Source: Leucoraja erinacea
Taxonomy: Eukaryota
DNA length: 64,000 bases
Reading direction: 5' to 3'
NCBI RefSeq assembly: GCF_028641065.1
Contig: NC_073389.1
Coordinates: forward strand, 43,276,001-43,340,000
Part shown: positions 1-64,000 of the stretch, piece after piece
How positions within the stretch are numbered: position 1 is the first letter of the stretch
How the letters are laid out: every line of letters starts with the position of its first letter
The notes under the pieces: model-generated
Databases searched by the model: none
What the model was told of the DNA's origin: nothing
What the model saw: the letters and a program-made list of their open reading frames with translations, nothing else
Program-made: the position numbers and the translations under genes

Positions 1-69
1 TTTGGCATGCTTCATTGGTCTGGGCATTGAGTACATGAGTTTGGACATCTTGTTACAACTGTACAAGTC

Positions 70-412
70 TTTTTTTTTTTAAATAAATATTTTTACTAGA
101 AGCAGTGTACAGTAGTATAAACCATGTATAACATAATACATTTCGTGTACAACTTCTTGTTTTTAATTTACTAATAGAAAAGTGACAGAAGCAAAAAAGA
201 GAAGGAAAGAGAAAGTTGAGTAAAGTAGTGATATTGATAGTTCGTGAGAGAATAGATAGAAATAACCCGTAAAGATATAAAGAGAGAGAAAAAAAATCTG
301 AGAAAAAACAGAAAAAATAAATAAAAATAAAATAAAATAATAAGAAAACACAACAGAAAAAAATAAAAGGAAAAAGGATATACCTGCTTCATATCTTTCC
401 ACACACCTCACC
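70..412 (-). mobile_element. L1/Tx1-type 3' UTR fragment inserted at the end of a CR1 relic
   Basis: Poly(T) at the left end; 11-bp TSD CTGTACAAGTC at 59-69 / 413-423. Confidence 0.65.
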
Positions 413-1582
413 CTGTACAAGTCATTTTAACTAAAGAAACAACATTAGCCATCCTCCAGTCTTCTGCTACCTCACCAATGGAAAAAGAAATGGTGCAAAT
501 ATCTCTGCCTGGGCCCCTGTCATTTCATCCCTGCCTTTCCACAATGTCATAGGATACACTGATACCTCAGGGATTTATCCACCTTAATATGCCACAAGAT
601 CATCTGCACTCCCTCAGTCTGTAAATAGCTCGTTCTAAGCTCCCCCAGACACGTTTCAGTCAATAAGATACTGAGCCAAGCACTTGCACATCTAAACTTT
701 ATTTTGGAAAAACACAATAACAGTTCCCCACTACTACACCTAACCACTGTGGGTTCGATCCTTATATCTGCATGGCCAAGCCCTCCTAGCCTCGTGCAAG
801 CAGAGACACTCCAAAAGGTCACGCAGTCCCAAGCGTTCTCCCAGAAGATCGACACAGGACCTTGAGGGAGCTACATTTTAAAGGTCCCCGAACCTTGAGG
901 GGCCGAACCATATGGAGGTGGTCTCTTTACAGTCCAATAACAGATATCGACCAACATAGTACATGATAGACATTTCCCTAACCCAATATTACAGTAAACA
1001 ATACATTGTGTTCAAACTGAGCTTCTGGAAGGAAGCAAACATGGCAACATTTGCCCAGATATTCAAGAAACCCAGACAAGGCTCAACACTTAACCCAATC
1101 AACATCTAGCAAAGTAAAGCTTTGCAACAATATTTCAATGTGTATGTCTGGTTTGCATTTACCCAATCTGTTTCATGCAATTTACACCTAATTGTAAGCA
1201 TCTGCAGATGTCCCATTCTTTCCCTGCAACTCTCATCTAGGCTCCAGACAAGCTGGCACCTTTCTGCAAGCTTGCCCCATTTCTGCAGAAGGCACATTTA
1301 AATTGACCAAATTGCCTTAAATTGACCAAAGCAGTCCTGAAGCCTTTACTCAATTTTAGTGTCCTGGCATCTCCAATTTGACCAGAATGAACAAGTCCTA
1401 ATGTACTTCAAAATGTTGCTGAGTAAATGCAGGGACAGAAGATATCATGATTTAAAGTCTCATCAAAGGAAATAACAGCAGACCGAGTGAACTGTAATTA
1501 ACTATCTCCTTGTCACTAATGTGTAATATCAATCCACAAACATCTGAAGCAGAGATATGAATGAAGGCTGAAGGAATTAATG

Positions 1583-1813
1583 TTTTCCCTGTGACCATGT
1601 GGGATTCTTCAGAGTGCTCTGGTTTTCTCCCACATCCCATCAAACACGCAGATTGGTCTCTCTAAATTGGCCCAAGTGTGTAGGGAGCTGATGTGGACGT
1701 GGGATAACAAAATGTAGTGTCATCGGTGATCAATGGTCGGCACGGACTGGATGGGCTGAAGGGCCTATTTACATGGTGTATCTCTAAACTAAAGTAAACT
1801 AAACTAAACTAAA
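1583..1813 (+). mobile_element. HE1-like V-SINE, 5' truncated
   Basis: GGTTTTCTCCCACATCCC core; GGGCTGAAGGGCCT; (TAAAC)n tail. Confidence 0.75.
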
Positions 1814-3182
1814 CATGGCAAGAGCAAGGTTCTTGAATTATTTCAGCTTCATTGTCATACAAGGGGAAAATGTATCTTACATTGCTCCATGAAAATACAG
1901 TTTCACAAGCCTGAATGAGAAATAGTTCAAATAGACCACCATTAATCACTGGTAGGTTTCCTATATGTGGAGAGAAATGAAGAGAAATACAAGTAGGAAA
2001 ATCAAAAAGCTGCAGTTGCTATCCTTCGAAGCTAAATTGTTTTGCTCTCGCCTAGTTCGGCTAAAAGATTTCCACCTGAAGCTTTACTCAGTTTTCCCTT
2101 CCACAGATGCTGCCGAACCTGCTGGACATCTCCAGCATTTTCTGTTTTTTTATTATGAGAGAGGAAAATATTCAGTTTCAAATTTGAAATCCAACAAAAA
2201 AAGTAATGAAATTTGAATGGTAGATTATAATTTGGGGTCCGTTTTCCAGAAATGGTTACTTTAACTCGCGTAATTCTGAGCATTTGCTGCTTCTTATGTG
2301 TTGTCAGTGAGGAGACAAGTTGCTGTATATACAGATAAATAGATTCCCCTGCCCCACCCAGTGGAAACAAATGACAGAAGAATTTGTGTTATTAGCAAAC
2401 TGATTGAATATTAAAATGTTGCAGACATAAACGAAACAGACACTTAATTTACTCCTGATCATTTAACACAGCCATCAGTCATGTCTTACATGACCTCAAA
2501 TATGGCTTTGAAAATAAATGGAGAAGCCCATGCTCATTTGTACACCATTTGTTCCTATTGCTCTGCAGACCATATGTTCACATGTCACCAGACCTTTTGT
2601 TTTATATAAAGTATGCAACAAAGCAACATAAAAAGCAGCAAGGGAAAGTTAAACAAAGTAGGGACAGAATGTCAGGCCCAAGTACTTGTTGGCCTGCTTC
2701 ATTCTATTACTTTTGGCTGAAAATCTGCAGCGTTTGAATCAGAGATTTAGCGCCCACATCTGCAGAAATCCGTCAGATATTGCATAGCTAAATGAGGTCT
2801 GTAGGTACATGTGAATGATGAAAGTGAAATGGATGGTGTATCTATTCTGGCCCCAAGTAAACTAATTGCAAAAAACCCCAGTATTATTATCGATGTCAGT
2901 GATCTACAGAACAAAATAGTTGGTGGCCACTAGTTCCTATTTGGTCAGGACAGTCTTGACCTATATAATAGGTACAGTGCCATCTTATGCTGCAGGATAA
3001 CATTTATCCCACAGTTCTACAAGTCTCAATAAGAACATCCTTCCAGTAGTTACTGAGAGATGTGTTAGCACAGGGAGCAGAGTGCTGATACAATGATAGG
3101 CCAAAGGCACCATATTTTATAAATAACTGTTTGGAAGAGTTTGGGTGGGATAAAATGGATTCAGAGATTTAGTGGAGTGAGA

Positions 3183-3352
3183 GCTTCTTCTTCTTGTTGA
3201 GACCATACACAAGATTAGAAGTTGTTCAGCCAGAGTTGAACACACTTCTCGGCATCTGCATACAATGGCGTCTGTCTTATTGCTTCTTGTGCTTCTTGCG
3301 TGTGATGGTGGAAAGATTGGTGGAAACAGGGCAATGCTCTTTCCTTGACCCC
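3183..3352 (-). mobile_element. Ribozyme-headed short retroelement, family A (L3/P3 deleted copy)
   Basis: Reverse complement GGGGTCAAGGAAAGAGCATT-GCCCTGTTTCCACCAATCTTTCC...(AAG)n, collinear with the 24114 copy; TSD GGAGTGAGA at 3174-3182 / 3356-3364. Confidence 0.8.
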
Positions 3353-4149
3353 AGCGGAGTGAGATTGCACTTGATGAGATACTGACACATTGTGGGAAAG
3401 TGGACATGAGAGGATGGAAAGTAAACGGTCCAAGGAACGAGAGGAGAGTGGGTTAGGATTGGGTGGGATATTTGAGGTTGCAGGGAGAGAGGGTAGAGTG
3501 AAATCCCTGGCTGGGATTGCAATCAAGCAGAGGGAACCATTCTTGAGTGAATGAGGAACTAGCATTTTACAAAATGCAAAGGAGAGCCTGTGGAGGCATT
3601 CTTGCTATCTGCTCTGAGCCTGTTTGGATACCGTGCAGACTGTCCCCAGATTACATTAGTGTGCTGTTCCTGAGTACTGTCCATAAGAACATTTCTCTGT
3701 CGGTTGGAAATGTTCATTTTCTATACCTTAACCATTTTGTATTGCTCTTCATACACTAGCTACAATTCTTTCATTTCATTGAATTATTACCCTGATGTTA
3801 CCTATAAGTAAATTAATGGAATGTAAAATAACTGTGCCCAGACATTAATGTATACCATGAAACATTTTACTTTTCTTATTGCTAGGTCATGTTAGGTCCT
3901 TCATTGCTATTTTCATGTTAGGTCTTTCAAAACACAGCTAGCTCCTATACAAAAGAAAGCATTAAGATGATCACCCATCTGTATTTAGGAATATACTCCA
4001 AACCGAATACATTACCAGTCACATGCTGAATTGAAACAAGACGTGATTTCAGCAGGGAAGCAGGGGTTCAGAGTTGGCAGTGGGGGGGAGCAGAAACAGT
4101 AATAGTGTAGAGTCATCAGGTTCCATCAGACATCCTGCATCAATCCAAG

Positions 4150-4354
4150 TGTGTAGAAAGGAACGGCAGGTGTTGGTTCACACTGAAGTTCGGCACAAAA
4201 TGCTAGAGTAACTCAGCAGGGTAGGCAGAATCTCTGGAAAAAAGGAATAGGTGATGTTTCAGGTCAAGACCCTTCTTCAGTCTAAAAAAGGTCTCGACCC
4301 AAAACATCACCTATTCCTTTTCCTGACCCGCTGAGTTACTCCAGCATTTTGTGT
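4150..4354. mobile_element. Penelope-type (pLTR-derived) fold-back element with hammerhead-like cores
   Basis: Inverted arms; minus-strand CUGAAGA-AGGGUCUUGACCU-GAAAC-AUC at 4251-4280; 15-bp TSD CTGC(A/G)TCAATCCAAG at 4135-4149 / 4355-4369. Confidence 0.75.
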
Positions 4355-4477
4355 CTGCGTCAATCCAAGCCCACTTTCCATTTGAATGAGTGCCCCATGT
4401 GCTCTGATTATGGTCTGCATTTGCAGGACAGTAAATTTTTGTATCTAGTGGTATCAGAAATTACACTGCGTTACAAC

Positions 4478-5053
4478 CATTAGGGGCTCTAACCATCGTG
4501 GAGCTGGCCGGCCGGAGCGTGGAGAGCTGTGGTGCCGCGCGGCTGTGACTCAGCTTCGGAGCTTTGGAGGCTCCAGCCGCAGGCCCGATGGACGGTGACA
4601 CCGGGAGCTCGCGGGTCCCTGGTGGGAGACCGCTTTTCGGAGCTCCCGCCACGGCAAATTCTCCCGCCCGAATTGCAGGGTTGAAAATGACTTGGAGTGG
4701 GGCCTTACATCGCCCGGCATGGCTTTAACGGCCACGGGACTTGCCATCGCCCGCCGGAGGCTCCAACATCAAGACCCGGAGCAGGGCCTTACATCGCCCG
4801 GCACGGCCTTAACGGCCGCAGAACTTGCCATCGCCCGTCAGGGGCTTTAACATCGGAGAAGAATGGAAAACTGGGGAGAGACAATGACTTTGCCTTCCAT
4901 CACAGTGAGGAGGAGATTCGCTGTGATGGATGTCTGTGTAAATTGTGTTAATTATGTGTCGGTTTTATTTTCTTGTTGTATGACTGCAGAAACCAAATTT
5001 CGTTTGAACTTTATTTGAGGTTCAAATGATTATAAATGGTATTGTATTGTATT
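4478..5053 (+). mobile_element. GC-rich non-autonomous retroelement with an internal 85-bp tandem duplication
   Basis: GGGCCTTACATCGCCCGGCA... occurs twice (4699, 4784); 3' part homologous to the 43625 element; (ATTGT)n tail. Confidence 0.65.
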
Positions 5054-7977
5054 ATAGAATAATCCCATTGACCCACCAACATTTTTCCATGCAATCGAAT
5101 TCCCCACATTTCCATCAACTCTATCCCCTTCCCACCTGCTCCAGATTCTACCCTCATCAGCTCTACTAGCTGCACCACCCGTGCCACTTAAAGACTGCAT
5201 TGAGGACTAAAGTCATGCAAATTATCATAAAAACAGATGATGACATTCATAAAGAAAAGATACAAATTAACTCAATTTGATTATGGACAAGAAGTATTTT
5301 AATAAGCTATTGAATTTTTCAAGTAGACCAATCACGCAAACTGAAGAAGGGTCCCGACCCAAAGCACTGCTCATCCATGTCCTCCAGAGATGCTGCCTGA
5401 TCCATTGAGTTACTCAAGCAATTTGTGTTCGAGGGAAGACTACAGCATCTGCAGTTCCATGTGTTGCCAAGCCAACAAATGGATTTTGGTTTACCACTAA
5501 TTTAAATGTTAATAATTGTTAATTACTGAAATAAACATTTAAAGTTATTAATTTACTAATATTACCAATTACTTTAACCGTTCTATATATTTTCTGATTA
5601 CTATAACTGATTTGGCACCCACTGATTTAATTTAAGTACAATATGACTGCAAACTGGGAAAATAAACTGAGAATGAAGAGACAATTTAATAATAATCCAT
5701 GATCTGTCATGTCCTTTTGATGCTGAATTTGTTGTTACCAGTTTATGTGCTTGACTTCGCTCAGTCAAAGACAATGAGAAGGTTTTGAGCCATGTCTTTA
5801 TGCTTCTTTCTTCATCATCACTGAAAAGAAATAAGCCAACCATTCCCTAAGTCTATCTGTTGCTTACCCTAATGACACCCAGCCAAGGTTCAAGAGTTCA
5901 GGGTTCAGATCTCTGTCTCTGTATTTTTAGTTGAGGTTCGACACATGGCAGCCTGGCTGGATAGGTTACCTACCAATACATTCTGTTAGTGCATGGAAAT
6001 TTGTACTGTGCGTTCTCAGCTTGGTTTCGTCTGGAATTTAAGGTAGAATGCTGTTGCAACTTAATTTGCTGCAAATTGCACAGTGTATATTTGAATTCCA
6101 TGGATTCACCTATACTAACTGAAATTATAAGATGCTCACTATGCTCTGAATCAATTATACAGTACGATTCCTTTCAATTTGATGTTCTCATGAATCTTGA
6201 GGAATTTTTTGCCTTGTGATTGTTACTCACTAACTGTAAAGTGCTTAAACCTATTTGTCAGTCCAGCATAGAGATATTGTTACAAATGATCCATAAGAAA
6301 ATAATTTTAAAAACACTTTCAACTAGCTCGAGAATGTGAGAAATCTGAGATTCTACTTAGCAATTGTTTATTTAAATTTCAGGTCATTATTCCTAAGAAT
6401 AAAGTTCTATTTTATCCATTTAATAATTCTCTGTGAAGTTAGCCAAATAGGATTATCTGAATGTCACCAGTGATCTGTTTATGCCAGATATGTATGTCAT
6501 TGACTTTGACCAAATTAGTAATACAACATATATATATAGAATAATCATGTGTCTTAGGAATCTGATTATTGCTAACTTACTTCAAACTAGTAAATGCAGT
6601 AACCTTCTATAATTAAACTATATTTAATTAGAAAGTATAGCTTTATCTTTCACTTTGCAATGATAAAATAAATATTTAGAGACGTGAACACCACAACAAA
6701 AGCTTAAGAAAATGATTCATAAAACAAAAAAATTAAACAGCCGTGTCTCTGGTCTTTTTTCAGTAAACTCATGATTATTGGGCATAATTAATGTGTCAGT
6801 TATTCCACTGTCTTTGTGTGATTATATCAGTAAATTTCATGGCAGTTTGTCGTAAAACCCGGTGACTGACAGGGTACTGGGTACTTTGCCTTGCAGAATT
6901 TTGCTATATCAAGGAAGAAAATTACATTACATGAGAGTTAGACTGGCTGCAGTAGAGCTGTACTTGGAATAAAGCCGTGCAAATGTGATATTGTCAGATT
7001 TTCATTGCAGGCATTAAAAACCTTTTATACCATATATACTTCTAATTCTATGTTTATAAAATAAAATCTTTTCTACATCTTCACCAATTGCATTCAAAAG
7101 ATCTTCACAGTAATTTATATCTTCATCGGAAACTGGGCATTGATATAGGGGTGGATAACATATAGCATGTAAGAGGAAGAACTGGCATGTCCTATTACGC
7201 TTGCCTGATCATTTTGACCCTCAGTCTACAAGCATGAGTATCCTTCCTTCAGTACTTGGGAGTAAGTTCTGGTCACTCAGGCAGCATTAACTTTGAAAAA
7301 ATGACCCGTCTGCACCCAGACAAAAACAGAATCTCCCTTTTCTGTGTCGCCAACACCCACTTTATTCTCCTCGATTCAAGACTCCCCACGTAGATAGAAT
7401 TGTTTGACCAGCTCCGCTTTGCACAACTTAATTAACCAAAGAGAAAGTGTCAGTTTCTGCCAAATTGACAACAACAAAACTGCAGGGAGAAGAGCCATGC
7501 TGCATTAACCAGAAATCCAGCACTATTCACAAAGAGACAGGAATTCACTATGGTATAGAAATCCGCTAAATAGATCCAAGAGTTTGATTTGACACAGTGT
7601 GGTGCAAGTCATGTTTTCTTTCACAACCAGTGACAGTGCACCTTAAAGTACTACCTTTTTACCCCAATTTCAACTACAATATAGTAGTTTGCACGAATGT
7701 GGAATTAACAGATATTTATACATCTTAAGAAAATTTGATTTTGTCCCTTTCTTTGAAGTATCGTAAAGAGGAAGGAGGTGTCTGAACAATCAGTGGAAAT
7801 TCTACTGTGACTAATGTCTACATTCTTCACCACCCACCCCCAGCTTAGCCAACAGGTGACAATGTTCCATAGAGTAAGATGGATGAGGTGTCACTTCTTG
7901 CCCCAGGCAGGATGCTACATTCAGCTTCAAATTCCTGGGCCTTAAGATCTCATATGAATTATCCTGCGCCCAGCGCA

Positions 7978-8290
7978 TAGAGGTAATCATGAAGAAGGCG
8001 CAGTAGCGCCTCTACTTTCTTAAAGGTTTAAAGCGATTGGGCATGTTACTGAATACTCTAAGAAGGTCCTACAGATGCCCAGTAGAGTGTATCGTGACTG
8101 GTTGCGTCATGGCCTGGTACAGTAATTCCAATGGACAGGAAAGCTAGAGGTTGACGGAGAGTGATCGACTCAGCCTGGTCAATCATGACACAGCCCTCCC
8201 CACCGCCAAAAGCACCTACATAAGCCACTGCCTCAAGGAGGCAACATCTAACATCAAGTATCCATCCCCACTATCTGAGCCATGGTCTCA
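7978..8290 (+). mobile_element. Degenerate Rex1-type LINE fragment
   Basis: KKAQ*RLYFLKGLKR...TGCVMAWYSNS...HCLKEA traces. Confidence 0.65.
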
Positions 8291-8313
8291 CACAAAGATC
8301 TTACTTCTCCTTA

Positions 8314-8539
8314 TGCCCCTGTCCCGCTTAGGAAACCTGAACGGAAACCTTTGGAGACTTTGCGCCCCACCCAAGGTTTCTGTGCGGTTCCTGGAGGTTT
8401 TTGTCATTCTCCCTACCTGCTTCCACTACCTGCAATCTCCGGCAACCACCTGCAACCTCCGGGGACCCCACGGAAACCTTGGGTGGGGCGCAAAGTCTCC
8501 AGAGGTTTACGTTCAGGTTTCCTAAGTGGGACTGGGGCA
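8314..8539. mobile_element. PIF/Harbinger-type MITE
   Basis: TIRs of about 75 bp (TGCCCCTGTCCCGCTTAGGAAACC... / ...GGTTTCCTAAGTGGGACTGGGGCA) flanked by TTA at 8311-8313 and 8540-8542. Confidence 0.85.
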
Positions 8540-8830
8540 TTAGGCTTCATCATCTTCTCTACAACCTGATAATTAACAGAAAACCTCAGATGGAAATAAA
8601 ACGGCCGTTCTATCAATCAATCAATAAAATGGTGTCTCGGTACATTGGTGAAAGGACGGAGATAAATCTGTGCAATGTTTTTAAAGCAGAAAAACTGGCT
8701 TTCTTCTTGGGTACTACTGAATTGAGAAAGACTTGATTCCACTGTAGCACCATGTGATCTCAGGTGATTGGCAAGAAGTGTAGGGTCTGCAGCCTTTGTT
8801 GCAATTGAGATAGATAAAGCTTGATGAAGT

Positions 8831-9013
8831 CTTTAAGAAGGAACAGCAGATGCTGGAAAATCGAAGGTAAACAAAAATGCTGGAGAAACTCAGCGGGTGC
8901 AGCAGCATCTATGGAGCGAAGGAAATAGGCAACGTTTCGACCCGAAACGTTGCCTATTTCCTTCGCTCCATAGATGCTGCTGCACCCGCTGAGTTTCTCC
9001 AGCGTTTTTGTGT
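8831..9013. mobile_element. Penelope-type fold-back element, near-perfect hairpin
   Basis: 69-bp arms 8871-8939 / 8943-9011 with one mismatch; perfect 14-bp TSD AAGCTTGATGAAGT at 8817-8830 / 9014-9027. Confidence 0.85.
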
Positions 9014-9744
9014 AAGCTTGATGAAGTAGTGAGTGGATTGACAGCATTATCAGATGTTCCTTTTGCACTTGATCTCCATGTATTTCCATCAGAAAGAATT
9101 AAAGTGCTCAGTAGCTCCCTAGATTGTTAGCTGTTGGTTTGGTCTTTACAGGGCCTCACAAGGATTAAAGAATATGTTACATTGTTATGGAGGATTTGAG
9201 GACATCGTTGAAGCATTTTCTCTTTCCTCAGTAGAGGACTTGCTTAGAGAGACCGGTGTCAGAGATGTGGATAATGTGGTTCACCATTCAAAGCTGGTTA
9301 AGAATGATCAGAGCTTTTAGTTACTGGGGTTGGTGACCCGGAAACACCCGGATATTTGTTAACCTAACCCATTGGTGAATTTAGATGATTTTACGAAGGG
9401 AACTTTAGCAGTACTTCTCCAGTGTTTGGCCAAGCCTAAAGTCTGCCTCTCGTGTCTCTGATGCAGGTTCTGCCACAGTCCTGCTTGGGATTATCAGTCC
9501 ACCTGCCCCTTCAAGAAAAATATTGAACATGCCTGCTGACTGTGTGGAAAATAAATTGGAAATAGAGAGAGAGTAAATAAGAAAAATAAAATTTTTATGA
9601 AGTTAAATGTTCATAAATATTGTTAGCTAAACAATAAAACATATACTAAAATGCTCTTAGAAACTTTAAATGCAAATCTCGGAGTTACCCTGAAACAGTA
9701 TTTACTTTGCTTGAAAATAATTTCACTTCTCTCTGAACTCTCTG

Positions 9745-10040
9745 GGGCAGTAGAGTTGCTGCCTTACAGCACTTGCAGCGCCGGAGACCCAGGTTCGATT
9801 CTGACTACTGGTGCTGTCTATACGGAGTTAGTACGTTCTCCCCATGACCACGTGGGATTTCTCCTAGAACTTCGGTTTCCTCCCACACTCCAAAGACGTA
9901 CAGGTATGTAAGTTAATTAGCTTAGTGTATGTGTAAATTGTCCCTAGTGTGTGTAGGATATTGTTAATGTGCAGGGATCTCTGGTCGGCAAGGACTCGGT
10001 GGGCCAAAACGCCTGTTTTCGTTATGTGTCTCTAAAAATA
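9745..10040 (+). mobile_element. HE1-like tRNA-derived V-SINE
   Basis: B box GGTTCGATTC, V-core GGTTTCCTCCCACACTCCAAAGACGT, CR1-derived tail GGTGGGCC...GCCTGTTT. Confidence 0.85.
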
Positions 10041-10294
10041 AAATTAATAAAAAACTATGAATTCCCTATGAACTTTCTGTAATCAACCTGATTGTCACAT
10101 GTTAAGAATCTGCTATCTCTCACATGCTGGCTTTTTTCTGCACTGTTTCACTCTTTCTCTCTTCAGTAATGTATAGCCAGATACTAGGTTTTACTTTGCA
10201 GCAGATTATTAGGAAATAATACAAATATATAAGACGCAGATGCATAATATTACAGCTATGCCTTCATAACTCAGTTTCTTCATTCTATCCAAAT

Positions 10295-10710
10295 AGTTTA
10301 TTGTCATGTGTAACGAGGTGCAATGAATATCTCTTTACTGCGTGTTATTCAGTCAGCAGAAAGACAATACTTGATTACAATCAAGTCGCCCTGAATATAC
10401 TGATGCAGGATAAAGGGAATAAGATAGTCCGAGGGTCTCCAATGATGTAGATCTGGAGCTCTGGACTGCTCCATAGTTTGGTAATAGGATGGTTCAATAG
10501 CCTGATAACCACTGAGGAAAGAAACTGTCCCTGAATCCAGAGGTGCGCATTTTCACACTTCCGTACCTCTTGCCTGATGGGAGAGAGGAGAAGAGGGAGT
10601 GTCCTTGATTACAGTGGTGGACTTGCCAAGGCAGCATGAAGAGTAAATGGAGTCAATGGAAGGGGGATTGGTTTGCGTTATGAAGTAGGCTGCATCTACA
10701 ATCCTCACTA
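10295..10710 (-). mobile_element. Degenerate Rex1-type LINE 3' fragment
   Basis: ITQTNPPSIDSIYSSCCLGK; 3' end GTTTATTGTCATGTG shared with other copies. Confidence 0.7.
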
Positions 10711-11084
10711 AACGGAAAATACCTATCAAAACCGCCAATGTGCTCAGCTACAAATCTTGAGGATATCACAAGAGGAAAGCCTATTACCTTCGAATAGTCT
10801 GCTAAATTCCAATTTTCCGAACGATGATGTAAACTTAGGAATACTCAGCTAGTCAGGTTACGTGAGAGAGAGACAGGGATAGAAAGTACTCATTCAAGGT
10901 ACTCATGAGCATATTGAAGAGGAACCTTTGGTTCAATGTAAGTGCAGTAAGCATTGCATCCTTATACATTGCAAAATAATTCTTAGCTGATCCCTAATCA
11001 ATCATTATTTGAGTGGCCTATTCTGTAGTACTCAGTAACATCCTGTGCTGTGTTCCATAAACCCATGACCATTTAGTTAGGATG

Positions 11085-11278
11085 TGGCTGCAGATGCTGG
11101 TTGACAAAAAAAAAACACAGCTAGGCAGATATTTAAATAAGTCAGCAGGTCAGGGGGCATCTCTGGAGAACATGGGTAGGTGACGTTTCGGGCCTGAAGA
11201 ATGGTCATGACTTGAAAAATCACCGATCCATGCTCTCCAAAGATGCGGCCTGACTTGCTGAATTACTCCAAACTTTGT
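11085..11278. mobile_element. Penelope-type fold-back element (degenerate)
   Basis: Family motifs GCAGATGCTGG...GCATCTCTGGAGAA...GACGTTTCGG plus an inverted arm; TGACCATTTA direct repeats on the flanks. Confidence 0.65.
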
Positions 11279-11599
11279 GACCATTTATTTATGGTTAGGT
11301 ACTCCTGCACTGATACTTAATTAAAAAAGAATCAGGCAATAGACGTTTCTAATCTTTTTAATTTCTAATTTGCACCACATTCCCATGTTACTTTTCCTAA
11401 TTGTCGACCAGGAAGTACACAACTGCCTACCAGCATCTTAGTTTAGTTTATTGTCACGTGTACCGAGGTACTGTGAAAAGCTTTTGTTGCGTCCTTACCA
11501 GTCAGCGCAACTTTGCACAAACCTAGAGTTCCTTGTCTTAAGCCTACTTGCATGGTGATTATCTGCTGGAGTTACAACTGTCACTCAGAAAAACCTTAG

Positions 11600-13020
11600 A
11601 GAAAATTCTCAAATTGTACCATTTGGAACCTTGTCAAGTGCCTTAGTTCATATACAATACATCTACCACACTGCCACCATCAACTTTTAGTTATCTTCTC
11701 AAAAAACTCAATCAATTTAATGTCAGGATTTCTCCCAGAGAAAGCTGTGCTGACTAAACCTGATTGGCCCCTATCTTTCCAAATGTCCATAAATCCTATC
11801 CCTTAAGATTTCCTACCACATAAGATTCACCTGGTTTACCCCAACTGACCCTTCTTAAATAAAGGACCAAAATGAACTAACCATCAGTCTTCTGGCACCT
11901 CACCTGGAGCTAATGGGAATGCAAACATCTCAATCAGAATCCCAGATATTTCTTTCCTTGCTCCTCGTGGTAAACTAGGATAGATCACCTCTGGTACTGG
12001 GAATGTATCAACATTTTGTGATCCATGACATCTAACATCCCTTCCTTCTTTATACTGACCCGCCAGATTATCCACAAACCCCTTCCTGAACTCACTATCT
12101 CCTTGTTCTTCTGCTTGTGAATACAGATGAGAAATATTCACTTTGGACCTCACAGTATTCCCTAGGTTACACATGGATTACCCCCTTCATTCCCTGATGG
12201 GACCCACACATTCCCTGGTCACCCTCTTGCTCCTAATATATGTACAGAATGTCTTCGGTTTCTCCTTATTCTTACTTGCCAATGATTCATGGGCCCTTTT
12301 TGCCCTCCAAACATTTTATATTTTACAATAATTATTTCAATCTAGTTGCCTATACCTGCCAAGCGTTTTCTTTTTTCTTCCTGATCAAACCTTCAAAATC
12401 CTTTGTCATCTGAGGCTCCTGAATCTTGCCATCTTTGTCTTTCCCCCTTTTGTGATATGCTGGACATGCTGGCCCTGAGGCGTTATTAACTTTCTTTCAA
12501 AGGACTCTCATTTATGAGATGTTGTTTTGCCTTCACACATTTGCCTACAGTTTATTTTTGCCTGACACAATTGAAATCAGTCTTCCCCCAAATCAAAACC
12601 TTAATTAGAGAACCATTCATTACCTTCTCCATAACTGCCTTGAACCTTCAGTATTATGGCTACTGTTTCCAAAGTGTGTCCCTTCTGACACTTCCACCAC
12701 TTGCTCAGTTCTTGCTGAACATGATGACAGGTTAAACTAATCTCCTCTGTCTGCACGTGATCCATACCCCTCCATTCCCAGCATATTGTTGTGCCTGTCT
12801 AAAAGCCTCTAAATTGCCAGTATCATAACTGCCTCCACCACCACCCTTTGCAGTGTTTTCCACTCTTTGTATAAACCTTGCCCTGCACATCTCCTTTAAA
12901 TTTTGTCCCTCTTACTCTAAAGCTGTGTCCTCTCGTCTCTAGTCTTTGGCATTTCCACCCTAGGAAATAGATTCCGACTGTCTACCTATCTATCTAACTA
13001 ACTGTGTCTCTCATAATTTC
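11600..13020 (-). mobile_element. Old, internally deleted CR1 fragments
   Basis: Degenerate ORF2 traces (PVPEVIYPSLPRGARKEI...LAPGEVPED) and a CR1 3' end at about 12735-13020. Confidence 0.6.
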
Positions 13021-13164
13021 CAATGGTCTGGAAATTCTATTAATCTGTTTGTTAGTTGTTGCCTGACAAAGATCAAAAGTGATTTATTATGGTTTGGTGA
13101 CTGATTGATCTTTGCTCTTCAATCAAGAAAATTATTCATTAGGAAATCACATTCTTTGATCACA

Positions 13165-13357
13165 TGTGTTGGAAGGAACTGCAGATGCTGGTTTATACCG
13201 AAGATAGACACTAAATGCTGGAGTAACTCAGTAGCATTTCTAGAGAAAAGGAATAGGTGATGTTTTGGTTTCTGTTCCGACCTAAAACGTCATCTATATC
13301 TTTTCTCCAGAGATGCTGCCTGACCCACTGAGTTACTCCAGTGTTTTGTGTCTATCT
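13165..13357. mobile_element. Penelope-type fold-back element
   Basis: GGAACTGCAGATGCTGG...GAGTAACTCAG arm and inverted CTGAGTTACTCCAG arm. Confidence 0.7.
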
Positions 13358-16300
13358 CCTTTCATTACATATTTCCTTTGGAGTCCTTGGTTGGAGACAT
13401 GGGTGGCTCTCTTGGAATATTCATGATAAGAAGAATTGCAGCGCCCAGGAGATGTGAAAACTTGTGTCTTACTTTGTACTGTCTTAAAGTCTTAATGACC
13501 ACGTCAAAAACTACTTGTATTTACAGCAAATGCATAAGAGCAAATAACATGAAGGTTTAATCCTTTGTGAGTTTTTTAAATGGAATATGCAAGAGATAGC
13601 CTTGCAGTAAGGCATTTTGTTTTCTGCTGGGCATTGGAAAGATTTCCATTTTTCGCACTCCAAAGATATCCAGTGATTATAACGTTTTGATGACAATTTA
13701 CCGCTTTGAAATGGTTGTAGGTATCTGTCCCAACTCCAAGCCCTCTGAAACAAATACCGGGTAATTTCTATGATATTTACAAAATGTGACGTTGCGTTAA
13801 AGACTTGAACTTTATTGTGTCATAACTTAAATCCTGCCACGTGCTCTTTTTGTACTTTGTCAGTAGTTTTAAATAAGTTGTAATCATTTTGGAACAAAGG
13901 CAAGCAATGAGATATTCTGGAAAGAAAATATCACAATGAGTGCAAATACCTGGTGTGGATACCCAATTCTACATTTCTAAAATCATACTTTTCTCACTTT
14001 TGTGTTTGAAAATAAATAAAACCCGAGCAAAGATGCGCTTTTCTTTGTATTTCCTTATTTCTTTCAATGTTTTTCTTATTTTTCTCCACACAATCTTCTC
14101 TGTAACTGATTTATCCTAAGCTCGTTGAACTCCTCAGAAAGTTAAGTACATCACAGACATTTTTAAGCAAATTGTGACCATTTATTTTAAAATGGAAATA
14201 AGCCTGATTATATCTGGTGTGTTCATTTCTCCCCTGACAAGCTGGAAGTTCTAAGCAGCAGTACACAAATTCAACATTGTGATTAATAACTTGGGAGCTG
14301 CCTCAGTTTGATAGCTTGCTCTTGTTGGTGGAAATTTATGGCTTGGTACTTCCTCAGCAGGACTTCCCACGTTGAATTGATGCACACTGTTGACCCTTGT
14401 GTCCAACATGGGGGTTTTACACAGATGTCTGGTAACTGTGGAAGGTGCAGAAATCCAGAAGACGAACTTGCAACTGAGCTATTATACCCTGGTAGTTAAC
14501 AAAGGTCAGAAGAAGGACTCTGCAAATGTCTGTGACACTGTGTTTCACTGCAGTTTGTTTTTTGATTAGCACAGTTCATGCCCAGGCCATCCCACCTGAA
14601 TAACAATCAGCCCGATTCAGAACATAACTACAGCAACGAAAGCGATAAACATTTGTCGGAATAAAGCTTTGGGGATTTGCAGGATTAAAATCTCCTGAAG
14701 CTCACCAGGAAGCTCTGTGAAAATTAAGAAGGAAGACATTGGAAGAATATGAATTCCATATTTTCTGATCAACATTTGCATTTGTAGAAAGTTTAATAAT
14801 CCATACAGCGAGACAAGTTAAAACAGCTGTATGTTAATGTTGTGGCAGATTGCACATTCCTCCATGTCTTGAAATAGTTATCTTAAATCACATATGTTTC
14901 AGGTGGAATTAAGAAATCCTTTAAATCTCACTTAATATCCAGCAACATTCTTTGTTCCTTTTTTTATCCAACATATTCTGTCCTGAGCATATGCCAATTA
15001 CACTTATTCTTCTGTTTCATGCTGGCTTGGCTGTTAATTGTTTTATTTCTAATTTCTCAGTGTAGGGTTCACAAAAATATATATATATATTAATAATTGG
15101 AACCGTTCTCCAACCATACTTTTAAACATTGTGTTATGAATTTGGCTAAATCACCATATAAAAAAGTTTGAATGTTATGGGCATGTGAGCACATTTTGAG
15201 TTGTCTGGCAAAAGCTGTAACAGGAATCAAACACTGTTAACATTATCTCATTACTCCAGAAGAAATATAACAGAAGAAAATGTTTCAACTTCCTGGCAAT
15301 ACAGTTGCCACATATTTTAAAGAACATGATCTGATCAGGCAGAATGTATTGCACCCAAATAAAAAAAATAGAAATGCGTACGTATAACAAATGTTCCTTA
15401 TATCATTTGATGATTATGAATTGATTTGCTACAGTTGCGCATTGACAGGGTGTTATCAATGTTAACTTAATTCAATTTTTATGACAAATTTTAGGATTGA
15501 AAATGCAGAACCAGATTACTTTTTTTGCTCCCAAACATCCCTTCTTTCTTTTCTGAAAATGAAGCCGACTGGATTACAGTTCCAGTAAAGACACATTACT
15601 CTCCATGTATTTAGAAAGGAGATCATATTTCAGGATAAGCTGTATATAATGTCTTGGAAAACTTCATGGTAAATTGCCATCCAGTATTCCTTCAACATTC
15701 ACAAAAGATTGCAATGTTGTGATATTGTTGCTGAATTACTAACTGCATTTGAGATTTAATGGAGATTATTTGTGATGTTCAATTTAAAGAAAAGTTCCCT
15801 ATCACCCTTCAATGAATGGTGACCATTAAAACAATAATACATAATAGCCATTCCTTCTCTCCAGTGGTGCTGCCTGTCCCGCTGAGTTACTCCAGCATTT
15901 TGTGTCATCTGCAGTTCTTTCCTACACATTCCAATACATAATAGTGATGTGCTTGGTTGCAACAGCCTGAATCTGAACTCAAAACAGGCACAATCAACAC
16001 TTAACCCTAGTCTGAAAACATGCAATTTTTTCCACATACTGACCAGACCAGACCTATATTAAAATATAATAGTTTTAAACACCATAATTCACAGCCTGTA
16101 ACACCAAGCAAACCATTGCGATCTGAATACAATACTGAATGCTTCTTCAGAATATATACCCCACCCTGACCTAAACAACCAGTCCCACCCTACTTGGGTC
16201 AAGTAGCTACACGCTAGAATACATTAATTAAAATTGTGATTATTATTATTAAAGCAGCAGCATTAATAAGATAACAGTAATAATTATTTATTTGAGTAAT

Positions 16301-16872
16301 TTATAGTTTATCAGTCACTGTATTAAAATTTACAGAGAATACAAAATTGTCTCTTGTATGTGAACCAGATGGAGGTACAAAGTATTTTTTACTAAAAGTT
16401 AATCTTATGTGAAATTCAATTAATTAATTTGATCTGCCACATCAAACATCTGCAGTCATTGTAACCTGGCCATGGAAAAAGACTGAGCTTATCATGCAAG
16501 AACTTTGATTCACTGTAGACATGTTTATAACATTCAAAGATATTGATGCATTTGAAAACAACAAGAAGCCACTTCTAATTCTTTGCAGTTTAACTCGCAG
16601 TTTAATGAAAATGTGTTAAACATTGAGAATAATGGACATTGTTCCTGTGTGCCAAAACCAGAAGGGGGCAGAGGGAGCAAGGTTCCAGCTGTTAAATTCC
16701 AGACATTGCCTATAAGCCTGGTTTAATTATATCTGGTCCACAGCCTCATAAAGAACAATATTTTTGCCTTGATTTCCAAGTTCACTGTAGATATGCAAAA
16801 AATATAAATTAAGTATTCGGGTCAATGTATTCTGAAAACTGATTCGTTGTAGTATCAATGGTCACTTGAAGA

Positions 16873-17124
16873 AACAGTCTGAAGAAGGGTATAGATCCAA
16901 ATTTTAGTTGATTACTACAGGTGTCAGGGGTTATGGGGAGAAGGCAGGAGAATGAGGTTAGGAGGGAGAGATACATCAGCAGTGATTGAATGGCGGAGTA
17001 GACTTGATGGGCCAAACGGGTCTAATTCTGCTCCTATTATGACCTTTTGACCTTCATCACCCATTCCTTCTCTCCAGAGATGCTTCCTATCCTACTGAGT
17101 TACACCAGTCTTCTGTGTCTATCT
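16873..17124 (+). mobile_element. Penelope-type hammerhead element interrupted by a CR1/HER1 3' end (about 16902-17054)
   Basis: CTGAAGAAGGGT...AAA | CR1 3' UTR (GATTGAATGGCGGAGTAGACTTGATGGGCC) | CATCACCCATTCC; TSD TCACTTGAAGA at 16862-16872 / 17125-17135. Confidence 0.7.
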
Positions 17125-17459
17125 TCACTTGAAGATACTCATGGATTTTCTCTGGTAAATCTTGCTTTGTTGTAGAAGAGATACAATCTTAAAGGATGAT
17201 GCAATGTTTTGCAGTCATCATGTTGGTTTTATATTACTTATTTGTCTATTTTAAGCTTCATATTTTAACTAGGAATAAGCATACATTTTGTCCTTTTTTT
17301 CACTGGAAATCTTTTTTAAATATTTGGTTAGAAGATAACCTGTCTTTTTGTTGCTTTAGCAGTATCTTATTTAATACTTCTTGGTTCTAAATCAAGGCCA
17401 CACAGATGAATATTTCAAATATATCACGATTCTCTTGATTGTGAGACCTTGTGGAGCAT

Positions 17460-17730
17460 TCTGCCTTGGGTGTTCTCTGTTGCCAGAGTGAGGCCACATG
17501 CAAACTGGAGGGATATTCTGCATTCTGTTTGTAGTTTGTTTGGTTGTTTGTTTGTTTGTCTTTTTGCACAAAGTTTGTGAGCATTGCCACTTTTCAGTTG
17601 ACTGCACATCTCGTATGTGTATTTGACGAATAAACTTGACTTGACTTAACTTGACTTGACTTGACTTGACTTGGGTAGCTTACAACCCAACATGAAACCC
17701 CTTAACAATGAATGTTAAGTTCTCCAATAT
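17460..17730 (+). mobile_element. Penelope-like ORF C-terminal (GIY-YIG end) relic, interrupted by a Rex1-type 3' tail (about 17525-17672)
   Basis: Translates SALGVLCCQSEATCKLE ... LGSLQPN..MNVKFSN, resembling the 'RKLEE..LIFRLGSLQP.GMN' end of Penelope ORFs. Confidence 0.55.
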
Positions 17731-17775
17731 TTGGAGAACTCAACACCACCCCTCCCCCCTCCTTCCTATTTTTAG

Positions 17776-17957
17776 TCACGGTCAATTTTTAACATCTTGA
17801 AAAATACGCCGCGACCTAGCTGAAGCCTCGACTACGCGGAGACCACTCTTGAGCATGAAGGAGAGTGACGAAGACCTCCTACGGCCTCGTGGTGACTATG
17901 GGTCACGGGAAAACTCGCCAGAGGTCGCGGTGGAGGTCTCCCAAGTGGGACTGGCCC
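17776..17957. mobile_element. Partial Harbinger-type MITE (one terminus)
   Basis: Ends AAGTGGGACTGGCCC|TTA, the same TIR core as the 8314 MITE; the left end is missing. Confidence 0.5.
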
Positions 17958-18261
17958 TTAGCCCGGTAGGGCGCCGCCGAGTATAAAGAGGGATCTGACA
18001 GAGAGTTGCCGAGTGGAAAGAGGAACTCAGAGGGGTGCCTGCGACCATGTTTGCAGCAGACCTGCGAGAAGTTAAGACTGTACCAAGAACGTTTTGAAAC
18101 TTTGTCAGCGCCAGAAACGTGGCGACTCTTTGTGTACTGCCGAGGTGAAGAGTGCTGTATTACCGGATTGTATCCAAAAGCAAAGAATTTCACTGTGACA
18201 ATAAAGTATCATTGAATTATTGAATCATTGAACTCATCCCCTGATCCTACCTCTCATCTGC

Positions 18262-18465
18262 ACACTAGGGGCAACTTACAGTGGAAAATTAACCAACCAA
18301 TCTGCACATTCATGGGATGTGGGAGGTAGGTGGTGCTCCTCAAGGAATCTTATGCTGTCACACGGTGAACAAGGAAACTCCACACAAACACCAACAACAG
18401 AGGTCAGGATTGAACCCTAGTCAGTAGAGTTGTGAGGCAGCAACTCTACCAGCGCCGTCAGTCTG
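18262..18465 (-). mobile_element. HE1-like V-SINE fragment
   Basis: Reverse-strand GGGATGTGGGAGG core and GGATTGAACCC B box. Confidence 0.65.
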
Positions 18466-18585
18466 TCATCCATTCAGTATTCCAGTCCTAAATTTGGCAC
18501 TTCCTTACTTGGTTATATTTATTACCAGAATGAAGTTCACCTAATTGGTTACAAATTATGATTAAAATCTTAATTATAAAGAACA

Positions 18586-19380
18586 CCAGACTAACTGGGA
18601 CCCGTTGGGTCCCTGTCACATGGGAGACCTGGACCCCCAATGCAACCCGTTCTCCAATGCAATATTCCACCACTCACCCATTCCCCCAAAGCAACCCGTC
18701 CCCCCAACGCAATATTACACCACTCACGCATAGCCCCCCAGCTGCGCAGGCACGGCTCATTTCCCCTCGTCCCCCAGCACTCCCTCCCCCTACACTTCAC
18801 CCTCTCTCTTCTTTCCCCTCTCCTCCCCCCTCCCCCAATCCCTCCCTCACCTCTCTCTCCCCCTCTCCTTTCCCCTAAGTCCCTCCCTCCCTCCCTCCAT
18901 CCATAAAAAGCAGCATCTACAGTTCCATCCTCCACTGGTCATTCATTGTTAGCCATGGGTTAGATCCCGTTGACTTGTCAATTGGACCAGTTTGCATCGT
19001 GTGTGTGAGTTACTCAAACTCTGCGCAAATCCTGCAACCGACTCTCCCTCCCTCCCTCCCTCTGCCCACTCTGGCTCAGCTGCCGCTCAGCCCGTCCCCA
19101 CCCTACCCATCCGCCTACCTGCCTGCTCGTATCGGCCGCGGGGCCGCGGAAGGAAGGGGGGGGGGTGGAGTCATTGTTCGTCACGGTGGGCACCATGAGT
19201 TTCGATGAGCTGATGGAGAAGATCTCCTCCAAAAAGGAGGTGAAAAATCGTAGAGCTATCGTGTACCGTTTTTGCACAAACAGAAAAACCTCACAAACCG
19301 GAAGAGCACAAGATGTATGTATGTATGTATGAATAAGGTATGTATGTATGTATATATGTACATACATGTATATGTATAGA
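18586..19380 (-). mobile_element. Non-autonomous Helitron (complete)
   Basis: Minus strand starts A|TC at 19380 and ends CTGG|T at 18586, with a GGGACCC-AAC-GGGTCCC hairpin (18597-18613) 7 nt before the CTGG; no TSD. Confidence 0.75.
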
Positions 19381-22300
19381 TAGGAGAATGAAGATGGAAT
19401 GAATGAGATATATCTGCAAGTAAAAAAAACGTGATGCATATTGTTGCAGTTGGGCACGGATATTATCGAGTGATACCTCGTCTCATGCCCCCATTTGCGT
19501 GGAGAGGCATGTGGGCTTCCTGCATCTTCTGTAACATTGTGTGACATTAGTACAAATCGGAACAATCATTTGATATTAATTCAGTGTGAAATAATGCCGT
19601 ATTAGATAACATAGTGCAGAGAAAATAGCCTGACTTGAGCACATTAAATGTTTTAAATGCAATGTTTTTCTTTGTACTACAGTTGTAGATCACAGTGCTG
19701 GCAATAGTTGAAATTGGTTCTGACATTGCATTGATTAATAACTGAAATGCAGATGTTGTTCCCCCAACCATGAATCAATTTTGCCTTAAAAGAGCACATT
19801 ACTTGGAAAAAATGCAAGTCTTATTGAACTAACTTGCAACAAATGATTTCATAAGAAAGATTTCTTAAATTACAATTTGGAAAATCCATCAGTGCAAGTG
19901 ATAACTATATTACTTGTCTCTGTATAACTAAGACACATGTTGTTAGGAAGGCAATCCATGTTTTCCTCTTTACTTTACATGTTAATAACTAGTCCATGAA
20001 ATACAGGGTGTATCAATCCGGCTGGCTTTTTTCCCCATCCACTGTCTTTTTCCCACCCAACAAAAAGTCATTTTTCAAGTCTAAAATCGGGCTATCAACA
20101 TTGCTTTACCATGTGTAGCAAGAAAGGTAAAATGCTTTAGCTAAAGGAATTCTACAACATGGCAGGAAGGAAGACAACCAAAGACTTTGATAATGATGGC
20201 AGGTCAGACAGACAAGATAGGGCTAAAAGTGGGAACAGTCCACAACCCAATATTGGAAGAATAAGGATGGTGAGAGGTGGTGAAGTTTGCAAGTGAGGAC
20301 ATGCATGAAGAATTTTGAACTTGAACAACCTAAAAACTGGATCAATTTGTACACATTTTTAAAAGTGTTTTTTGCGAATGTAATATTGTGCTAGTGGTAA
20401 TTTCTGCAGTTGATTAGTGGCCATCCAGGAATTAGCCTGGCCAAGTCCTGACACAATTCATTTCTGTGTAACTCACAACTATCTGGGTATCAGTTGCACA
20501 CTTACGCCATCATTGTCCATCCTATGCATATTTTCCCCACAGCCTACAGAGATTGGATCTTCAACCTCCATTATTGATTCACAAAACAAAGGAGAACTAT
20601 CGCCCAGGCTTCAGAAATGAGAAGGCAATTAAAGACAGCTTCTCAGCCTCACATTGCATAATTAACTGGAAAATCCTTCATTGGTCACACACAGACTTGA
20701 GTCACTTGCATGCAATTATCACTTTGCCTATTAGTCAGCTTGCAGTTAGTTCACCATGGCTTGGGGCATCTGCTGCATGAATGTTAATAGGTCAGATCAA
20801 TGTATCGGTGGGTGGAGGTGCACAAGAGGAGAAAATTTTCATCCTTCCCTTGCCTCTTCTCTCACTTTCATGACAACCATTTCTGCCACCATACTCTGGC
20901 TTGCAAAGAGAGGCCATATTCTTAGTGTTATATACTGTTCACAAACAGGTCCTACAGGTCAACTCATCTGTGCAATCTTGATCTAGTCTTGTTTGCTTGC
21001 ATTTGGCTTACATTCTTTTAAACTTTGCCCATCCACGAACCTGTCCAAACCTCATTTAAACATTCTAATTGCACATGCTTCTACTATTCGTTCCATTATA
21101 TACCCAACACTCTCTGTGTGAAAACTTGCCACTGTCACAAACATTATGCCTGTTTTAGACTCTCCTAACCTAGACTCTCCTAACCATGATCGTCTGTCTA
21201 TGTTATCTATGTCCCTCACTATCTTTTGTTCCTCTGTAACATCACCGCTGAGTCTCTTTCGCTCTAAGGAAGGCATTTCCAGCCTAACCAGTCTTTCCCT
21301 AAATGCTAACTCGCTTCTGGGAAGTCAACCTGACAAAGAGGTGTGTAATTTCTTGAATCTTTTTCCCTGTCCACCTGGTTTCCTCCTTCCGGGACAGAAC
21401 CCGGAATGGGATGACCGTTTCGGGAGTCTGGTGTCAGGCACTTTTAACAAAATTGTCTGGCGAAGTAACTAACTAAGGGCCTCAATACTGGGGATGTATT
21501 AAGGATGTTGGCCTGGGAGAGTCTGCTGACATTGGTTTGTTTATCCTCCCAGTGAATTTACGTAACAGTGAATGTGCATGGCACACCAAAAGAGGGTGAA
21601 CTCCAATTACCAGGCATATATATTAGAAGATAGAAAAACAACAAAGGATATAGTTTTGTAAGTCAAAGAGTATGAGAACAAAAGAACTGAAAGATTAATT
21701 TATGATTAGGGTCTGATAACTTTTAATGCTGGCCTTTCAGCTAACTAAATAAGATGCCATCCATTTAAATAGGGATTTTTTTAAAGAAAAGCCCATGTTA
21801 ATTTTCCCTTTTCACTAATGTGGGAAATGTATGTAACTATGGTGTTTATTTCAATTTAATTTGTTTTAATAAATAATTCAAGAATTCAGCTGTTTCTCAG
21901 GATGAAATACAAGTTTATTTCTACTGTGAAAACCAGCAAGCACCGTCTCCCCCAGTGACCACTCCATGGTTCCTTTGTGCTTGCCCTGTTCCCATTACTT
22001 GTGGCAGAACAGAGCCCAGGTCAAATAGCACTACAGCTAACAATATAGTCTATAAACAATCATTCCGGTGGCCTGAGAGTGGCCTTTCAACGTTCAACAG
22101 CTCCAGTATGATTAAAGTGGGTCAGTGTCGCAGCAGGTCATACAGGCCTTGTGCGCTAAAATTATAGGGCTGGGGGTTAAGATACCTTTGGCCAGAAAGT
22201 AACTTCCCTGCTCTGCAATGCCACAAATTGTGTTTTCACTAGAAAAGCTGCATTTTGTTATTTTGACACTTGACCAAGTGGACCTGTGGGAATGATATTC

Positions 22301-23329
22301 CCATTTCGCTCTCAGCAGCAATGGTTGGAGGATTGTACTTGTGAGGACAATGAGCAATGGAAGGAACTGTAGCGATTTATCCTGGGAGTGATTTAAGAGC
22401 TTTGTAACTAACTGTAATCTTCCTCATACTGCCCTGAATATGATCATATATCCATACAAAGATGCCAGGAGAAAATATCTCAATGGCATAACGAACTGAA
22501 GTTGTCTTTTAAAATACAAACTTTATTCCAACCCTTCTCACAAATCCTTCCCCTTATTCCTTCATCCCCACTCACCCCTCTCCCTAACCCCCCAAATCTA
22601 CCCCCACCATCATAGTTTTCCATGCCAAAACAAAACACTGGAAGGGGAAGAGCACAGGAGGGAAGTTCTGACGCATGACTTAACTAAAACCCCAATCTTT
22701 TGCCTCCACACATGCTGATCTCCACTGAGTTCTTCCAGCATTCTGTTTTGTCCTAGATTCCAGCATCTGCAGTCACATTTTGTTTGTGCACATATTGCAA
22801 ACACCCACATTCTTTGATGCAACATTCTAATCCCCTGTGCCAATCATCTTCATAATTTCCCTTATTTAGGCTTTGAATTTGAAATCTAAACTAAACTAAA
22901 CCATACAATACTCACTGTAACATTCAGTCTACAAATTAATATTCCTGTGATTATTTAAAATGGGTTTTAAAAGAGGGTTCAGAGGTGACATACACTGGTG
23001 TACTTGGCAAGATTACCAGTGGGCTTATCAGCACATTTTTCCAAACAGTGGGTCATGATCAGTTCAGTTCAGTTTAGTTTATTGTTGAGTGAAAAGCTTT
23101 TGTCGGCTGAGACTGTATCCAGTCCAATACATTGGAACTTGCCCATCCATCAACTGTTACGATGATCCTTCTCACAGTCAGGGTTGCATTTCATATATAC
23201 AAGGCTGGCCTCTTCTCCCCCGCTCTCCGATGGTCCTCGCCTGCTGTGAGACTAATGTTACCTTTCCCACTGTTGATAGCCATCTCCAGTTCCACTGACA
23301 CACAGCGTCTCGCTCACTGTAGGATTACA

Positions 23330-23695
23330 TAGAGTCACACAGTTATACTGCATGGAAAAAGGCCTTTTGGCCCAACTTCTCACAATGCCCAACATGTCCC
23401 ATCTACGCTAGTCCCACCTGCCTGCATGTGGCACATATCCCTCTAAACCTATCCTATCCATGTACCTGTCTAAATGTTTCTTAAACATAGTACCTGCCTC
23501 AACTACCTCCTCTAGCAGCTCGTTCCATACAGCCACCACCCTTTGTGTAAAACAGTTACCCCTCAGGTTGGTATTAAATCTTTCCCCTCTTACCTTAAAT
23601 CTATGTCCTCTGATTCTCCGTTCTCCATTCCCCTACTCTGGGCAAGAGACTGTGCATTGACCTAATTTATTACTTTCATGAATTTGTACATCTCC
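23330..23695 (-). mobile_element. CR1-clade LINE 3' fragment
   Basis: Similar to the 42233 copy (CCACCACCCTTTGTGT...CCCTACTCTGGGCAAGAGA). Confidence 0.8.
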
Positions 23696-24113
23696 ACTAC
23701 TGGTGCCTTAGTTTAGCTAGATACTGTATCTTTTAAGATGTTAAAAGGAGATTTGCAGGAATGGAAGCTTGCTCTGGCCTGGAGAACTCCCTTTAAGAAC
23801 TAGCAATGAAGACTTCAGCTGCAGTGGGGCTGAGAGAGCCATAGAATATAGAAAAATAGGTGCAGGAGTAGGCCATTCGGCCCTCTGAACCAGCACCGCC
23901 ATTCAATATGATCATGGCTGATCATCTAAAATCAATATCCCATTCCTGCTTTTTCCCCATATCCCTAGATTCCTTTAGCCCTGAGCCATAAATGAGTAAT
24001 GCGATTGAAGTTGATATAATCAGTCATTTGGTGGAAAGAATATGGATTTGGAATTAGATAGGAACCCGTTTGCAAATATTGTGATTAAGCCTGATCCAGT
24101 GTCCATTACTGGA

Positions 24114-24165
24114 GGGGTCAAGGAAAGAGCGTTCATGTCGTGGCCCTGTGTTCACCAATCTTTCC
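24114..24165 (+). ncRNA. Minimal HDV/CPEB3-like self-cleaving ribozyme fold
   Basis: P1 GGGGUC/GGCCCU (G1.U wobble), P2 GGAAAGA/UCUUUCC, P3 GCG/CGU, L3 UUCAUGU, GU after P1, vestigial P4, J4/2 C-C-A-A. Nested double-pseudoknot order is correct. Confidence 0.7.
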
Positions 24166-24287
24166 ACCACCATGCACAAGAAGCACAAGAGGCGCAAGAC
24201 AGACACCATTGTATGCAGATGCCGAGAAGTGTGTTCAGCTCTGGTTGAACAACTTGTAATCTTGTGTGTGGACTCGATAAGAAGAAG
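24114..24287 (+). mobile_element. Ribozyme-headed short non-autonomous retroelement, family A
   Basis: Starts at ribozyme G1, ends in (AAG)n, flanked by ACTGGAGG direct repeats (24108-24115 / 24288-24295; the left copy overlaps the first Gs). A second copy lies at 3183-3352 on the minus strand. Confidence 0.8.
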
Positions 24288-25869
24288 ACTGGAGGCTTCC
24301 CTGGTGTGTGAAGTGAGGGTGTTGCTCCCTAAGTTATTCTTCAAGATCGTTAAAGACTCTCCAATCCCATAACTGGCAGACAGCCAAAGACAAGTCAATG
24401 GCATCAATGGCTCTACGCTTAAATGATTTTAACGAGAGCCCAGGATGAATCTTAAATGCTATCTTGGGCGATGTGAAGGGGAATATACAGCATTTGTCTA
24501 ATCAACATTGGTCCCATTATTGGGCACAGAGAGTTTTCTAGATGATACGATTTGCATATGCACTGTCTAATTTGCATACATTTCCTTTTAAAATGTAATC
24601 TAAAAATTTGCAGATGCTAAGTGTCACCATTTTTGTGACCCAAAATATTGCAGAATCCTAAGAAGCAAAAGATGGGCCAGTTTATTAGCTGATTAGCTAT
24701 GCTGATGTAAATTATCAAATTCTCAGGGATGTTGAGGAACTGTAAGCTGTAAAACATAAAACTACTGTTAGCTATGAGAATGGAGGTTTTTAAAGTGGCG
24801 AGTAAACAATTAAAGGTCATTCTCGACAAGTTCGCAATAGAATTAGTGAGGTTTCAAGTGAAATTGACAGATATTCTGTTTAATGTGTGGGTGCACCCTC
24901 TAGTGATATGTAATAGGTCATATGCAATATACATATGAGCACATGTACCATATCTGTTTATCGACATATAATATATAAAACTTGTAAAGATACACATATT
25001 TATTGAAATGCCTAGCTGTAACAACTATAAAGTGTGCAGGTAGTGTAGGTTGTTCTATGTAGCTACTTATGAACAGAGCCATCAATAAACCACCCACTGA
25101 ACTCACATGGGCTGCACATGAAAGCAGCTGAGCCGCTGAAGTTAAGGCAATGCCAGGATGCTCTGATTCACTGTGTGTCCTGTCAATGAATGAGAATTAA
25201 ACTGTGGTACGCCTTTATGTTTTCATTTTCCACAGTCAAAAATAACAGAGGATGAAAGCTTCCCGCTTGTGTATTCAGAACTGTAATTTTTTTTCCAGCA
25301 GTATTGTACTGCTGATATAGTGTGAAATTAATCAAGGCTATCTCCAGGCTCCTTTTCAGATGGCTGCCTTCTCTGTAAAGGAAGCATGTGGTAAAGCAGA
25401 GAGAATGTGTTTGTGTCACCACGGTGATAACCTGATCAGCAAGATGCCAAAAAAAGGACACTCTGTAAACCACAGCCCTCTGTGTAGCAGTTCTTGCATA
25501 TTAAAGCTGGGCAGCACAGTGCATGGAAGTTTAAATGTCTGGGGTATAATAGAACTCTCATTGTAAGTGACCAGTTTCAGTCATTGTGCTCAGCAACATT
25601 GAACTGTACAGAAATATACCTACTATTGTAACTAAGTGATCTCAGGTATAACATAAGTGCTCTCTTAGGTCTTAGCTTGTTCCATGTCAGACATCTGCAA
25701 TTAAGTAATAGCAAGATTAATATTAAGGGAAATCAATTCAATGAATTAACAATGTCACAAAGCAATCTGATGCAGAATTGGTTAATATATATCTGTGTTA
25801 GCTGTGCACTTTGGCAGAAAGCCACACACACCTTGGAAATGGTAGTCGAATGAAACAAGGTTCCAAATA

Positions 25870-26505
25870 TAGATAAAGACACAAAGTTCTGGAGTAACTT
25901 AGAGGGTCGGGCAGGTTCTCTGGAGAACTTGGATAGATGACGTTTCAGGAGGGGACACTTCAAGTCAAGTCAAGTCAAGTCAAGTTTATTTGTCACATAC
26001 ACATACAAGATGTGCAGTGAAATGAAAGTGGCAATGCTCGCAGACTTTTGTGCAAAAGACAAACAACAAAACAACCAAACAAATTATAAACACAATCATA
26101 GCACACATATTCTTTTACATGATAAATAATAGAAGGAAAAACGTTCTGTAGAGTTAGTCCCTGGTGAGATAGGCGTTTACAGTCCGAATTGCCTCTGGGA
26201 AGAAACTCTTCAGGCTGATCGGGGGTAAGGAGGGGCAGGACAAAACTGGGCAAGTAATAATCCTTGTCCTTGCCAGGCTTTGTTCAGCCCCTCCAAGCCT
26301 GCCCCTCGTTGCTTATCGCTTGCCAGGCATTGTCCTGCACATCCACTCTTCCAGCTTTCATCTCCCCCACCCCAATCAGTCAGAAGAAGGGTACCGATCA
26401 AAACTGTCATGTATCCATGTTCTCCAGAGATGCTGCCTAGCCCGCTGAGTTACTCCAGCAACTTGTGTGTCTTTTTGTAAAACAGCACCTATGGTTCTTT
26501 ATTTC
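25870..26505. mobile_element. Long Penelope-type fold-back element with a nested Rex1-type 3' end (about 25961-26207, minus)
   Basis: Inverted family arms at both ends; the insert carries a (CAAGT)n tail and closely matches the 3' end of the Rex-type copy at 48215-48480. Confidence 0.7.
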
Positions 26506-26639
26506 TACTTCCTTCAAATACAAAATGCACCAATGAAGGGTAATAAGGCTGTACAAAAAGAAAATAAAAGTGCGTGTTTTAATTTCATGGGATAGGTTCA
26601 TGAACAGGCAGACAGACGAGGCTGAATAACTGACAGAGC

Positions 26640-27480
26640 CACAGAGTGATACAGCACTGAAACAGGCCCTTCAGCCCAACCTGTCCATGACAACCAAAAT
26701 ATCGCAACTAAGCTAGTCCCATTTGTCTGTGTTTGGCCCCTATCTCTAAATGTTTTTCCTCTATATACTCTATTTAAATCACCTTTATATGATGTTATTC
26801 TACTTGTCTCGTCGATGCTCTCTTAATTTGCATACCTTTGGAAAAAGACACTGTGCTTTCACCCCATCACCCTCGTGATTTTATACACCTTAATAAGATC
26901 ACCACTCAACCTCCCGCACTCTAACGAATAAAGTCCTTGTCTGTCTAACCTATAGCTCAGGGCTTTAAGTCCTTGAAACATCCTCATAAATCTTCTCTGA
27001 AAGCCCTTATCTCTTTGCTCTCATAGATGGAAAGATCCCAAAATGGTATTTTGAATAAGTCCAAGGGCATTATCTCTGATGCCCTGGCCAATATTCATTC
27101 ACCATCCAAAAGAATAGCAACAAATTATCTGATCATTTTCAAGCACAATTTGTGTGAACATAATGAGCACAAATCCTATACTACATCAGATATTACACTT
27201 CAAAAGAAAAGGGTCAGGATAGAATTCAAGAAGCAGGCTGGTGGAATGGCCCAGATTGTGTAGCGATACTGTGGTAGGAAGCACAAAGAGGCAATATAAT
27301 GCAAAACATCAAGAGCATGCAGGGACACATGGGCCTCCGAATATATGTACTCACATCTTTGAAGGTAGCTGGTCAGGTTGAAAAAGTGATTTTTTTAAAA
27401 AAAGTATAAAAGATCATGTGCCTTATAAACAGAGGGGCACAACACAATAGCATGGAACTTGTGTTGAATCTCTGGTTTGA
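26640..27480. mobile_element. Degenerate CR1 fragments (minus about 26640-27000; plus about 27240-27480)
   Basis: CR1 3' UTR motif ACAGGCCCTTCAGCCCAAC and ORF2-like traces. Confidence 0.55.
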
Positions 27481-27614
27481 CAACAAGTATTCAATTCCGT
27501 TATAGGCAAGAATATTGCCCCTTTTGTAGCTGTTAGGTTACAAAAACTCATTGTTATTCATTTTATTCTCATTATGACTTGGTTATCTTAAAGAAACCCA
27601 ACAGTTCGAGGATG

Positions 27615-27880
27615 ACTGTGGCGCAGCTGGTAGAGTTGCTGCCTCGCAGCGCTTCGAACGCGGGTCGATCCTGGCCCCGGGTGCTGTCTGTGTGGAGTTC
27701 TCCCCGTGAACGCGGGAGTTTTCTCTGGGTACTCCTCCTACATATCAAATAATTGCAGGTTAACTGGCCTCTGTAAAATTGACAGGATTGTAGTGTGTAG
27801 GTTTGTAGTGGATGAGAAAGCACGATAATACAGAACTAATGTAAACAGGTGATCCGTGGTCTGCGTGGAGTCGGGAGGCC
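27615..27880 (+). mobile_element. HE1-like V-SINE
   Basis: A box TGGCGCAGCTGG, B-box-like GGGTCGATCC, V-SINE body. Confidence 0.75.
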
Positions 27881-28696
27881 TTCAAAGCCGACAATCTGTA
27901 ATACATTTCTAAAATAAAAAGATGCATGCATGTAACTGATTTATTTTAGCAGGAGTGCAAAAACCTGCAATCATTCTGACCCGATTGTCTTCACTTTATT
28001 AGCGTTCTCGATGTGTATTTTCTTTCGGTGACACCGAGGCATGTTTTGTTCACCCTTCCCCGCCACACCCCCACGCCCCACCCCCACTAATAACTTAGAA
28101 GGGAAATCCCAAATAAACGAATGTAAAAGCCGATAAAGTCACATCCCCGCGATACCCAACGATCCCGCAGCAGGCAGACAATCTTTTTGACGCCATAATC
28201 TGTTTGGTCCATTACCACCATTTGGACACTTGGTACTGTGCTTGCTTGGGAGTCCAATTGCTTCAGTGATCATCCGTTCGCGTACAAAATGCTGGAACGT
28301 GGCCTGCGTTGTCGATTCACGGTTTAGTGCAACCTTGGGTCATTAACATGCGGGTACAAGTTACAAGTGCTACAGCCCAATGTGCTCCCGAGCTGTTACC
28401 AAGAGCTTGCAAGGACATTATCCCTAAATGAATTCGTTCCATCCTTCGGAGAGCTATTAGACATTATTGAACACAGATTAAATTAAAGATAGACACAAAA
28501 TGCTAGAGTAACTCAGCGGGTCAGGCATCACTTCTGGAGAAAAGGAATAGGTGACGTTTCGAGATCCTTTAACGTGGCATCTCCGGAGAAAAGGAAAAGG
28601 TGACGAAACGTTTTCCTTTTCTCCGCTGGGTTACTCCAGTATTCTGTGTCTATCTTCGGTGTAAACCAGCATCTGCAGTTCCTTATCACAAAGAAT

Positions 28697-29303
28697 ATAA
28701 TAACCATATAACAATTACAGCACGGAAACAGGCCATCTCGACCCTTCTAGTCCGTGCCGAACACGTATTCTCCCCTAGTCCCATACACCTGGGTTCAGAC
28801 CATAACCTTCCATACCTTTCCCGTCCATATAACTATCCAATTTATTTTTAAATGATAAAAACGAACCTGCCTCCACCACCTTCACTGGAAGCTCATTCCA
28901 CACAGCCACCACTCTCTGAGTAAAGAAGTTCCCCCTCATGTTACCCCTAAACTTCTGTCCCTTAATTCTCAAGTCATGTCCCCTTGTTTGAATCTTCCCT
29001 CCTCTCAGTGGGAAAAGCTTATCCACGTCAACTCTGTCTATCCCTCTCATCATTTTAAAGACCTCTATCAAGTCCCCCCTTAACCTTCTGCGCTCCAAAG
29101 AATAAAGCCCTAACTTGTTCAACCTTTCTCTGTAACGTAGTTGCTGAAACCCAGGCAACATTCTAGTAAATCTCCTCTGTACTCTCTCTATTTTGTTGAC
29201 ATCCTTCCTATAATTAGGCGACCAAAATTGTACACCATTCTCCAAAATTGGCCTCACCAATGCCTTGTACAATTTGAACATTACATCCCAGCTTCTATAC
29301 TCA
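28697..29303 (-). mobile_element. CR1-clade (HER1-like) LINE 3' fragment, young
   Basis: LYKALVRPILENGVQFWSP...IERVQRRFTRMLPG...LGLYSLERRRLRGDLIEVFK...TRGH is the CR1 ORF2 C-terminus. Confidence 0.92.
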
Positions 29304-30324
29304 GAATAAATACAACTCATTATTATTTAACATAATCTGTCATTTTGAAACGGTGCGAATGTACAAGCTTGTTATACACTTGCTGGTCAAGTTGAATTGT
29401 TAAACCAGAATGTATTTGTACCACTTAATAACAAAGTAGATTTTAATTTTTATCATGCAACCTCGCTGAATTTTGCAATTCCACTGCGCTGGTGTAATAT
29501 CCATCCTTTAATTGAGGAATCCGCCAGATATCTTCACCACTTTGTGTGAGTGAGCTGTTGTGTTGGTTCCACCTACACATTAGTGTTGGTGAAAGTATTC
29601 GAACAAACCTATCTAAAAACAGATAGACCCAGATCGTTCCAGTCCGACCCGAAACGGCACCTATTCCTTTTCTCCAAAGATGCCGCCTGAACCGTTGAGT
29701 TACTCCAGCAATTTTGGCGTATCTTCGGTAGAACCCAGCATTTGCAGTTCCTTCATAGACACATTTAAAACCTGAATTATCTGCCCATCCAAATTTCAAT
29801 TCATAGAAGTAGTATCTACGACACCTAGTAACGCAATACATTCCAATACATTAATAAAAACAAAACGTTTCTCCCAGATATGATCGTGATTCTGCACAGT
29901 TCTGCATTGAACACATTCACTGTACATGTCTGTTTTGAAGGCAATAGTTAACAATCTCGTGGAGGTGCAGCTGAACGTTTGACTTGAGGTTCATTTGGCG
30001 CCTTGTCATGTCTCAGATTCTACGCAATTTTCTCTATATTTTATTTTGTCATCATTGCATAAACTTTCTGGTGTGCATGAATTTTGCCTTCTAAAGTACT
30101 TCCCTATTTTAGGATGTTGCTGGCTGATGTTCGCCGAATGTTTTGCATTCTACGTTATTTTGTGAGTATGGTGTCTCTAAAGTGATATGATCAACGTCTT
30201 CGACCAGTTATCTAGAGAACCAGGCATTCCAACATCGTGTACGGATTTACACCTACGGTCTTGGTGATTGTTTTAACCTTTCATCTCTGTAATGGTACTC
30301 TGTTTGGTCAAGTAAAGACGCTCT

Positions 30325-30557
30325 CAGCCTGAAGAAGGGTCTCGACCCGAAGCGTCACGCATTCCTTCTCCCCAGAGATATTGCCTGTCCCGCTGAGTTA
30401 ATCCAGCATTTTGTGTCTATCTTCAGTGTCAGTGTCTGACGAAGGGTCCAGACCCGAAACGTCACCTATCCATGTTGTCCGGGGATGCTGTCTAGCCCGC
30501 TGAGTTACTCTAATACTGCGCGTCTTTCACAAGTATCTGCAGTTCCTTGTGTCTACA
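30325..30557 (+). mobile_element. Head-to-tail tandem of two Penelope-type hammerhead units
   Basis: Cores start at 30329 (GAAG variant) and 30436, 107 nt apart, each followed by the family 3' sequence. Confidence 0.75.
30436..30463 (+). ncRNA. Minimal type I hammerhead ribozyme core (Penelope-type)
   Basis: CUGACGA-A-GGGUC(CA)GACCC-GAAA-C-GUC; helix I is weak. Confidence 0.55.
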
Positions 30558-33373
30558 TTCTGTTCAAATGTTACGTCGGTTATGTGCGCCATGGATGCAC
30601 GATCAACTGCTTCTGAATGCAAAAGACAAAAAACAAAAGACAAAAATGCTGGAGGAAGCCAGTGGACCAGGCAGCATCTATGTGACGAATAAAACTGATT
30701 GATTGATTGATTGATTGAGAATGGGCAAAGGACGTTGTGGATCAGGACCTGCTGATTTCCTCCAGCGCTTCGTTTTTTTGCTCAAGGTTCCGCCATCTGC
30801 AGTTTCTTGTGAATATCACTCGGTGTGTGTGCGCGTGTGATGTGTGAGTTAAAGTATCAAAACTGGTAGCACACAGCAAAAGATGTTCACTGTACCTCGG
30901 TACACGTGACAATAAACTTAACTAAGCTAAACTTACTGAATCTGATTTTCAGTCCACTTATTTTTTCCAAACAGGAAGTCCAGAGGACTCTCTGCTCCAC
31001 ACTCCATGGCCAAAGTGTGTTCTGTATTGTAAAATGGAGAATAAGCAAGAAGGCAAATCAAGCAGGGTGATTATATGAACCTAATTCTAATCATTGTCAT
31101 CCGCAGCTGCATGGAAACTGACGACGTGTGGTGGGTGTTTGTACTTTGCAGTGAGGGAGTCAACAAATGTGCAGTGTTTGTATGGTGTATCTTAATGTGG
31201 AACAGCTGAAATCTGGTACAACTGAATTAGCAGCTGTCGTGTAAATGGGGGCTTTGGATAACTTATTATGGTCATTAGTTGATGTACATAAGTGGTGAAA
31301 TGTATTATTACATGTGATTTTGATAGTCCCGTTCTTTGACCGACATTACAGTTGATGCTGATCTTCGTGGCTCTGGGTGAATTGTATTAAATACTTAACC
31401 ATGTCCTGATGATATCCGCGACAACCTTTTTTTTTTTCTGCTCCGGATTCAAGGCTTCCGAACTCGGAAGGAAACTATGAATTCTACAAGTACAATCGCG
31501 TTGGAAATAATTATTTGCTTAAGTAAGAAAGCAGGATGCCCCTAAGTTATATGAGACTGGTTGTACAGAAGATGTAATGGCATCTGAAAAGAAAATGCTC
31601 TCAACAATGTCACTCTTTTCAAGCCAGACGCAGGAGGATCTGTCAAATTTAATTATTTATGCATGTTGTAAGTAACGAAAATACCAAGTAGTCCAAACAA
31701 AATGTTTTAATGATGAATATTCAAAATATCGTTCGCTCTATTTGAAGCTATCGCTGCTCACCTTTCGCGCTGCAGATAATTTCAGATATGAAAGTAGAAG
31801 GCTGTGGAGGCCATCAATGGATATTTTTAAGGCAGAGATTGGCAGATTCTTGGGTACACAAAAATGCTGGAGAAACTCAGCGGGTGCAGCAGCATCTATG
31901 GAGCGAAGGGTTGGCAGATTCGTGTTTGGGAAGGGTTATGGAAGTGTATAGAAAGGAAATGAAGACCCTTCTTCAGACTGATGGGAGAATGGGGTTGAGA
32001 GGGAAAGATAGATCGGCCATGGTGGAGTAGACTTGATGGGCCGAATGGCCAAATTCTGTTCCTTGAACTTAAGAATTAGCTAAAAAGCACATTCACAGGA
32101 AATATGCAAATACATGTAAAGACGCTGAACATCCCACCTTTTATAAAACAAACGCAATTGCGGATTTTATTTTCATCCACAAGGAAACACTAGACAATTA
32201 TGATATATATATTTTATAATGAGATTATCGCCGTCGGACCGAATGGACGGCGCAAGGCTGCTGTAGTTGAGAGGAAAGAAAAACTCACGGTGTGATAAGG
32301 CACATGGTTGTTGTCCTCTCTGATTAAAGGAATTCTTACTGGCTTAAATGTAAATAGATGATGCGTCTTTCTTACGATTGTATGCAGGGAGTACCCGAAC
32401 GCCCTCCCCTAAGTTTGGCACCGGTTTTTGATTTTGCTTGAGTACCCAATATGCTAGTTGGGTAGATTGGAAGTTGACTTTCAGTTTATGTTACGTTCTG
32501 GATTGTTAGATTGTTATAACTTTTGGCCCAGGCTTCCCGAAAGATAATGTTAAATAATGTTTCAAATCCCTCTGAAATCCATCGTCTGCAAGTCGTCCAC
32601 CTGTTAAATAATATACTGCTATTTCGTGTGAATTCCAATCTTTTGGCCACCATCTGCTACCTTCATATTCTGTCAGTTACCTAGTGCCATGCAATGTAGT
32701 TTCGGCAAATCCGCAGGTAATTCAGGTACGTATTTTTCCCTGATAGTTTTGAGAAATAATAATGCATTCAACATACTTTTTAAAAAACCTAATAAATATT
32801 AGCTTCGTTATATTAAACATGCAATTTCCTGTATAAAAAAAAAGAAGACGCACAATATTTTCACAGATCATAGACTTGATATGAAATGACTTCAGGCCAA
32901 TTGGTTAGAATAGAAACATAAAATGCTGGAATTACTCAGCGGGACAGGCAGCATCTCTGGCGAGAAGGAATGGGTGACGTTTCGGGTCGAGAGCCTTCTT
33001 CACACTGAATGCATATTGGTGTTTGGGCATTAACTGCGATTATTGTATAAAATACTGGTTTTAAATATAAGGTCTGTAATGAATGGTTATTCACCCCGGA
33101 ACTCGTATAAAGTGACATTCTTTTATATGCAGATGTCAATTTGATTTGTCTATCGAAAGCAAACTGTTGCTAAAAAATACTATATGCCCTGCTTGTAAAA
33201 GAGAGCGCGCACCCGAACACAGACACAATTCGCAGAAAATGTGCCCTATGTCCTAAATAGCAGATAACGTTTCACTGCAGTTGAGGGGTATCTTTGCGAG
33301 ATCAATATTGTGCTTGAAGCTAAGGAAGCACGGAATAAACAACACGCCAACTCTAACTCTGCATATCAAAACA

Positions 33374-33379
33374 TTTATT
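33374..33379 (-). terminator. olig1 polyadenylation signal
   Basis: AATAAA on the minus strand about 600 nt after the stop codon, followed by a GU-rich downstream element (GGCGTGTTGTTT). Confidence 0.6.
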
Positions 33380-33975
33380 GCATATATATATAACTGTACA
33401 ATACATTTAATGCACGCGATTAGATTAGAACATTTGTCCACAAAACACTAACCGATAACAGTTCAATTTCCCGACTTTAAAAAAAAAGTGACGCATTGAT
33501 GAGTTGGTACACAAGGAGTGGCGTTGCTGAATTGTTAACAATAAATACCGTAACCATTGTTAATAGAAGCTCAACGCTTTGTTAAGGAGTAATTATTCTG
33601 CAATTAGAATGAATTTATACAATGAAAGTCCGGTTGGTTCTGTCATTCACAAGGACGTATTACTAAATATTATCGCTTGTATTGGGAGCCATAAAACTGA
33701 AAACCCTTTTGCATATCCCTTCGTTAATCCGAAAACAATAAGGAGTACCGGCCCTGACGTCAATGAAATCCTTATCCTAATCCACCTACTAACATTAAGC
33801 ATTAATATAAACAAAGAAACTCGCAATACTGTAGTGCTTACAAAGTAGAGAAAATAGCATTATTCTAGTTCACTTATTCGTGTCTTTTGTTTAATTCATT
33901 CATACAAGTTTGTTTTTTACGGTGTTTGAAGCGATCCCAGCAATGTCCCAGTGCGATGTTTGGTGATTTCCGGCA

Positions 33976-34626
33976 TCACTTGGGAAACCTCGTCTGGAGA
34001 CTGGGAGGGTTGAGGGTCGAGGGGATACAGTGAAACCTGCAAGCGGCACAAGCGCAAGGAGAGCCGGGCCACTGCTGGAAACAAGCCTGATCGTCCGGAG
34101 TCAAGGGGCACTTCATGGTCGGAGACGAGTGCCTGGGAGTGCCCAGGGTCAAGAGAGACGGAGCGGCTCCCAGCAGCAGCGAGCCCCCGGCTGTCAACAC
34201 TGGCAGCTGGGCCAGCCGAGAGGCAGAGCCGCTCCGGCCGTACATCTCGCCGATCAGCCTCTTCATCTCTTCCAGGGAGCTGGTGAGCATCAGGATGTAG
34301 TTCCTGGCCAGCAAGAGAGTGGCGATTTTGGACAGTTTCCTCACCGACGGCCCGTGAGCGTAAGGCATAACTTCCCGCAGCGCGTCCATGGCCACGTTCA
34401 GGTCGTGCATTCTCTTGCGCTCTCTGCTGTTGATCTTCTTCCTCAGTAGGAACTGCTCGTCCTCCGATAGATCCTTCTTACTCCTGGACTTGGCCGACGG
34501 GGTGGGACTGGGCGACTCGTCGGGGGAATGTGACCGATCGGCGGGGTCGATCTTGTGGGAGATGTTGTACAAGGTGGGCGTGACCACGAGCAGTTCGTTC
34601 GGCGTCGACTTCAGCAACTCGCTCAT
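33976..34626 (-). CDS. olig1: Oligodendrocyte transcription factor 1-like bHLH protein (216 aa, single coding exon)
   Basis: b[57 protein letters not shown] is unmistakably Olig family. Basic residue before KINS, MDALREV, C-terminal CxCxxCRF...LQTRFPK (cf. human OLIG1 ...VCKF...VQAQFSK) and absence of the Olig2/3 N-terminal MDSDA..SSRxSSP favour Olig1. First in-frame ATG at 34626 has a good Kozak context (cagaccATG); the ORF track's 34761 start is a TTG. Confidence 0.85.
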
Positions 34627-34850
34627 GGTCTGAAGTCCAGACTCGGTTTCTCGGGACAACGGATAATCGCGCTGACAACCCCTTTGTCCTGGTTCTCGGT
34701 TCCTCGCGAGCACCAAGGAGTAACCCGGGTGTTTCGTGGCGCTGCCGTCCTTTCTGCTCAATGTGTCAGTGTCAGTGTCAGTGTCAGTCTCCGAGGAGTT
34801 CGGCGACAGTCAAACCTAAAATGAACCTGGCACTGGCGGACGAGTGAAAG

Positions 34851-34920
34851 TATTTAACAGAGAATGGAGGAGAATCAGCCAATCTAAAGTCAGGACACAG
34901 TAACTGACCAACGCTATTGG
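34851..34920 (-). promoter_or_regulatory. olig1 core promoter (TATA-like box plus two CCAAT boxes)
   Basis: Minus-strand TTAAATA at 34851-34857; AGCCAATC at 34877-34884 and ATTGG at 34916-34920, about 225-295 nt upstream of the AUG. Confidence 0.55.
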
Positions 34921-36607
34921 TACAAGCTCTTTCAATGAAAAGTCTCAAAGAGCGCCTTCCACCCCCACCCCGCCTTAAATCCTGATATCTCTATTTATCA
35001 TCACAATTTAAAAAATACTAGTTTTATGTTCATTCCGCTATTGCGAGTTATTTCCACCCCCTCTACTTTTTTTTTCACCCATGCCCCTTCTCTTCCTCCT
35101 GTATCCATTCGCAGTAATTTCACATTCTGATTATTTTATATTTCCTGTTGATCAGATGAAAGATTTTAAGTCCATGGAGTTTAATCATTTCGGTGACCCG
35201 GGTTATTAAATATATACAAACCCGTACAGCTGCTGCTGCAAGTAAGAATTTTATTGTTCCGTTGTGGGACACATTGCAATAAAAAAAAAACCTCTTAGTT
35301 CTTAAATGAACTCTTAAAACATAAATAGCAACCAATCCAATTTCGGACGCCGTGTAAATAGTTGCTGGAATCTGCGTTGGTTTGGTCAGCAAATGAGTAG
35401 GAAAGATAGCTCAAGCCCTTCAATCTTTTGCTTATGTTTTGATTGAGGTTGTTTGAAATCTTCCCCCATTACTGCCACTATTTTAAATAGTTTTTTTCCC
35501 CGCTAAAACTACTATGCAGCTGGATTAAAGACGGAAAATGCGTTCAGCGCGCCTCTGTGGAAAGAGGTCGAGTTAAAGTTTCAGGTCCAGGATGTGGGTA
35601 TCCGAGTCCTTTACGATGTTGACACCGATACAGAATGCTGGAGTAACTTAGCGGGTCAGGCACTATCTCTGGAGAAAAGGAATAGGTGACGTTTCGGGTC
35701 GAGAACCTTCTTCTGAGTAAGAGTCAGGGGAAAGGGAAAATAGAGGTATGAAAAGGTCCTGAACAAATTAGAACCGGCACCGATGACCAAGGAAAGGCGG
35801 GGCCCACAATGGTCCATTGTTGGTAATAATGAAGAGATGCAAACAGTGCAAGTGGCAGAATTAGCAGTGCAACTTTAGAATGTACCCGAGCCTCCGTTTA
35901 TGCCTAGGGTCTTTACTGACAGCGGCGCTGGCAGCGCTGTCATTCACTTGTTCTTTGAAACACAGGAAAACAAAGTAAGACCATTGTAAGACGAGGTTAT
36001 TTCAGACGTAAAGAAGATTTTCACAAAAAAATATTGGGAGCTAATAAGAAACATCTTCCACGTACGCCGGGCATTGGAGGATTCATGTAGAAACATGTTA
36101 ATCAACTGGCATCGCTTATATAAATATATATTGATTAATATCAACTCATAATATGTCTTCACCTCCCCGACCAGTCGCTTGAGAACGGTACGCGTTGAAA
36201 TTTAGCATTGTAGTAAATATTACCGTGAAATAAATACCTTCTTTTGTGCGACTTAAAGACCAAGAGAAACTCTCGATAAACATTTTTTGTAAGCTAAAGG
36301 CAGGTGGCATAACTCAAAAAGCAACTGCCGTGGATGCACGAGAATCTGAAATGGTGCAGGAAAATGCTGGAAACTCAGGTGGCCTCTCTGGAGAGTGAAA
36401 CTGAGTTGATTGACAAGGAAATGCTGATACTGGTTTACCAAGGAAAAAACACTCTGCTGGAGTGACTCAGCGGGTCAGGTAGCATCCCCGGAGAACATGA
36501 ATATGTGACCCGAAACGTCACCTGCTCCATGTTCTCCAGTGAAGCTGCCTGACCCGCTGAGTTCCTCCAGCAATTGTGTATTTCCTTAATTGATTGACTG
36601 AAAGATG

Positions 36608-36875
36608 CAGAATTGAAACAGGTCATTCGGCCCACCGAGTCCAAGTCGACCATCGATCAGCCTAGTTCTTTGTTGTCTCACCTTCGCAAGCGCTCTCTAC
36701 ATATTAGGGGCAATTTACAGAGGCGAATTAACCTACAGACCCGCACGTCTTTGGGATGTGAGAGGAAACCAGTGCACCCGAAGGAAACCCACACGGCCAC
36801 AGGGAGAACTTGCAAACTTCAAACAGACAGAACCGGAGAGTTAACATTGAACTTGGGTCTCTGGCGATGTGAGAC
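36608..36875 (-). mobile_element. HE1-like V-SINE
   Basis: CACGTCTTTGGGATGTGAGAGGAAACC core and TTCGGCCCACCGAGTCC tail on the reverse strand. Confidence 0.75.
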
Positions 36876-37516
36876 ATGTTTTAAACCAATAACCTTTCAG
36901 TATAATTAATAATTGCACCAAGGATTATTAAGAAATAATCTTTGCAATTTTCAGTTATAGCAAAAATAGAAAGAAGCTCTAAAAAATACATAATAATGAC
37001 CGAACAACCATGTTCGTTTTTTGCAGAGATGACGGCTCCCCTCCCCACCCCCAACCCCATCCCAAGTGCCAACACAAAGCGACAGACCATATTAAGCAGA
37101 ACTCACAATTCACCCAACACATTCACTCACCGCCAAGTTCCCTGGACGTGCTGGAAAACCTAAACACACATACACACGCGCGCTGAAATGAATCGACTTA
37201 ATGATTCTAGGTGGTAGTTGTGTAGGAGAGCTGAACAAAGAATATATATATTGTCAATATAGACACTATAACTTTGTAAATAGACACGCTTACTTCGATC
37301 AGTTGTTTGTACCAGTGCAGGTTGCTTTAAGAATATTGTACGGGGGGAAAATCACGCTGCCTTTACATTTGAGTGTCCTTCACACCCACGGTACATGCTT
37401 GGTTAATGATCTTATGAGCAATGTTGGTTTCTTAATCGCATTTGGGACCAGCATCCGCGACATAACAGGTTAAATTATGGAGAGAGTTCTGCATTAAGTC
37501 CAGAACTAGTCATGCT

Positions 37517-37783
37517 TCTCAGCGCTGGAGACCCGGGTTCATTCCTGACTACAGGGTGTTTGTACGTTCTCCCGTGACTTGCGTGGGGGTTCTCCGGAAT
37601 CTCCGGTTTCCTCCCATACTCCAAAGACGTACAGGTTCGGAAGTTAATTGGTTTGGTATAATTGTAAGTTGTCCCTAGTGTGTGTAGGATAATATTAGTG
37701 TGCTTGGATCGCTGGTCGGCGCGGACTAGATGGGCCGAAGGGACTGATTCCGCGCTGTATCTCTGAACTAAAACCAAACTAAA
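37517..37783 (+). mobile_element. HE1-like V-SINE
   Basis: GACCCGGGTTCATTCC, CCGGTTTCCTCCCATACTCCAAAGACGT, GGGCCGAAGGG tail. Confidence 0.85.
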
Positions 37784-40299
37784 CGCACAGTCACCTTGCG
37801 ACTTCTGGTAGGTTTAAAATATATTCATCCAATGCACAACGGGAAAAGATTCACAACGGCCAGTGTGAAAAGACATCGAAATCATATTGGATCTCGCTAC
37901 GACAGTCCTGGGCAACTCGTTTTTTTCGCGGCAAAGTGAGTCTAGGTCGCCTACGATTGTAATTTAAAACATTGGACCTAGTGCCAGGTTGAATGACCAG
38001 TGGTCAACCTTTGTCAGGCACAGGGAACCTATATTTTAAAACGCGCTGTTGACCCATGTGATATTCCATTTTATATAAAACACAGCGTGCTTCAAAAAAC
38101 TGGAGCGTCTTGGTACAAATGAAGCATTTCATTTAAGTCTGGTTAATTTATAACATGCAGGTCCAGTGTTTATTTCAGAGGAAACAGGACAACTGGCAGG
38201 CGAAGGGAACGTTTCACTCAGTTTGAAAAGATTCCTGTTTTCTCATTTTGAGAGAAGCCGTCTCCAATGTTGGGTGCATTTAACCTGAAAACAAGCCTTT
38301 GAAAGGCACAGAAGAGCGAGTGTACTGAGGGATGCAAAGGATAACAAAGGTGCCAGTGAAGTCACTTCCCTGCATTGGGTCCAGCCATCCGCTTTCTCCA
38401 TGGTCCCATTGAATGGACAGAATGCCGCAGGAAGATGGAGAATTAAAGGGAACAAACCATCAATGCACAGTCAAAGGAGAAGAGGCGGCAGCACATGAGC
38501 GGATATCTGCTTCACTTTCACTCCCAGTCTGGCACACAAAGGGGGCTTCTGATGAATTATGGAATATTCCTGGCGCCAATGAAAATGGCCTCGGAAGATG
38601 CTAAATGGGGGAAAAATAAGACTACTATTATTATCACGAGGAAACATAAAAGGGAGCTTTTGGGAAGGAAAACTGCAAGAAAACAAGAAAAAAAAAAACA
38701 ATGTCTGCAAATAAACAAATAACATTGAGAAAGAAGGACGTGAAGTGCTGGAGCAACTGAGTGGGTCAGGCAACACCTCTGGAGAACATGGATAGGTGAT
38801 CCTTCTGGTCGGGACCCTTCTTTCGACTGTGCCTTGTTTTGTAAACCAACATCAGTAGTTTCTTGTTTCTAAATAATATAGATAATGTCACTGCAGGCCA
38901 TGGAGGCATAATCATAGCGCTGAAATAGGCCCTTCGGCCCAACTCATTGATGCCCACCAAGATGCCCCGGCTGGATGGTAATCATTATTTCAATTCATTT
39001 TCAGGTGTTTAAACAAGCAAACAATATCTATCCTAAATGTAGACATAATTGAATTTATAAATAAATTACTTCTGTTGAATGCCTCCATTGCTGCATCAGA
39101 ACATTGTGATGTTTAATGTGAGTACAGTATTTAAACATAACAAATGTCAAGAGCTGACCATGAATAGAGATTGTGCCATCATTTTCAATCAGACACCTTG
39201 CAGAGATGTTTGTTTATCCCTAATTTAACCAATAGTGGGTTGATGGATTAGAAACTCAGTTGCCCCTCTGGGCTTGTGCGTGGCTTTTGCATAGCCTATC
39301 CTTGTGGCTGGAGTGGTTCAATGTTACTGCGAAGATAGACACACCAAGTTGGAGTAACTCAGCGGGGCAGGCAGCATTTCTGGAGAGAAGGAATGGGTGA
39401 CGTTTGGGGTTGAGACCCTTCTTCAGACCTGCTTTGCACTTCGCAAGGTGGACCCTCTTAATGATCACTTTTCATGCATCTGATGCAGTTGTTGGCAATT
39501 AAGCTTAATGTTCTGATTTTAGCATTTTATTGACTGAATGATGATGACATAGGAGCAGTTTTTTCCATACATACATTCGAACAAAACTCAAGCAGGAGAA
39601 ATTGCTAATTAACATTTATATTATTCCTAAGACGGCTTGAAGGGCTGAATTGTAAAATGTTTAGAATTTCAAAGAAATCCCAGGAATCATGAATTGGATA
39701 CTCTAGTAATTGGTTATTGTCTTTCACTCTGTCATTGCCTGCATCTGTGTTCTCAAAACATTTTAGTTCTACTGTATGACTATCACAGTTGGATTCAGAA
39801 GGCCGACAGTGCATCATTTGGCTCAGCATAGGCGATGCCATTAAAAAAGCCACCAGTCCTCATTAAAATGCCGAACACCTTCACCCATTCATTTGAAACA
39901 GTTTATGTCTTTCTGCTTATAATGCTTTTTCCACTCTGCCATGGACTGCAGAGCCATCAATTAAGGGGCCATCAATTAAAGTTACATGCCAGGAATTCGC
40001 AAGTGAGCGATGAAAGCTTTGCTTTGCAGACAGAATAAATCGGATGGCACTTTGTTATTTCTCTTCTATTGGTGCAGTAGTGGAAATAGTGAAATTAAAA
40101 AAAATAAATCATATTTTCTCGATATCAGTTTTATGTCACACCATGATTTGTCTTCTCCTACTTAGACAGTTCCTCAGGTTAAGGATAGTTTCTTTCCACT
40201 CAACTTCTCTGGGTTCTGAGATGGCTGATTTGGTGAATGCAACAGATGGGACAGGAAGCACTTCATGAGGCAGTGTGAGGGACCAGTGGGAGGAGATCT

Positions 40300-41100
40300 A
40301 CAATTCATGAGGTCTGCTCTTTTTGTTTTAACTTCCTTGTAGTCTTGATGGAGAGAGTCAATACTCTTATTGCATCCCACACATTTTGCTTCCATTTGAA
40401 TGGTTATAACCCAGGGAGTCCTATAAATTAGTGTGGCTGTTACATTATTTCAAGGAGACTTTGAGAAGCTCCTTATAACATTATCTCTGCCCTCCTGGAT
40501 ATCTCTTGCTGTGCTTGAACATAGAGGAGATGTGGGCTTGATTTTGTATCTTGTACTGGACATGTACTATGATGTTGCCCATCCATGGGAGTGGATTGCT
40601 ACTATTGGAGTGTTGGTCTGGGAGAGAATGCTGATATTGGTTCATCAATGATTTGTGATGGTATCTCTCCATTGCTTCAAGGTGTCTGCTGTAGATAGAT
40701 CGTAACATCAGAAAAGTTCAGATGGGTTGGGATCACTGCTGTCTGTAGATTATGAGCTTTGTACTAGTTGAAGGGTCTTGATATATGAACACACTTGTCC
40801 TCAGATAGAAAAGGATTGTGCTGCTGCACTGGATGCCATGATGAATGTCATCATGAATGTCAGCATTTGCCAAGGAATGGCCCATGAGATATATAAAGTG
40901 ATCCATGTTTTCAGGCTCTTTTCAATGACCTGTATTGTTGGTGTGTGATGTTACATAGCATTGGTACATTGGCAGTGGACCTTTGACTTGTAATTATTTA
41001 ATACATGGATCACCAATGGCTTGGGTTCCAAACATGCTCAGATACAATCATCATCCCTGCACTTGCAGCATGATGACTGAGGTTGAAATGATCTTAATTC
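40300..41100 (-). mobile_element. Degenerate RTE-clade LINE fragment
   Basis: YSRHLEAMERYHHK... resembles the RTE/BovB 'YRRH.K.LE.FHQRCLR' motif; PGGQR.. downstream. Confidence 0.5.
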
Positions 41101-42232
41101 TGGAGTGAAGGCAAACACTGTTGAACAACTTACTATTTATCCTACATACTAGTTCCACTTCTGTGCTAAGTTTGTTGAGGGATGAGGCGCAATATTGTGG
41201 CGAAAAAGATTTAAAAAAAATAATGTCAGGGTCTTGCTGATTAATCCATTGTCTTACTTTCCACCATGTAGCAGATGGAAAATGGTGACAAATATACGTG
41301 TAAAGTGAAATTGGAGAATGACTCCCCCCAATTCCTCTCAATGAACAAAGTCAATGGATTTTGTAAGATCAAAAGAGCTCTGAATATATTATATATGGAC
41401 ATATTTTAAAATTTAATAAAATCTTATTTGAAATTAGAAACAAAAAAAATGGCCGCTGCTAATCACCCGTGCATCTTAGTTGTTTTACTTATCCCGTGAA
41501 GACACACACAACCAGTATCCATGAGGAAAGGCTCCCTTTCTTCACATTCAGCTAGAAACTTAAACCTTTGTATCTACTGAGAATTGTGTACACCTTCAGC
41601 CTCTTTTTCAATTCTCTCATATTCTGGGAATTGCCTCATATGACAACTACTATTATTTTATTAAAATCAGTACTGTAAGAACATTTCTCAATTGGTGCAT
41701 GGGATTGAAAAAGCATGTGATGCATAGGTTATAGGAATATGAGACAGGATCTATGTCAACAAATCTAGTAATAAAAATGAATTGCAGATGCTGATTTATA
41801 CTCAAGATAGACACAAATGTTGGAGTAACTCAGCAGGTCAGGCAGCATCGCCGGAGAACATGGATGGGTGACACTTCAGTTGGAACCCTTTGCCTTGTCT
41901 TCATTATTATGATTAGCATTCTTCTTATTATTATCTTCCTCATCAATATTATCCAGTAAAAACAAAATCACTTATTCATCTTTAATATAAATCTCCCATT
42001 CCTCGTTATCCTCCGAGAACCATTTTATGTGAAGGGTCTGCGGAGAGAGTAAGTGAAGGAGACACTTACTGTAAATGAATGGAAGCGAAACTGCTGTTTT
42101 TATGGTTTTTAACCACGATGGAGCAGAATGCTTTTATGCAGCTCTGTGGTCTGTTCTGCATGGGGTGAAACTCAATGAAGCCTGGAATGGTCTTTCCAGT
42201 CCATTAGTCTTTGCTTGCTGGTAGTTATAGGG

Positions 42233-42580
42233 TCATAGAGTCATAGAGTGATACAGTGTGAAAAAGGCCCTTCGGCCCAACTTATCCAAACCTGCCAACA
42301 TGTCGCAGCTACAGTAGTCCCATCTGCCTGCACTTTGTCCATATCCTTCCAAACATGTCCTATCCATATACATTTCCAACCGTTTCTTCAACATTGGGAT
42401 AGTCCTAGCCTCAACTACCTGCTCTGGCAGCTTGTTCCATACACCCACCACCCTTTGTGTGAAAAGGTTACCGCTCAGACTCCTATTAAATTTTTTCCCC
42501 TTCACCTTGGTCTTCGATTCCCCTACTCTGGGCAAGAGATTCTGTGCATCTACCTGACCTCTTCATCTCATGATTTTACA
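42233..42580 (-). mobile_element. CR1-clade LINE 3' fragment
   Basis: FTQRVVGVWNKLPEQVVEA motif; (TCATAGAG) tail repeat. Confidence 0.85.
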
Positions 42581-42872
42581 CAATCAAAAGAGGAAAATCA
42601 TTAAAGGATATCTCCCTGGTGGCAATAGAGAGTTGATCTGAATGATTTGCTTGTTTCTGTCTATTAATGTGAAACAATGTGTTTAACCAAGAAGCACAAG
42701 GAAACACCTGCATTGTCTCTTCCAAGCTGTACAACTCTCTGAATGGGAAATTTAGTACAATTCCTCCATTGCTACTTGTTCCAAGTCCTGGTATTCCTCA
42801 CTCAACATGACCATGGAAGTACCTTCACTGGATGGGATGTTACAGTTCAGGAACCTGGCACATCACCATCTT

Positions 42873-43007
42873 CATGGGGTGGGAGATTGCAACCTTCACA
42901 CGCCCTGTTTTGACGATGCCATCAACCCGGCGTGAAAAATCAAATAAGATCAAATAGAACAAGTTGTCCTGCAACTTTAGGCTGTGCACGCCATACGCAA
43001 GAAGAAG
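42873..43007 (+). mobile_element. Ribozyme-headed short retroelement, family B (degenerate HDV-like head)
   Basis: GGGGUGG-GA-GAUUGCA-ACC-UUCAC...CGCCCU-GU-UUUG-A-C-GA-UGCCAUC head, (AAG)n tail, TSD ACCATCTT at 42865-42872 / 43008-43015. Confidence 0.7.
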
Positions 43008-43624
43008 ACCATCTTTATAACGACAATTGAGTACAGGCTATCAATGCTGTCCTTGACCAAAGAAGAATAAATAAAACAAAAATATAGTTTGTTTATTTAG
43101 TTATTTCAGAAGATGAACAGCTCATTAATGACTATAATGCCCCAGAAAGAAAGAGGATGGCAGTCATTTTATTACCCTTGCGTTTTCCCTTTAGGTTATT
43201 GCATATTTACTCACAGGTCTGAGATTACAAACGTCAGTCATTCCTGCACATATTGATCAAATCAGTTTCCTGAGATTTCATCCTTGAGTACTCTTCAGGT
43301 TTTCTCCCCATTTCTGCTCTGGATCCAAGAGTTTCCGAAGGTTGACAATGAAAACGTTTGGTTCTTCTTTTCTCTACCTTTACATCTTTCATGTTCCTTC
43401 TTTGGATACATCTGGCAAGTTCTGCCAGTTACAAGATTGATGCATGATGCATTCTTAAATGTGACTTACAATTCTGCAAAATATTCAACTTGCTGCATTT
43501 TCAAATTATTGTGGAATCTTTAAAACAAGCACAATTACAGTATATCTGCTTCCCTCTCCAAGAACACCCCTCAAGCCTTGGAGTGAAAGCAGAATAATTT
43601 TTTTGACATTTCAGCCACTTTTTA

Positions 43625-44790
43625 TTGAATTTGAATTGAATTGAATTTTCTTTATTGTCATTCAGACCTTTCAGTCTGAACGAAATTTCGTGCCTGCAGT
43701 CATACATACAATAATACAATAATAGACAACAGAACAGACAGTAAACCCAAATTAACATCCACCACAGTGAGTCCACCAAGCACCTCCTCACTGTGATGGA
43801 GGCAAATATCTTAGGGCTGCAGTCTCTTCCCTCCTCTTCTCCCTCTGCGCTGAGGCGATACCCCACCGGGCGATGGTAAATCAGTCCCAGGGCTCACCGA
43901 GCTCCGCGAACGGGCCGGTTCAAACACCGTGGCCCGGGGTGGTCGAAGCTGCCGCCCTCCAGTCCAGAGGACACAGCTGTTGACGACGTCGTCCACTGGC
44001 CCGCGGCCGAACCCCGGAACTCAGGTCGCCGCCGCCAGAACGCCGTCTTAGCCACCGGAGCGCCGTTCCAGCCACGAGCCGGGTCGCCCTCACGTGAGCG
44101 TCTCAGCCCCGTGCCAGGTCGCCCTCACGGGAGCGCCATTACCCTCGAGCTGGGCCGCCCCGACGGGAGCGCCGTTCCACCCTCGAGCTGGGCCGCCCCG
44201 ACTGGAGCGCCGCTCCACCCTCGGGCTGGGCCGCCCCGATGGGAGTGCCGCTCCACCCTCGAGCTGGGCCTCCCTCACGGGAGCGCCGCTCCACCCTCGA
44301 GCTGGGCCGCCCCAATGGGAGCGCCGTTCCACCCTCGGGCTGGGCCGCCCCGAAGGGAGCGCCGCACCACCCTCGGGCTGGGCCGCCCACACGGGAGCGT
44401 CTCAGCCCCTCGCCAGGCTGCCCTCACGGGAGCATCACAGCCCCTCACGGGAGAGCCATTCCAGCCCTGAGCTGGGCCGCCCTCACGGGAGCGAGCCCAG
44501 GGTGAGTCCTGACAGGCTGCCTCCGGAGCCTCAAGATCGCCAGCTCCACCATTAGGCCTCAGCGCAGACGGAGGCAGAGAAGGGGGATGCGACAAAAAAG
44601 TCGCATTCCCCCGAAGGGAGAGACAGCAAGCCCTGTTTCAACCCCCCCCCCCCCCACCCCCCCCCCCCCACACCTAAACACAACCCAAAAAAACAAAAAC
44701 TTAGTTAGACAAAACGAAAAAAAACAACACAAAAAAGTAAAAACAAACGGACTGCAGGCTAGCCGCAGCCGTTCACCAGCGCCGCCACTT
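43625..44790 (-). mobile_element. GC-rich non-autonomous retroelement with a Rex1-type 3' tail and internal minisatellite
   Basis: (ATTCA)n tail, AATAAA, GCCTCCATCACAGTGAGGAGG segment shared with the 4478 element; 5' end AAGTGGCGGCGC. Confidence 0.7.
44128..44400. repeat. 38-bp GC-rich minisatellite (about 7 units plus degenerate flanking units)
   Basis: Unit CGGGAGCGCCGYTCCACCCTCGRGCTGGGCCGCCCCGA repeated head-to-tail. Confidence 0.9.
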
Positions 44791-44943
44791 CAAAGGTTTG
44801 TCACTCTTGTTGAAAATGTAGCGCTAAGGAGCAAATTGGGTCTTGTATCAATTACAATTTACACCCGGTCCACATTGATGTTTCTAGATGCTGGTTGCAC
44901 TTTATGGAATAATAAGATCAATTTTTGATAATTGCTCACTATA

Positions 44944-45362
44944 ATGTACTCGCTAGAATTTAGAAGATTGAGGGGGGATCTTATAGAAACTTACAAAATT
45001 CTTAAGGGGTTGGACAGGCTAGATGCAGGAAGATTGTTCCTGATGTTGGGGAAGTCCAGAACACGGGGTCACAGTTTAAGGATAAGGGGGAAGTCTTTTA
45101 GGACCGAGATGAGAAAAACATTTTTCACACAGAGAGTGGTGAATCTGTCGAATTCTCTGCAACAGAAGGTAGTTGAGGCCAGTTCATTGGCTATATTTAA
45201 GAGGGAGTTAGATGTTGCCCTTGTGGCTAAAGGGATCAGGGGGTATGGATGGAAGGCAGGTACAGGATACTGAGTTGGATGATCGGCCATGATCATATTG
45301 AATGGCAGTGCAGGCTCGAAGGGCCGAATGGCCTACTCCTGCACCTATTTTCAATGTTTCTA
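44944..45362 (+). mobile_element. CR1-clade (HER1-like) LINE 3' fragment
   Basis: YSLEFRRLRGDLIETYKILKG...TRGHSLRI...FFTQRVV plus 3' UTR GGGCCGAATGGCCTACTCCTGC. Confidence 0.92.
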
Positions 45363-45501
45363 TATGCTGTGTTGGAACCATTTGTTTTGACTCTTTGTCA
45401 ACATCAACTTGCACTTCTGTTTGTCATGGTGGTTCAGACAAACTCAATGATATAAAGGAAATGATGTTGCAGGCTCAGCTCATGGACAAATAGCTCAGAA
45501 A

Positions 45502-46420
45502 CAAGTCAAGTCAAGAGAGTTTATTGTCATGTGTCCCTGATAGGACAATGAAATTCTTGCTTTGCTTCAGCACAACAGAACATAGTAGGCATTGACTACA
45601 AAAGAGATCAGTGTGTCCATATACCATTATATACGTAAATACACACATGAATTAATAAACTGATAAATAAGTGCAATTAACAGATAATGGGCTATTAATG
45701 TTCAGAGTTTTGTCTGAGCCAAGTTTAATAGCCTGATGGCTGTGGGGATGTAGCTATTCCTGAACCTGGTTGTTGCAGTCTTCAGGCTCCTGTACCTTCT
45801 ACCTGAAGTTAGCAGGGAGATGAGTGTGTGGCCAGGATGGTGTGGGTCCTTGATGATATTGCCAGCCTTTTTGAGGCAGCGACTGCGATAGATCTCCTCG
45901 ATGGAAGGGAGGTCAGAGCCGATGATGGACTGGGCAGTGTTTACTACTTTTTGTCGTCTTTTCCTCTCCAGGGCGCTCATGTTGCCAAGCCACGATGCAA
46001 CCGGTCTGCATGCTCTCTACCATGCACCTGTAGAAGTTGGAGAGAATCTTCCTTGACAAACCGACTCTCCGTAATCTTCTCAGGAAGTAGAGGCGCTGAT
46101 GTGCTTTCTTAATAATTGCATCAGTGTTCTCTGACCAGGAAAGATCTTCAGAGATGTGCACGCCCAGGAATTTGAAGCTCTTGACCCATTTCAACCATCG
46201 ACCCGTTGATATAAACGGGATTGTGGGTCCCCATCCTACTCCTTCCAAAGTCCACAATCAGTTCCTTGGTTTTGCTGGTGTTGAGGGCCAGGTTATTGCG
46301 CTGGCACCATATGGACAGTCGCTCGATCTCTCTTCTATACTCTGACTCATCCCCATCAATGATACGTCCCACAACAGTGGTGTAATGAGCGAACATGATG
46401 ATGGAGTTCGCACTATGTTG
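45502..46420 (-). mobile_element. Rex1/Babar-clade LINE fragment, frameshifted
   Basis: TTVVGRIIDGDESEYRREI...KTKELIVDF; FKFLGVHISEDLSW...KAHQRLYFLRRL; DPHHPGH...RFRNSYIPTAIRLLN, spread over three frames. Confidence 0.9.
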
Positions 46421-47797
46421 CAAAACATTGCAAAATGTCTTATTTAATCCCAAACATTGGTCAAAGAAAGGGATATTAATTGTTCAGAAAATCGGTTGCA
46501 TCAGTGTCTCATTATACTTCACTCATTTAATTCAAGATTGAAATCAATGCCAGATTTCTATCTCTCCCCTCCCTTCCCCCTCCCTACAACCAGTCTGAAG
46601 AAGGATCTCGACCCAAAATATCACCTATCCATGTTCTGCCTGATCCGCTGAGTTACTCCAACACTTTGGTCCCAAATGTAACTGATGGAGTTGAAACCCA
46701 GAGACACAAGCCCATCTGCAGAAAGTACAAGCAGTCCCTTGGGGTTCAGCTGTCTGTCAGTAGATGGTTCTTTGCCTTCCCTTTCTCTTCTTGACTTTGA
46801 GGACAGCGTGCATGTAGCTAAAAGTAGGCCATTGACTCACAGAAGGTATGATGTCATTTGAGCGGACCAACAACTTAAACTTCTCACAACTTGTGATGCC
46901 TGAGCTTGAGTCTGCTTGTGTCTTCAGCTTGAGTCTGAAGAAGGGTCTTGACTCGAAACATCACCTATTCCTTTCCTCCTGAGATGTTGCCTGACCCGCT
47001 GAGTTACCACATCATTTTGTGTCTATCTTTGGTGTAAACCCGCATCTGCAGTTGCTTCCTACACATTGTGATGTCTATATCTGTTTAAGTGAGATATATT
47101 CTCAGAATGTCTTTATAGAATTATTCAAGAGTCAAGATGAGAGTGTTTTATTGTCGTAAGTACAGTAAACAGAACAACGGAATTCTTATTTATTTTGATA
47201 AGCACTGGCTCTCAAAGGTTTAATGGTACTTTATTACCACATGTGCTGGGATACAGTTAAATTGTTATTTGCATTCAGTTAAGTACAAGTATTACTATAC
47301 CTAAGCACATCTTAGATACAGTACAAATGTATAGAAATAATACACTGAGACAGCAGACAAGCGTCGTCAGGTTTGGTACTATTTTCAAGTCCCAGTTGTT
47401 GTAAGTACAGAGTTCTTAACCTGGCCATGAAGGCCTGTTGTTATGGCAATGTTGCAGGGTTGGCCTGGCCAAGCATAGCCATAGGTGTCCTCCACCACTC
47501 CTTAAAGCTGGAGGTCGCATCTGGTCTGCGTGCTTGGCCTCTTGGAGCGGCACCCGATCCAGCCTCCAGTGGCTCATGCCACCGCTGAGGTGTACTGCAT
47601 TGCCTCCTGCAGCCGGTCTGCTTACCGGCCCTCTATTTCTCACGTCCACCACCACGATTGACATTTTAGACATCTTTTCCCACCTGTCTGGGCCTCGAGG
47701 CCGAGCAGGGAAGTGATCGATGGCATGTCACTTGGGGATGATCTGTTACACGGCACCGTGGTTGCCTCTCTGACCATTGGTCACTACATTATGTGCA

Positions 47798-48480
47798 CTG
47801 GGAGTCCACATCTCTGAGGATATGACATGGGCATCACACGCCTCAGCACTCGTGAGTAAGGCAAGGCAGCGCCTTTACCACCTCAGGCAATTGAGGAAAT
47901 TCAGAGTGTCTCCGAGGATCCTCCAGTGCTTCTACGCAGCGGCGGTGGAAAGCATCTTGTCCGGGAACATTACCATCTGTTTTGGGAATTGCTCTGCCAA
48001 GAACAAGAAGGCTCTGCACAGAGTAGTGCGTTCGGCCGAACGCACTATGGGAACTTCACTTACCCCCCTGCAGGAACTATACAACAGGAGGTGCAACTCC
48101 AGAGCAAACAAAATCATGGGAGACCCCTTCCACCCCTGCAACGGACTGTTTTGGCTGCTACGGTCAGGCAAACACCTCCGTTGCCATGCGGTGAGAACGG
48201 AGAGGTTGAGAAGGAGTTTCTTCCCAGAGGCAATTCGGACTGTAAACGCCTATCTCACCAGGGACTAACTCTACAGAACGTTTTTCCTTCCATTATTTAT
48301 TATGTAAAAGAATATGTGTGTTATGATTGTGTTTATAATTTGTTTGGTTGTTTTGTTGTTTGTCTTTTGCACAAAGGTCCGCGAGCATTGCCACTTTCAT
48401 TTCACTGCACATCTCGTGACAAATGTGACAAATAAACTTGACTTGACTTGACTTGACTTGACTTGACTTGACTTGACTTG
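47798..48480 (+). mobile_element. Rex1/Babar-clade LINE 3' fragment
   Basis: LGVHISEDMTW...KARQRLYHLRQLRKF...FY..AVESIL...DPFHP...RLRRSFFPEAIR; (CTTGA)n tail. Confidence 0.9.
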
Positions 48481-50543
48481 GTGACATGAGAGAAATGGAC
48501 TGATGGGGAAATTAATTGTGGCACACACAATATCTGGCCAATGGATGTTATGTAAGACCATTAACTCAAAGCTGGTAATATTGGCTTTGGTGAAATTACG
48601 GCCAGTAGTGCAGCAATCCTCCCACTTGGTGTATTAGCACTTCTGGAATATTTCTCTCTTCTCCATTTATAGTTCTAAAACCAGTGGAATTGTTAAATAT
48701 TTGTGAATGATTTGCTTTATTTGCACAGTTGGATGACTACTGTGGAAACAAAGTTGGAGCTGAGTTATATTCCCTGATTTATATATTTCCCACATTTAGT
48801 TATGTATATTTCCCTTCCCATTTGAGTTATTATTCCCATTCCCATTGGGTTTGTGTCTCTGGGTATGAACTCCAACAGTTAAATCTGGGACACAAAGTGC
48901 TGGAGTAACTTTTAGTTATGATTTGTAAATAAATGACAAATGTTCAGCTTAATTGCCAAAATAACAATTTTGATTTGAACCATCTTACGTTAAAAATACT
49001 GATTATCTTATCAACATTTTGTCCTGATCCCAAAAGTAATTCACTGAAGCAAAATTGCTGGAGAATTAAAGCATATGGTTTTGATTTACTTACTTTGCAA
49101 ATCATAATCATGCCTGCAACAAACATTGCCTAGAAGTTTGTATTGATAAAAGGAATTTGGCATCAGTTGCCCAAGCCAAATTATGGTTGTTTTGTTTCTG
49201 GCTTTTGTTTGGTTGCTGAACCTTTAACTACTTATTCTTTACAATATTGAAAAGGCATTATATATTTCTGATCCAGCTCTCCAGGGTTTTAATGTTTGGT
49301 TAGGAAAGACAGGTGCAGGCAATGGGAAAGTAGATAACTGCCTGCACCTCAATATCCCAAAGGAGATAATGAGAAGTTTACAAGCTGCTAATAAAGTGGA
49401 ACCAATGCTGGAAGAATGCCCCTTATAGAACGCATGCAGTCAGGGGGCTGCAGGTCTTTGGGAGAACCTCCATTTGGCCCGTTATCGTGACAATGCTTAA
49501 AATGGAGATAGAGACAATAAAGCTGTCGCCCTGCCAGAGACTGTCTGATTATTACCATGTTACCATTCTGTTTGTCTCACAGATGTCTCCATATATTACT
49601 ACTAATTATATTATCATAATATTCTTATTAATGTCAGAGCTCCTATTGTGACGCCAAAGGCAATTGCAAAACATGGTGATTTACTTCTGTTCATGGAGAC
49701 CCCGATAACTTAAAGCAGAGTGTACCTCTGTTACTTGGCTCATTCAAAAAAGAAGTTGGCCTATTTAATGCGGTAGTATTGTGGTTAGTTTTGGTTTGTT
49801 TGGAAGTCTGTGTTCAGTTTTTGTAAGTTGAAAACAGTGTCAGCACACATGCTGTAAGATGAATGGGCTCCCACTGTGCGGCAATTCCTATGATTCAGAA
49901 GAGAAGGGGAAGGGTGAAAACATTGGTGGTGCAAATAAAACCTTTCAGCATAAATTACATTCAACATGAACCAATAGATGGGAATCAATGTACAAGTCTG
50001 CCATCTCATTAAATGGTTAAAAACCTCAATTAGTTAATATTTTTCACCTGTTCAAATGTTCTATTGGAGAGGCGTGGAGTTGCTTGCAGATGTCACACTT
50101 TGCAAATTAAGCAGACTCTCAAAATCCATATGGAATATTATGCAATGTTAGATCATTAAGAAGATTCTCAAAAATGTATATGAAATATTATGCAAAATGT
50201 GACAACTGCAAGCAACCCCATATCTCTCCAGTAGAACCTTAGAACAGTTGAAAATAAAACAGTTATCCCAATTATAATTCTTACTATTTTTGAATAAATC
50301 TGAACATCTTATTCCCATGTCCCACAATAAATAAAACATGATTTTCTTTAAGGAATATGGTTATCAGGGCCTTTCTTCAGAATCATTTACAGAAGGCATG
50401 ATAATTCTATATGTAACTCGTTGATTTATTGCCATTGACTTAAATAAAAATTAAAAGAATATATGTTTCTTTCTTTCTTTAATAATCACTGCCTTCCACT
50501 CTAATGTTTGAAATGACCACTTGTTTTTGCCTTGTACATTTCT

Positions 50544-51159
50544 TTTTTTTTAATAATTTTTTTATTAGAGGCATCTGCATATCATAGTCCAAACAAATAC
50601 AAACTTTGTTTAACGGTTACATATTAAATATCCAGGATTCCAAGAACCCAGTTACCAAAGTAGCTGGGATCCTCCTTTATTGGTTACATATTAACATTGC
50701 CTCTAATTATTTATTTATATTTATAGATAGGAAAAATAAAGAAAGAAAGAAATTAGAAAAGTAGAATAAACTATCAATAGGTCTGTGGGTAATACAACTT
50801 AGGAGATAGGTCCGTAGGTCAGAGAACATATCTATTCATCTAGTCCTGGATTCAGGTTTCAGTCAGGCTTCCGCGCCAGTCCAATCTACCCCTTCAAATA
50901 ATCTATAAATGGAGACCATATTCTAGTAAATAATTCTGGTTTGTCAATTAAGACGAATCTAAATTGTTCCAAATGTAAGGTCTCCGACATCTCCATAATC
51001 CACATCTTGATTGTGGGGGTTGCTGGGTTTTTTCCAAAATTTTAATACAGTATTAATTTTTTCCCAATTATTATGCTGTAATCAAGGAAATTTCTTTGGT
51101 TTGTTGTAAGTTTTAGGTATTGTTCTGATATGCCCAATATTATTAATTTAGGATCGGGG
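50544..51159 (-). mobile_element. 5'-truncated L1/Tx1-clade LINE (ORF2 C-terminus plus 3' UTR)
   Basis: Minus-strand ...KNPATPTIKMWIMEMSETLHLEQFRFVLIDKPELFTRIWSPFIDYLKG*; poly(A) tail; 13-bp TSD CTTGTACATTTCT at 50531-50543 / 51160-51172. Confidence 0.8.
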
Positions 51160-51483
51160 CTTGTACATTTCTGTCTTATATTTTTTACTTGTTGTCATTT
51201 TAATGGTAGCATGAATGGAAAACATTCAGATAGCTGCACTTTATACATATCTCTTTTCTGATATCCATATTCCTTAAATAGTGCTGAAAGATTGTGACTT
51301 ATTCATTTCCAAAATGTTTACCAATTAAAATATGGATCACTTCAAATATCAACCAGAATTAAAGACAGAATGTCTTGTCTTTACTGAACTGCCCATTAGG
51401 AAGAAACCAATAACTCAAACACAACTTCCATTTAAATTTAATTCACTTGAAAAAATTAACAGGATAAATATAATCTTGAATGG

Positions 51484-51779
51484 CATAGCTGGTGTAGCCA
51501 CTGCCTCACAACCCCAGAAACCCTGGTTCAGTTCTGATCTTGGGTGCTGTCTGTGTGGAATTTGCATATTATCTATGTGACCACATGGATCTTCTCCGGG
51601 TGCTCTGGTTTCCTCCCACATCCCAAAGATATGCAGGTTTGTAAGTTAATTAGCCTCTGTAAATTGCCTCTTGTGTTTTGGGAGTGTATCGGAAACTGAG
51701 ATAATGTGTGATCGATGGTTGATGTGGACTCTCTTGGCCGAAGGGCCTGTTTTAATGCTGTTTGTATAAACTAAATTAA
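51484..51779 (+). mobile_element. HE1-like V-SINE
   Basis: GGTTTCCTCCCACATCCCAAAGA core; GGCCGAAGGGCCTGTTT tail. Confidence 0.8.
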
Positions 51780-52030
51780 CCAGACATGTATTTAAACTGA
51801 TTTGAAGAAATAGAGCTGAAACACATTGTGTTCACTCCCCAAATGCCCAAGTGTAGTTCTATGTACATTATGACAGTGCTGGAGTAACTCAGCAGGTCAG
51901 GCAGCATTCATGGAGGGAAATAATATTATGTCAATCAGAACTGATTAAAGTAAAGATTTGAAAATTTGATCATTTTCGGTCAAAACAAAGAATGTTTCTA
52001 TGATTCGGTCAAAATAAAGAATGTTTCTTC

Positions 52031-52064
52031 GGTCTGAAGAAGGGTTTCAGCCCGAAACGTTACC
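52031..52064 (+). ncRNA. Minimal type I hammerhead ribozyme core (Penelope-type)
   Basis: GGU-CUGAAGA-A-GGGUU(UC)AGCCC-GAAA-C-GUU-ACC; 3-bp helix I GGU/ACC. Confidence 0.6.
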
Positions 52065-52174
52065 TATTTCCTTCGCTCCACAGATGCTGCTGCACCCGCT
52101 GAGTTTCTCCAGCATTTTTGTGTACCTTCGATTTTCCAGCATCTTCAGTTCCTTCTTGAACAAAGAACGTTTCT

Positions 52175-54065
52175 AGTTTAGTTTAGTTTATTGTCACATG
52201 TACTGAGGTACGGTCAAAAGCTTTCTTGTTGCGTGCTCTCCGGTTAGCGGAAAGACTGTACATGATTACAATCAAGCCGTCCACAGTGTACAGATACGCT
52301 GAGCACCGGCTCCCCTCAAGGCTGTGTGCTCAGCCCGCTGTTGTTCACATTGCTCACACATGACTGTGCTGCCAGATTCAGTGACAATAAGATCATAAAA
52401 TTTGCGGATAACACAACAGTGGTGGGACTCATCAGCGGAGATGGCGAATCAATGTACAGGGAGGAAGTAAAACAACTAGTGGACTGGTGCGGCAAAAATA
52501 ATCTAGATTTAAATGTCAACAAAACAAAGGAGATGGTTGTGGACTTCAGGAGGGCGCAGCCAAAGCATACACCCCTCAACATCAGTGGCACCACAGTGGA
52601 GAGAGTGGAGAGCATAAAGTTCCTCGGTGTGCAAATTACAGACAGCCTCACCTGGTCCAGGAACACCACTGGGACCGTCAAACGGGCCCATCAGCGACTG
52701 CACTTCCTGAGGAAACTAAAACAGACCTCACTCCCCACCAACATCCTCAGGACTTTCTACAGGGGTACGGTGGAGTCTGTACTCACGTACTGCATAAATA
52801 CGTGGTACTACACCTACAACTGCTCGGACAGGAAGGCTCTGCAGAGGGTAGTGAGTGGAGCAGAGAGGATCATTGGCGTCTCCCTACCCTCGGTACAAGA
52901 ACTGTTCCAGAGCGCTGTCTGAAAAAAGCTCAGAGAACTGCTAAGGACAAACTGCACCCCCTCCACATACACCTGGATCTCCTGCCATCAGGCAAGAGAT
53001 ATCGCAGCATCAAAGCCCGGACTACAAGACTGCTAAACAGCTTCCTGCCACAGGCTGTGAGGCTGCTAAACAGTCACTCTGTACTCACAGTCACTTGATT
53101 CTGCGGCTGGCACGGACATTTTAATAACTGGCACTGGCCACTTCAAAAATCAGCTGCCCCAGACATTTTTATGATTGGTTTTACTGTATTTTAACGTTGT
53201 TGTTTTACCTGCTTTTAACTATTTATACTGTTCCATCAGGGACTGGATTGTTTCTAATGTTATTGTGTGTGAAATGTTTTACATTTCATGTGCGATGCTC
53301 CGGTATTCCCTGGGAAACGTCTTTTCATTTTGCACTGTACAACTGTTGCTTGCAAGATGACAATAAAGGTTGATTGATTGATTGATAAAGGTAATAATGT
53401 TTAGTGCAAGATAAAGCCCAATAAAGTTTGACTAAAGATAATGTGAAGATCTCTAATGAGGTAGATGATAAGTCAGGACCCCTCTCTGGTTGGTGATAGG
53501 ATAGTTTAGTTGCCTGATAAGAGCTGCGAAGAAACTATCTCTGAATCTGGAGGTGTGCGTTTTCAAACTTCTGAACTTTTGCCTGATGGGAGAGGGGAGA
53601 AGGAGGAGTGTCTGAGGTGAGACCCATCCTTGATTATGCTGGTGGCCCTGCTGAAGCAGCGTGAAGTAAAGATGGAGTCAATGGAAGGGAGATTGGTTTG
53701 TTTGATGGGCTGGACTGCGACTATAATTCTCTGCAATTTCTTGCGGTCTTGGATGGAGCTATTAGCAAACCATGCTGTGACGCATCCCGACAAAATGCTT
53801 TCCGTAGAAGTTGGTGAGAGTTGGTGGGGACATGTTGAACTTCCTTAGCCTTCCTTAGAAGTATTGGTGTGCTTTCTTGGCTATTGCTTTGACATGGCTG
53901 GTCCAGTTGCTGCTGATAGTTACTCTTGGGAACTTGAAGCTTTCAACTGTCTCTTCTTCGGCGCCGTCAATGTATACTGGGGTATGCGTATTGGTTTGTT
54001 TCCTAAGTCAATCACAATCTCCTTTGTCCTGCTGACATTGGGGGAAAGGCTGTTGTCTTGGCAGC
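52175..54065 (-). mobile_element. Host Rex1-type LINE fragment split by the 52298-53384 insertion
   Basis: (TTTAG)n tail at 52175; collinear continuation after 53385 with SGCVTAWFANSSIQDRKKLQR...LPSIDSIFTSRC. Confidence 0.8.
52298..53384 (+). mobile_element. Rex1/Babar-clade LINE (RT C-terminal half), nested in an opposite-strand Rex-type element
   Basis: PQGCVLSPLLFTLLTHDC...KFADNTTVVGLI (FADD changed to FADN); frameshift near 52915; (TTGA)n tail. Confidence 0.9.
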
Positions 54066-57000
54066 AGGTTACGCCATGCACGTGGCCAGGGACTCCATCA
54101 GGGCCAGTTGCTTTCCATGGGTTTACCCTCAGGATGTAACTTCTGCGACAGTTACCCTGAGAAAAAGCACCCTTGAGTCGTATAGGACAGATGTCATCTG
54201 CTCAAAGCGAGCATAGAATGCATTAAGTTCATCAGGTAGGGCTGCACTATCAACAGTGATGTTGCTTGACTTGCAGCCATTATAGTATTCAGTCCTTACC
54301 AGTATCTGCGGGTAAGAGAGAAAATGTTCTCAAATAGGGAAAGTACATATTGCAATGTTGAGATTGCAGAAGTGCAAAACCAGGATGAGAAGTTTATTAG
54401 TTCCATTCAACATTATTCAATAAGAGTTGCCTGAAATTAAGAGATGCTTGCAAACATATGAGTATTGATTAGCTGATCCTCCTGTTGTATGGCATTACTC
54501 CAGCACAGGTCTTGCAGAACAATGTGAAAAAGAACTTGGAACTTGATAGAAAACAAAAGCAGAAAATGCTGGCAACACAAGCAGTCCAGTTCTGCAGTTC
54601 CCTCTTAAACACTGGTATCTGTATTAGCCCAGAAGGGTTTCGGCCCAAAACGTTGCCTATTCCTTCGCTCCATAAATAAATTAATGTTTTGGGTTGAAGA
54701 GCCACCATCAAAAGTGTGAAAACAAGTTGACAAGATGATGGAAGAGGAATGGATTAGAGTCTAGACAAAGGGAATACCTCCGGTAGGATGTGCCAAGGTT
54801 GAGGGAAAGGCAATGTTTACAATGTTTACAAAGCAGTCTGGTTAATAGATTAATGAGAAAAGTTGGAAAAGGAAATAAAACAAACAAAAGGGCATGTCAA
54901 AGCTGTGTAATGCAGAATGGCTGGATCTGTGGCAAGATCTCTCCCTTTGCCAGGGATTCCCACCTCGCTACTCTCATGTGGATGGTATTAACCTAGAGAC
55001 TGGTTTAGGCTTAGGCTTATTATTGCCACATGTACCGAGGTACAGTGAAACGTTTTATTTTGCATGCTATCCAAACAGATCAGATTTATAATACAAAAAT
55101 ACAATCGTCAAACTCAAGTACAGTACCATAGAGAGAGCAAAGGGGAAGATACAGAATTCAGAACATAATTCTCAACATTGTAGCACATCAGTTTAGTAGA
55201 CGAAGTCCAATGTCCACAAAGGGGTATAGATGAATCGGACCGTACCCTCTCTTATGGAGTACCAAATGAGATCAAGGATGGAACGAGTGGGCCCTGTTTT
55301 AAAGGGAGTTATCAACTGATATCTTGGTTTAATTAATACCATATCTCCCCATGATTCATCATACTCCACTTAGACTGTGGTCAATTCCACATGTACAATG
55401 GACCATATAGGACACACTGGAAGATAACTTAGGAATATTAATGTGATGCAAGGCAGCTTTTCTTCAGGAAATATCTAAAAATTCTAATATCAATTCAAGT
55501 CAAAATAAACAAATGTAATTTATTTTAGATGCTGCCTGACTTGCTGAGTTACTCCAGCACATAGAATCCTTCTTTGTAAATCATATGCCATATATTCACG
55601 CTGAATAAATTACAGTCGCAAATTAACCGGCTAACACACGTTTAGAAGGTGGTACGAAATCAAAGCACATTGTGGAACTTGCATGGTTACAGGGAGAATA
55701 TGCAAATTCCACACTGTTAATTCCTGAGGTCGGGATTGAACCCTGAATCTATGAGGCAGCAGTGTTAACTGACAAGGTGCAGTAAGAGAAATGTACAGAA
55801 AATAAAGAGAAAAAAATGTTTACAACTTTGCTTTAATTGTTAAATAGCACCTTCTTGAAGTTGAGTTTGACTATACTGATCTCTGATACAGTAACAGCAG
55901 AAAACAGATCTCCATCATATGCATTATTTAGCTTTTGTATTCATGACAATTTTTGTAATTCCTATAATTTCAATATCCCTATTTTTTTCATTAGAACAAA
56001 AAGAGTAAACAAGATAAACTATGGAGCAACTCCAGCTAATGGTATTTATACATTTAGATGCCAATTATTGAATAAATACAAAACAGTCATTGCTTGCTGA
56101 AGGTTCAGATGGATAGTTGGAAGGAGAACAAGAATATTTCACAATCAGTGGCTTGATTGTAATTGTATTGCCCTAACTGAGTACGATAATGAATAAGTTC
56201 TCATGTTTTGCCAGTTAAATGTTTTAAACAACCAGGAAAGAAAGCACAAATGGGGTTGGGGTGGCATGCTTAAATAAAAAGCCAAATGTTGGCAAGATTC
56301 AGTCACTGGGCAGCTGCATGTGTTACAAAGAATGAAATGAAGAATGGAATGAAACTTGCCTTTTATAACTTTCAGAAAGTAGCACAGTCTAGGCCCACTC
56401 CACATGTCCATCCTCAAGAAGACTACAGGAATCTTAATTAATCAAATGGCCCAAAGTCAGCTGGCAGGTGTTTGTTAAACAACCGTTGTTTTGTTTGTCA
56501 GCTGTATAGTAAAAGATAGCACGATGAAACAAACACATTTAAATGCTCCAACTCATGCTTTCTACATAATTCATAGCTGAAGGTTTTTGGTTCACTCCAC
56601 TCATTTGTCTGAAAGGGTTGTCAGGTGGCCCTTTGGTTTAGTTCATATGTAAAAATATAGTTCAAAGGCATACACTGACCTATTCCGGACTGAATTATGA
56701 ACAGGTAGGCATGTGGTATTGAAAATACAATCCGGCCCCTGTTTGTGAAAGATCACCTTACATAAAAAGGTTATCATAATATTGCACAATGAACTGTGTG
56801 CATAAGGTATTCTGAGCCTCGTCAGGCTGATCAATTGGTATTGATGGTATTTGATAACAATGTCTGCCAATGTTGTTCATTAAAGACGCAATATTGTTGC
56901 TTCTTTGTAAATTAGTCAATAGCAAGTGGCAATGCTGAAGAATTAGATCTATGGCCTACAAACTACATGGCCATTTTTGTCTTTGGTTAAGTCATTGGGA

Positions 57001-57194
57001 ATGGACCTCCACATAAATAAGGTAAAAGCTGTTACGCAAGGTGTATTTCTGACATGATTAAAATGCATAATTATGTGCAAGTGCGGAGGAGATCACCAAA
57101 CCCCACCCAGCTGCTCAGCTAATCCTATTTAAAATAACATATATATGTAAAATTTGTTTTAGGAGGTTATGATCTCTTCAGGCCTTATTGTCTT

Positions 57195-57575
57195 CTCTGG
57201 AACGTTGGAGGTTGAGGGGAGACAATAAAAGTATATAATATTAAGAGAGACATAGATAGGGTAGACAGTCAGAACCTTTTCCTGGAGTGGCAATGTTCAA
57301 CACTCGAGGGCATAGCTATAATGTGAAAGGGGGGAAGTTTAATGGAGATGTGCAGGGCAGGTTTTTTTACACAGTGAGTGTTGGGGACCTGCAATGCATG
57401 GTTAGGGTGGTGGTGGAGGCAGATATGATAGTGGAGTTTAAGAGGCTTTTAGGCAGGCAGATGGAAGTGCAAGGAATAATGGGATATGGATCATGTACAG
57501 GCAGATGAGATCAGTTTAACTTGGCATCATGTTTGGCACATACGTGGACCGAAGGGCATTTTCCTGTTCTACGTT
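57195..57575 (+). mobile_element. CR1-clade LINE 3' fragment
   Basis: NTRGHSYNVKGGKFNGDVQGRFF...VVEADMIVEFKRLL. Confidence 0.8.
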
Positions 57576-59173
57576 TTATGTACACAAACATTAGCAATAC
57601 AGGTAGAAGCATTAAATAGCACCTGAGACTCACCATATTATATATACGTTCATAGGGCAAAACTATGTGACAGACTACTAGATTACAGTAATACTGTTTG
57701 ATGTTCCATGTCATTGTACATGTGGAGCTGATTATAGTTTAAGTGAAATGTGATGTATTGTGTGGAGATACGGTATAAAGTAAAGCAAGGTGTCTGTAGA
57801 TAATGCAGTCAAGCAGACCCACTCATGCCTTCCTTGATCTCGTTTGGCATATCAGCATCATGATTTATACCATCTCCATGAGGTAGCAAGATGGGGACTC
57901 TTGGCACACAGAGTCCCTGCACATCCAGATGGAACTGAATGAGCATCATCCAAAAATGGATGTCATCCAAGCATTAATATTTCAATTATCAGGAAGTGGT
58001 TTGTTATTTCAATTCCTTAAGAATAGTCAAGCAGAAATTTGAATTTCTTTCAAATCGTCTCCAAAGATTATTGGATAAAATCATTACAAATAAAATCTAC
58101 GTGATGTCCCATACCCAGTGTCATTTAAAATTCAGCTTGACATTATAATCTAGACAATCACACACACCTACACGTTTTGAAACAAATTATAGAATTAACA
58201 GTTTTACTGTAATGCATCAAATGTTACATTTCTATCCCAACAGATTTATTTCGGGACAGTACCAAGTCCACTTAAATATAATTGTGCAGTTTCAAAATGT
58301 AATTCATATCAATGCTGTCAATTAGAGGACTTCGGGTTGTAGTTAATTAATCAGGAAAAGGAAGTTTTTGTTTCGATAAAGCTGACCAAATGTCAGTAAA
58401 ATATTTATTTGTGACATTTAGCACGAGTGATAGAACATGTAGTAAGGTGTCAATGATGGAGAGATGCAGAAATAATCAACACACTCCCTCCAGCCCTCAA
58501 ACACGATTCAGAATCTTCAACAGGCAAATGGGAAGGGAATGTCTTCTAAGCTCCCTTTGACTCGATCATATCTTCGGACTGTTAGCTTCAGCGGGGCTGT
58601 AAAAGCGACGATAAGAGATAAGCTTCCTTCTCTGCCCACTCTGTGATTAGTAATATCTCACCTCGCATGTAAAATGAGTTTGAACCACATTCTGTGCAAC
58701 TTCTTGTAGGCTTTGATCTAACACATAAAGATGGACAATTTGGTCATCGTGGTTGACATGTTTTTTCAAAACGTTTTTTTTTCTTTAACATGCTAAACCC
58801 CCCTCCCCCCGTCTTTTGGGGGAATTTATCTGAAACTGATAGAGATATCACAGGTAGTAAATTTACTCAGCTCACTTCAATGAAACTCCGTCTGCCTGAT
58901 CTGTTATACATCCTCGTGAGCAGCATCATTTGAACAGTTTCTGTTGTATGAAACTATGGTTCTATCATTGATTTGATTAGTGCTGGTGTCAGGGGTTATG
59001 GGGAGAAGGCAAGAGAAGGTTGAGAGGGAACGATAGATCAGCCATGATTGAATGGCGGAATAGACATGATGGGCCAAATGGCCTAATTCTTCTATCACTT
59101 ATGGACATAGTTTCTGCAGATGTTTGTATCTGAAAGCGATTTCCTTGAATTAAAGAGATGTATTTCTTCCTGT

Positions 59174-59350
59174 GTAGGAAGGAACTGCAGATGCTGGTTT
59201 AAACTGAAGATGGACATAAAAAGCTGGCGTAAGTCAGCAGGACAGGCTGCATCTCTGGAGAGAAGGAATGGGTGAAGAGAAAATATCACTCATTCCTCTT
59301 CAGAGATACTGCCTGTCCCTCCGAGTAACTCCAGCATTTTGTGTCTATCT
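59174..59350. mobile_element. Penelope-type fold-back element
   Basis: Inverted arms; 15-bp TSD TGTATTTCTT(C/T)CTGT at 59159-59173 / 59351-59365. Confidence 0.75.
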
Positions 59351-61594
59351 TGTATTTCTTTCTGTAAAGCTTCAGAATTTCTACTGAGCAAGTGAAGATA
59401 ACTTAAGAAGAGTGTACTGCTATAAGAATAAACAAGCTAGTTATCCGAGCTAGTGCAATAATATATCTCTCCTCGACGGAGCTGTTCGAGTGTGTTTTTA
59501 TACAATAAAGAGCAATCTTGAACCTGTTGCTGCCTGTCCTGCTGAGTTACTCCAGCATTTTGTGTCTACCTTCGATTTAAACCAGCATATGCAGTTCTTT
59601 CTTACCCAGAAAATGATTGTTTCCCTGACCTGGAATATCAAGATAGTGTGAAAATGGCAACAGTGTACAGAGAATGACAATCACATTATCTCTTCAAAAT
59701 AAAGTATGTATTATTTATGGTGTAATTGTCAAACTTTCGTGGGTAAAACCACGTTTATGTAAAAAGTGGGCCAACATAAAGAATCTTACAAGGTGTAGGA
59801 ACTGACAGATGAACAAACAAACTTATATTGAAAGTATTCCTTTCACTTCTTCAATGCAAAATCACAAAACAGCTCAAAGACGGTGGTCAGTTTGTCTTCT
59901 GGCTGTGTGTTTTTTTTTAAATCTGACATTGATGGATTCACTTCTTCCAAAGTACAAGCTAAGGAATATTCAAAGCAAGGGACACACTTCTGGTTGAAGA
60001 GGAAGAGCCACACATTCAGGCCTACACAATTGTATTGACTTTGGCAGGACTAGAAAATGATGGATGATGTGACAGACTTCAGATTTGGCAAACAGGAGAG
60101 TTTAATCCCCCCTTAGGCTAGCCATGTGCATGCCACTGAGTCCCCTGGTGTGACGGGACACTAGAACAAAGTGTCAGGGTGGCCCAGATAATAATCGCAT
60201 GATGCATTGAGGATTAAACTCTAAGGCTGACCCAATATTCATGAGTCGGGGCTAATGCTGATGTGAAAATGATTCTGAGGAGTTTGTCAAGACATCTCCA
60301 ACAAGTGAAGACAAATGACGGAAAGAAAAATCTAAAGTTAAACATTAGAATGGGTATGAATGGGCAGGTCCAGAGATCAGCTTGAATTTGTTGACATCCA
60401 TCGTGGTGGCCTCCTTGCATCTTGGGTCCATTTCACTATTATTCCATGCAAAATCCTTGAAATAAAAACATATATAATGTTCTTTTCTATTATAATCTCA
60501 ACAATGACAATACGTTAAAGAAATAAACCTAATCAATTTCTGTTACCTTCGATAGATCGGTAGAAATTCTGAAGCTGCACGGGACGGAATACGTCTCTTT
60601 AATTCAAGGGACTCGTTTTAAGATGCAAAAGACTACAGAAACTAGAAGTTCATGTCATTTATGTTCAATACTACATCATACATGCTCATCGCAGGCCATT
60701 TCTCGCATGATTGTCACAGAATCGAGAATTTCATGATAATAAAACAAAAATAGCATTAAAAAAACATTAAAGAAGTCTTTTTAGTTCTATGCACTTTGAT
60801 GCATTTTAATTGACTTAATATGAAATATTTGCTGGTGTAAGCAAATGTCGGAAATTGCATAGCGGCATATAACTACCAAGACTGCAGATTGTGTGTCTGT
60901 GCCACACTTGATTTGTTTATCAATGGCCCACTAAAGCTCTAACCCTCTTATCGTGAAGTAAGGTACTTGCACCTTTCATTCCCCCAGCCCGGTCCATAGA
61001 GCTTTAGAATCAATGAAATATTTTAAAGTGTATTCACCCTTTGAACATAGGAAATATAGTAGCCATTTCTCGCGACCGCGTCGTGATAATGAGCAGATAA
61101 TATGTTTTTGCGAGGCTGTTTGAGGGATAAACACTAGCCAGAAGATCAGGGAGAATACTCCTACTCGTCTCTGAAATAATGCCAACGGCTCTTCCACATC
61201 GCAGCGAGAGAGCAGATGGAGCTTTGGTTTACCCGTTCATTTGAAAGTCAGAACCTCAAAGATTGCAGTTTACTTAATAGATAACACCAGTAATAAAAAA
61301 AACAGCGTGAATTTCCATCCTCTCGTTCTGGCAGGGAAGCTTACCTGCGGAGTGTATAGGAAATTCAGGCACGTGCCACGCTTGATTAATTTTGCTCATT
61401 TACCGAATGATTAGACAGCGCTGGGGACAAACATATGTTTCCAATCTTCAACCCCCACAGGTGAGGTTAGCTCACGGAATGGTGTGTGAGTGAGTACACG
61501 TACAACGCCGGAAAGAACGGCTCACATACTCTTCCAATGGGCGGCTGCAAGCAACGATAATCCAATTTGCAGTGAGTGATTGAACGTTACTCGT

Positions 61595-61758
61595 TGTAGA
61601 AAGGAACCTCAGATGCTGGTTATATACCGAAGATAGACACAAAATGCTGGAGTAACTCAGCGGGTCAGGCTGATGAAGGGTCTCCACCCGAAACGTCACC
61701 ATCCCTTTTCTCCAGAGATGCTGCCTGTCCCGCTGAGTTGCTCCAGCACTTTGTGTCT
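61595..61758. mobile_element. Penelope-type fold-back element
   Basis: Family arms in inverted orientation around a hammerhead core. Confidence 0.75.
61670..61697 (+). ncRNA. Minimal hammerhead core inside a fold-back element
   Basis: CUGAUGA-A-GGGU(CUCC)ACCC-GAAA-C-GUC; no obvious helix I. Confidence 0.5.
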
Positions 61759-63258
61759 GTAGCCAATGGAACGTTGTGTTGGCCGAAGGCCGCAATGGCA
61801 GTAATAAAAGAGAATATATTGGACACCTGAAAAACAAAATTGGAATCAATGGCTGGGTTTGGTTGAGTTGTGTTTTGTTTATGTGAAACTCTCTTGGAAT
61901 CTAATAAAAACCTAAATGCAGCAATTCACATTTTCTGAGAGGGAAAAAATGACATTAGGTCAAAATAATCTTAAAAAACTAGATTTGATTATTGTAAATT
62001 AGCAAATACACAATAAGTACCCATTAATCTGTTTTCAATCTTTGCGGTAATACTGAGATTTAAGGCCAGGATCCGTGCCTACAGTTTAAACTGCAGGAAG
62101 ACAAAATTATTTTTTACAAAACCAACAAAAGGCGGAATCAGGAATCTGACGGTAAAATACAGAAGGACTCGCATTGCAGGCAGCCTATGTGGAGTAACAA
62201 ATAAGGCATCATCCGAAGAAGGGTCTCGATCCGAAACATCGCCGACCCATGTTCTCCGGAGATGCTGCTGGTCTTGCTGAGTTACTCTTTTTGTCCTGAG
62301 CACTTTTTGTCCTTTAGTGTATTGACAAGCATCTGCAGTTCCTTATTTCTGCAGCCGACATTTCATGCCGGCGATCTGTCAATGAAACGTCCACTACATT
62401 GCTCGGCTCCGATATGACTGCAATTTTAACCCCAGATCACATCATGATCGCCCTATGCCACATTTTCCTGTAACAATAACAGCGGAACCATATAACCATA
62501 TAACTCTTTACAGCACGGAAACAGGCCATCTCGGCCCTTCTAGTCCGTGCCGAACACTTACTATTACGTTTGGCCATCATTATTCGCTAAAACTAACGCC
62601 AGTTTTTTGGGATGTAAACTGGTGTAGACTGGCCCCACTCCCCCAATCTTTGCACATCCCCAATCCCGGATTTACCACTCGTCACTTTAATTTCGTGTAT
62701 CTTGTTGTGTTTTATGACTCGGTAAACCAATTTCCCGCCTGGTTTTCAGGTTGAAATACAAATTGTTGTCGGTGGCGGTTCAATGCCCTTCCACGGTAGC
62801 CTTTCCGCCACAGTTATGGGGAAGTTATACGAATTACCCTGAAGTTTGGGAATTTGGTAAGTAATCCCATTTAAAACAAAAGTTCTACGTCTTGTGGCGG
62901 TACGTCGGCGAGTTTTCAAAAAACACATTCTTGTTTAGAGCTAGATAGGGCTCTTAAAGATAGCGGAGTCAGGGGGGTATGGGGAGAAGGCAGGGGGGTA
63001 TTGATGATCACCCATGATCACATTGAATGGCGGTGCTGGCTCGAAGGGCCGAATGGCCTACTCCTGCACCTATTGTCTAAATTAATAAATAATTACTGCT
63101 TAAAAACTTTTAGGCTCTTCAAAAACGTTTATTACAAAAACGTTATAGTAAGCGCTTCACTTAAGTACCTTAAAATGGAAAGGTATTTAAACGATCAGAT
63201 TTTGAAAATAAGGCCATACTTATTAGTTTATGTATTGAATCGTTGAATGCAGCATTAA

Positions 63259-63597
63259 ATCAGGCCCTTCAGCCCACTGAGTCCATACCGTCCATCGATA
63301 ACTATGTTATCATACTTCCTACACACTAATAAAGACAATTTACAGAGGCAATTTAACCTGCTAACCCACACGTCTTTGTGATTTGGGAGGAAACTGGAGC
63401 ACCCGGAGGAATCCCATGCGGAAAACGTATGGAACCCACAGAGGGGTCAGGATCGAAGCACAGATCCGTGGCGCTGCGAGGCAGCAGCTTTCCCAGCTGT
63501 GAGGCAGCGGCTCTACCAACTGCGCCATTGTGCTGCCCTTTGTATAGTTCCACTGCGACATGAACCAATTTCTTCTGTTCCATTCGCAACTTCGCCG
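63259..63597 (-). mobile_element. HE1-like V-SINE
   Basis: Reverse-strand A box (ATGGCGCAGTTGGTAGAGC), B-box-like segment and core GGGAGGAAACTGGAGCACCCGG. Confidence 0.8.
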
Positions 63598-63829
63598 CAC
63601 TGATTCTGAGAATTCTTTACCTTGTTTGGTCTCTCAATTGGCTTAGAGTCTTCACCTTTGAACCGAAGGAGGGGAATCCTAGTCTCAAAAGACTAAAAGA
63701 CTGCCATGGAAAGGGATTGAACCAACAACAGATTTTTTTTTGTGTGGAGAGCTACGCTGTAATTTGAAAATGCTGGAAACACTCAGCACGTCAGATACCA
63801 TCTGCGAGGGAGGAAGAGTTAAACATGGC

Positions 63830-64000
63830 AGATCGACACAAAAAGCTGGAGTAACTCAGCGAGACAGACAGCATCTCTGGAGACGCTTCTTCTCGATCCA
63901 AAACGTCACCTATTCCTTTCCTCCAGAGATGCTGTTTGACCCGCTGAGTTAATCCAGAATTTTGTGTCTATCTTCGGTTTAAACCAGCATCTGCTGTTCC
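63830..64000. mobile_element. Penelope-type fold-back element (runs to the window end)
   Basis: GCTGGAGTAACTCAGC...AAAACGTCACCTATTCC...CCGCTGAGTT...AAACCAGCATCTGC. Confidence 0.7.

What the first reader, a model, noticed from the sequence alone, without database searches (positions are those of the whole stretch)
4150..64000. About 25 dispersed Penelope-type elements carrying a minimal hammerhead core
Seen: the commonest repeat here contains CTGA-N-GA-A-[GGGT..hairpin..CCC]-GAAA-C-(G/A)T(C/T). N varies (A at 52034 and 46935, C at 30436, T at 61670), as hammerhead position 7 allows, and helix II stays paired across subfamilies (GGGUC/GACCC vs GGGUU/AGCCC). Many copies are fold-backs with 11-16 bp TSDs. 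Further copies lie near 5341, 15850, 28490, 29620, 32915, 35630, 36440, 38740, 39330, 41780, 46590, 59525 and 62210. Established: Penelope-like elements carry minimal type I hammerheads with tiny palindromic helix III that cleave as dimers, and an extra A after A9 occurs naturally in the CChMVd hammerhead. Inference: a very high-copy non-autonomous hammerhead family. Most copies have mutated or missing cores and helix I is only 2-3 bp, so many are probably dead.
Basis: partly seen in the sequence, partly recalled or inferred. Interest (0 to 1): 0.7.

Follow-up and report, generated by a model that had tools for sequence, protein, structure and literature searches.

The report
Penelope retrotransposon stubs with minimal hammerhead
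The repeat is the 95-135-letter end piece of a known kind of jumping gene (Penelope-like), with an estimated million copies in this genome; it carries a known miniature self-cutting RNA motif that is broken in most copies, and the short copies are likely by-products copied from uncut RNA of the full-size element rather than a separate family.

Summary
The repeat is real and undercounted: 44 hits at 35 loci in the window. Genome samples give about one million hits, 4.3% of the DNA. It is the terminal module (minimal type I hammerhead plus optional ~35-nt tail) of Neptune-type Penelope-like elements. Longer copies run upstream into GIY-YIG and RT coding sequence, and a young subfamily keeps ~800-aa open frames with partial-tandem and inverted pLTRs. 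The extra A, missing helix III, fold-backs, one-sided tail and TSDs are all published PLE traits.

No evidence was found for a separate non-autonomous family.

The one informative feature: 5' ends pile up 0-8 nt before the core, not at the cleavage site, with a tenfold coverage step. Stubs were therefore copied from uncut RNA, likely as run-off products from the upstream pLTR. Cleavage was not tested. The scan has noted this family many times before (119 notes in this genome), including this idea.

The parts
52027..52164 (+). Complete stub of the young B subfamily: intact minimal hammerhead 52034-52061 (U17), downstream module and tail; begins about 5 nt before C3; 14-bp TSD (12 of 14 scored)
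30321..30429 (+). A-type stub, no tail, core damaged (15.1 A to G); upstream partner of the only head-to-tail pair in the window
30431..30558 (+). C-type stub with tail; intact core 30436-30463 with C7, predicted to misfold into an extended hairpin
61595..61761 (.). Head-to-head fold-back: minus arm with tail (starts at model column 69), plus arm with intact core 61670-61697 (U7, predicted misfold)
46926..47066 (+). A-type stub with tail; core boxes intact, helix III palindrome lost (16.2 G to A)
4149..4360 (.). Fold-back, tail on left arm only, 15-bp TSD (14 of 15)
8830..9013 (.). B-type fold-back joined inside helix II, tail on left arm; exact 14-bp TSD at 8817-8830 and 9014-9027
11077..11284 (.). 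C-type fold-back, 14-bp TSD (13 of 14)
13164..13357 (.). Fold-back, tail on left arm, no core; no TSD at threshold
28477..28692 (.). Complex fold-back of three pieces, tail on right arm
36406..36586 (.). C-type fold-back without core; candidate 11-bp TSD (10 of 11)
59170..59352 (.). Fold-back without core, 15-bp TSD (14 of 15)
63828..64000 (.). Fold-back cut by the window end
35623..35820 (-). Longer copy: module plus about 108 nt of the parent's pyrimidine-rich 3' UTR; the seed that led to GIY-YIG-bearing copies
26372..26503 (+). Old C-type copy preceded by a pyrimidine-rich stretch (about 48 nt aligned to a parent panel)
15846..15929 (+). Stub that starts about 2 nt after the predicted cleavage site, with tail and exact 12-bp TSD; the only such TSD-bounded case seen
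5335..5465 (+). C-type stub, core damaged
32908..33011 (-). A-type stub, C3 mutated
38731..38832 (-). C-type stub, core damaged
39324..39429 (-). A-type stub, G12 mutated
31842..31984 (-). B-type copy with helix II region replaced by other sequence
46587..46674 (+). Stub with internal deletion, core damaged
62211..62348 (+). C-type stub, core damaged
29644..29761 (+). Stub starting inside helix II, with tail
41773..41890 (-). C-type stub starting at about model column 21, with tail
59528..59609 (+). 3' fragment with tail, no hammerhead
2065..2149 (+). Further fragments lie at 17055, 22694, 25874, 30641, 30743, 51873, 54631, 55527 and 63767

Best explanation
The repeat is the hammerhead-bearing terminal module of Neptune-type Penelope-like retrotransposons in this genome, and the short copies are likely dead-on-arrival by-products made by the element's own RT/GIY-YIG protein from uncut RNA. 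SHOWN: the module closes long RT-GIY-YIG copies and also opens them in partial tandems; stubs have two fixed 3' ends about 35 nt apart; 5' ends pile up just upstream of the core; TSDs are mostly 12-15 bp; inverted pairs are always head to head with the tail on one arm. INFERRED (about 55%): a partial-tandem master is transcribed from near the conserved TCAGT just before the core. The protein primes at a nicked target on the 5' module, which alone carries the downstream sequence, and runs off the RNA 5' end after 95-135 nt, like a strong-stop product. Copies that continue upstream give the ordinary 5'-truncated long elements. INFERRED (about 60%): fold-backs arise when both nicked strands prime, one at each start site, and the two cDNAs join head to head, often through the palindromic core; this would explain why they keep TSDs more often. 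The ribozyme is likely weak, dimer- or protein-dependent, and not used to make these templates.
For: Parent link: GIY-YIG C-terminus upstream; 456-aa RT-EN frame ending about 110 bp before the module, L098; 753-844-aa frames with RVT_1 E 3e-6 to 1e-5 and GIY-YIG E about 0.005. Young family: median identity 97.7% over 171 pairs of 19 selected copies; partial tandems in L127 and L134; long inverted arms of 98-99% in 6 of 20 loci. Two 3' ends: histogram peaks at model columns 105-115 and 140-146, matching the two RT start sites that define the tail in the Anolis element (PMC11167929). 5' ends: 269 of 495 hits reach C3, only 21 start at columns 39-48 around the cut site; coverage of the young element falls from 63 to 6 just upstream of the module; TSD-bounded single copies mostly start within about 8 nt of C3. 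Fold-backs: 79 of 387 loci head to head, 0 plain tail to tail, tail on exactly one arm in 60 of 79; TSD in 29 of 67 against 17 of 98 matched singles, p 0.0004. PMC11167929 reports that both strands are nicked and extended, that RNA downstream of the start sites is required, and that uncut RNA is the dominant substrate.
Against: 5' ends are spread over about 8 nt, not one base, so an RT stall at the C-rich tract upstream fits as well as an RNA 5' end. No transcription start was seen: three RNA runs showed no place where many molecules begin or end (these libraries are poorly suited). 138 of 495 hits start inside the core or helix II and 67 further down. The Pfam scores for RT and GIY-YIG are below the curated cut-offs. 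No complete intact master was verified. 13 of 76 fold-backs were assigned arms from different groups by a crude classifier, which a single template would not give.
Confidence: 0.8

Rival explanations
1. A true non-autonomous, SINE- or retrozyme-like family: short copies are themselves transcribed and re-copied by PLE proteins.
For: 189 of 236 core-spanning hits are short. Stubs have their own TSDs and contain both RT start sites. pLTRs alone can act in trans (PMC3846280 passage). pLTR-derived retrozymes exist in vertebrates including one chondrichthyan (bioRxiv 2026.07.22.740005).
Against: No column separates short from long copies after correction and every group has long copies. No fixed 5' end or fixed fold-back junction. 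Head-to-tail pairs are rare: 5 plain pairs among 387 loci, whereas retrozymes are tandem.
Confidence: 0.15
2. Same parent, but stubs are ordinary 5' truncations of the 3' pLTR, piled up because RT stalls at the folded hammerhead or at the C-rich tract just upstream.
For: The 5' ends are spread over several bases, and all groups have a pyrimidine or C tract starting 8-15 nt before C3. A smooth truncation gradient continues upstream.
Against: The tenfold step sits at the same place in groups with different upstream UTRs. Many long copies end without the tail (13 of 19 young copies), so their 3' module would often lack start site 2, yet tailed stubs are common.
Confidence: 0.3
3. Stubs derive from hammerhead-cleaved or circular RNA (the model proposed in PMC4209133).
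For: The core is invariant across 5 subfamily majorities. One TSD-bounded copy (15846) starts about 2 nt after the cut site.
Against: Only 21 of 495 hits start near the cut site and most contain the whole core, which a cleaved 5' end would lack. The hammerhead dimer fold is about 20-30 kcal/mol above the best dimer fold in 6 of 6 copies modelled, with a 2-bp helix I and no tertiary contacts.
Confidence: 0.07

Closest known systems
[quoted passage not shown]
   Same: Core boxes, extra base between 9 and 10.1, G10.1-C11.1, palindromic 15.2-16.2 with no helix III loop, short helix I, mostly dispersed single motifs thought to be truncated PLEs, some close pairs on opposite strands.
   Different: Helix II is 4 bp and helix I 2 bp (Schistosoma: 7-8 and 4-5). 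An estimated 9 x 10^4 intact cores here against about 4,000 in coelacanth and 9,000 in Xenopus, counted with a different descriptor. No cartilaginous fish is named in the parts read.
Neptune-type EN+ Penelope-like elements (Craig et al. 2021, PMC8557442; Arkhipova et al. 2013, PMC3846280; passages read)
   Same: [quoted passage not shown]
   Different: About 80-90% of copies here are only the terminal module. TSDs are mostly 12-15 bp against 8-10 bp in the rotifer examples. No tree was built.
Poseidon of Anolis carolinensis, PAc (Frangieh et al. 2024, PMC11167929; parts 1-2 of 4 read)
   Same: Two internal RT start sites bounding the tail downstream of the hammerhead; both strands nicked and extended; uncut RNA as substrate.
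   Different: Different clade (no linker finger in Poseidon). Here the likely ORF start lies downstream of the tail, not in stem II. Nothing here was tested in vitro.
Non-LTR retrozymes (bioRxiv 10.64898/2026.07.22.740005; parts 1-3 of 5 read)
   Same: pLTR-derived, non-coding, type I hammerhead.
   Different: Retrozymes are defined by tandem units with a hammerhead in each. Here copies are dispersed singles or head-to-head pairs, and the one tandem pair in the window has one broken core.

Membership tests
EN+ Penelope-like element, Neptune type | Single ORF with RT followed by C-terminal GIY-YIG | tested here: met
   RVT_1 then GIY-YIG in 3 of 3 long frames, both below Pfam cut-offs; RT and EN motifs visible in the translation
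EN+ Penelope-like element, Neptune type | CCHH finger with two Cys between GIY and YIG, and CX2-5CxxC linker (absent from Poseidon) | tested here: met
   Both present in P0001, definition from PMC8557442
EN+ Penelope-like element, Neptune type | Partial-tandem or inverted pLTRs and one-sided 30-40-bp tail | tested here: met
EN+ Penelope-like element, Neptune type | Placement in the Neptune clade (versus Nematis) by RT phylogeny | not tested
   No reference sequences were fetched; assignment rests on motifs and on Neptune and Poseidon being the vertebrate groups
Minimal type I hammerhead | Conserved core boxes, extra base after 9, G10.1-C11.1, palindromic 15.2-16.2 | tested here: met
   Invariant in 5 of 5 subfamily majorities; 58 descriptor hits, 0 in control
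Minimal type I hammerhead | Helices I and II supported by covariation | tested here: inconclusive
   Helix II 98.9% and helix I 88.6% paired; only one-sided changes; score no better than shuffles
Minimal type I hammerhead | Core more conserved between subfamilies than flanks | tested here: inconclusive
   0 of 11 core columns against about 14 of 53 downstream columns differ (counted by hand; one-sided p about 0.05). Long downstream stretches are invariant too
Minimal type I hammerhead | Self-cleavage as a dimer or with protein help | not testable with these tools
   Folding alone does not favour the active fold
Non-LTR retrozyme | Tandem repeats with a complete hammerhead in each unit | tested here: not met
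   5 plain same-strand pairs in 387 loci; the window pair has one broken core
Independent non-autonomous (SINE-like) family | Own lineage with diagnostic bases and fixed ends, distinct from coding copies | tested here: not met
   low power for groups B and C

The most novel reading that the evidence does not exclude
The roughly one million stubs are inserted strong-stop cDNAs: they map the PLE RNA 5' end to the TCAGT just before the hammerhead, show that priming occurs mainly on the 5' module of uncut RNA, and imply that full-length copying needs a retrovirus-like jump to the 3' pLTR. This would explain how PLEs regenerate pLTRs, with fold-backs recording priming on both strands.
Probability: 0.35. 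Interest if true: 0.65.

Novelty: new member of a known kind. Interest (0 to 1): 0.3.

Why it matters
As a hammerhead in a Penelope end it is ordinary. Two things have some value. First, scale: about 4% of a 2.19-Gb genome and an estimated 9 x 10^4 intact cores. Second, the insertion record bears on an open question, how PLEs complete integration and rebuild pLTRs (PMC2377424 says no obvious mechanism is known; PMC11167929 leaves later steps unvalidated). A young, near-identical family with long open frames makes that testable in vitro. The scan has already recorded all of this on other windows of the same genome.

Tried and rejected
Rfam scan: no hammerhead family hit; only sub-threshold hairpin matches on fold-backs and a weak CPEB3 match at 24114. 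Window ORFs: none is PLE-coding by Pfam; the RT fragment at 52266-52919 beside the 52027 copy is an unrelated LINE-like piece. PDB sequence search with the RT-EN fragment: 0 hits. Protein Atlas gave no result. Search for a second, unrelated min-hammerhead family in 975 kb: none. Sequencing-run search: no RNA holder listed. The lay of three raw RNA runs showed no start or end pile-up and no canonical splice joint at the CAG before the core among the 15 joints shown (55 not shown); this is inconclusive, so the idea of a 3' splice site there (as in D. virilis) is neither supported nor excluded. The antisense excess in two single-cell runs was not interpreted, since internal priming could cause it. 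Fixed MITE-like palindrome: rejected, junctions differ from copy to copy. Covariation: none beyond wobble changes. Lunse et al. on dimer cleavage could not be read; only its title was seen in a reference list. Literature searches found no paper on this family in cartilaginous fish and none on strong-stop products in PLEs; Repbase, Dfam, subscription journals and the bioRxiv supplements (which list chondrichthyan retrozyme families) were not seen.
Full report
1. Observation. The motif is present at the four cores named, and a profile built from real copies finds 44 hits at 35 loci in the window, including all 13 further positions listed. Reversed sequence gives no hit of 20 bits or more. The module is about 95 nt (core to 3' end 1) or about 130 nt (with a tail of about 35 nt). 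Only 17 hits span the core and 3 of these keep core, palindrome and helix II. Eight loci are simple head-to-head fold-backs and one is complex. TSDs were found at four fold-backs and two single copies.

2. Abundance. The window is G000:C13:43276001-43340000 in a 2.19-Gb genome. The label 'cartilaginous fish' comes from my recall of such repeats and from earlier scan notes, not from a call. In 92 stretches of 10 kb taken at round positions on the large contigs (919,900 bases), there are 406 hits: 4.4 per 10 kb (bootstrap 3.8-5.0), 317 loci, 4.3% of bases. That extrapolates to about 0.97 million hits or 0.75 million loci. 39 of 406 have an intact core, about 9 x 10^4 genome-wide. The window (6.9 per 10 kb) is in the upper quarter, not exceptional.

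3. Parent element. The copy at 35623 carries upstream sequence. Following it leads through a pyrimidine-rich 3' UTR into the C-terminus of a GIY-YIG endonuclease. A protein search gave 105,887 first-look candidates, 150 scored. One of 20 loci fetched (L098) has a 456-aa RT-to-EN frame ending about 110 bp before the module. Its RT part found 150 scored matches at 94-96% identity, many with open frames above 700 aa. I fetched 20 of these, chosen for long frames: 19 had the module just after the ORF, median pairwise identity 97.7%. L127 and L134 are partial tandems (pLTR, tail, 5' region, ORF, pLTR); six have long inverted 5'-truncated arms that lack or differ by the tail. The protein has DKG, YIDD, a CxxxxCxxC linker and CxxC inside GIY-YIG, the Neptune-type signature of PMC8557442 (passages); Pfam scores are sub-threshold. 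This young family is group B, the type of the window copies at 52027, 8830, 31842 and 54631. Groups A and C are older (mean divergence 10-19% against 4%) and also have long copies.

4. The hammerhead. All five subfamily majorities share the core boxes, A7, the extra A and the ACGU palindrome. This is the min-HHR of PMC4209133 (parts 1-2 read), which lists the extra base as a conserved PLE feature, so the viroid analogy is not needed. Helix II is 4 bp with a tetraloop; helix I has 2 contiguous pairs. B differs by U-A to U-G in both helices and has U17. There is no two-sided covariation. Individual copies decay at similar rates in core (6.2%) and invariant non-CpG flank (8.3%), with a selection bias favouring the core. 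However, C7 or U7 lets the first core box pair with the strand around the cut site (probability 0.62 at 30436, 1.0 at 61670), so those two copies are poor assay candidates. In 6 of 6 copies the hammerhead dimer fold lies about 20-30 kcal/mol above the best dimer fold (simple model). This agrees with reports of low activity (PMC4209133) and protein-assisted cleavage (PMC11167929, parts 1-2 read). Cleavage itself was not tested.

5. Ends and mechanism. In 1.06 Mb of unselected sequence (495 hits, 387 loci), 3' ends cluster at two sites, like the two RT start sites that bound the tail in the Anolis element. 269 hits reach C3, 138 start in the core or helix II, 21 near the cut site and 67 later. 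Of 236 core-spanning hits that also extend to column 90, 189 have no parent sequence beyond a few bases upstream. Coverage of the young element is 61-63 over the module, 6 just upstream and then a smooth decline to 1, and 0 downstream of the tail. Short B copies match the parent for 0-7 nt before C3. Stubs therefore contain the whole ribozyme and cannot come from a cleaved 5' end. All groups keep (T)CAGT there, which resembles an initiator (recalled consensus), and D. virilis Penelope has an internal TATA-less promoter in its pLTR (PMC2377424 passages). I infer run-off from the RNA 5' end after priming on the upstream module; RT stalling at the C-rich tract is the main rival. Three RNA runs did not resolve this; their loose ends repeat the genomic boundaries.

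6. Fold-backs. 79 of 387 loci are head to head, none plain tail to tail, and 60 of 79 have the tail on exactly one arm (3 both, 16 neither). Junctions vary, several sit in the palindromic helix II region. TSDs occur in 31 of 76 fold-backs and 23 of 286 singles, control 0.13%; for age- and end-matched sets 29 of 67 against 17 of 98, p 0.0004. Priming on both nicked strands, as PAc does in vitro, explains this. Inverted pLTRs with a one-sided tail and TSD are published (PMC3846280). Arms fell in the same group in 57 of 76 cases, different in 13, unassigned in 6, by a crude classifier.

7. Non-autonomous family? No column separates long from short copies after correction in A (33 long, 123 short), B (8, 24) or C (6, 42). 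Tandem retrozyme organisation is absent. The stubs are best read as by-products of coding masters.

8. Novelty. New member of a known kind. Six literature searches found no description of this family or of strong-stop products in PLEs, but repeat databases and supplements were not seen. The scan holds 119 matching notes in this genome, several with the same conclusions; these are unchecked AI notes, used as leads. Interest 0.3.

Noticed in passing
window 33979-34809, minus strand: Single open frame of 277 aa with a bHLH domain (PF00010, E 4e-15); the sequence looks like an Olig-family transcription factor (recalled, not searched).
   Followed up: partly
window 52266-52919 and 47774-48417, plus strand; 26005-26208: LINE-like RT 3' fragments (RVT_1 and ALKBH8_N hits); 26005-26208 and 48214-48417 are 97% identical in inverted orientation, so a young family.
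   Followed up: partly
window 44057-44527: GC-rich minisatellite with a 38-bp unit, about 10 units.
   Followed up: no
window 20932, 23345, 26649, 28715, 36605, 38912, 42250, 62508, 63247: Second dispersed repeat with a short stem-loop (family D17), probably a CR1-type LINE or SINE 3' end (recalled).
   Followed up: no
window 24114-24147: Weak Rfam CPEB3 ribozyme match (22 bits, E 0.2, model 13-46 of 78), next to a repeat shared with 3186-3278; probably chance.
   Followed up: no
L112:6566-6825: Four tandem 66-bp units of the module starting within the core, a pLTR-derived minisatellite.
   Followed up: no
module columns 62-69 versus 90-97 and about 120-128 (alignment A1): One conserved 8-mer can pair either with a segment before 3' end 1 or with a segment in the tail before 3' end 2; two alternative stems might set the two RT start sites. 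No covariation to support it.
   Followed up: partly
young family B, e.g. L137:6365-6392: The most recently active subfamily has U17 and wobble pairs in both helices, i.e. a probably weaker ribozyme, and its self-complementary stretch grows to 6 nt including A14.
   Followed up: partly

What the first reader, a model, noticed from the sequence alone, without database searches (positions are those of the whole stretch)
24108..24295. SINE-sized retroelement whose 5' end is a minimal HDV/CPEB3-like ribozyme
Seen: a 174-nt TSD-flanked, (AAG)n-tailed element with no tRNA A/B boxes. Its first 52 nt fold as an HDV-type double pseudoknot: P1 GGGGUC(24114-19)/GGCCCU(24142-47) with G1.U, P2 GGAAAGA(24122-28)/UCUUUCC(24159-65), P3 GCG/CGU, L3 UUCAUGU, then G-U-N4-A-C-C-A-A with the putative catalytic C at 24155. 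Reverting two CpG decays gives AGCGUUCACGUCGCGGCCCUGU, almost the core of the mammalian CPEB3 ribozyme as I recall it (AGCGUUCACGUCGC(A/G)GCCCCUGU). Established: HDV-like ribozymes head R2, RTE and L1Tc/Ingi retrotransposons, and R2 gives rise to short internally deleted non-autonomous elements. Inference: this is a promoter-less 'ribozyme-SINE' cut out of host read-through transcripts and mobilised by an RTE or Ingi/Vingi-type LINE. I do not know of a description in cartilaginous fish, and it may bear on the origin of the CPEB3 ribozyme. Caveat: P1 is 6 bp rather than the usual 7.
Basis: partly seen in the sequence, partly recalled or inferred. Interest (0 to 1): 0.9.

Follow-up and report, generated by a model that had tools for sequence, protein, structure and literature searches.

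The report
Ribozyme-headed mini retroposon, CPEB3-type core
A very abundant 174-base jumping element in this cartilaginous-fish genome begins at the predicted cut site of a stripped-down self-cleaving RNA fold whose core closely matches the CPEB3 ribozyme known only from mammals, but cutting has not been shown.

Summary
Window 24114-24287 is a 174-nt element with (AAG)3 tail and ACTGGA target-site duplication. A second copy sits at 3184-3352 (minus), 84% identical and starting at the same G.

Contigs of four coded organisms put the family at roughly 10^4-fold the flank depth. Its 5' edge falls at 24114 in 188-253 records per run.

All 17 pairs of the proposed P1/P2/P3/P1.1 double pseudoknot are standard pairs in this copy. 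That bare topology is expected about 1.2 times per 128 kb in shuffles. Rfam's CPEB3_ribozyme model matches 24114-24147 at 22.3 bits, below its gathering score of 35.

No tRNA, A/B box or other RNA family explains the head.

Not shown here: cleavage, covariation, the LINE partner, or descent of the mammalian ribozyme.

HDV-like ribozymes heading LINEs and their short derivatives are already known. This is a new variant: vertebrate, P4-less, CPEB3-type core.

The scan had already noted this family elsewhere in the same genome (s1-876289 and others).

The parts
24108..24113 (+). left target-site duplication ACTGGA; the repeat extends to 24115 because the element itself starts GG
   Evidence: (D8: 24108-24115 = 24288-24295, 100%)
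24114..24287 (+). copy A of the 174-nt retroposon (family B of earlier scan notes)
24114..24165 (+). 52-nt head: candidate P4-less HDV-like ribozyme, with predicted cleavage 5' of G24114
24114..24119 (+). P1 5' strand GGGGTC; pairs with 24142-24147 (6 bp, G1.U at the base)
24122..24128 (+). P2 5' strand GGAAAGA; pairs with 24159-24165 (7 Watson-Crick pairs)
   Evidence: (I14)
24129..24141 (+). P3 (24129-31 with 24139-41) enclosing L3 (24132-38). This copy has T at 24136 and 24141 where most of the family has C.
24142..24147 (+). P1 3' strand GGCCCT
24148..24154 (+). GT (J1/4; G24148 could pair with C24134 as P1.1), then 5 nt standing in place of P4. The family majority differs at 24150 and 24152.
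   Evidence: PMC3774820 passage
24155..24158 (+). CCAA, in the position of the 4-nt J4/2 of the CPEB3 ribozyme. C24155 is the candidate catalytic cytosine.
   Evidence: PMC4836649 passages; assignment is by analogy (inference)
24159..24165 (+). P2 3' strand TCTTTCC
   Evidence: (I14)
24174..24199 (+). 2.9 copies of a 9-nt unit (GCACAAGAA). Contig depth dips here and contigs differ by indels.
24227..24255 (+). 3' stem-loop: 8-bp inner stem 24232-39 with 24244-51, loop TCTG. Candidate recognition site for the partner LINE's reverse transcriptase (inference).
   Evidence: (z -2.78; 3 of 200 shuffles fold as well)
24279..24287 (+). (AAG)3 tail
24288..24293 (+). right target-site duplication ACTGGA
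   Evidence: D8
3184..3352 (-). copy B of the same family, 84% identical. It starts at the same GGGG, lacks 9 nt of L3/P3', and has an (AAG)4 tail. TSD is 12 bp with one mismatch (3353-3364 and 3171-3182).
42876..43007 (+). 132-nt element of another (AAG)n-tailed family. It starts GGGGTG. TSD is 11 bp with one mismatch (42865-42875 and 43008-43018). An HDV-like fold could not be established from this one copy.

Best explanation
This is one copy of a non-autonomous non-LTR retroposon family of about 174 nt, present on the order of 10^4 times in several related cartilaginous fishes. Its first 52 nt are a P4-less HDV-like self-cleaving ribozyme with a CPEB3-type core.

Proposed mechanism:
1. A master copy is transcribed as part of a longer RNA.
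2. The head folds into the P1/P2/P3/P1.1 double pseudoknot and cuts just 5' of G1 (24114). The RNA then begins at the element's first base, whatever lies upstream.
3. The 3' stem-loop and (AAG)n tail recruit the reverse transcriptase of an unidentified LINE.
4. That enzyme copies the RNA into a staggered nick, leaving 6-12-bp target-site duplications.

Shown: the element, its abundance, its sharp ends, the pairing scheme and the likeness to the CPEB3 model.

Inferred: cleavage, transcription from outside the element, the role of the 3' hairpin and the partner.

This particular copy is an old insertion. It has two CpG decays in P3/L3 and is probably no longer the best catalyst.
For: Retroposon:
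- TSD and tail.
- A second copy with its own TSD starts at the same G.
- All 3 of the 3 (AAG)>=3 runs in the window end TSD-flanked short elements that begin GGGG.

Abundance and edges:
- Summed word depth is 24-46 in the flanks against 1.2e5-1.6e6 inside 24110-24298 in X1-X3. For X10 it is about 8 against 3.5e4-1.9e5.
- Loose ends 'before 24114' occur in 216, 188, 253 and 252 records with no consensus (agreement 0.37).
- Loose ends 'behind 24288' occur in 119, 95 and 115 records.
- 3 of the 15 listed joints land on 24114.

Fold:
- 17 of 17 named pairs are standard in copy A.
- The topology is expected about 1e-5 per position.

Likeness to CPEB3:
- RF00622 matches at 22.3 bits, window 24114-24147 to model positions 13-46. 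It is the only ribozyme family among the 25 matches of the whole-window E-value scan.
- 25 of 34 aligned letters equal the Rfam consensus line in this copy.
- With the family-majority C at 24136 and 24141 this becomes 27 of 34, with an unbroken run of 19 (24128-24146).
- GU follows P1', and a 4-nt C-N-A-A lies before P2', as described for the CPEB3 ribozyme (PMC4836649).

No other head type: no tRNA, 5S or 7SL match at E<=10, no ARAGORN hit, and A/B boxes no better than random pieces of the window.

Precedent:
- P1 of 6-7 bp, P4 dispensable, and 5 nt in its place in abalone (PMC3774820).
- Minimal HDV-like ribozymes lack P4 (theta-ribozyme preprint).
- R2 SIDEs consist of a 5' ribozyme plus a 3' end (PMC3414825 abstract).
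- L1Tc/NARTc/SIDER (PMC4035085 abstract).
Against: - No cleavage data, and no RNA reads. All 24 runs offered were Logan contigs, so RNA 5' ends could not be seen.
- A sharp 5' end fits any fixed transcription start just as well.
- The Rfam score is below gathering (22.3 against 35), and E=0.2 for the whole window. The match is local and leaves out model positions 47-78.
- P1 has two wobble pairs in six. J4/2 reads CCAA, not the C57-G58 start of the CPEB3 linker.
- Nested MFE folding of the head is not unusual: z = -1.2 for 34 nt and +0.34 for 52 nt. That method cannot see pseudoknots.
- There is no covariation. 0 of 17 pairs vary between the two copies. Copy B has lost L3/P3', and dead copies decay neutrally anyway.
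- The other family's head at 42876 matches my model at only 9.5 bits, E=1.7. I could not fold it as an HDV-like ribozyme.
- No LINE with this head or tail was found.
Confidence: 0.65

Rival explanations
1. The head is a relic. It descends from the HDV-like ribozyme of a parent LINE, but in this short family it no longer cleaves. It serves another role, such as protein binding or RNA stability, or none. The 5' end is set by an internal or upstream promoter.
For: P4 is absent, P1 is only 6 bp with two wobbles, and CCAA differs from the CPEB3 linker. The Rfam score is below gathering. The nested fold is not unusually stable. In R2 the ribozyme region also binds the element's protein and is thought to help translation (PMC6765202 passages).
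Against: In the 40 rows that were shown (11 more were not), no majority difference from copy A touches P1, P2, G1.U or the CCAA, and both changes in P3/L3 go towards the CPEB3 consensus. P4-less and 6-bp-P1 ribozymes are reported active (PMC3774820). No promoter motif was found.
Confidence: 0.17
2. It is an ordinary SINE with a so-far unrecognised promoter-bearing head. The HDV-like pairing and the CPEB3 likeness are coincidence, picked out by a reader who was looking for them.
For: Every SINE has a sharp 5' end. The bare topology turns up 4 times in this window, 3 of them elsewhere. The CPEB3 hit has E=0.2 at window scale.
Against: The fold and the model hit both start at the family's first base, which has about 1e-5 prior per position. 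P2 (7 of 7 pairs) is not scored as pairs in the Rfam hit shown, so it is separate evidence. The family-majority letters raise the likeness rather than lower it. There is no tRNA, 5S or 7SL match and no A/B boxes.
Confidence: 0.08
3. It is not a mobile element of its own. It is a processed fragment or a segmental repeat of some host RNA gene.
For: None beyond its small size.
Against: Different TSDs at each of the three copies, simple-repeat tails, random flanks in hundreds of contigs per run, and about 10^4-fold depth in four organisms.
Confidence: 0.02

Closest known systems
R2 SIDEs (short internally deleted elements) of Drosophila (PMC3414825; abstract seen)
   Same: A short non-autonomous element built from a 5' HDV-like ribozyme joined to a LINE-type 3' end, and propagated by the LINE's target-primed reverse transcription.
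   Different: SIDEs are rare, sit in rDNA at the R2 or R1 site, and have an identified parent. This family is dispersed, has about 10^4 copies, variable targets and an (AAG)n tail. Its parent is unknown, and its ribozyme lacks P4.
L1Tc/NARTc/SIDER Pr77 HDV-like ribozyme of trypanosomatids (PMC4035085 and PMC3185411; abstracts seen)
   Same: A dispersed LINE and its truncated non-autonomous derivatives share an HDV-like ribozyme in their first ~77 nt. It frees the RNA from co-transcripts.
   Different: Those are protists, with polycistronic transcription, and Pr77 is also a promoter. No sequence likeness was tested here. Cleavage was shown there and not here.
Mammalian CPEB3 ribozyme (Rfam RF00622; PMC4836649 and PMC8233481, passages seen)
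   Same: P3, L3, P3' and most of P1' match the Rfam consensus letter for letter once the family-majority letters are used. G1.U, GU after P1', a 4-nt C-N-A-A linker and P2 abutting P3 are also shared.
   Different: CPEB3 is a single-copy intronic element of mammals with a 7-bp P1 and a P4 hairpin. This one has a 6-bp P1, 5 nt instead of P4 and different P2 letters. It scores 22.3 bits against a gathering score of 35 and heads a multi-copy retroposon.
Minimal (P4-less) HDV-like ribozymes: drz-Mtgn and theta ribozymes, and silkmoth R2 and abalone examples (preprint 10.1101/2023.06.13.544163; PMC3774820)
   Same: A double pseudoknot without P4. The abalone example is described as having 5 nt in its place, as here.
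   Different: Those come from metagenomes or phages beside tRNAs, or from rDNA-specific R2. None is described as heading a vertebrate short retroposon in the passages I saw.

Membership tests
HDV-like ribozymes (structural class) | Nested double pseudoknot: P1 and P2 cross, and P3 lies inside P1 directly 5' of P1' | tested here: met
   16 of 16 pairs of P1, P2 and P3 are standard in copy A, in the right order and adjacency
HDV-like ribozymes (structural class) | G1.U wobble at the cleavage-site end of P1 | tested here: met
   G24114 with T24147; feature as described in PMC4836649
HDV-like ribozymes (structural class) | Cytosine in J4/2 just before the 3' strand of P2 | tested here: met
   CCAA at 24155-24158 abuts P2'. 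Only its presence is shown. That it is catalytic is inference.
HDV-like ribozymes (structural class) | L3 U and G able to form the reverse wobble, and a P1.1 pair between L3 and J1/4 | tested here: met
   T24132 and G24137; C24134 with G24148. Mapping is by analogy to U20.G25 and P1.1 of CPEB3.
HDV-like ribozymes (structural class) | Site-specific self-cleavage | not testable with these tools
   No RNA reads were available: all 24 runs were contigs
HDV-like ribozymes (structural class) | Helices supported by compensatory change | tested here: inconclusive
   0 of 17 pairs vary in 2 copies. One C-G to G-C swap at P1 pair 6 appears in the 42876 element, but that alignment has E=1.7.
Rfam RF00622 CPEB3_ribozyme | Score at or above the curated gathering score (35 bits) | tested here: not met
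   22.3 bits, local match to model positions 13-46 of 78. A copy with the family-majority letters could not be scored.
Rfam RF00622 CPEB3_ribozyme | P4 hairpin and 7-bp P1 | tested here: not met
   5 nt stand in place of P4, and P1 is 6 bp
Rfam RF00622 CPEB3_ribozyme | Single intronic copy in the CPEB3 gene of mammals | tested here: not met
   Dispersed family at about 10^4-fold depth. No CPEB3 gene was seen among the ORFs scanned.
Non-autonomous non-LTR retroposon (SINE-like or SIDE-like) | Target-site duplications, simple-repeat 3' tail, and many dispersed copies with defined ends | tested here: met
Non-autonomous non-LTR retroposon (SINE-like or SIDE-like) | 3' end shared with an autonomous LINE | not testable with these tools
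   No partner is in the window. LINE fragments here carry (ACTTG)n tails. The genome could not be searched: one search was closed, and searches gave only chance hits.
SINE in the strict sense (pol III, tRNA/5S/7SL head) | Head derived from a pol III gene, with internal A and B boxes | tested here: not met
   The best A box has 2 mismatches and the best B box 3, as in 29% and 60% of 2000 random 174-nt pieces of the window. The box motifs were recalled from memory.

The most novel reading that the evidence does not exclude
The skate family is a living member of the lineage that gave rise to the mammalian CPEB3 ribozyme. On this reading a retroposon headed by this CPEB3-type core landed in the CPEB3 intron of a mammalian ancestor, and its head was kept. 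[quoted passage not shown] They would also show that P4-less HDV-like ribozymes are a working part of vertebrate mobile elements.
Probability: 0.2. Interest if true: 0.85.

Novelty: new variant of a known kind. Interest (0 to 1): 0.68.

Why it matters
**What is already known.** HDV-like ribozymes are known to head R2, R4, Dong, baggins, RTE and L1Tc elements and some short derivatives. The principle is therefore not new.

**What would be new.**
- A vertebrate genome carrying tens of thousands of copies of a SINE-sized element that seems to need no promoter of its own, because a 52-nt ribozyme trims it out of any transcript.
- A natural P4-less HDV-like ribozyme with a clear biological setting. 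The theta-ribozyme preprint says the origin and role of minimal variants are undetermined.
- A core matching the CPEB3 ribozyme, for which the lack of non-mammalian relatives is stated to block deeper reconstruction of its ancestry.

**Other consequences.** It would put thousands of potential self-cleavage sites into host introns and UTRs. The question is directly testable by a one-day in vitro transcription assay.

**Search for prior descriptions.** My literature searches found no description in cartilaginous fish. Repbase and Dfam, subscription journals, Webb 2009, Ruminski 2011 and all supplements were out of reach.

Tried and rejected
**Getting more copies**
- A protein search with the open sense frame of the element gave no candidates.
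- A metagenome scan with the core motif gave 4 contigs of 58-65% G+C whose flanks show no sign of the element, so they are chance matches.
- An IMG/VR scan with a 19-mer from the element's body gave 3 contigs that share only 22 nt.
- As a result, no family alignment, no subfamily consensus and no R-scape-type test were possible.

**RNA evidence**
- All 24 runs offered were Logan contigs, which cannot show RNA starts. I used the single read-laying run on four DNA-type runs instead.

**Ideas rejected**
- The ATG at 24172 as the start of a leftover LINE ORF. Most of the family has C at 24173 (86-93%), so the ATG is a decay product.
- Rex3 as the partner. Its tail is GCG(GAA)2(GATG)n, so my recollection of a plain GAA tail was wrong.
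- The LINE fragments at 47.8 and 52.3 kb as partners. The run that follows the first one is (ACTTG)9 at 48436-48480, and no (AAG)n run lies near either.
- MFE stability as support for the head. The z-scores are not unusual.
- Per-site variant frequencies as a sign of selection on the head. Copies decay neutrally and 11 rows were not shown, so I draw nothing from them.

**Family at 42876**
- Helix listing and my model did not give a convincing HDV-like fold from this single decayed copy. I leave the earlier scan claim (s1-876317) untested except for the one P1 swap.

**Orthologous locus**
- Contigs from the four runs run 25-27 nt into the element from unique flank (table 8, records 1, 8, 16, 17, 24, 32).
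- That is under the tool's 31-letter rule for bridging, so a shared insertion in organisms A-D is suggested, not shown.

**Organism name**
- It is coded in my calls.
Full report
**What is there**

Window 24114-24287 (+) is a 174-nt element. It begins GGGGTC and ends in (AAG)3. It is flanked by ACTGGA, and the repeat reads ACTGGAGG because the element itself starts GG (family D8).

A BLAST of the stretch against the window finds one more copy at 3184-3352 on the minus strand, 84% identical. The alignment begins at the same G. That copy has its own 12-bp duplication with one CpG-type mismatch (3353-3364 and 3171-3182). It has an (AAG)4 tail and a 9-nt deletion that removes most of L3 and P3'.

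The window holds only three runs of (AAG)>=3. All three end a short TSD-flanked element that begins GGGG. The third is a 132-nt element of another family at 42876-43007, with an 11-bp duplication carrying one mismatch.

**Family level**

The one read-laying run laid Logan contigs of four runs, coded organisms A-D, on 23900-24500 at 80% likeness.

- Depth: summed word depth is 24-46 in the unique flanks of X1-X3 and about 8 in X10. It jumps to 1.2e5-1.6e6 (X10: 3.5e4-1.9e5) between 24110 and 24298. The tool warns that this is not a copy number, so I read it only as 'order 10^4'.
- Edges: loose ends lie 'before 24114' in 216, 188, 253 and 252 records, with no consensus among the loose letters (agreement 0.37).
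- 3 of the 15 listed joints land on 24114, and 12 of the 32 listed pieces begin at 24114.

The same call gives the family's majority letters where this copy differs.

| Position | Change | Share of depth |
|---|---|---|
| 24136 | T>C | 89-94% |
| 24141 | T>C | 89-95% |
| 24150 | G>T | 97-99% |
| 24152 | T>C | 78-87% |
| 24173 | T>C | 86-93% |
| 24191 | G>A | majority |
| 24245 | T>C | majority |
| 24256 | G>C | majority |

The change at 24173 removes the ATG that might otherwise suggest an ORF start.

Contigs from unique flank run 25-27 nt into the element in all four runs. That suggests the insertion is shared, but it falls short of the tool's 31-letter bridging rule.

**The fold**

On the named pseudoknot (P1 6 bp, P2 7 bp, P3 3 bp, one P1.1 pair), 29 of 29 cells with letters form standard pairs, against 50-64% when the partners are slid by 1-3 columns.

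A descriptor of my own asked only for the topology: G1.U, a 6-bp P1, P2 of at least 6 bp abutting a 3-bp P3, L3 of 6-8 nt, and P3' abutting P1'. It finds 4 sites in both strands of the window, against a mean of 1.23 (range 0-5) in 30 dinucleotide shuffles. The topology is therefore not rare per 128 kb. It is rare at one given nucleotide, about 1e-5, and here it starts at the first base of a repeat family.

Nested MFE folding gives no support, with z = -1.2 and +0.34. That method cannot represent the pseudoknot.

**Likeness to the CPEB3 ribozyme**

- No Rfam family reaches its gathering score anywhere in the window.
- In a 301-nt E-value scan, RF00622 CPEB3_ribozyme matches 24114-24147 to model positions 13-46 at 22.3 bits, E=9.5e-4.
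- In the whole-window scan the same hit has E=0.2. It is the only ribozyme family among the 25 matches.
- By my count on the printed alignment, 25 of 34 letters equal the consensus line. With the family-majority C at 24136 and 24141 this becomes 27 of 34, with an unbroken run of 19 (24128-24146) covering the last P2 letter, P3, L3, P3' and five letters of P1'.
- Relative to that consensus, P1 has lost one G-C pair on both strands. That is what a kept helix would look like.
- P2 is not scored as pairs in this hit, so its 7 of 7 pairing is separate evidence.
- After P1' come GU and later C-C-A-A directly before P2'. The CPEB3 ribozyme is described with a G-C plus U-U P1.1, a 4-nt J4/2 holding the catalytic C57, a G1.U36 wobble and a U20.G25 wobble in L3 (PMC4836649, passages). 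The matching letters are all present here.
- In place of P4 there are 5 nt.

**Are the oddities disqualifying?**

Passages of Eickbush et al. 2013 (PMC3774820) say the following.

- The P1 of R2 ribozymes is 'typically 6 or 7 bp'.
- An abalone HDV-like ribozyme has 'only 5 nucleotides instead of a P4 stem'.

The theta-ribozyme preprint states that minimal HDV-like ribozymes lack P4 and that their origin and function are undetermined.

**Other kinds of head**

- The E-value scan shows no tRNA, 5S, 7SL or snRNA match.
- ARAGORN finds nothing.
- The best A-box and B-box matches (motifs recalled from memory) have 2 and 3 mismatches. That is no better than 29% and 60% of 2000 random 174-nt pieces of the window.

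**3' end**

24227-24255 forms a stem-loop with an 8-bp inner stem (z = -2.78; 3 of 200 shuffles fold as well). The family-majority C at 24245 turns a G.U into G-C.

I take this stem-loop, with the (AAG)n tail, as the likely handle for a LINE reverse transcriptase of the stringent type. This is inference.

No partner is in the window. The two reverse-transcriptase fragments (RVT_1 and ALKBH8_N) belong to elements with (ACTTG)n tails. RTE elements regularly end in simple repeats (PMC2887409 abstract), and R4, Dong, baggins and L1Tc cleave at the element's 5' end (PMC3774820). The clade stays open.

**What it most likely is**

It is a non-autonomous retroposon that trims its own 5' end with a P4-less HDV-like ribozyme. 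In design it resembles the R2 SIDEs (5' ribozyme plus 3' end; PMC3414825 abstract) and NARTc/SIDER (PMC4035085 abstract).

[quoted passage not shown] The kind is therefore known. The variant is new to my searches: cartilaginous fish, about 10^4 copies, no P4, CPEB3-type core.

I put 0.65 on a working ribozyme in the master copies, 0.17 on an inactive relic and 0.08 on coincidence.

**The CPEB3 question**

Bendixsen et al. [quoted passage not shown] A 19-letter identity in the core is therefore worth attention.

The element also fails RF00622's own threshold. I give descent 0.2.

**Earlier notes of this scan**

describe the same 173-nt family (s1-876289), the ~135-nt family (s1-876316, s1-877453, s1-876300), a 190-nt family with a complete CPEB3-like ribozyme (s1-877965), and a comparison of families (s1-876317). 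Some of them claim RNA reads starting at G1 in the other family.

I treated these as leads. I re-derived the abundance, the sharp end and the fold for this family myself. I could not test the RNA claim, the full-LINE claim or the stem covariation, apart from one C-G to G-C swap at P1 pair 6 in an alignment with E=1.7.

**Limits**

- No cleavage or RNA-end data.
- Only two alignable copies.
- The genome outside the window could not be read (closed; unproductive).
- Repbase and Dfam, Webb 2009, Ruminski 2011 and all supplements were not seen.
- The organism name is not from my calls.

Noticed in passing
window 23900-23983: Just upstream of the element lies part of another repeat with even higher contig depth (about 4e5-7e6 against 24-46 in unique flank). 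Loose ends 'behind 23981/23982' share a consensus (agreement 0.64-0.72), so this copy is cut short relative to its family.
   Followed up: no
window 42876-43007: A 132-nt (AAG)3-tailed element of a different family starts GGGGTG and has an 11-bp TSD. Its P1-like strands carry a G-C where the 174-nt family has C-G, but I could not complete an HDV-like fold from this single copy.
   Followed up: partly
window 8883-8999: A hairpin of about 110 nt matches several unrelated miRNA-precursor and hairpin models on both strands, all below gathering (best 45.7 bits against 73). It looks like a palindromic repeat rather than a known RNA gene.
   Followed up: no
window 33979-34626 (-): An intron-less ORF carries a helix-loop-helix DNA-binding domain (Pfam HLH, E=3.5e-15). 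It is the only clear host gene I saw.
   Followed up: no
window 47777-48480 and 52326-52922 (+); also 17634-17673 and 25960-25985: LINE reverse-transcriptase fragments (RVT_1 and ALKBH8_N). One is followed by (ACTTG)9. Two more (ACTTG)n or complement runs lie elsewhere. This is a second LINE/SINE system, unrelated to the (AAG)n elements.
   Followed up: no
window 44052-44399: A GC-rich 38-bp tandem repeat of 9.3 copies, followed by a C28 run at 44642-44669.
   Followed up: no
window 24174-24199: Inside the element, a 9-nt unit is repeated 2.9 times. Contig depth dips there, and loose ends at 24195 carry a shared consensus, so copies seem to differ in the number of units.
   Followed up: no
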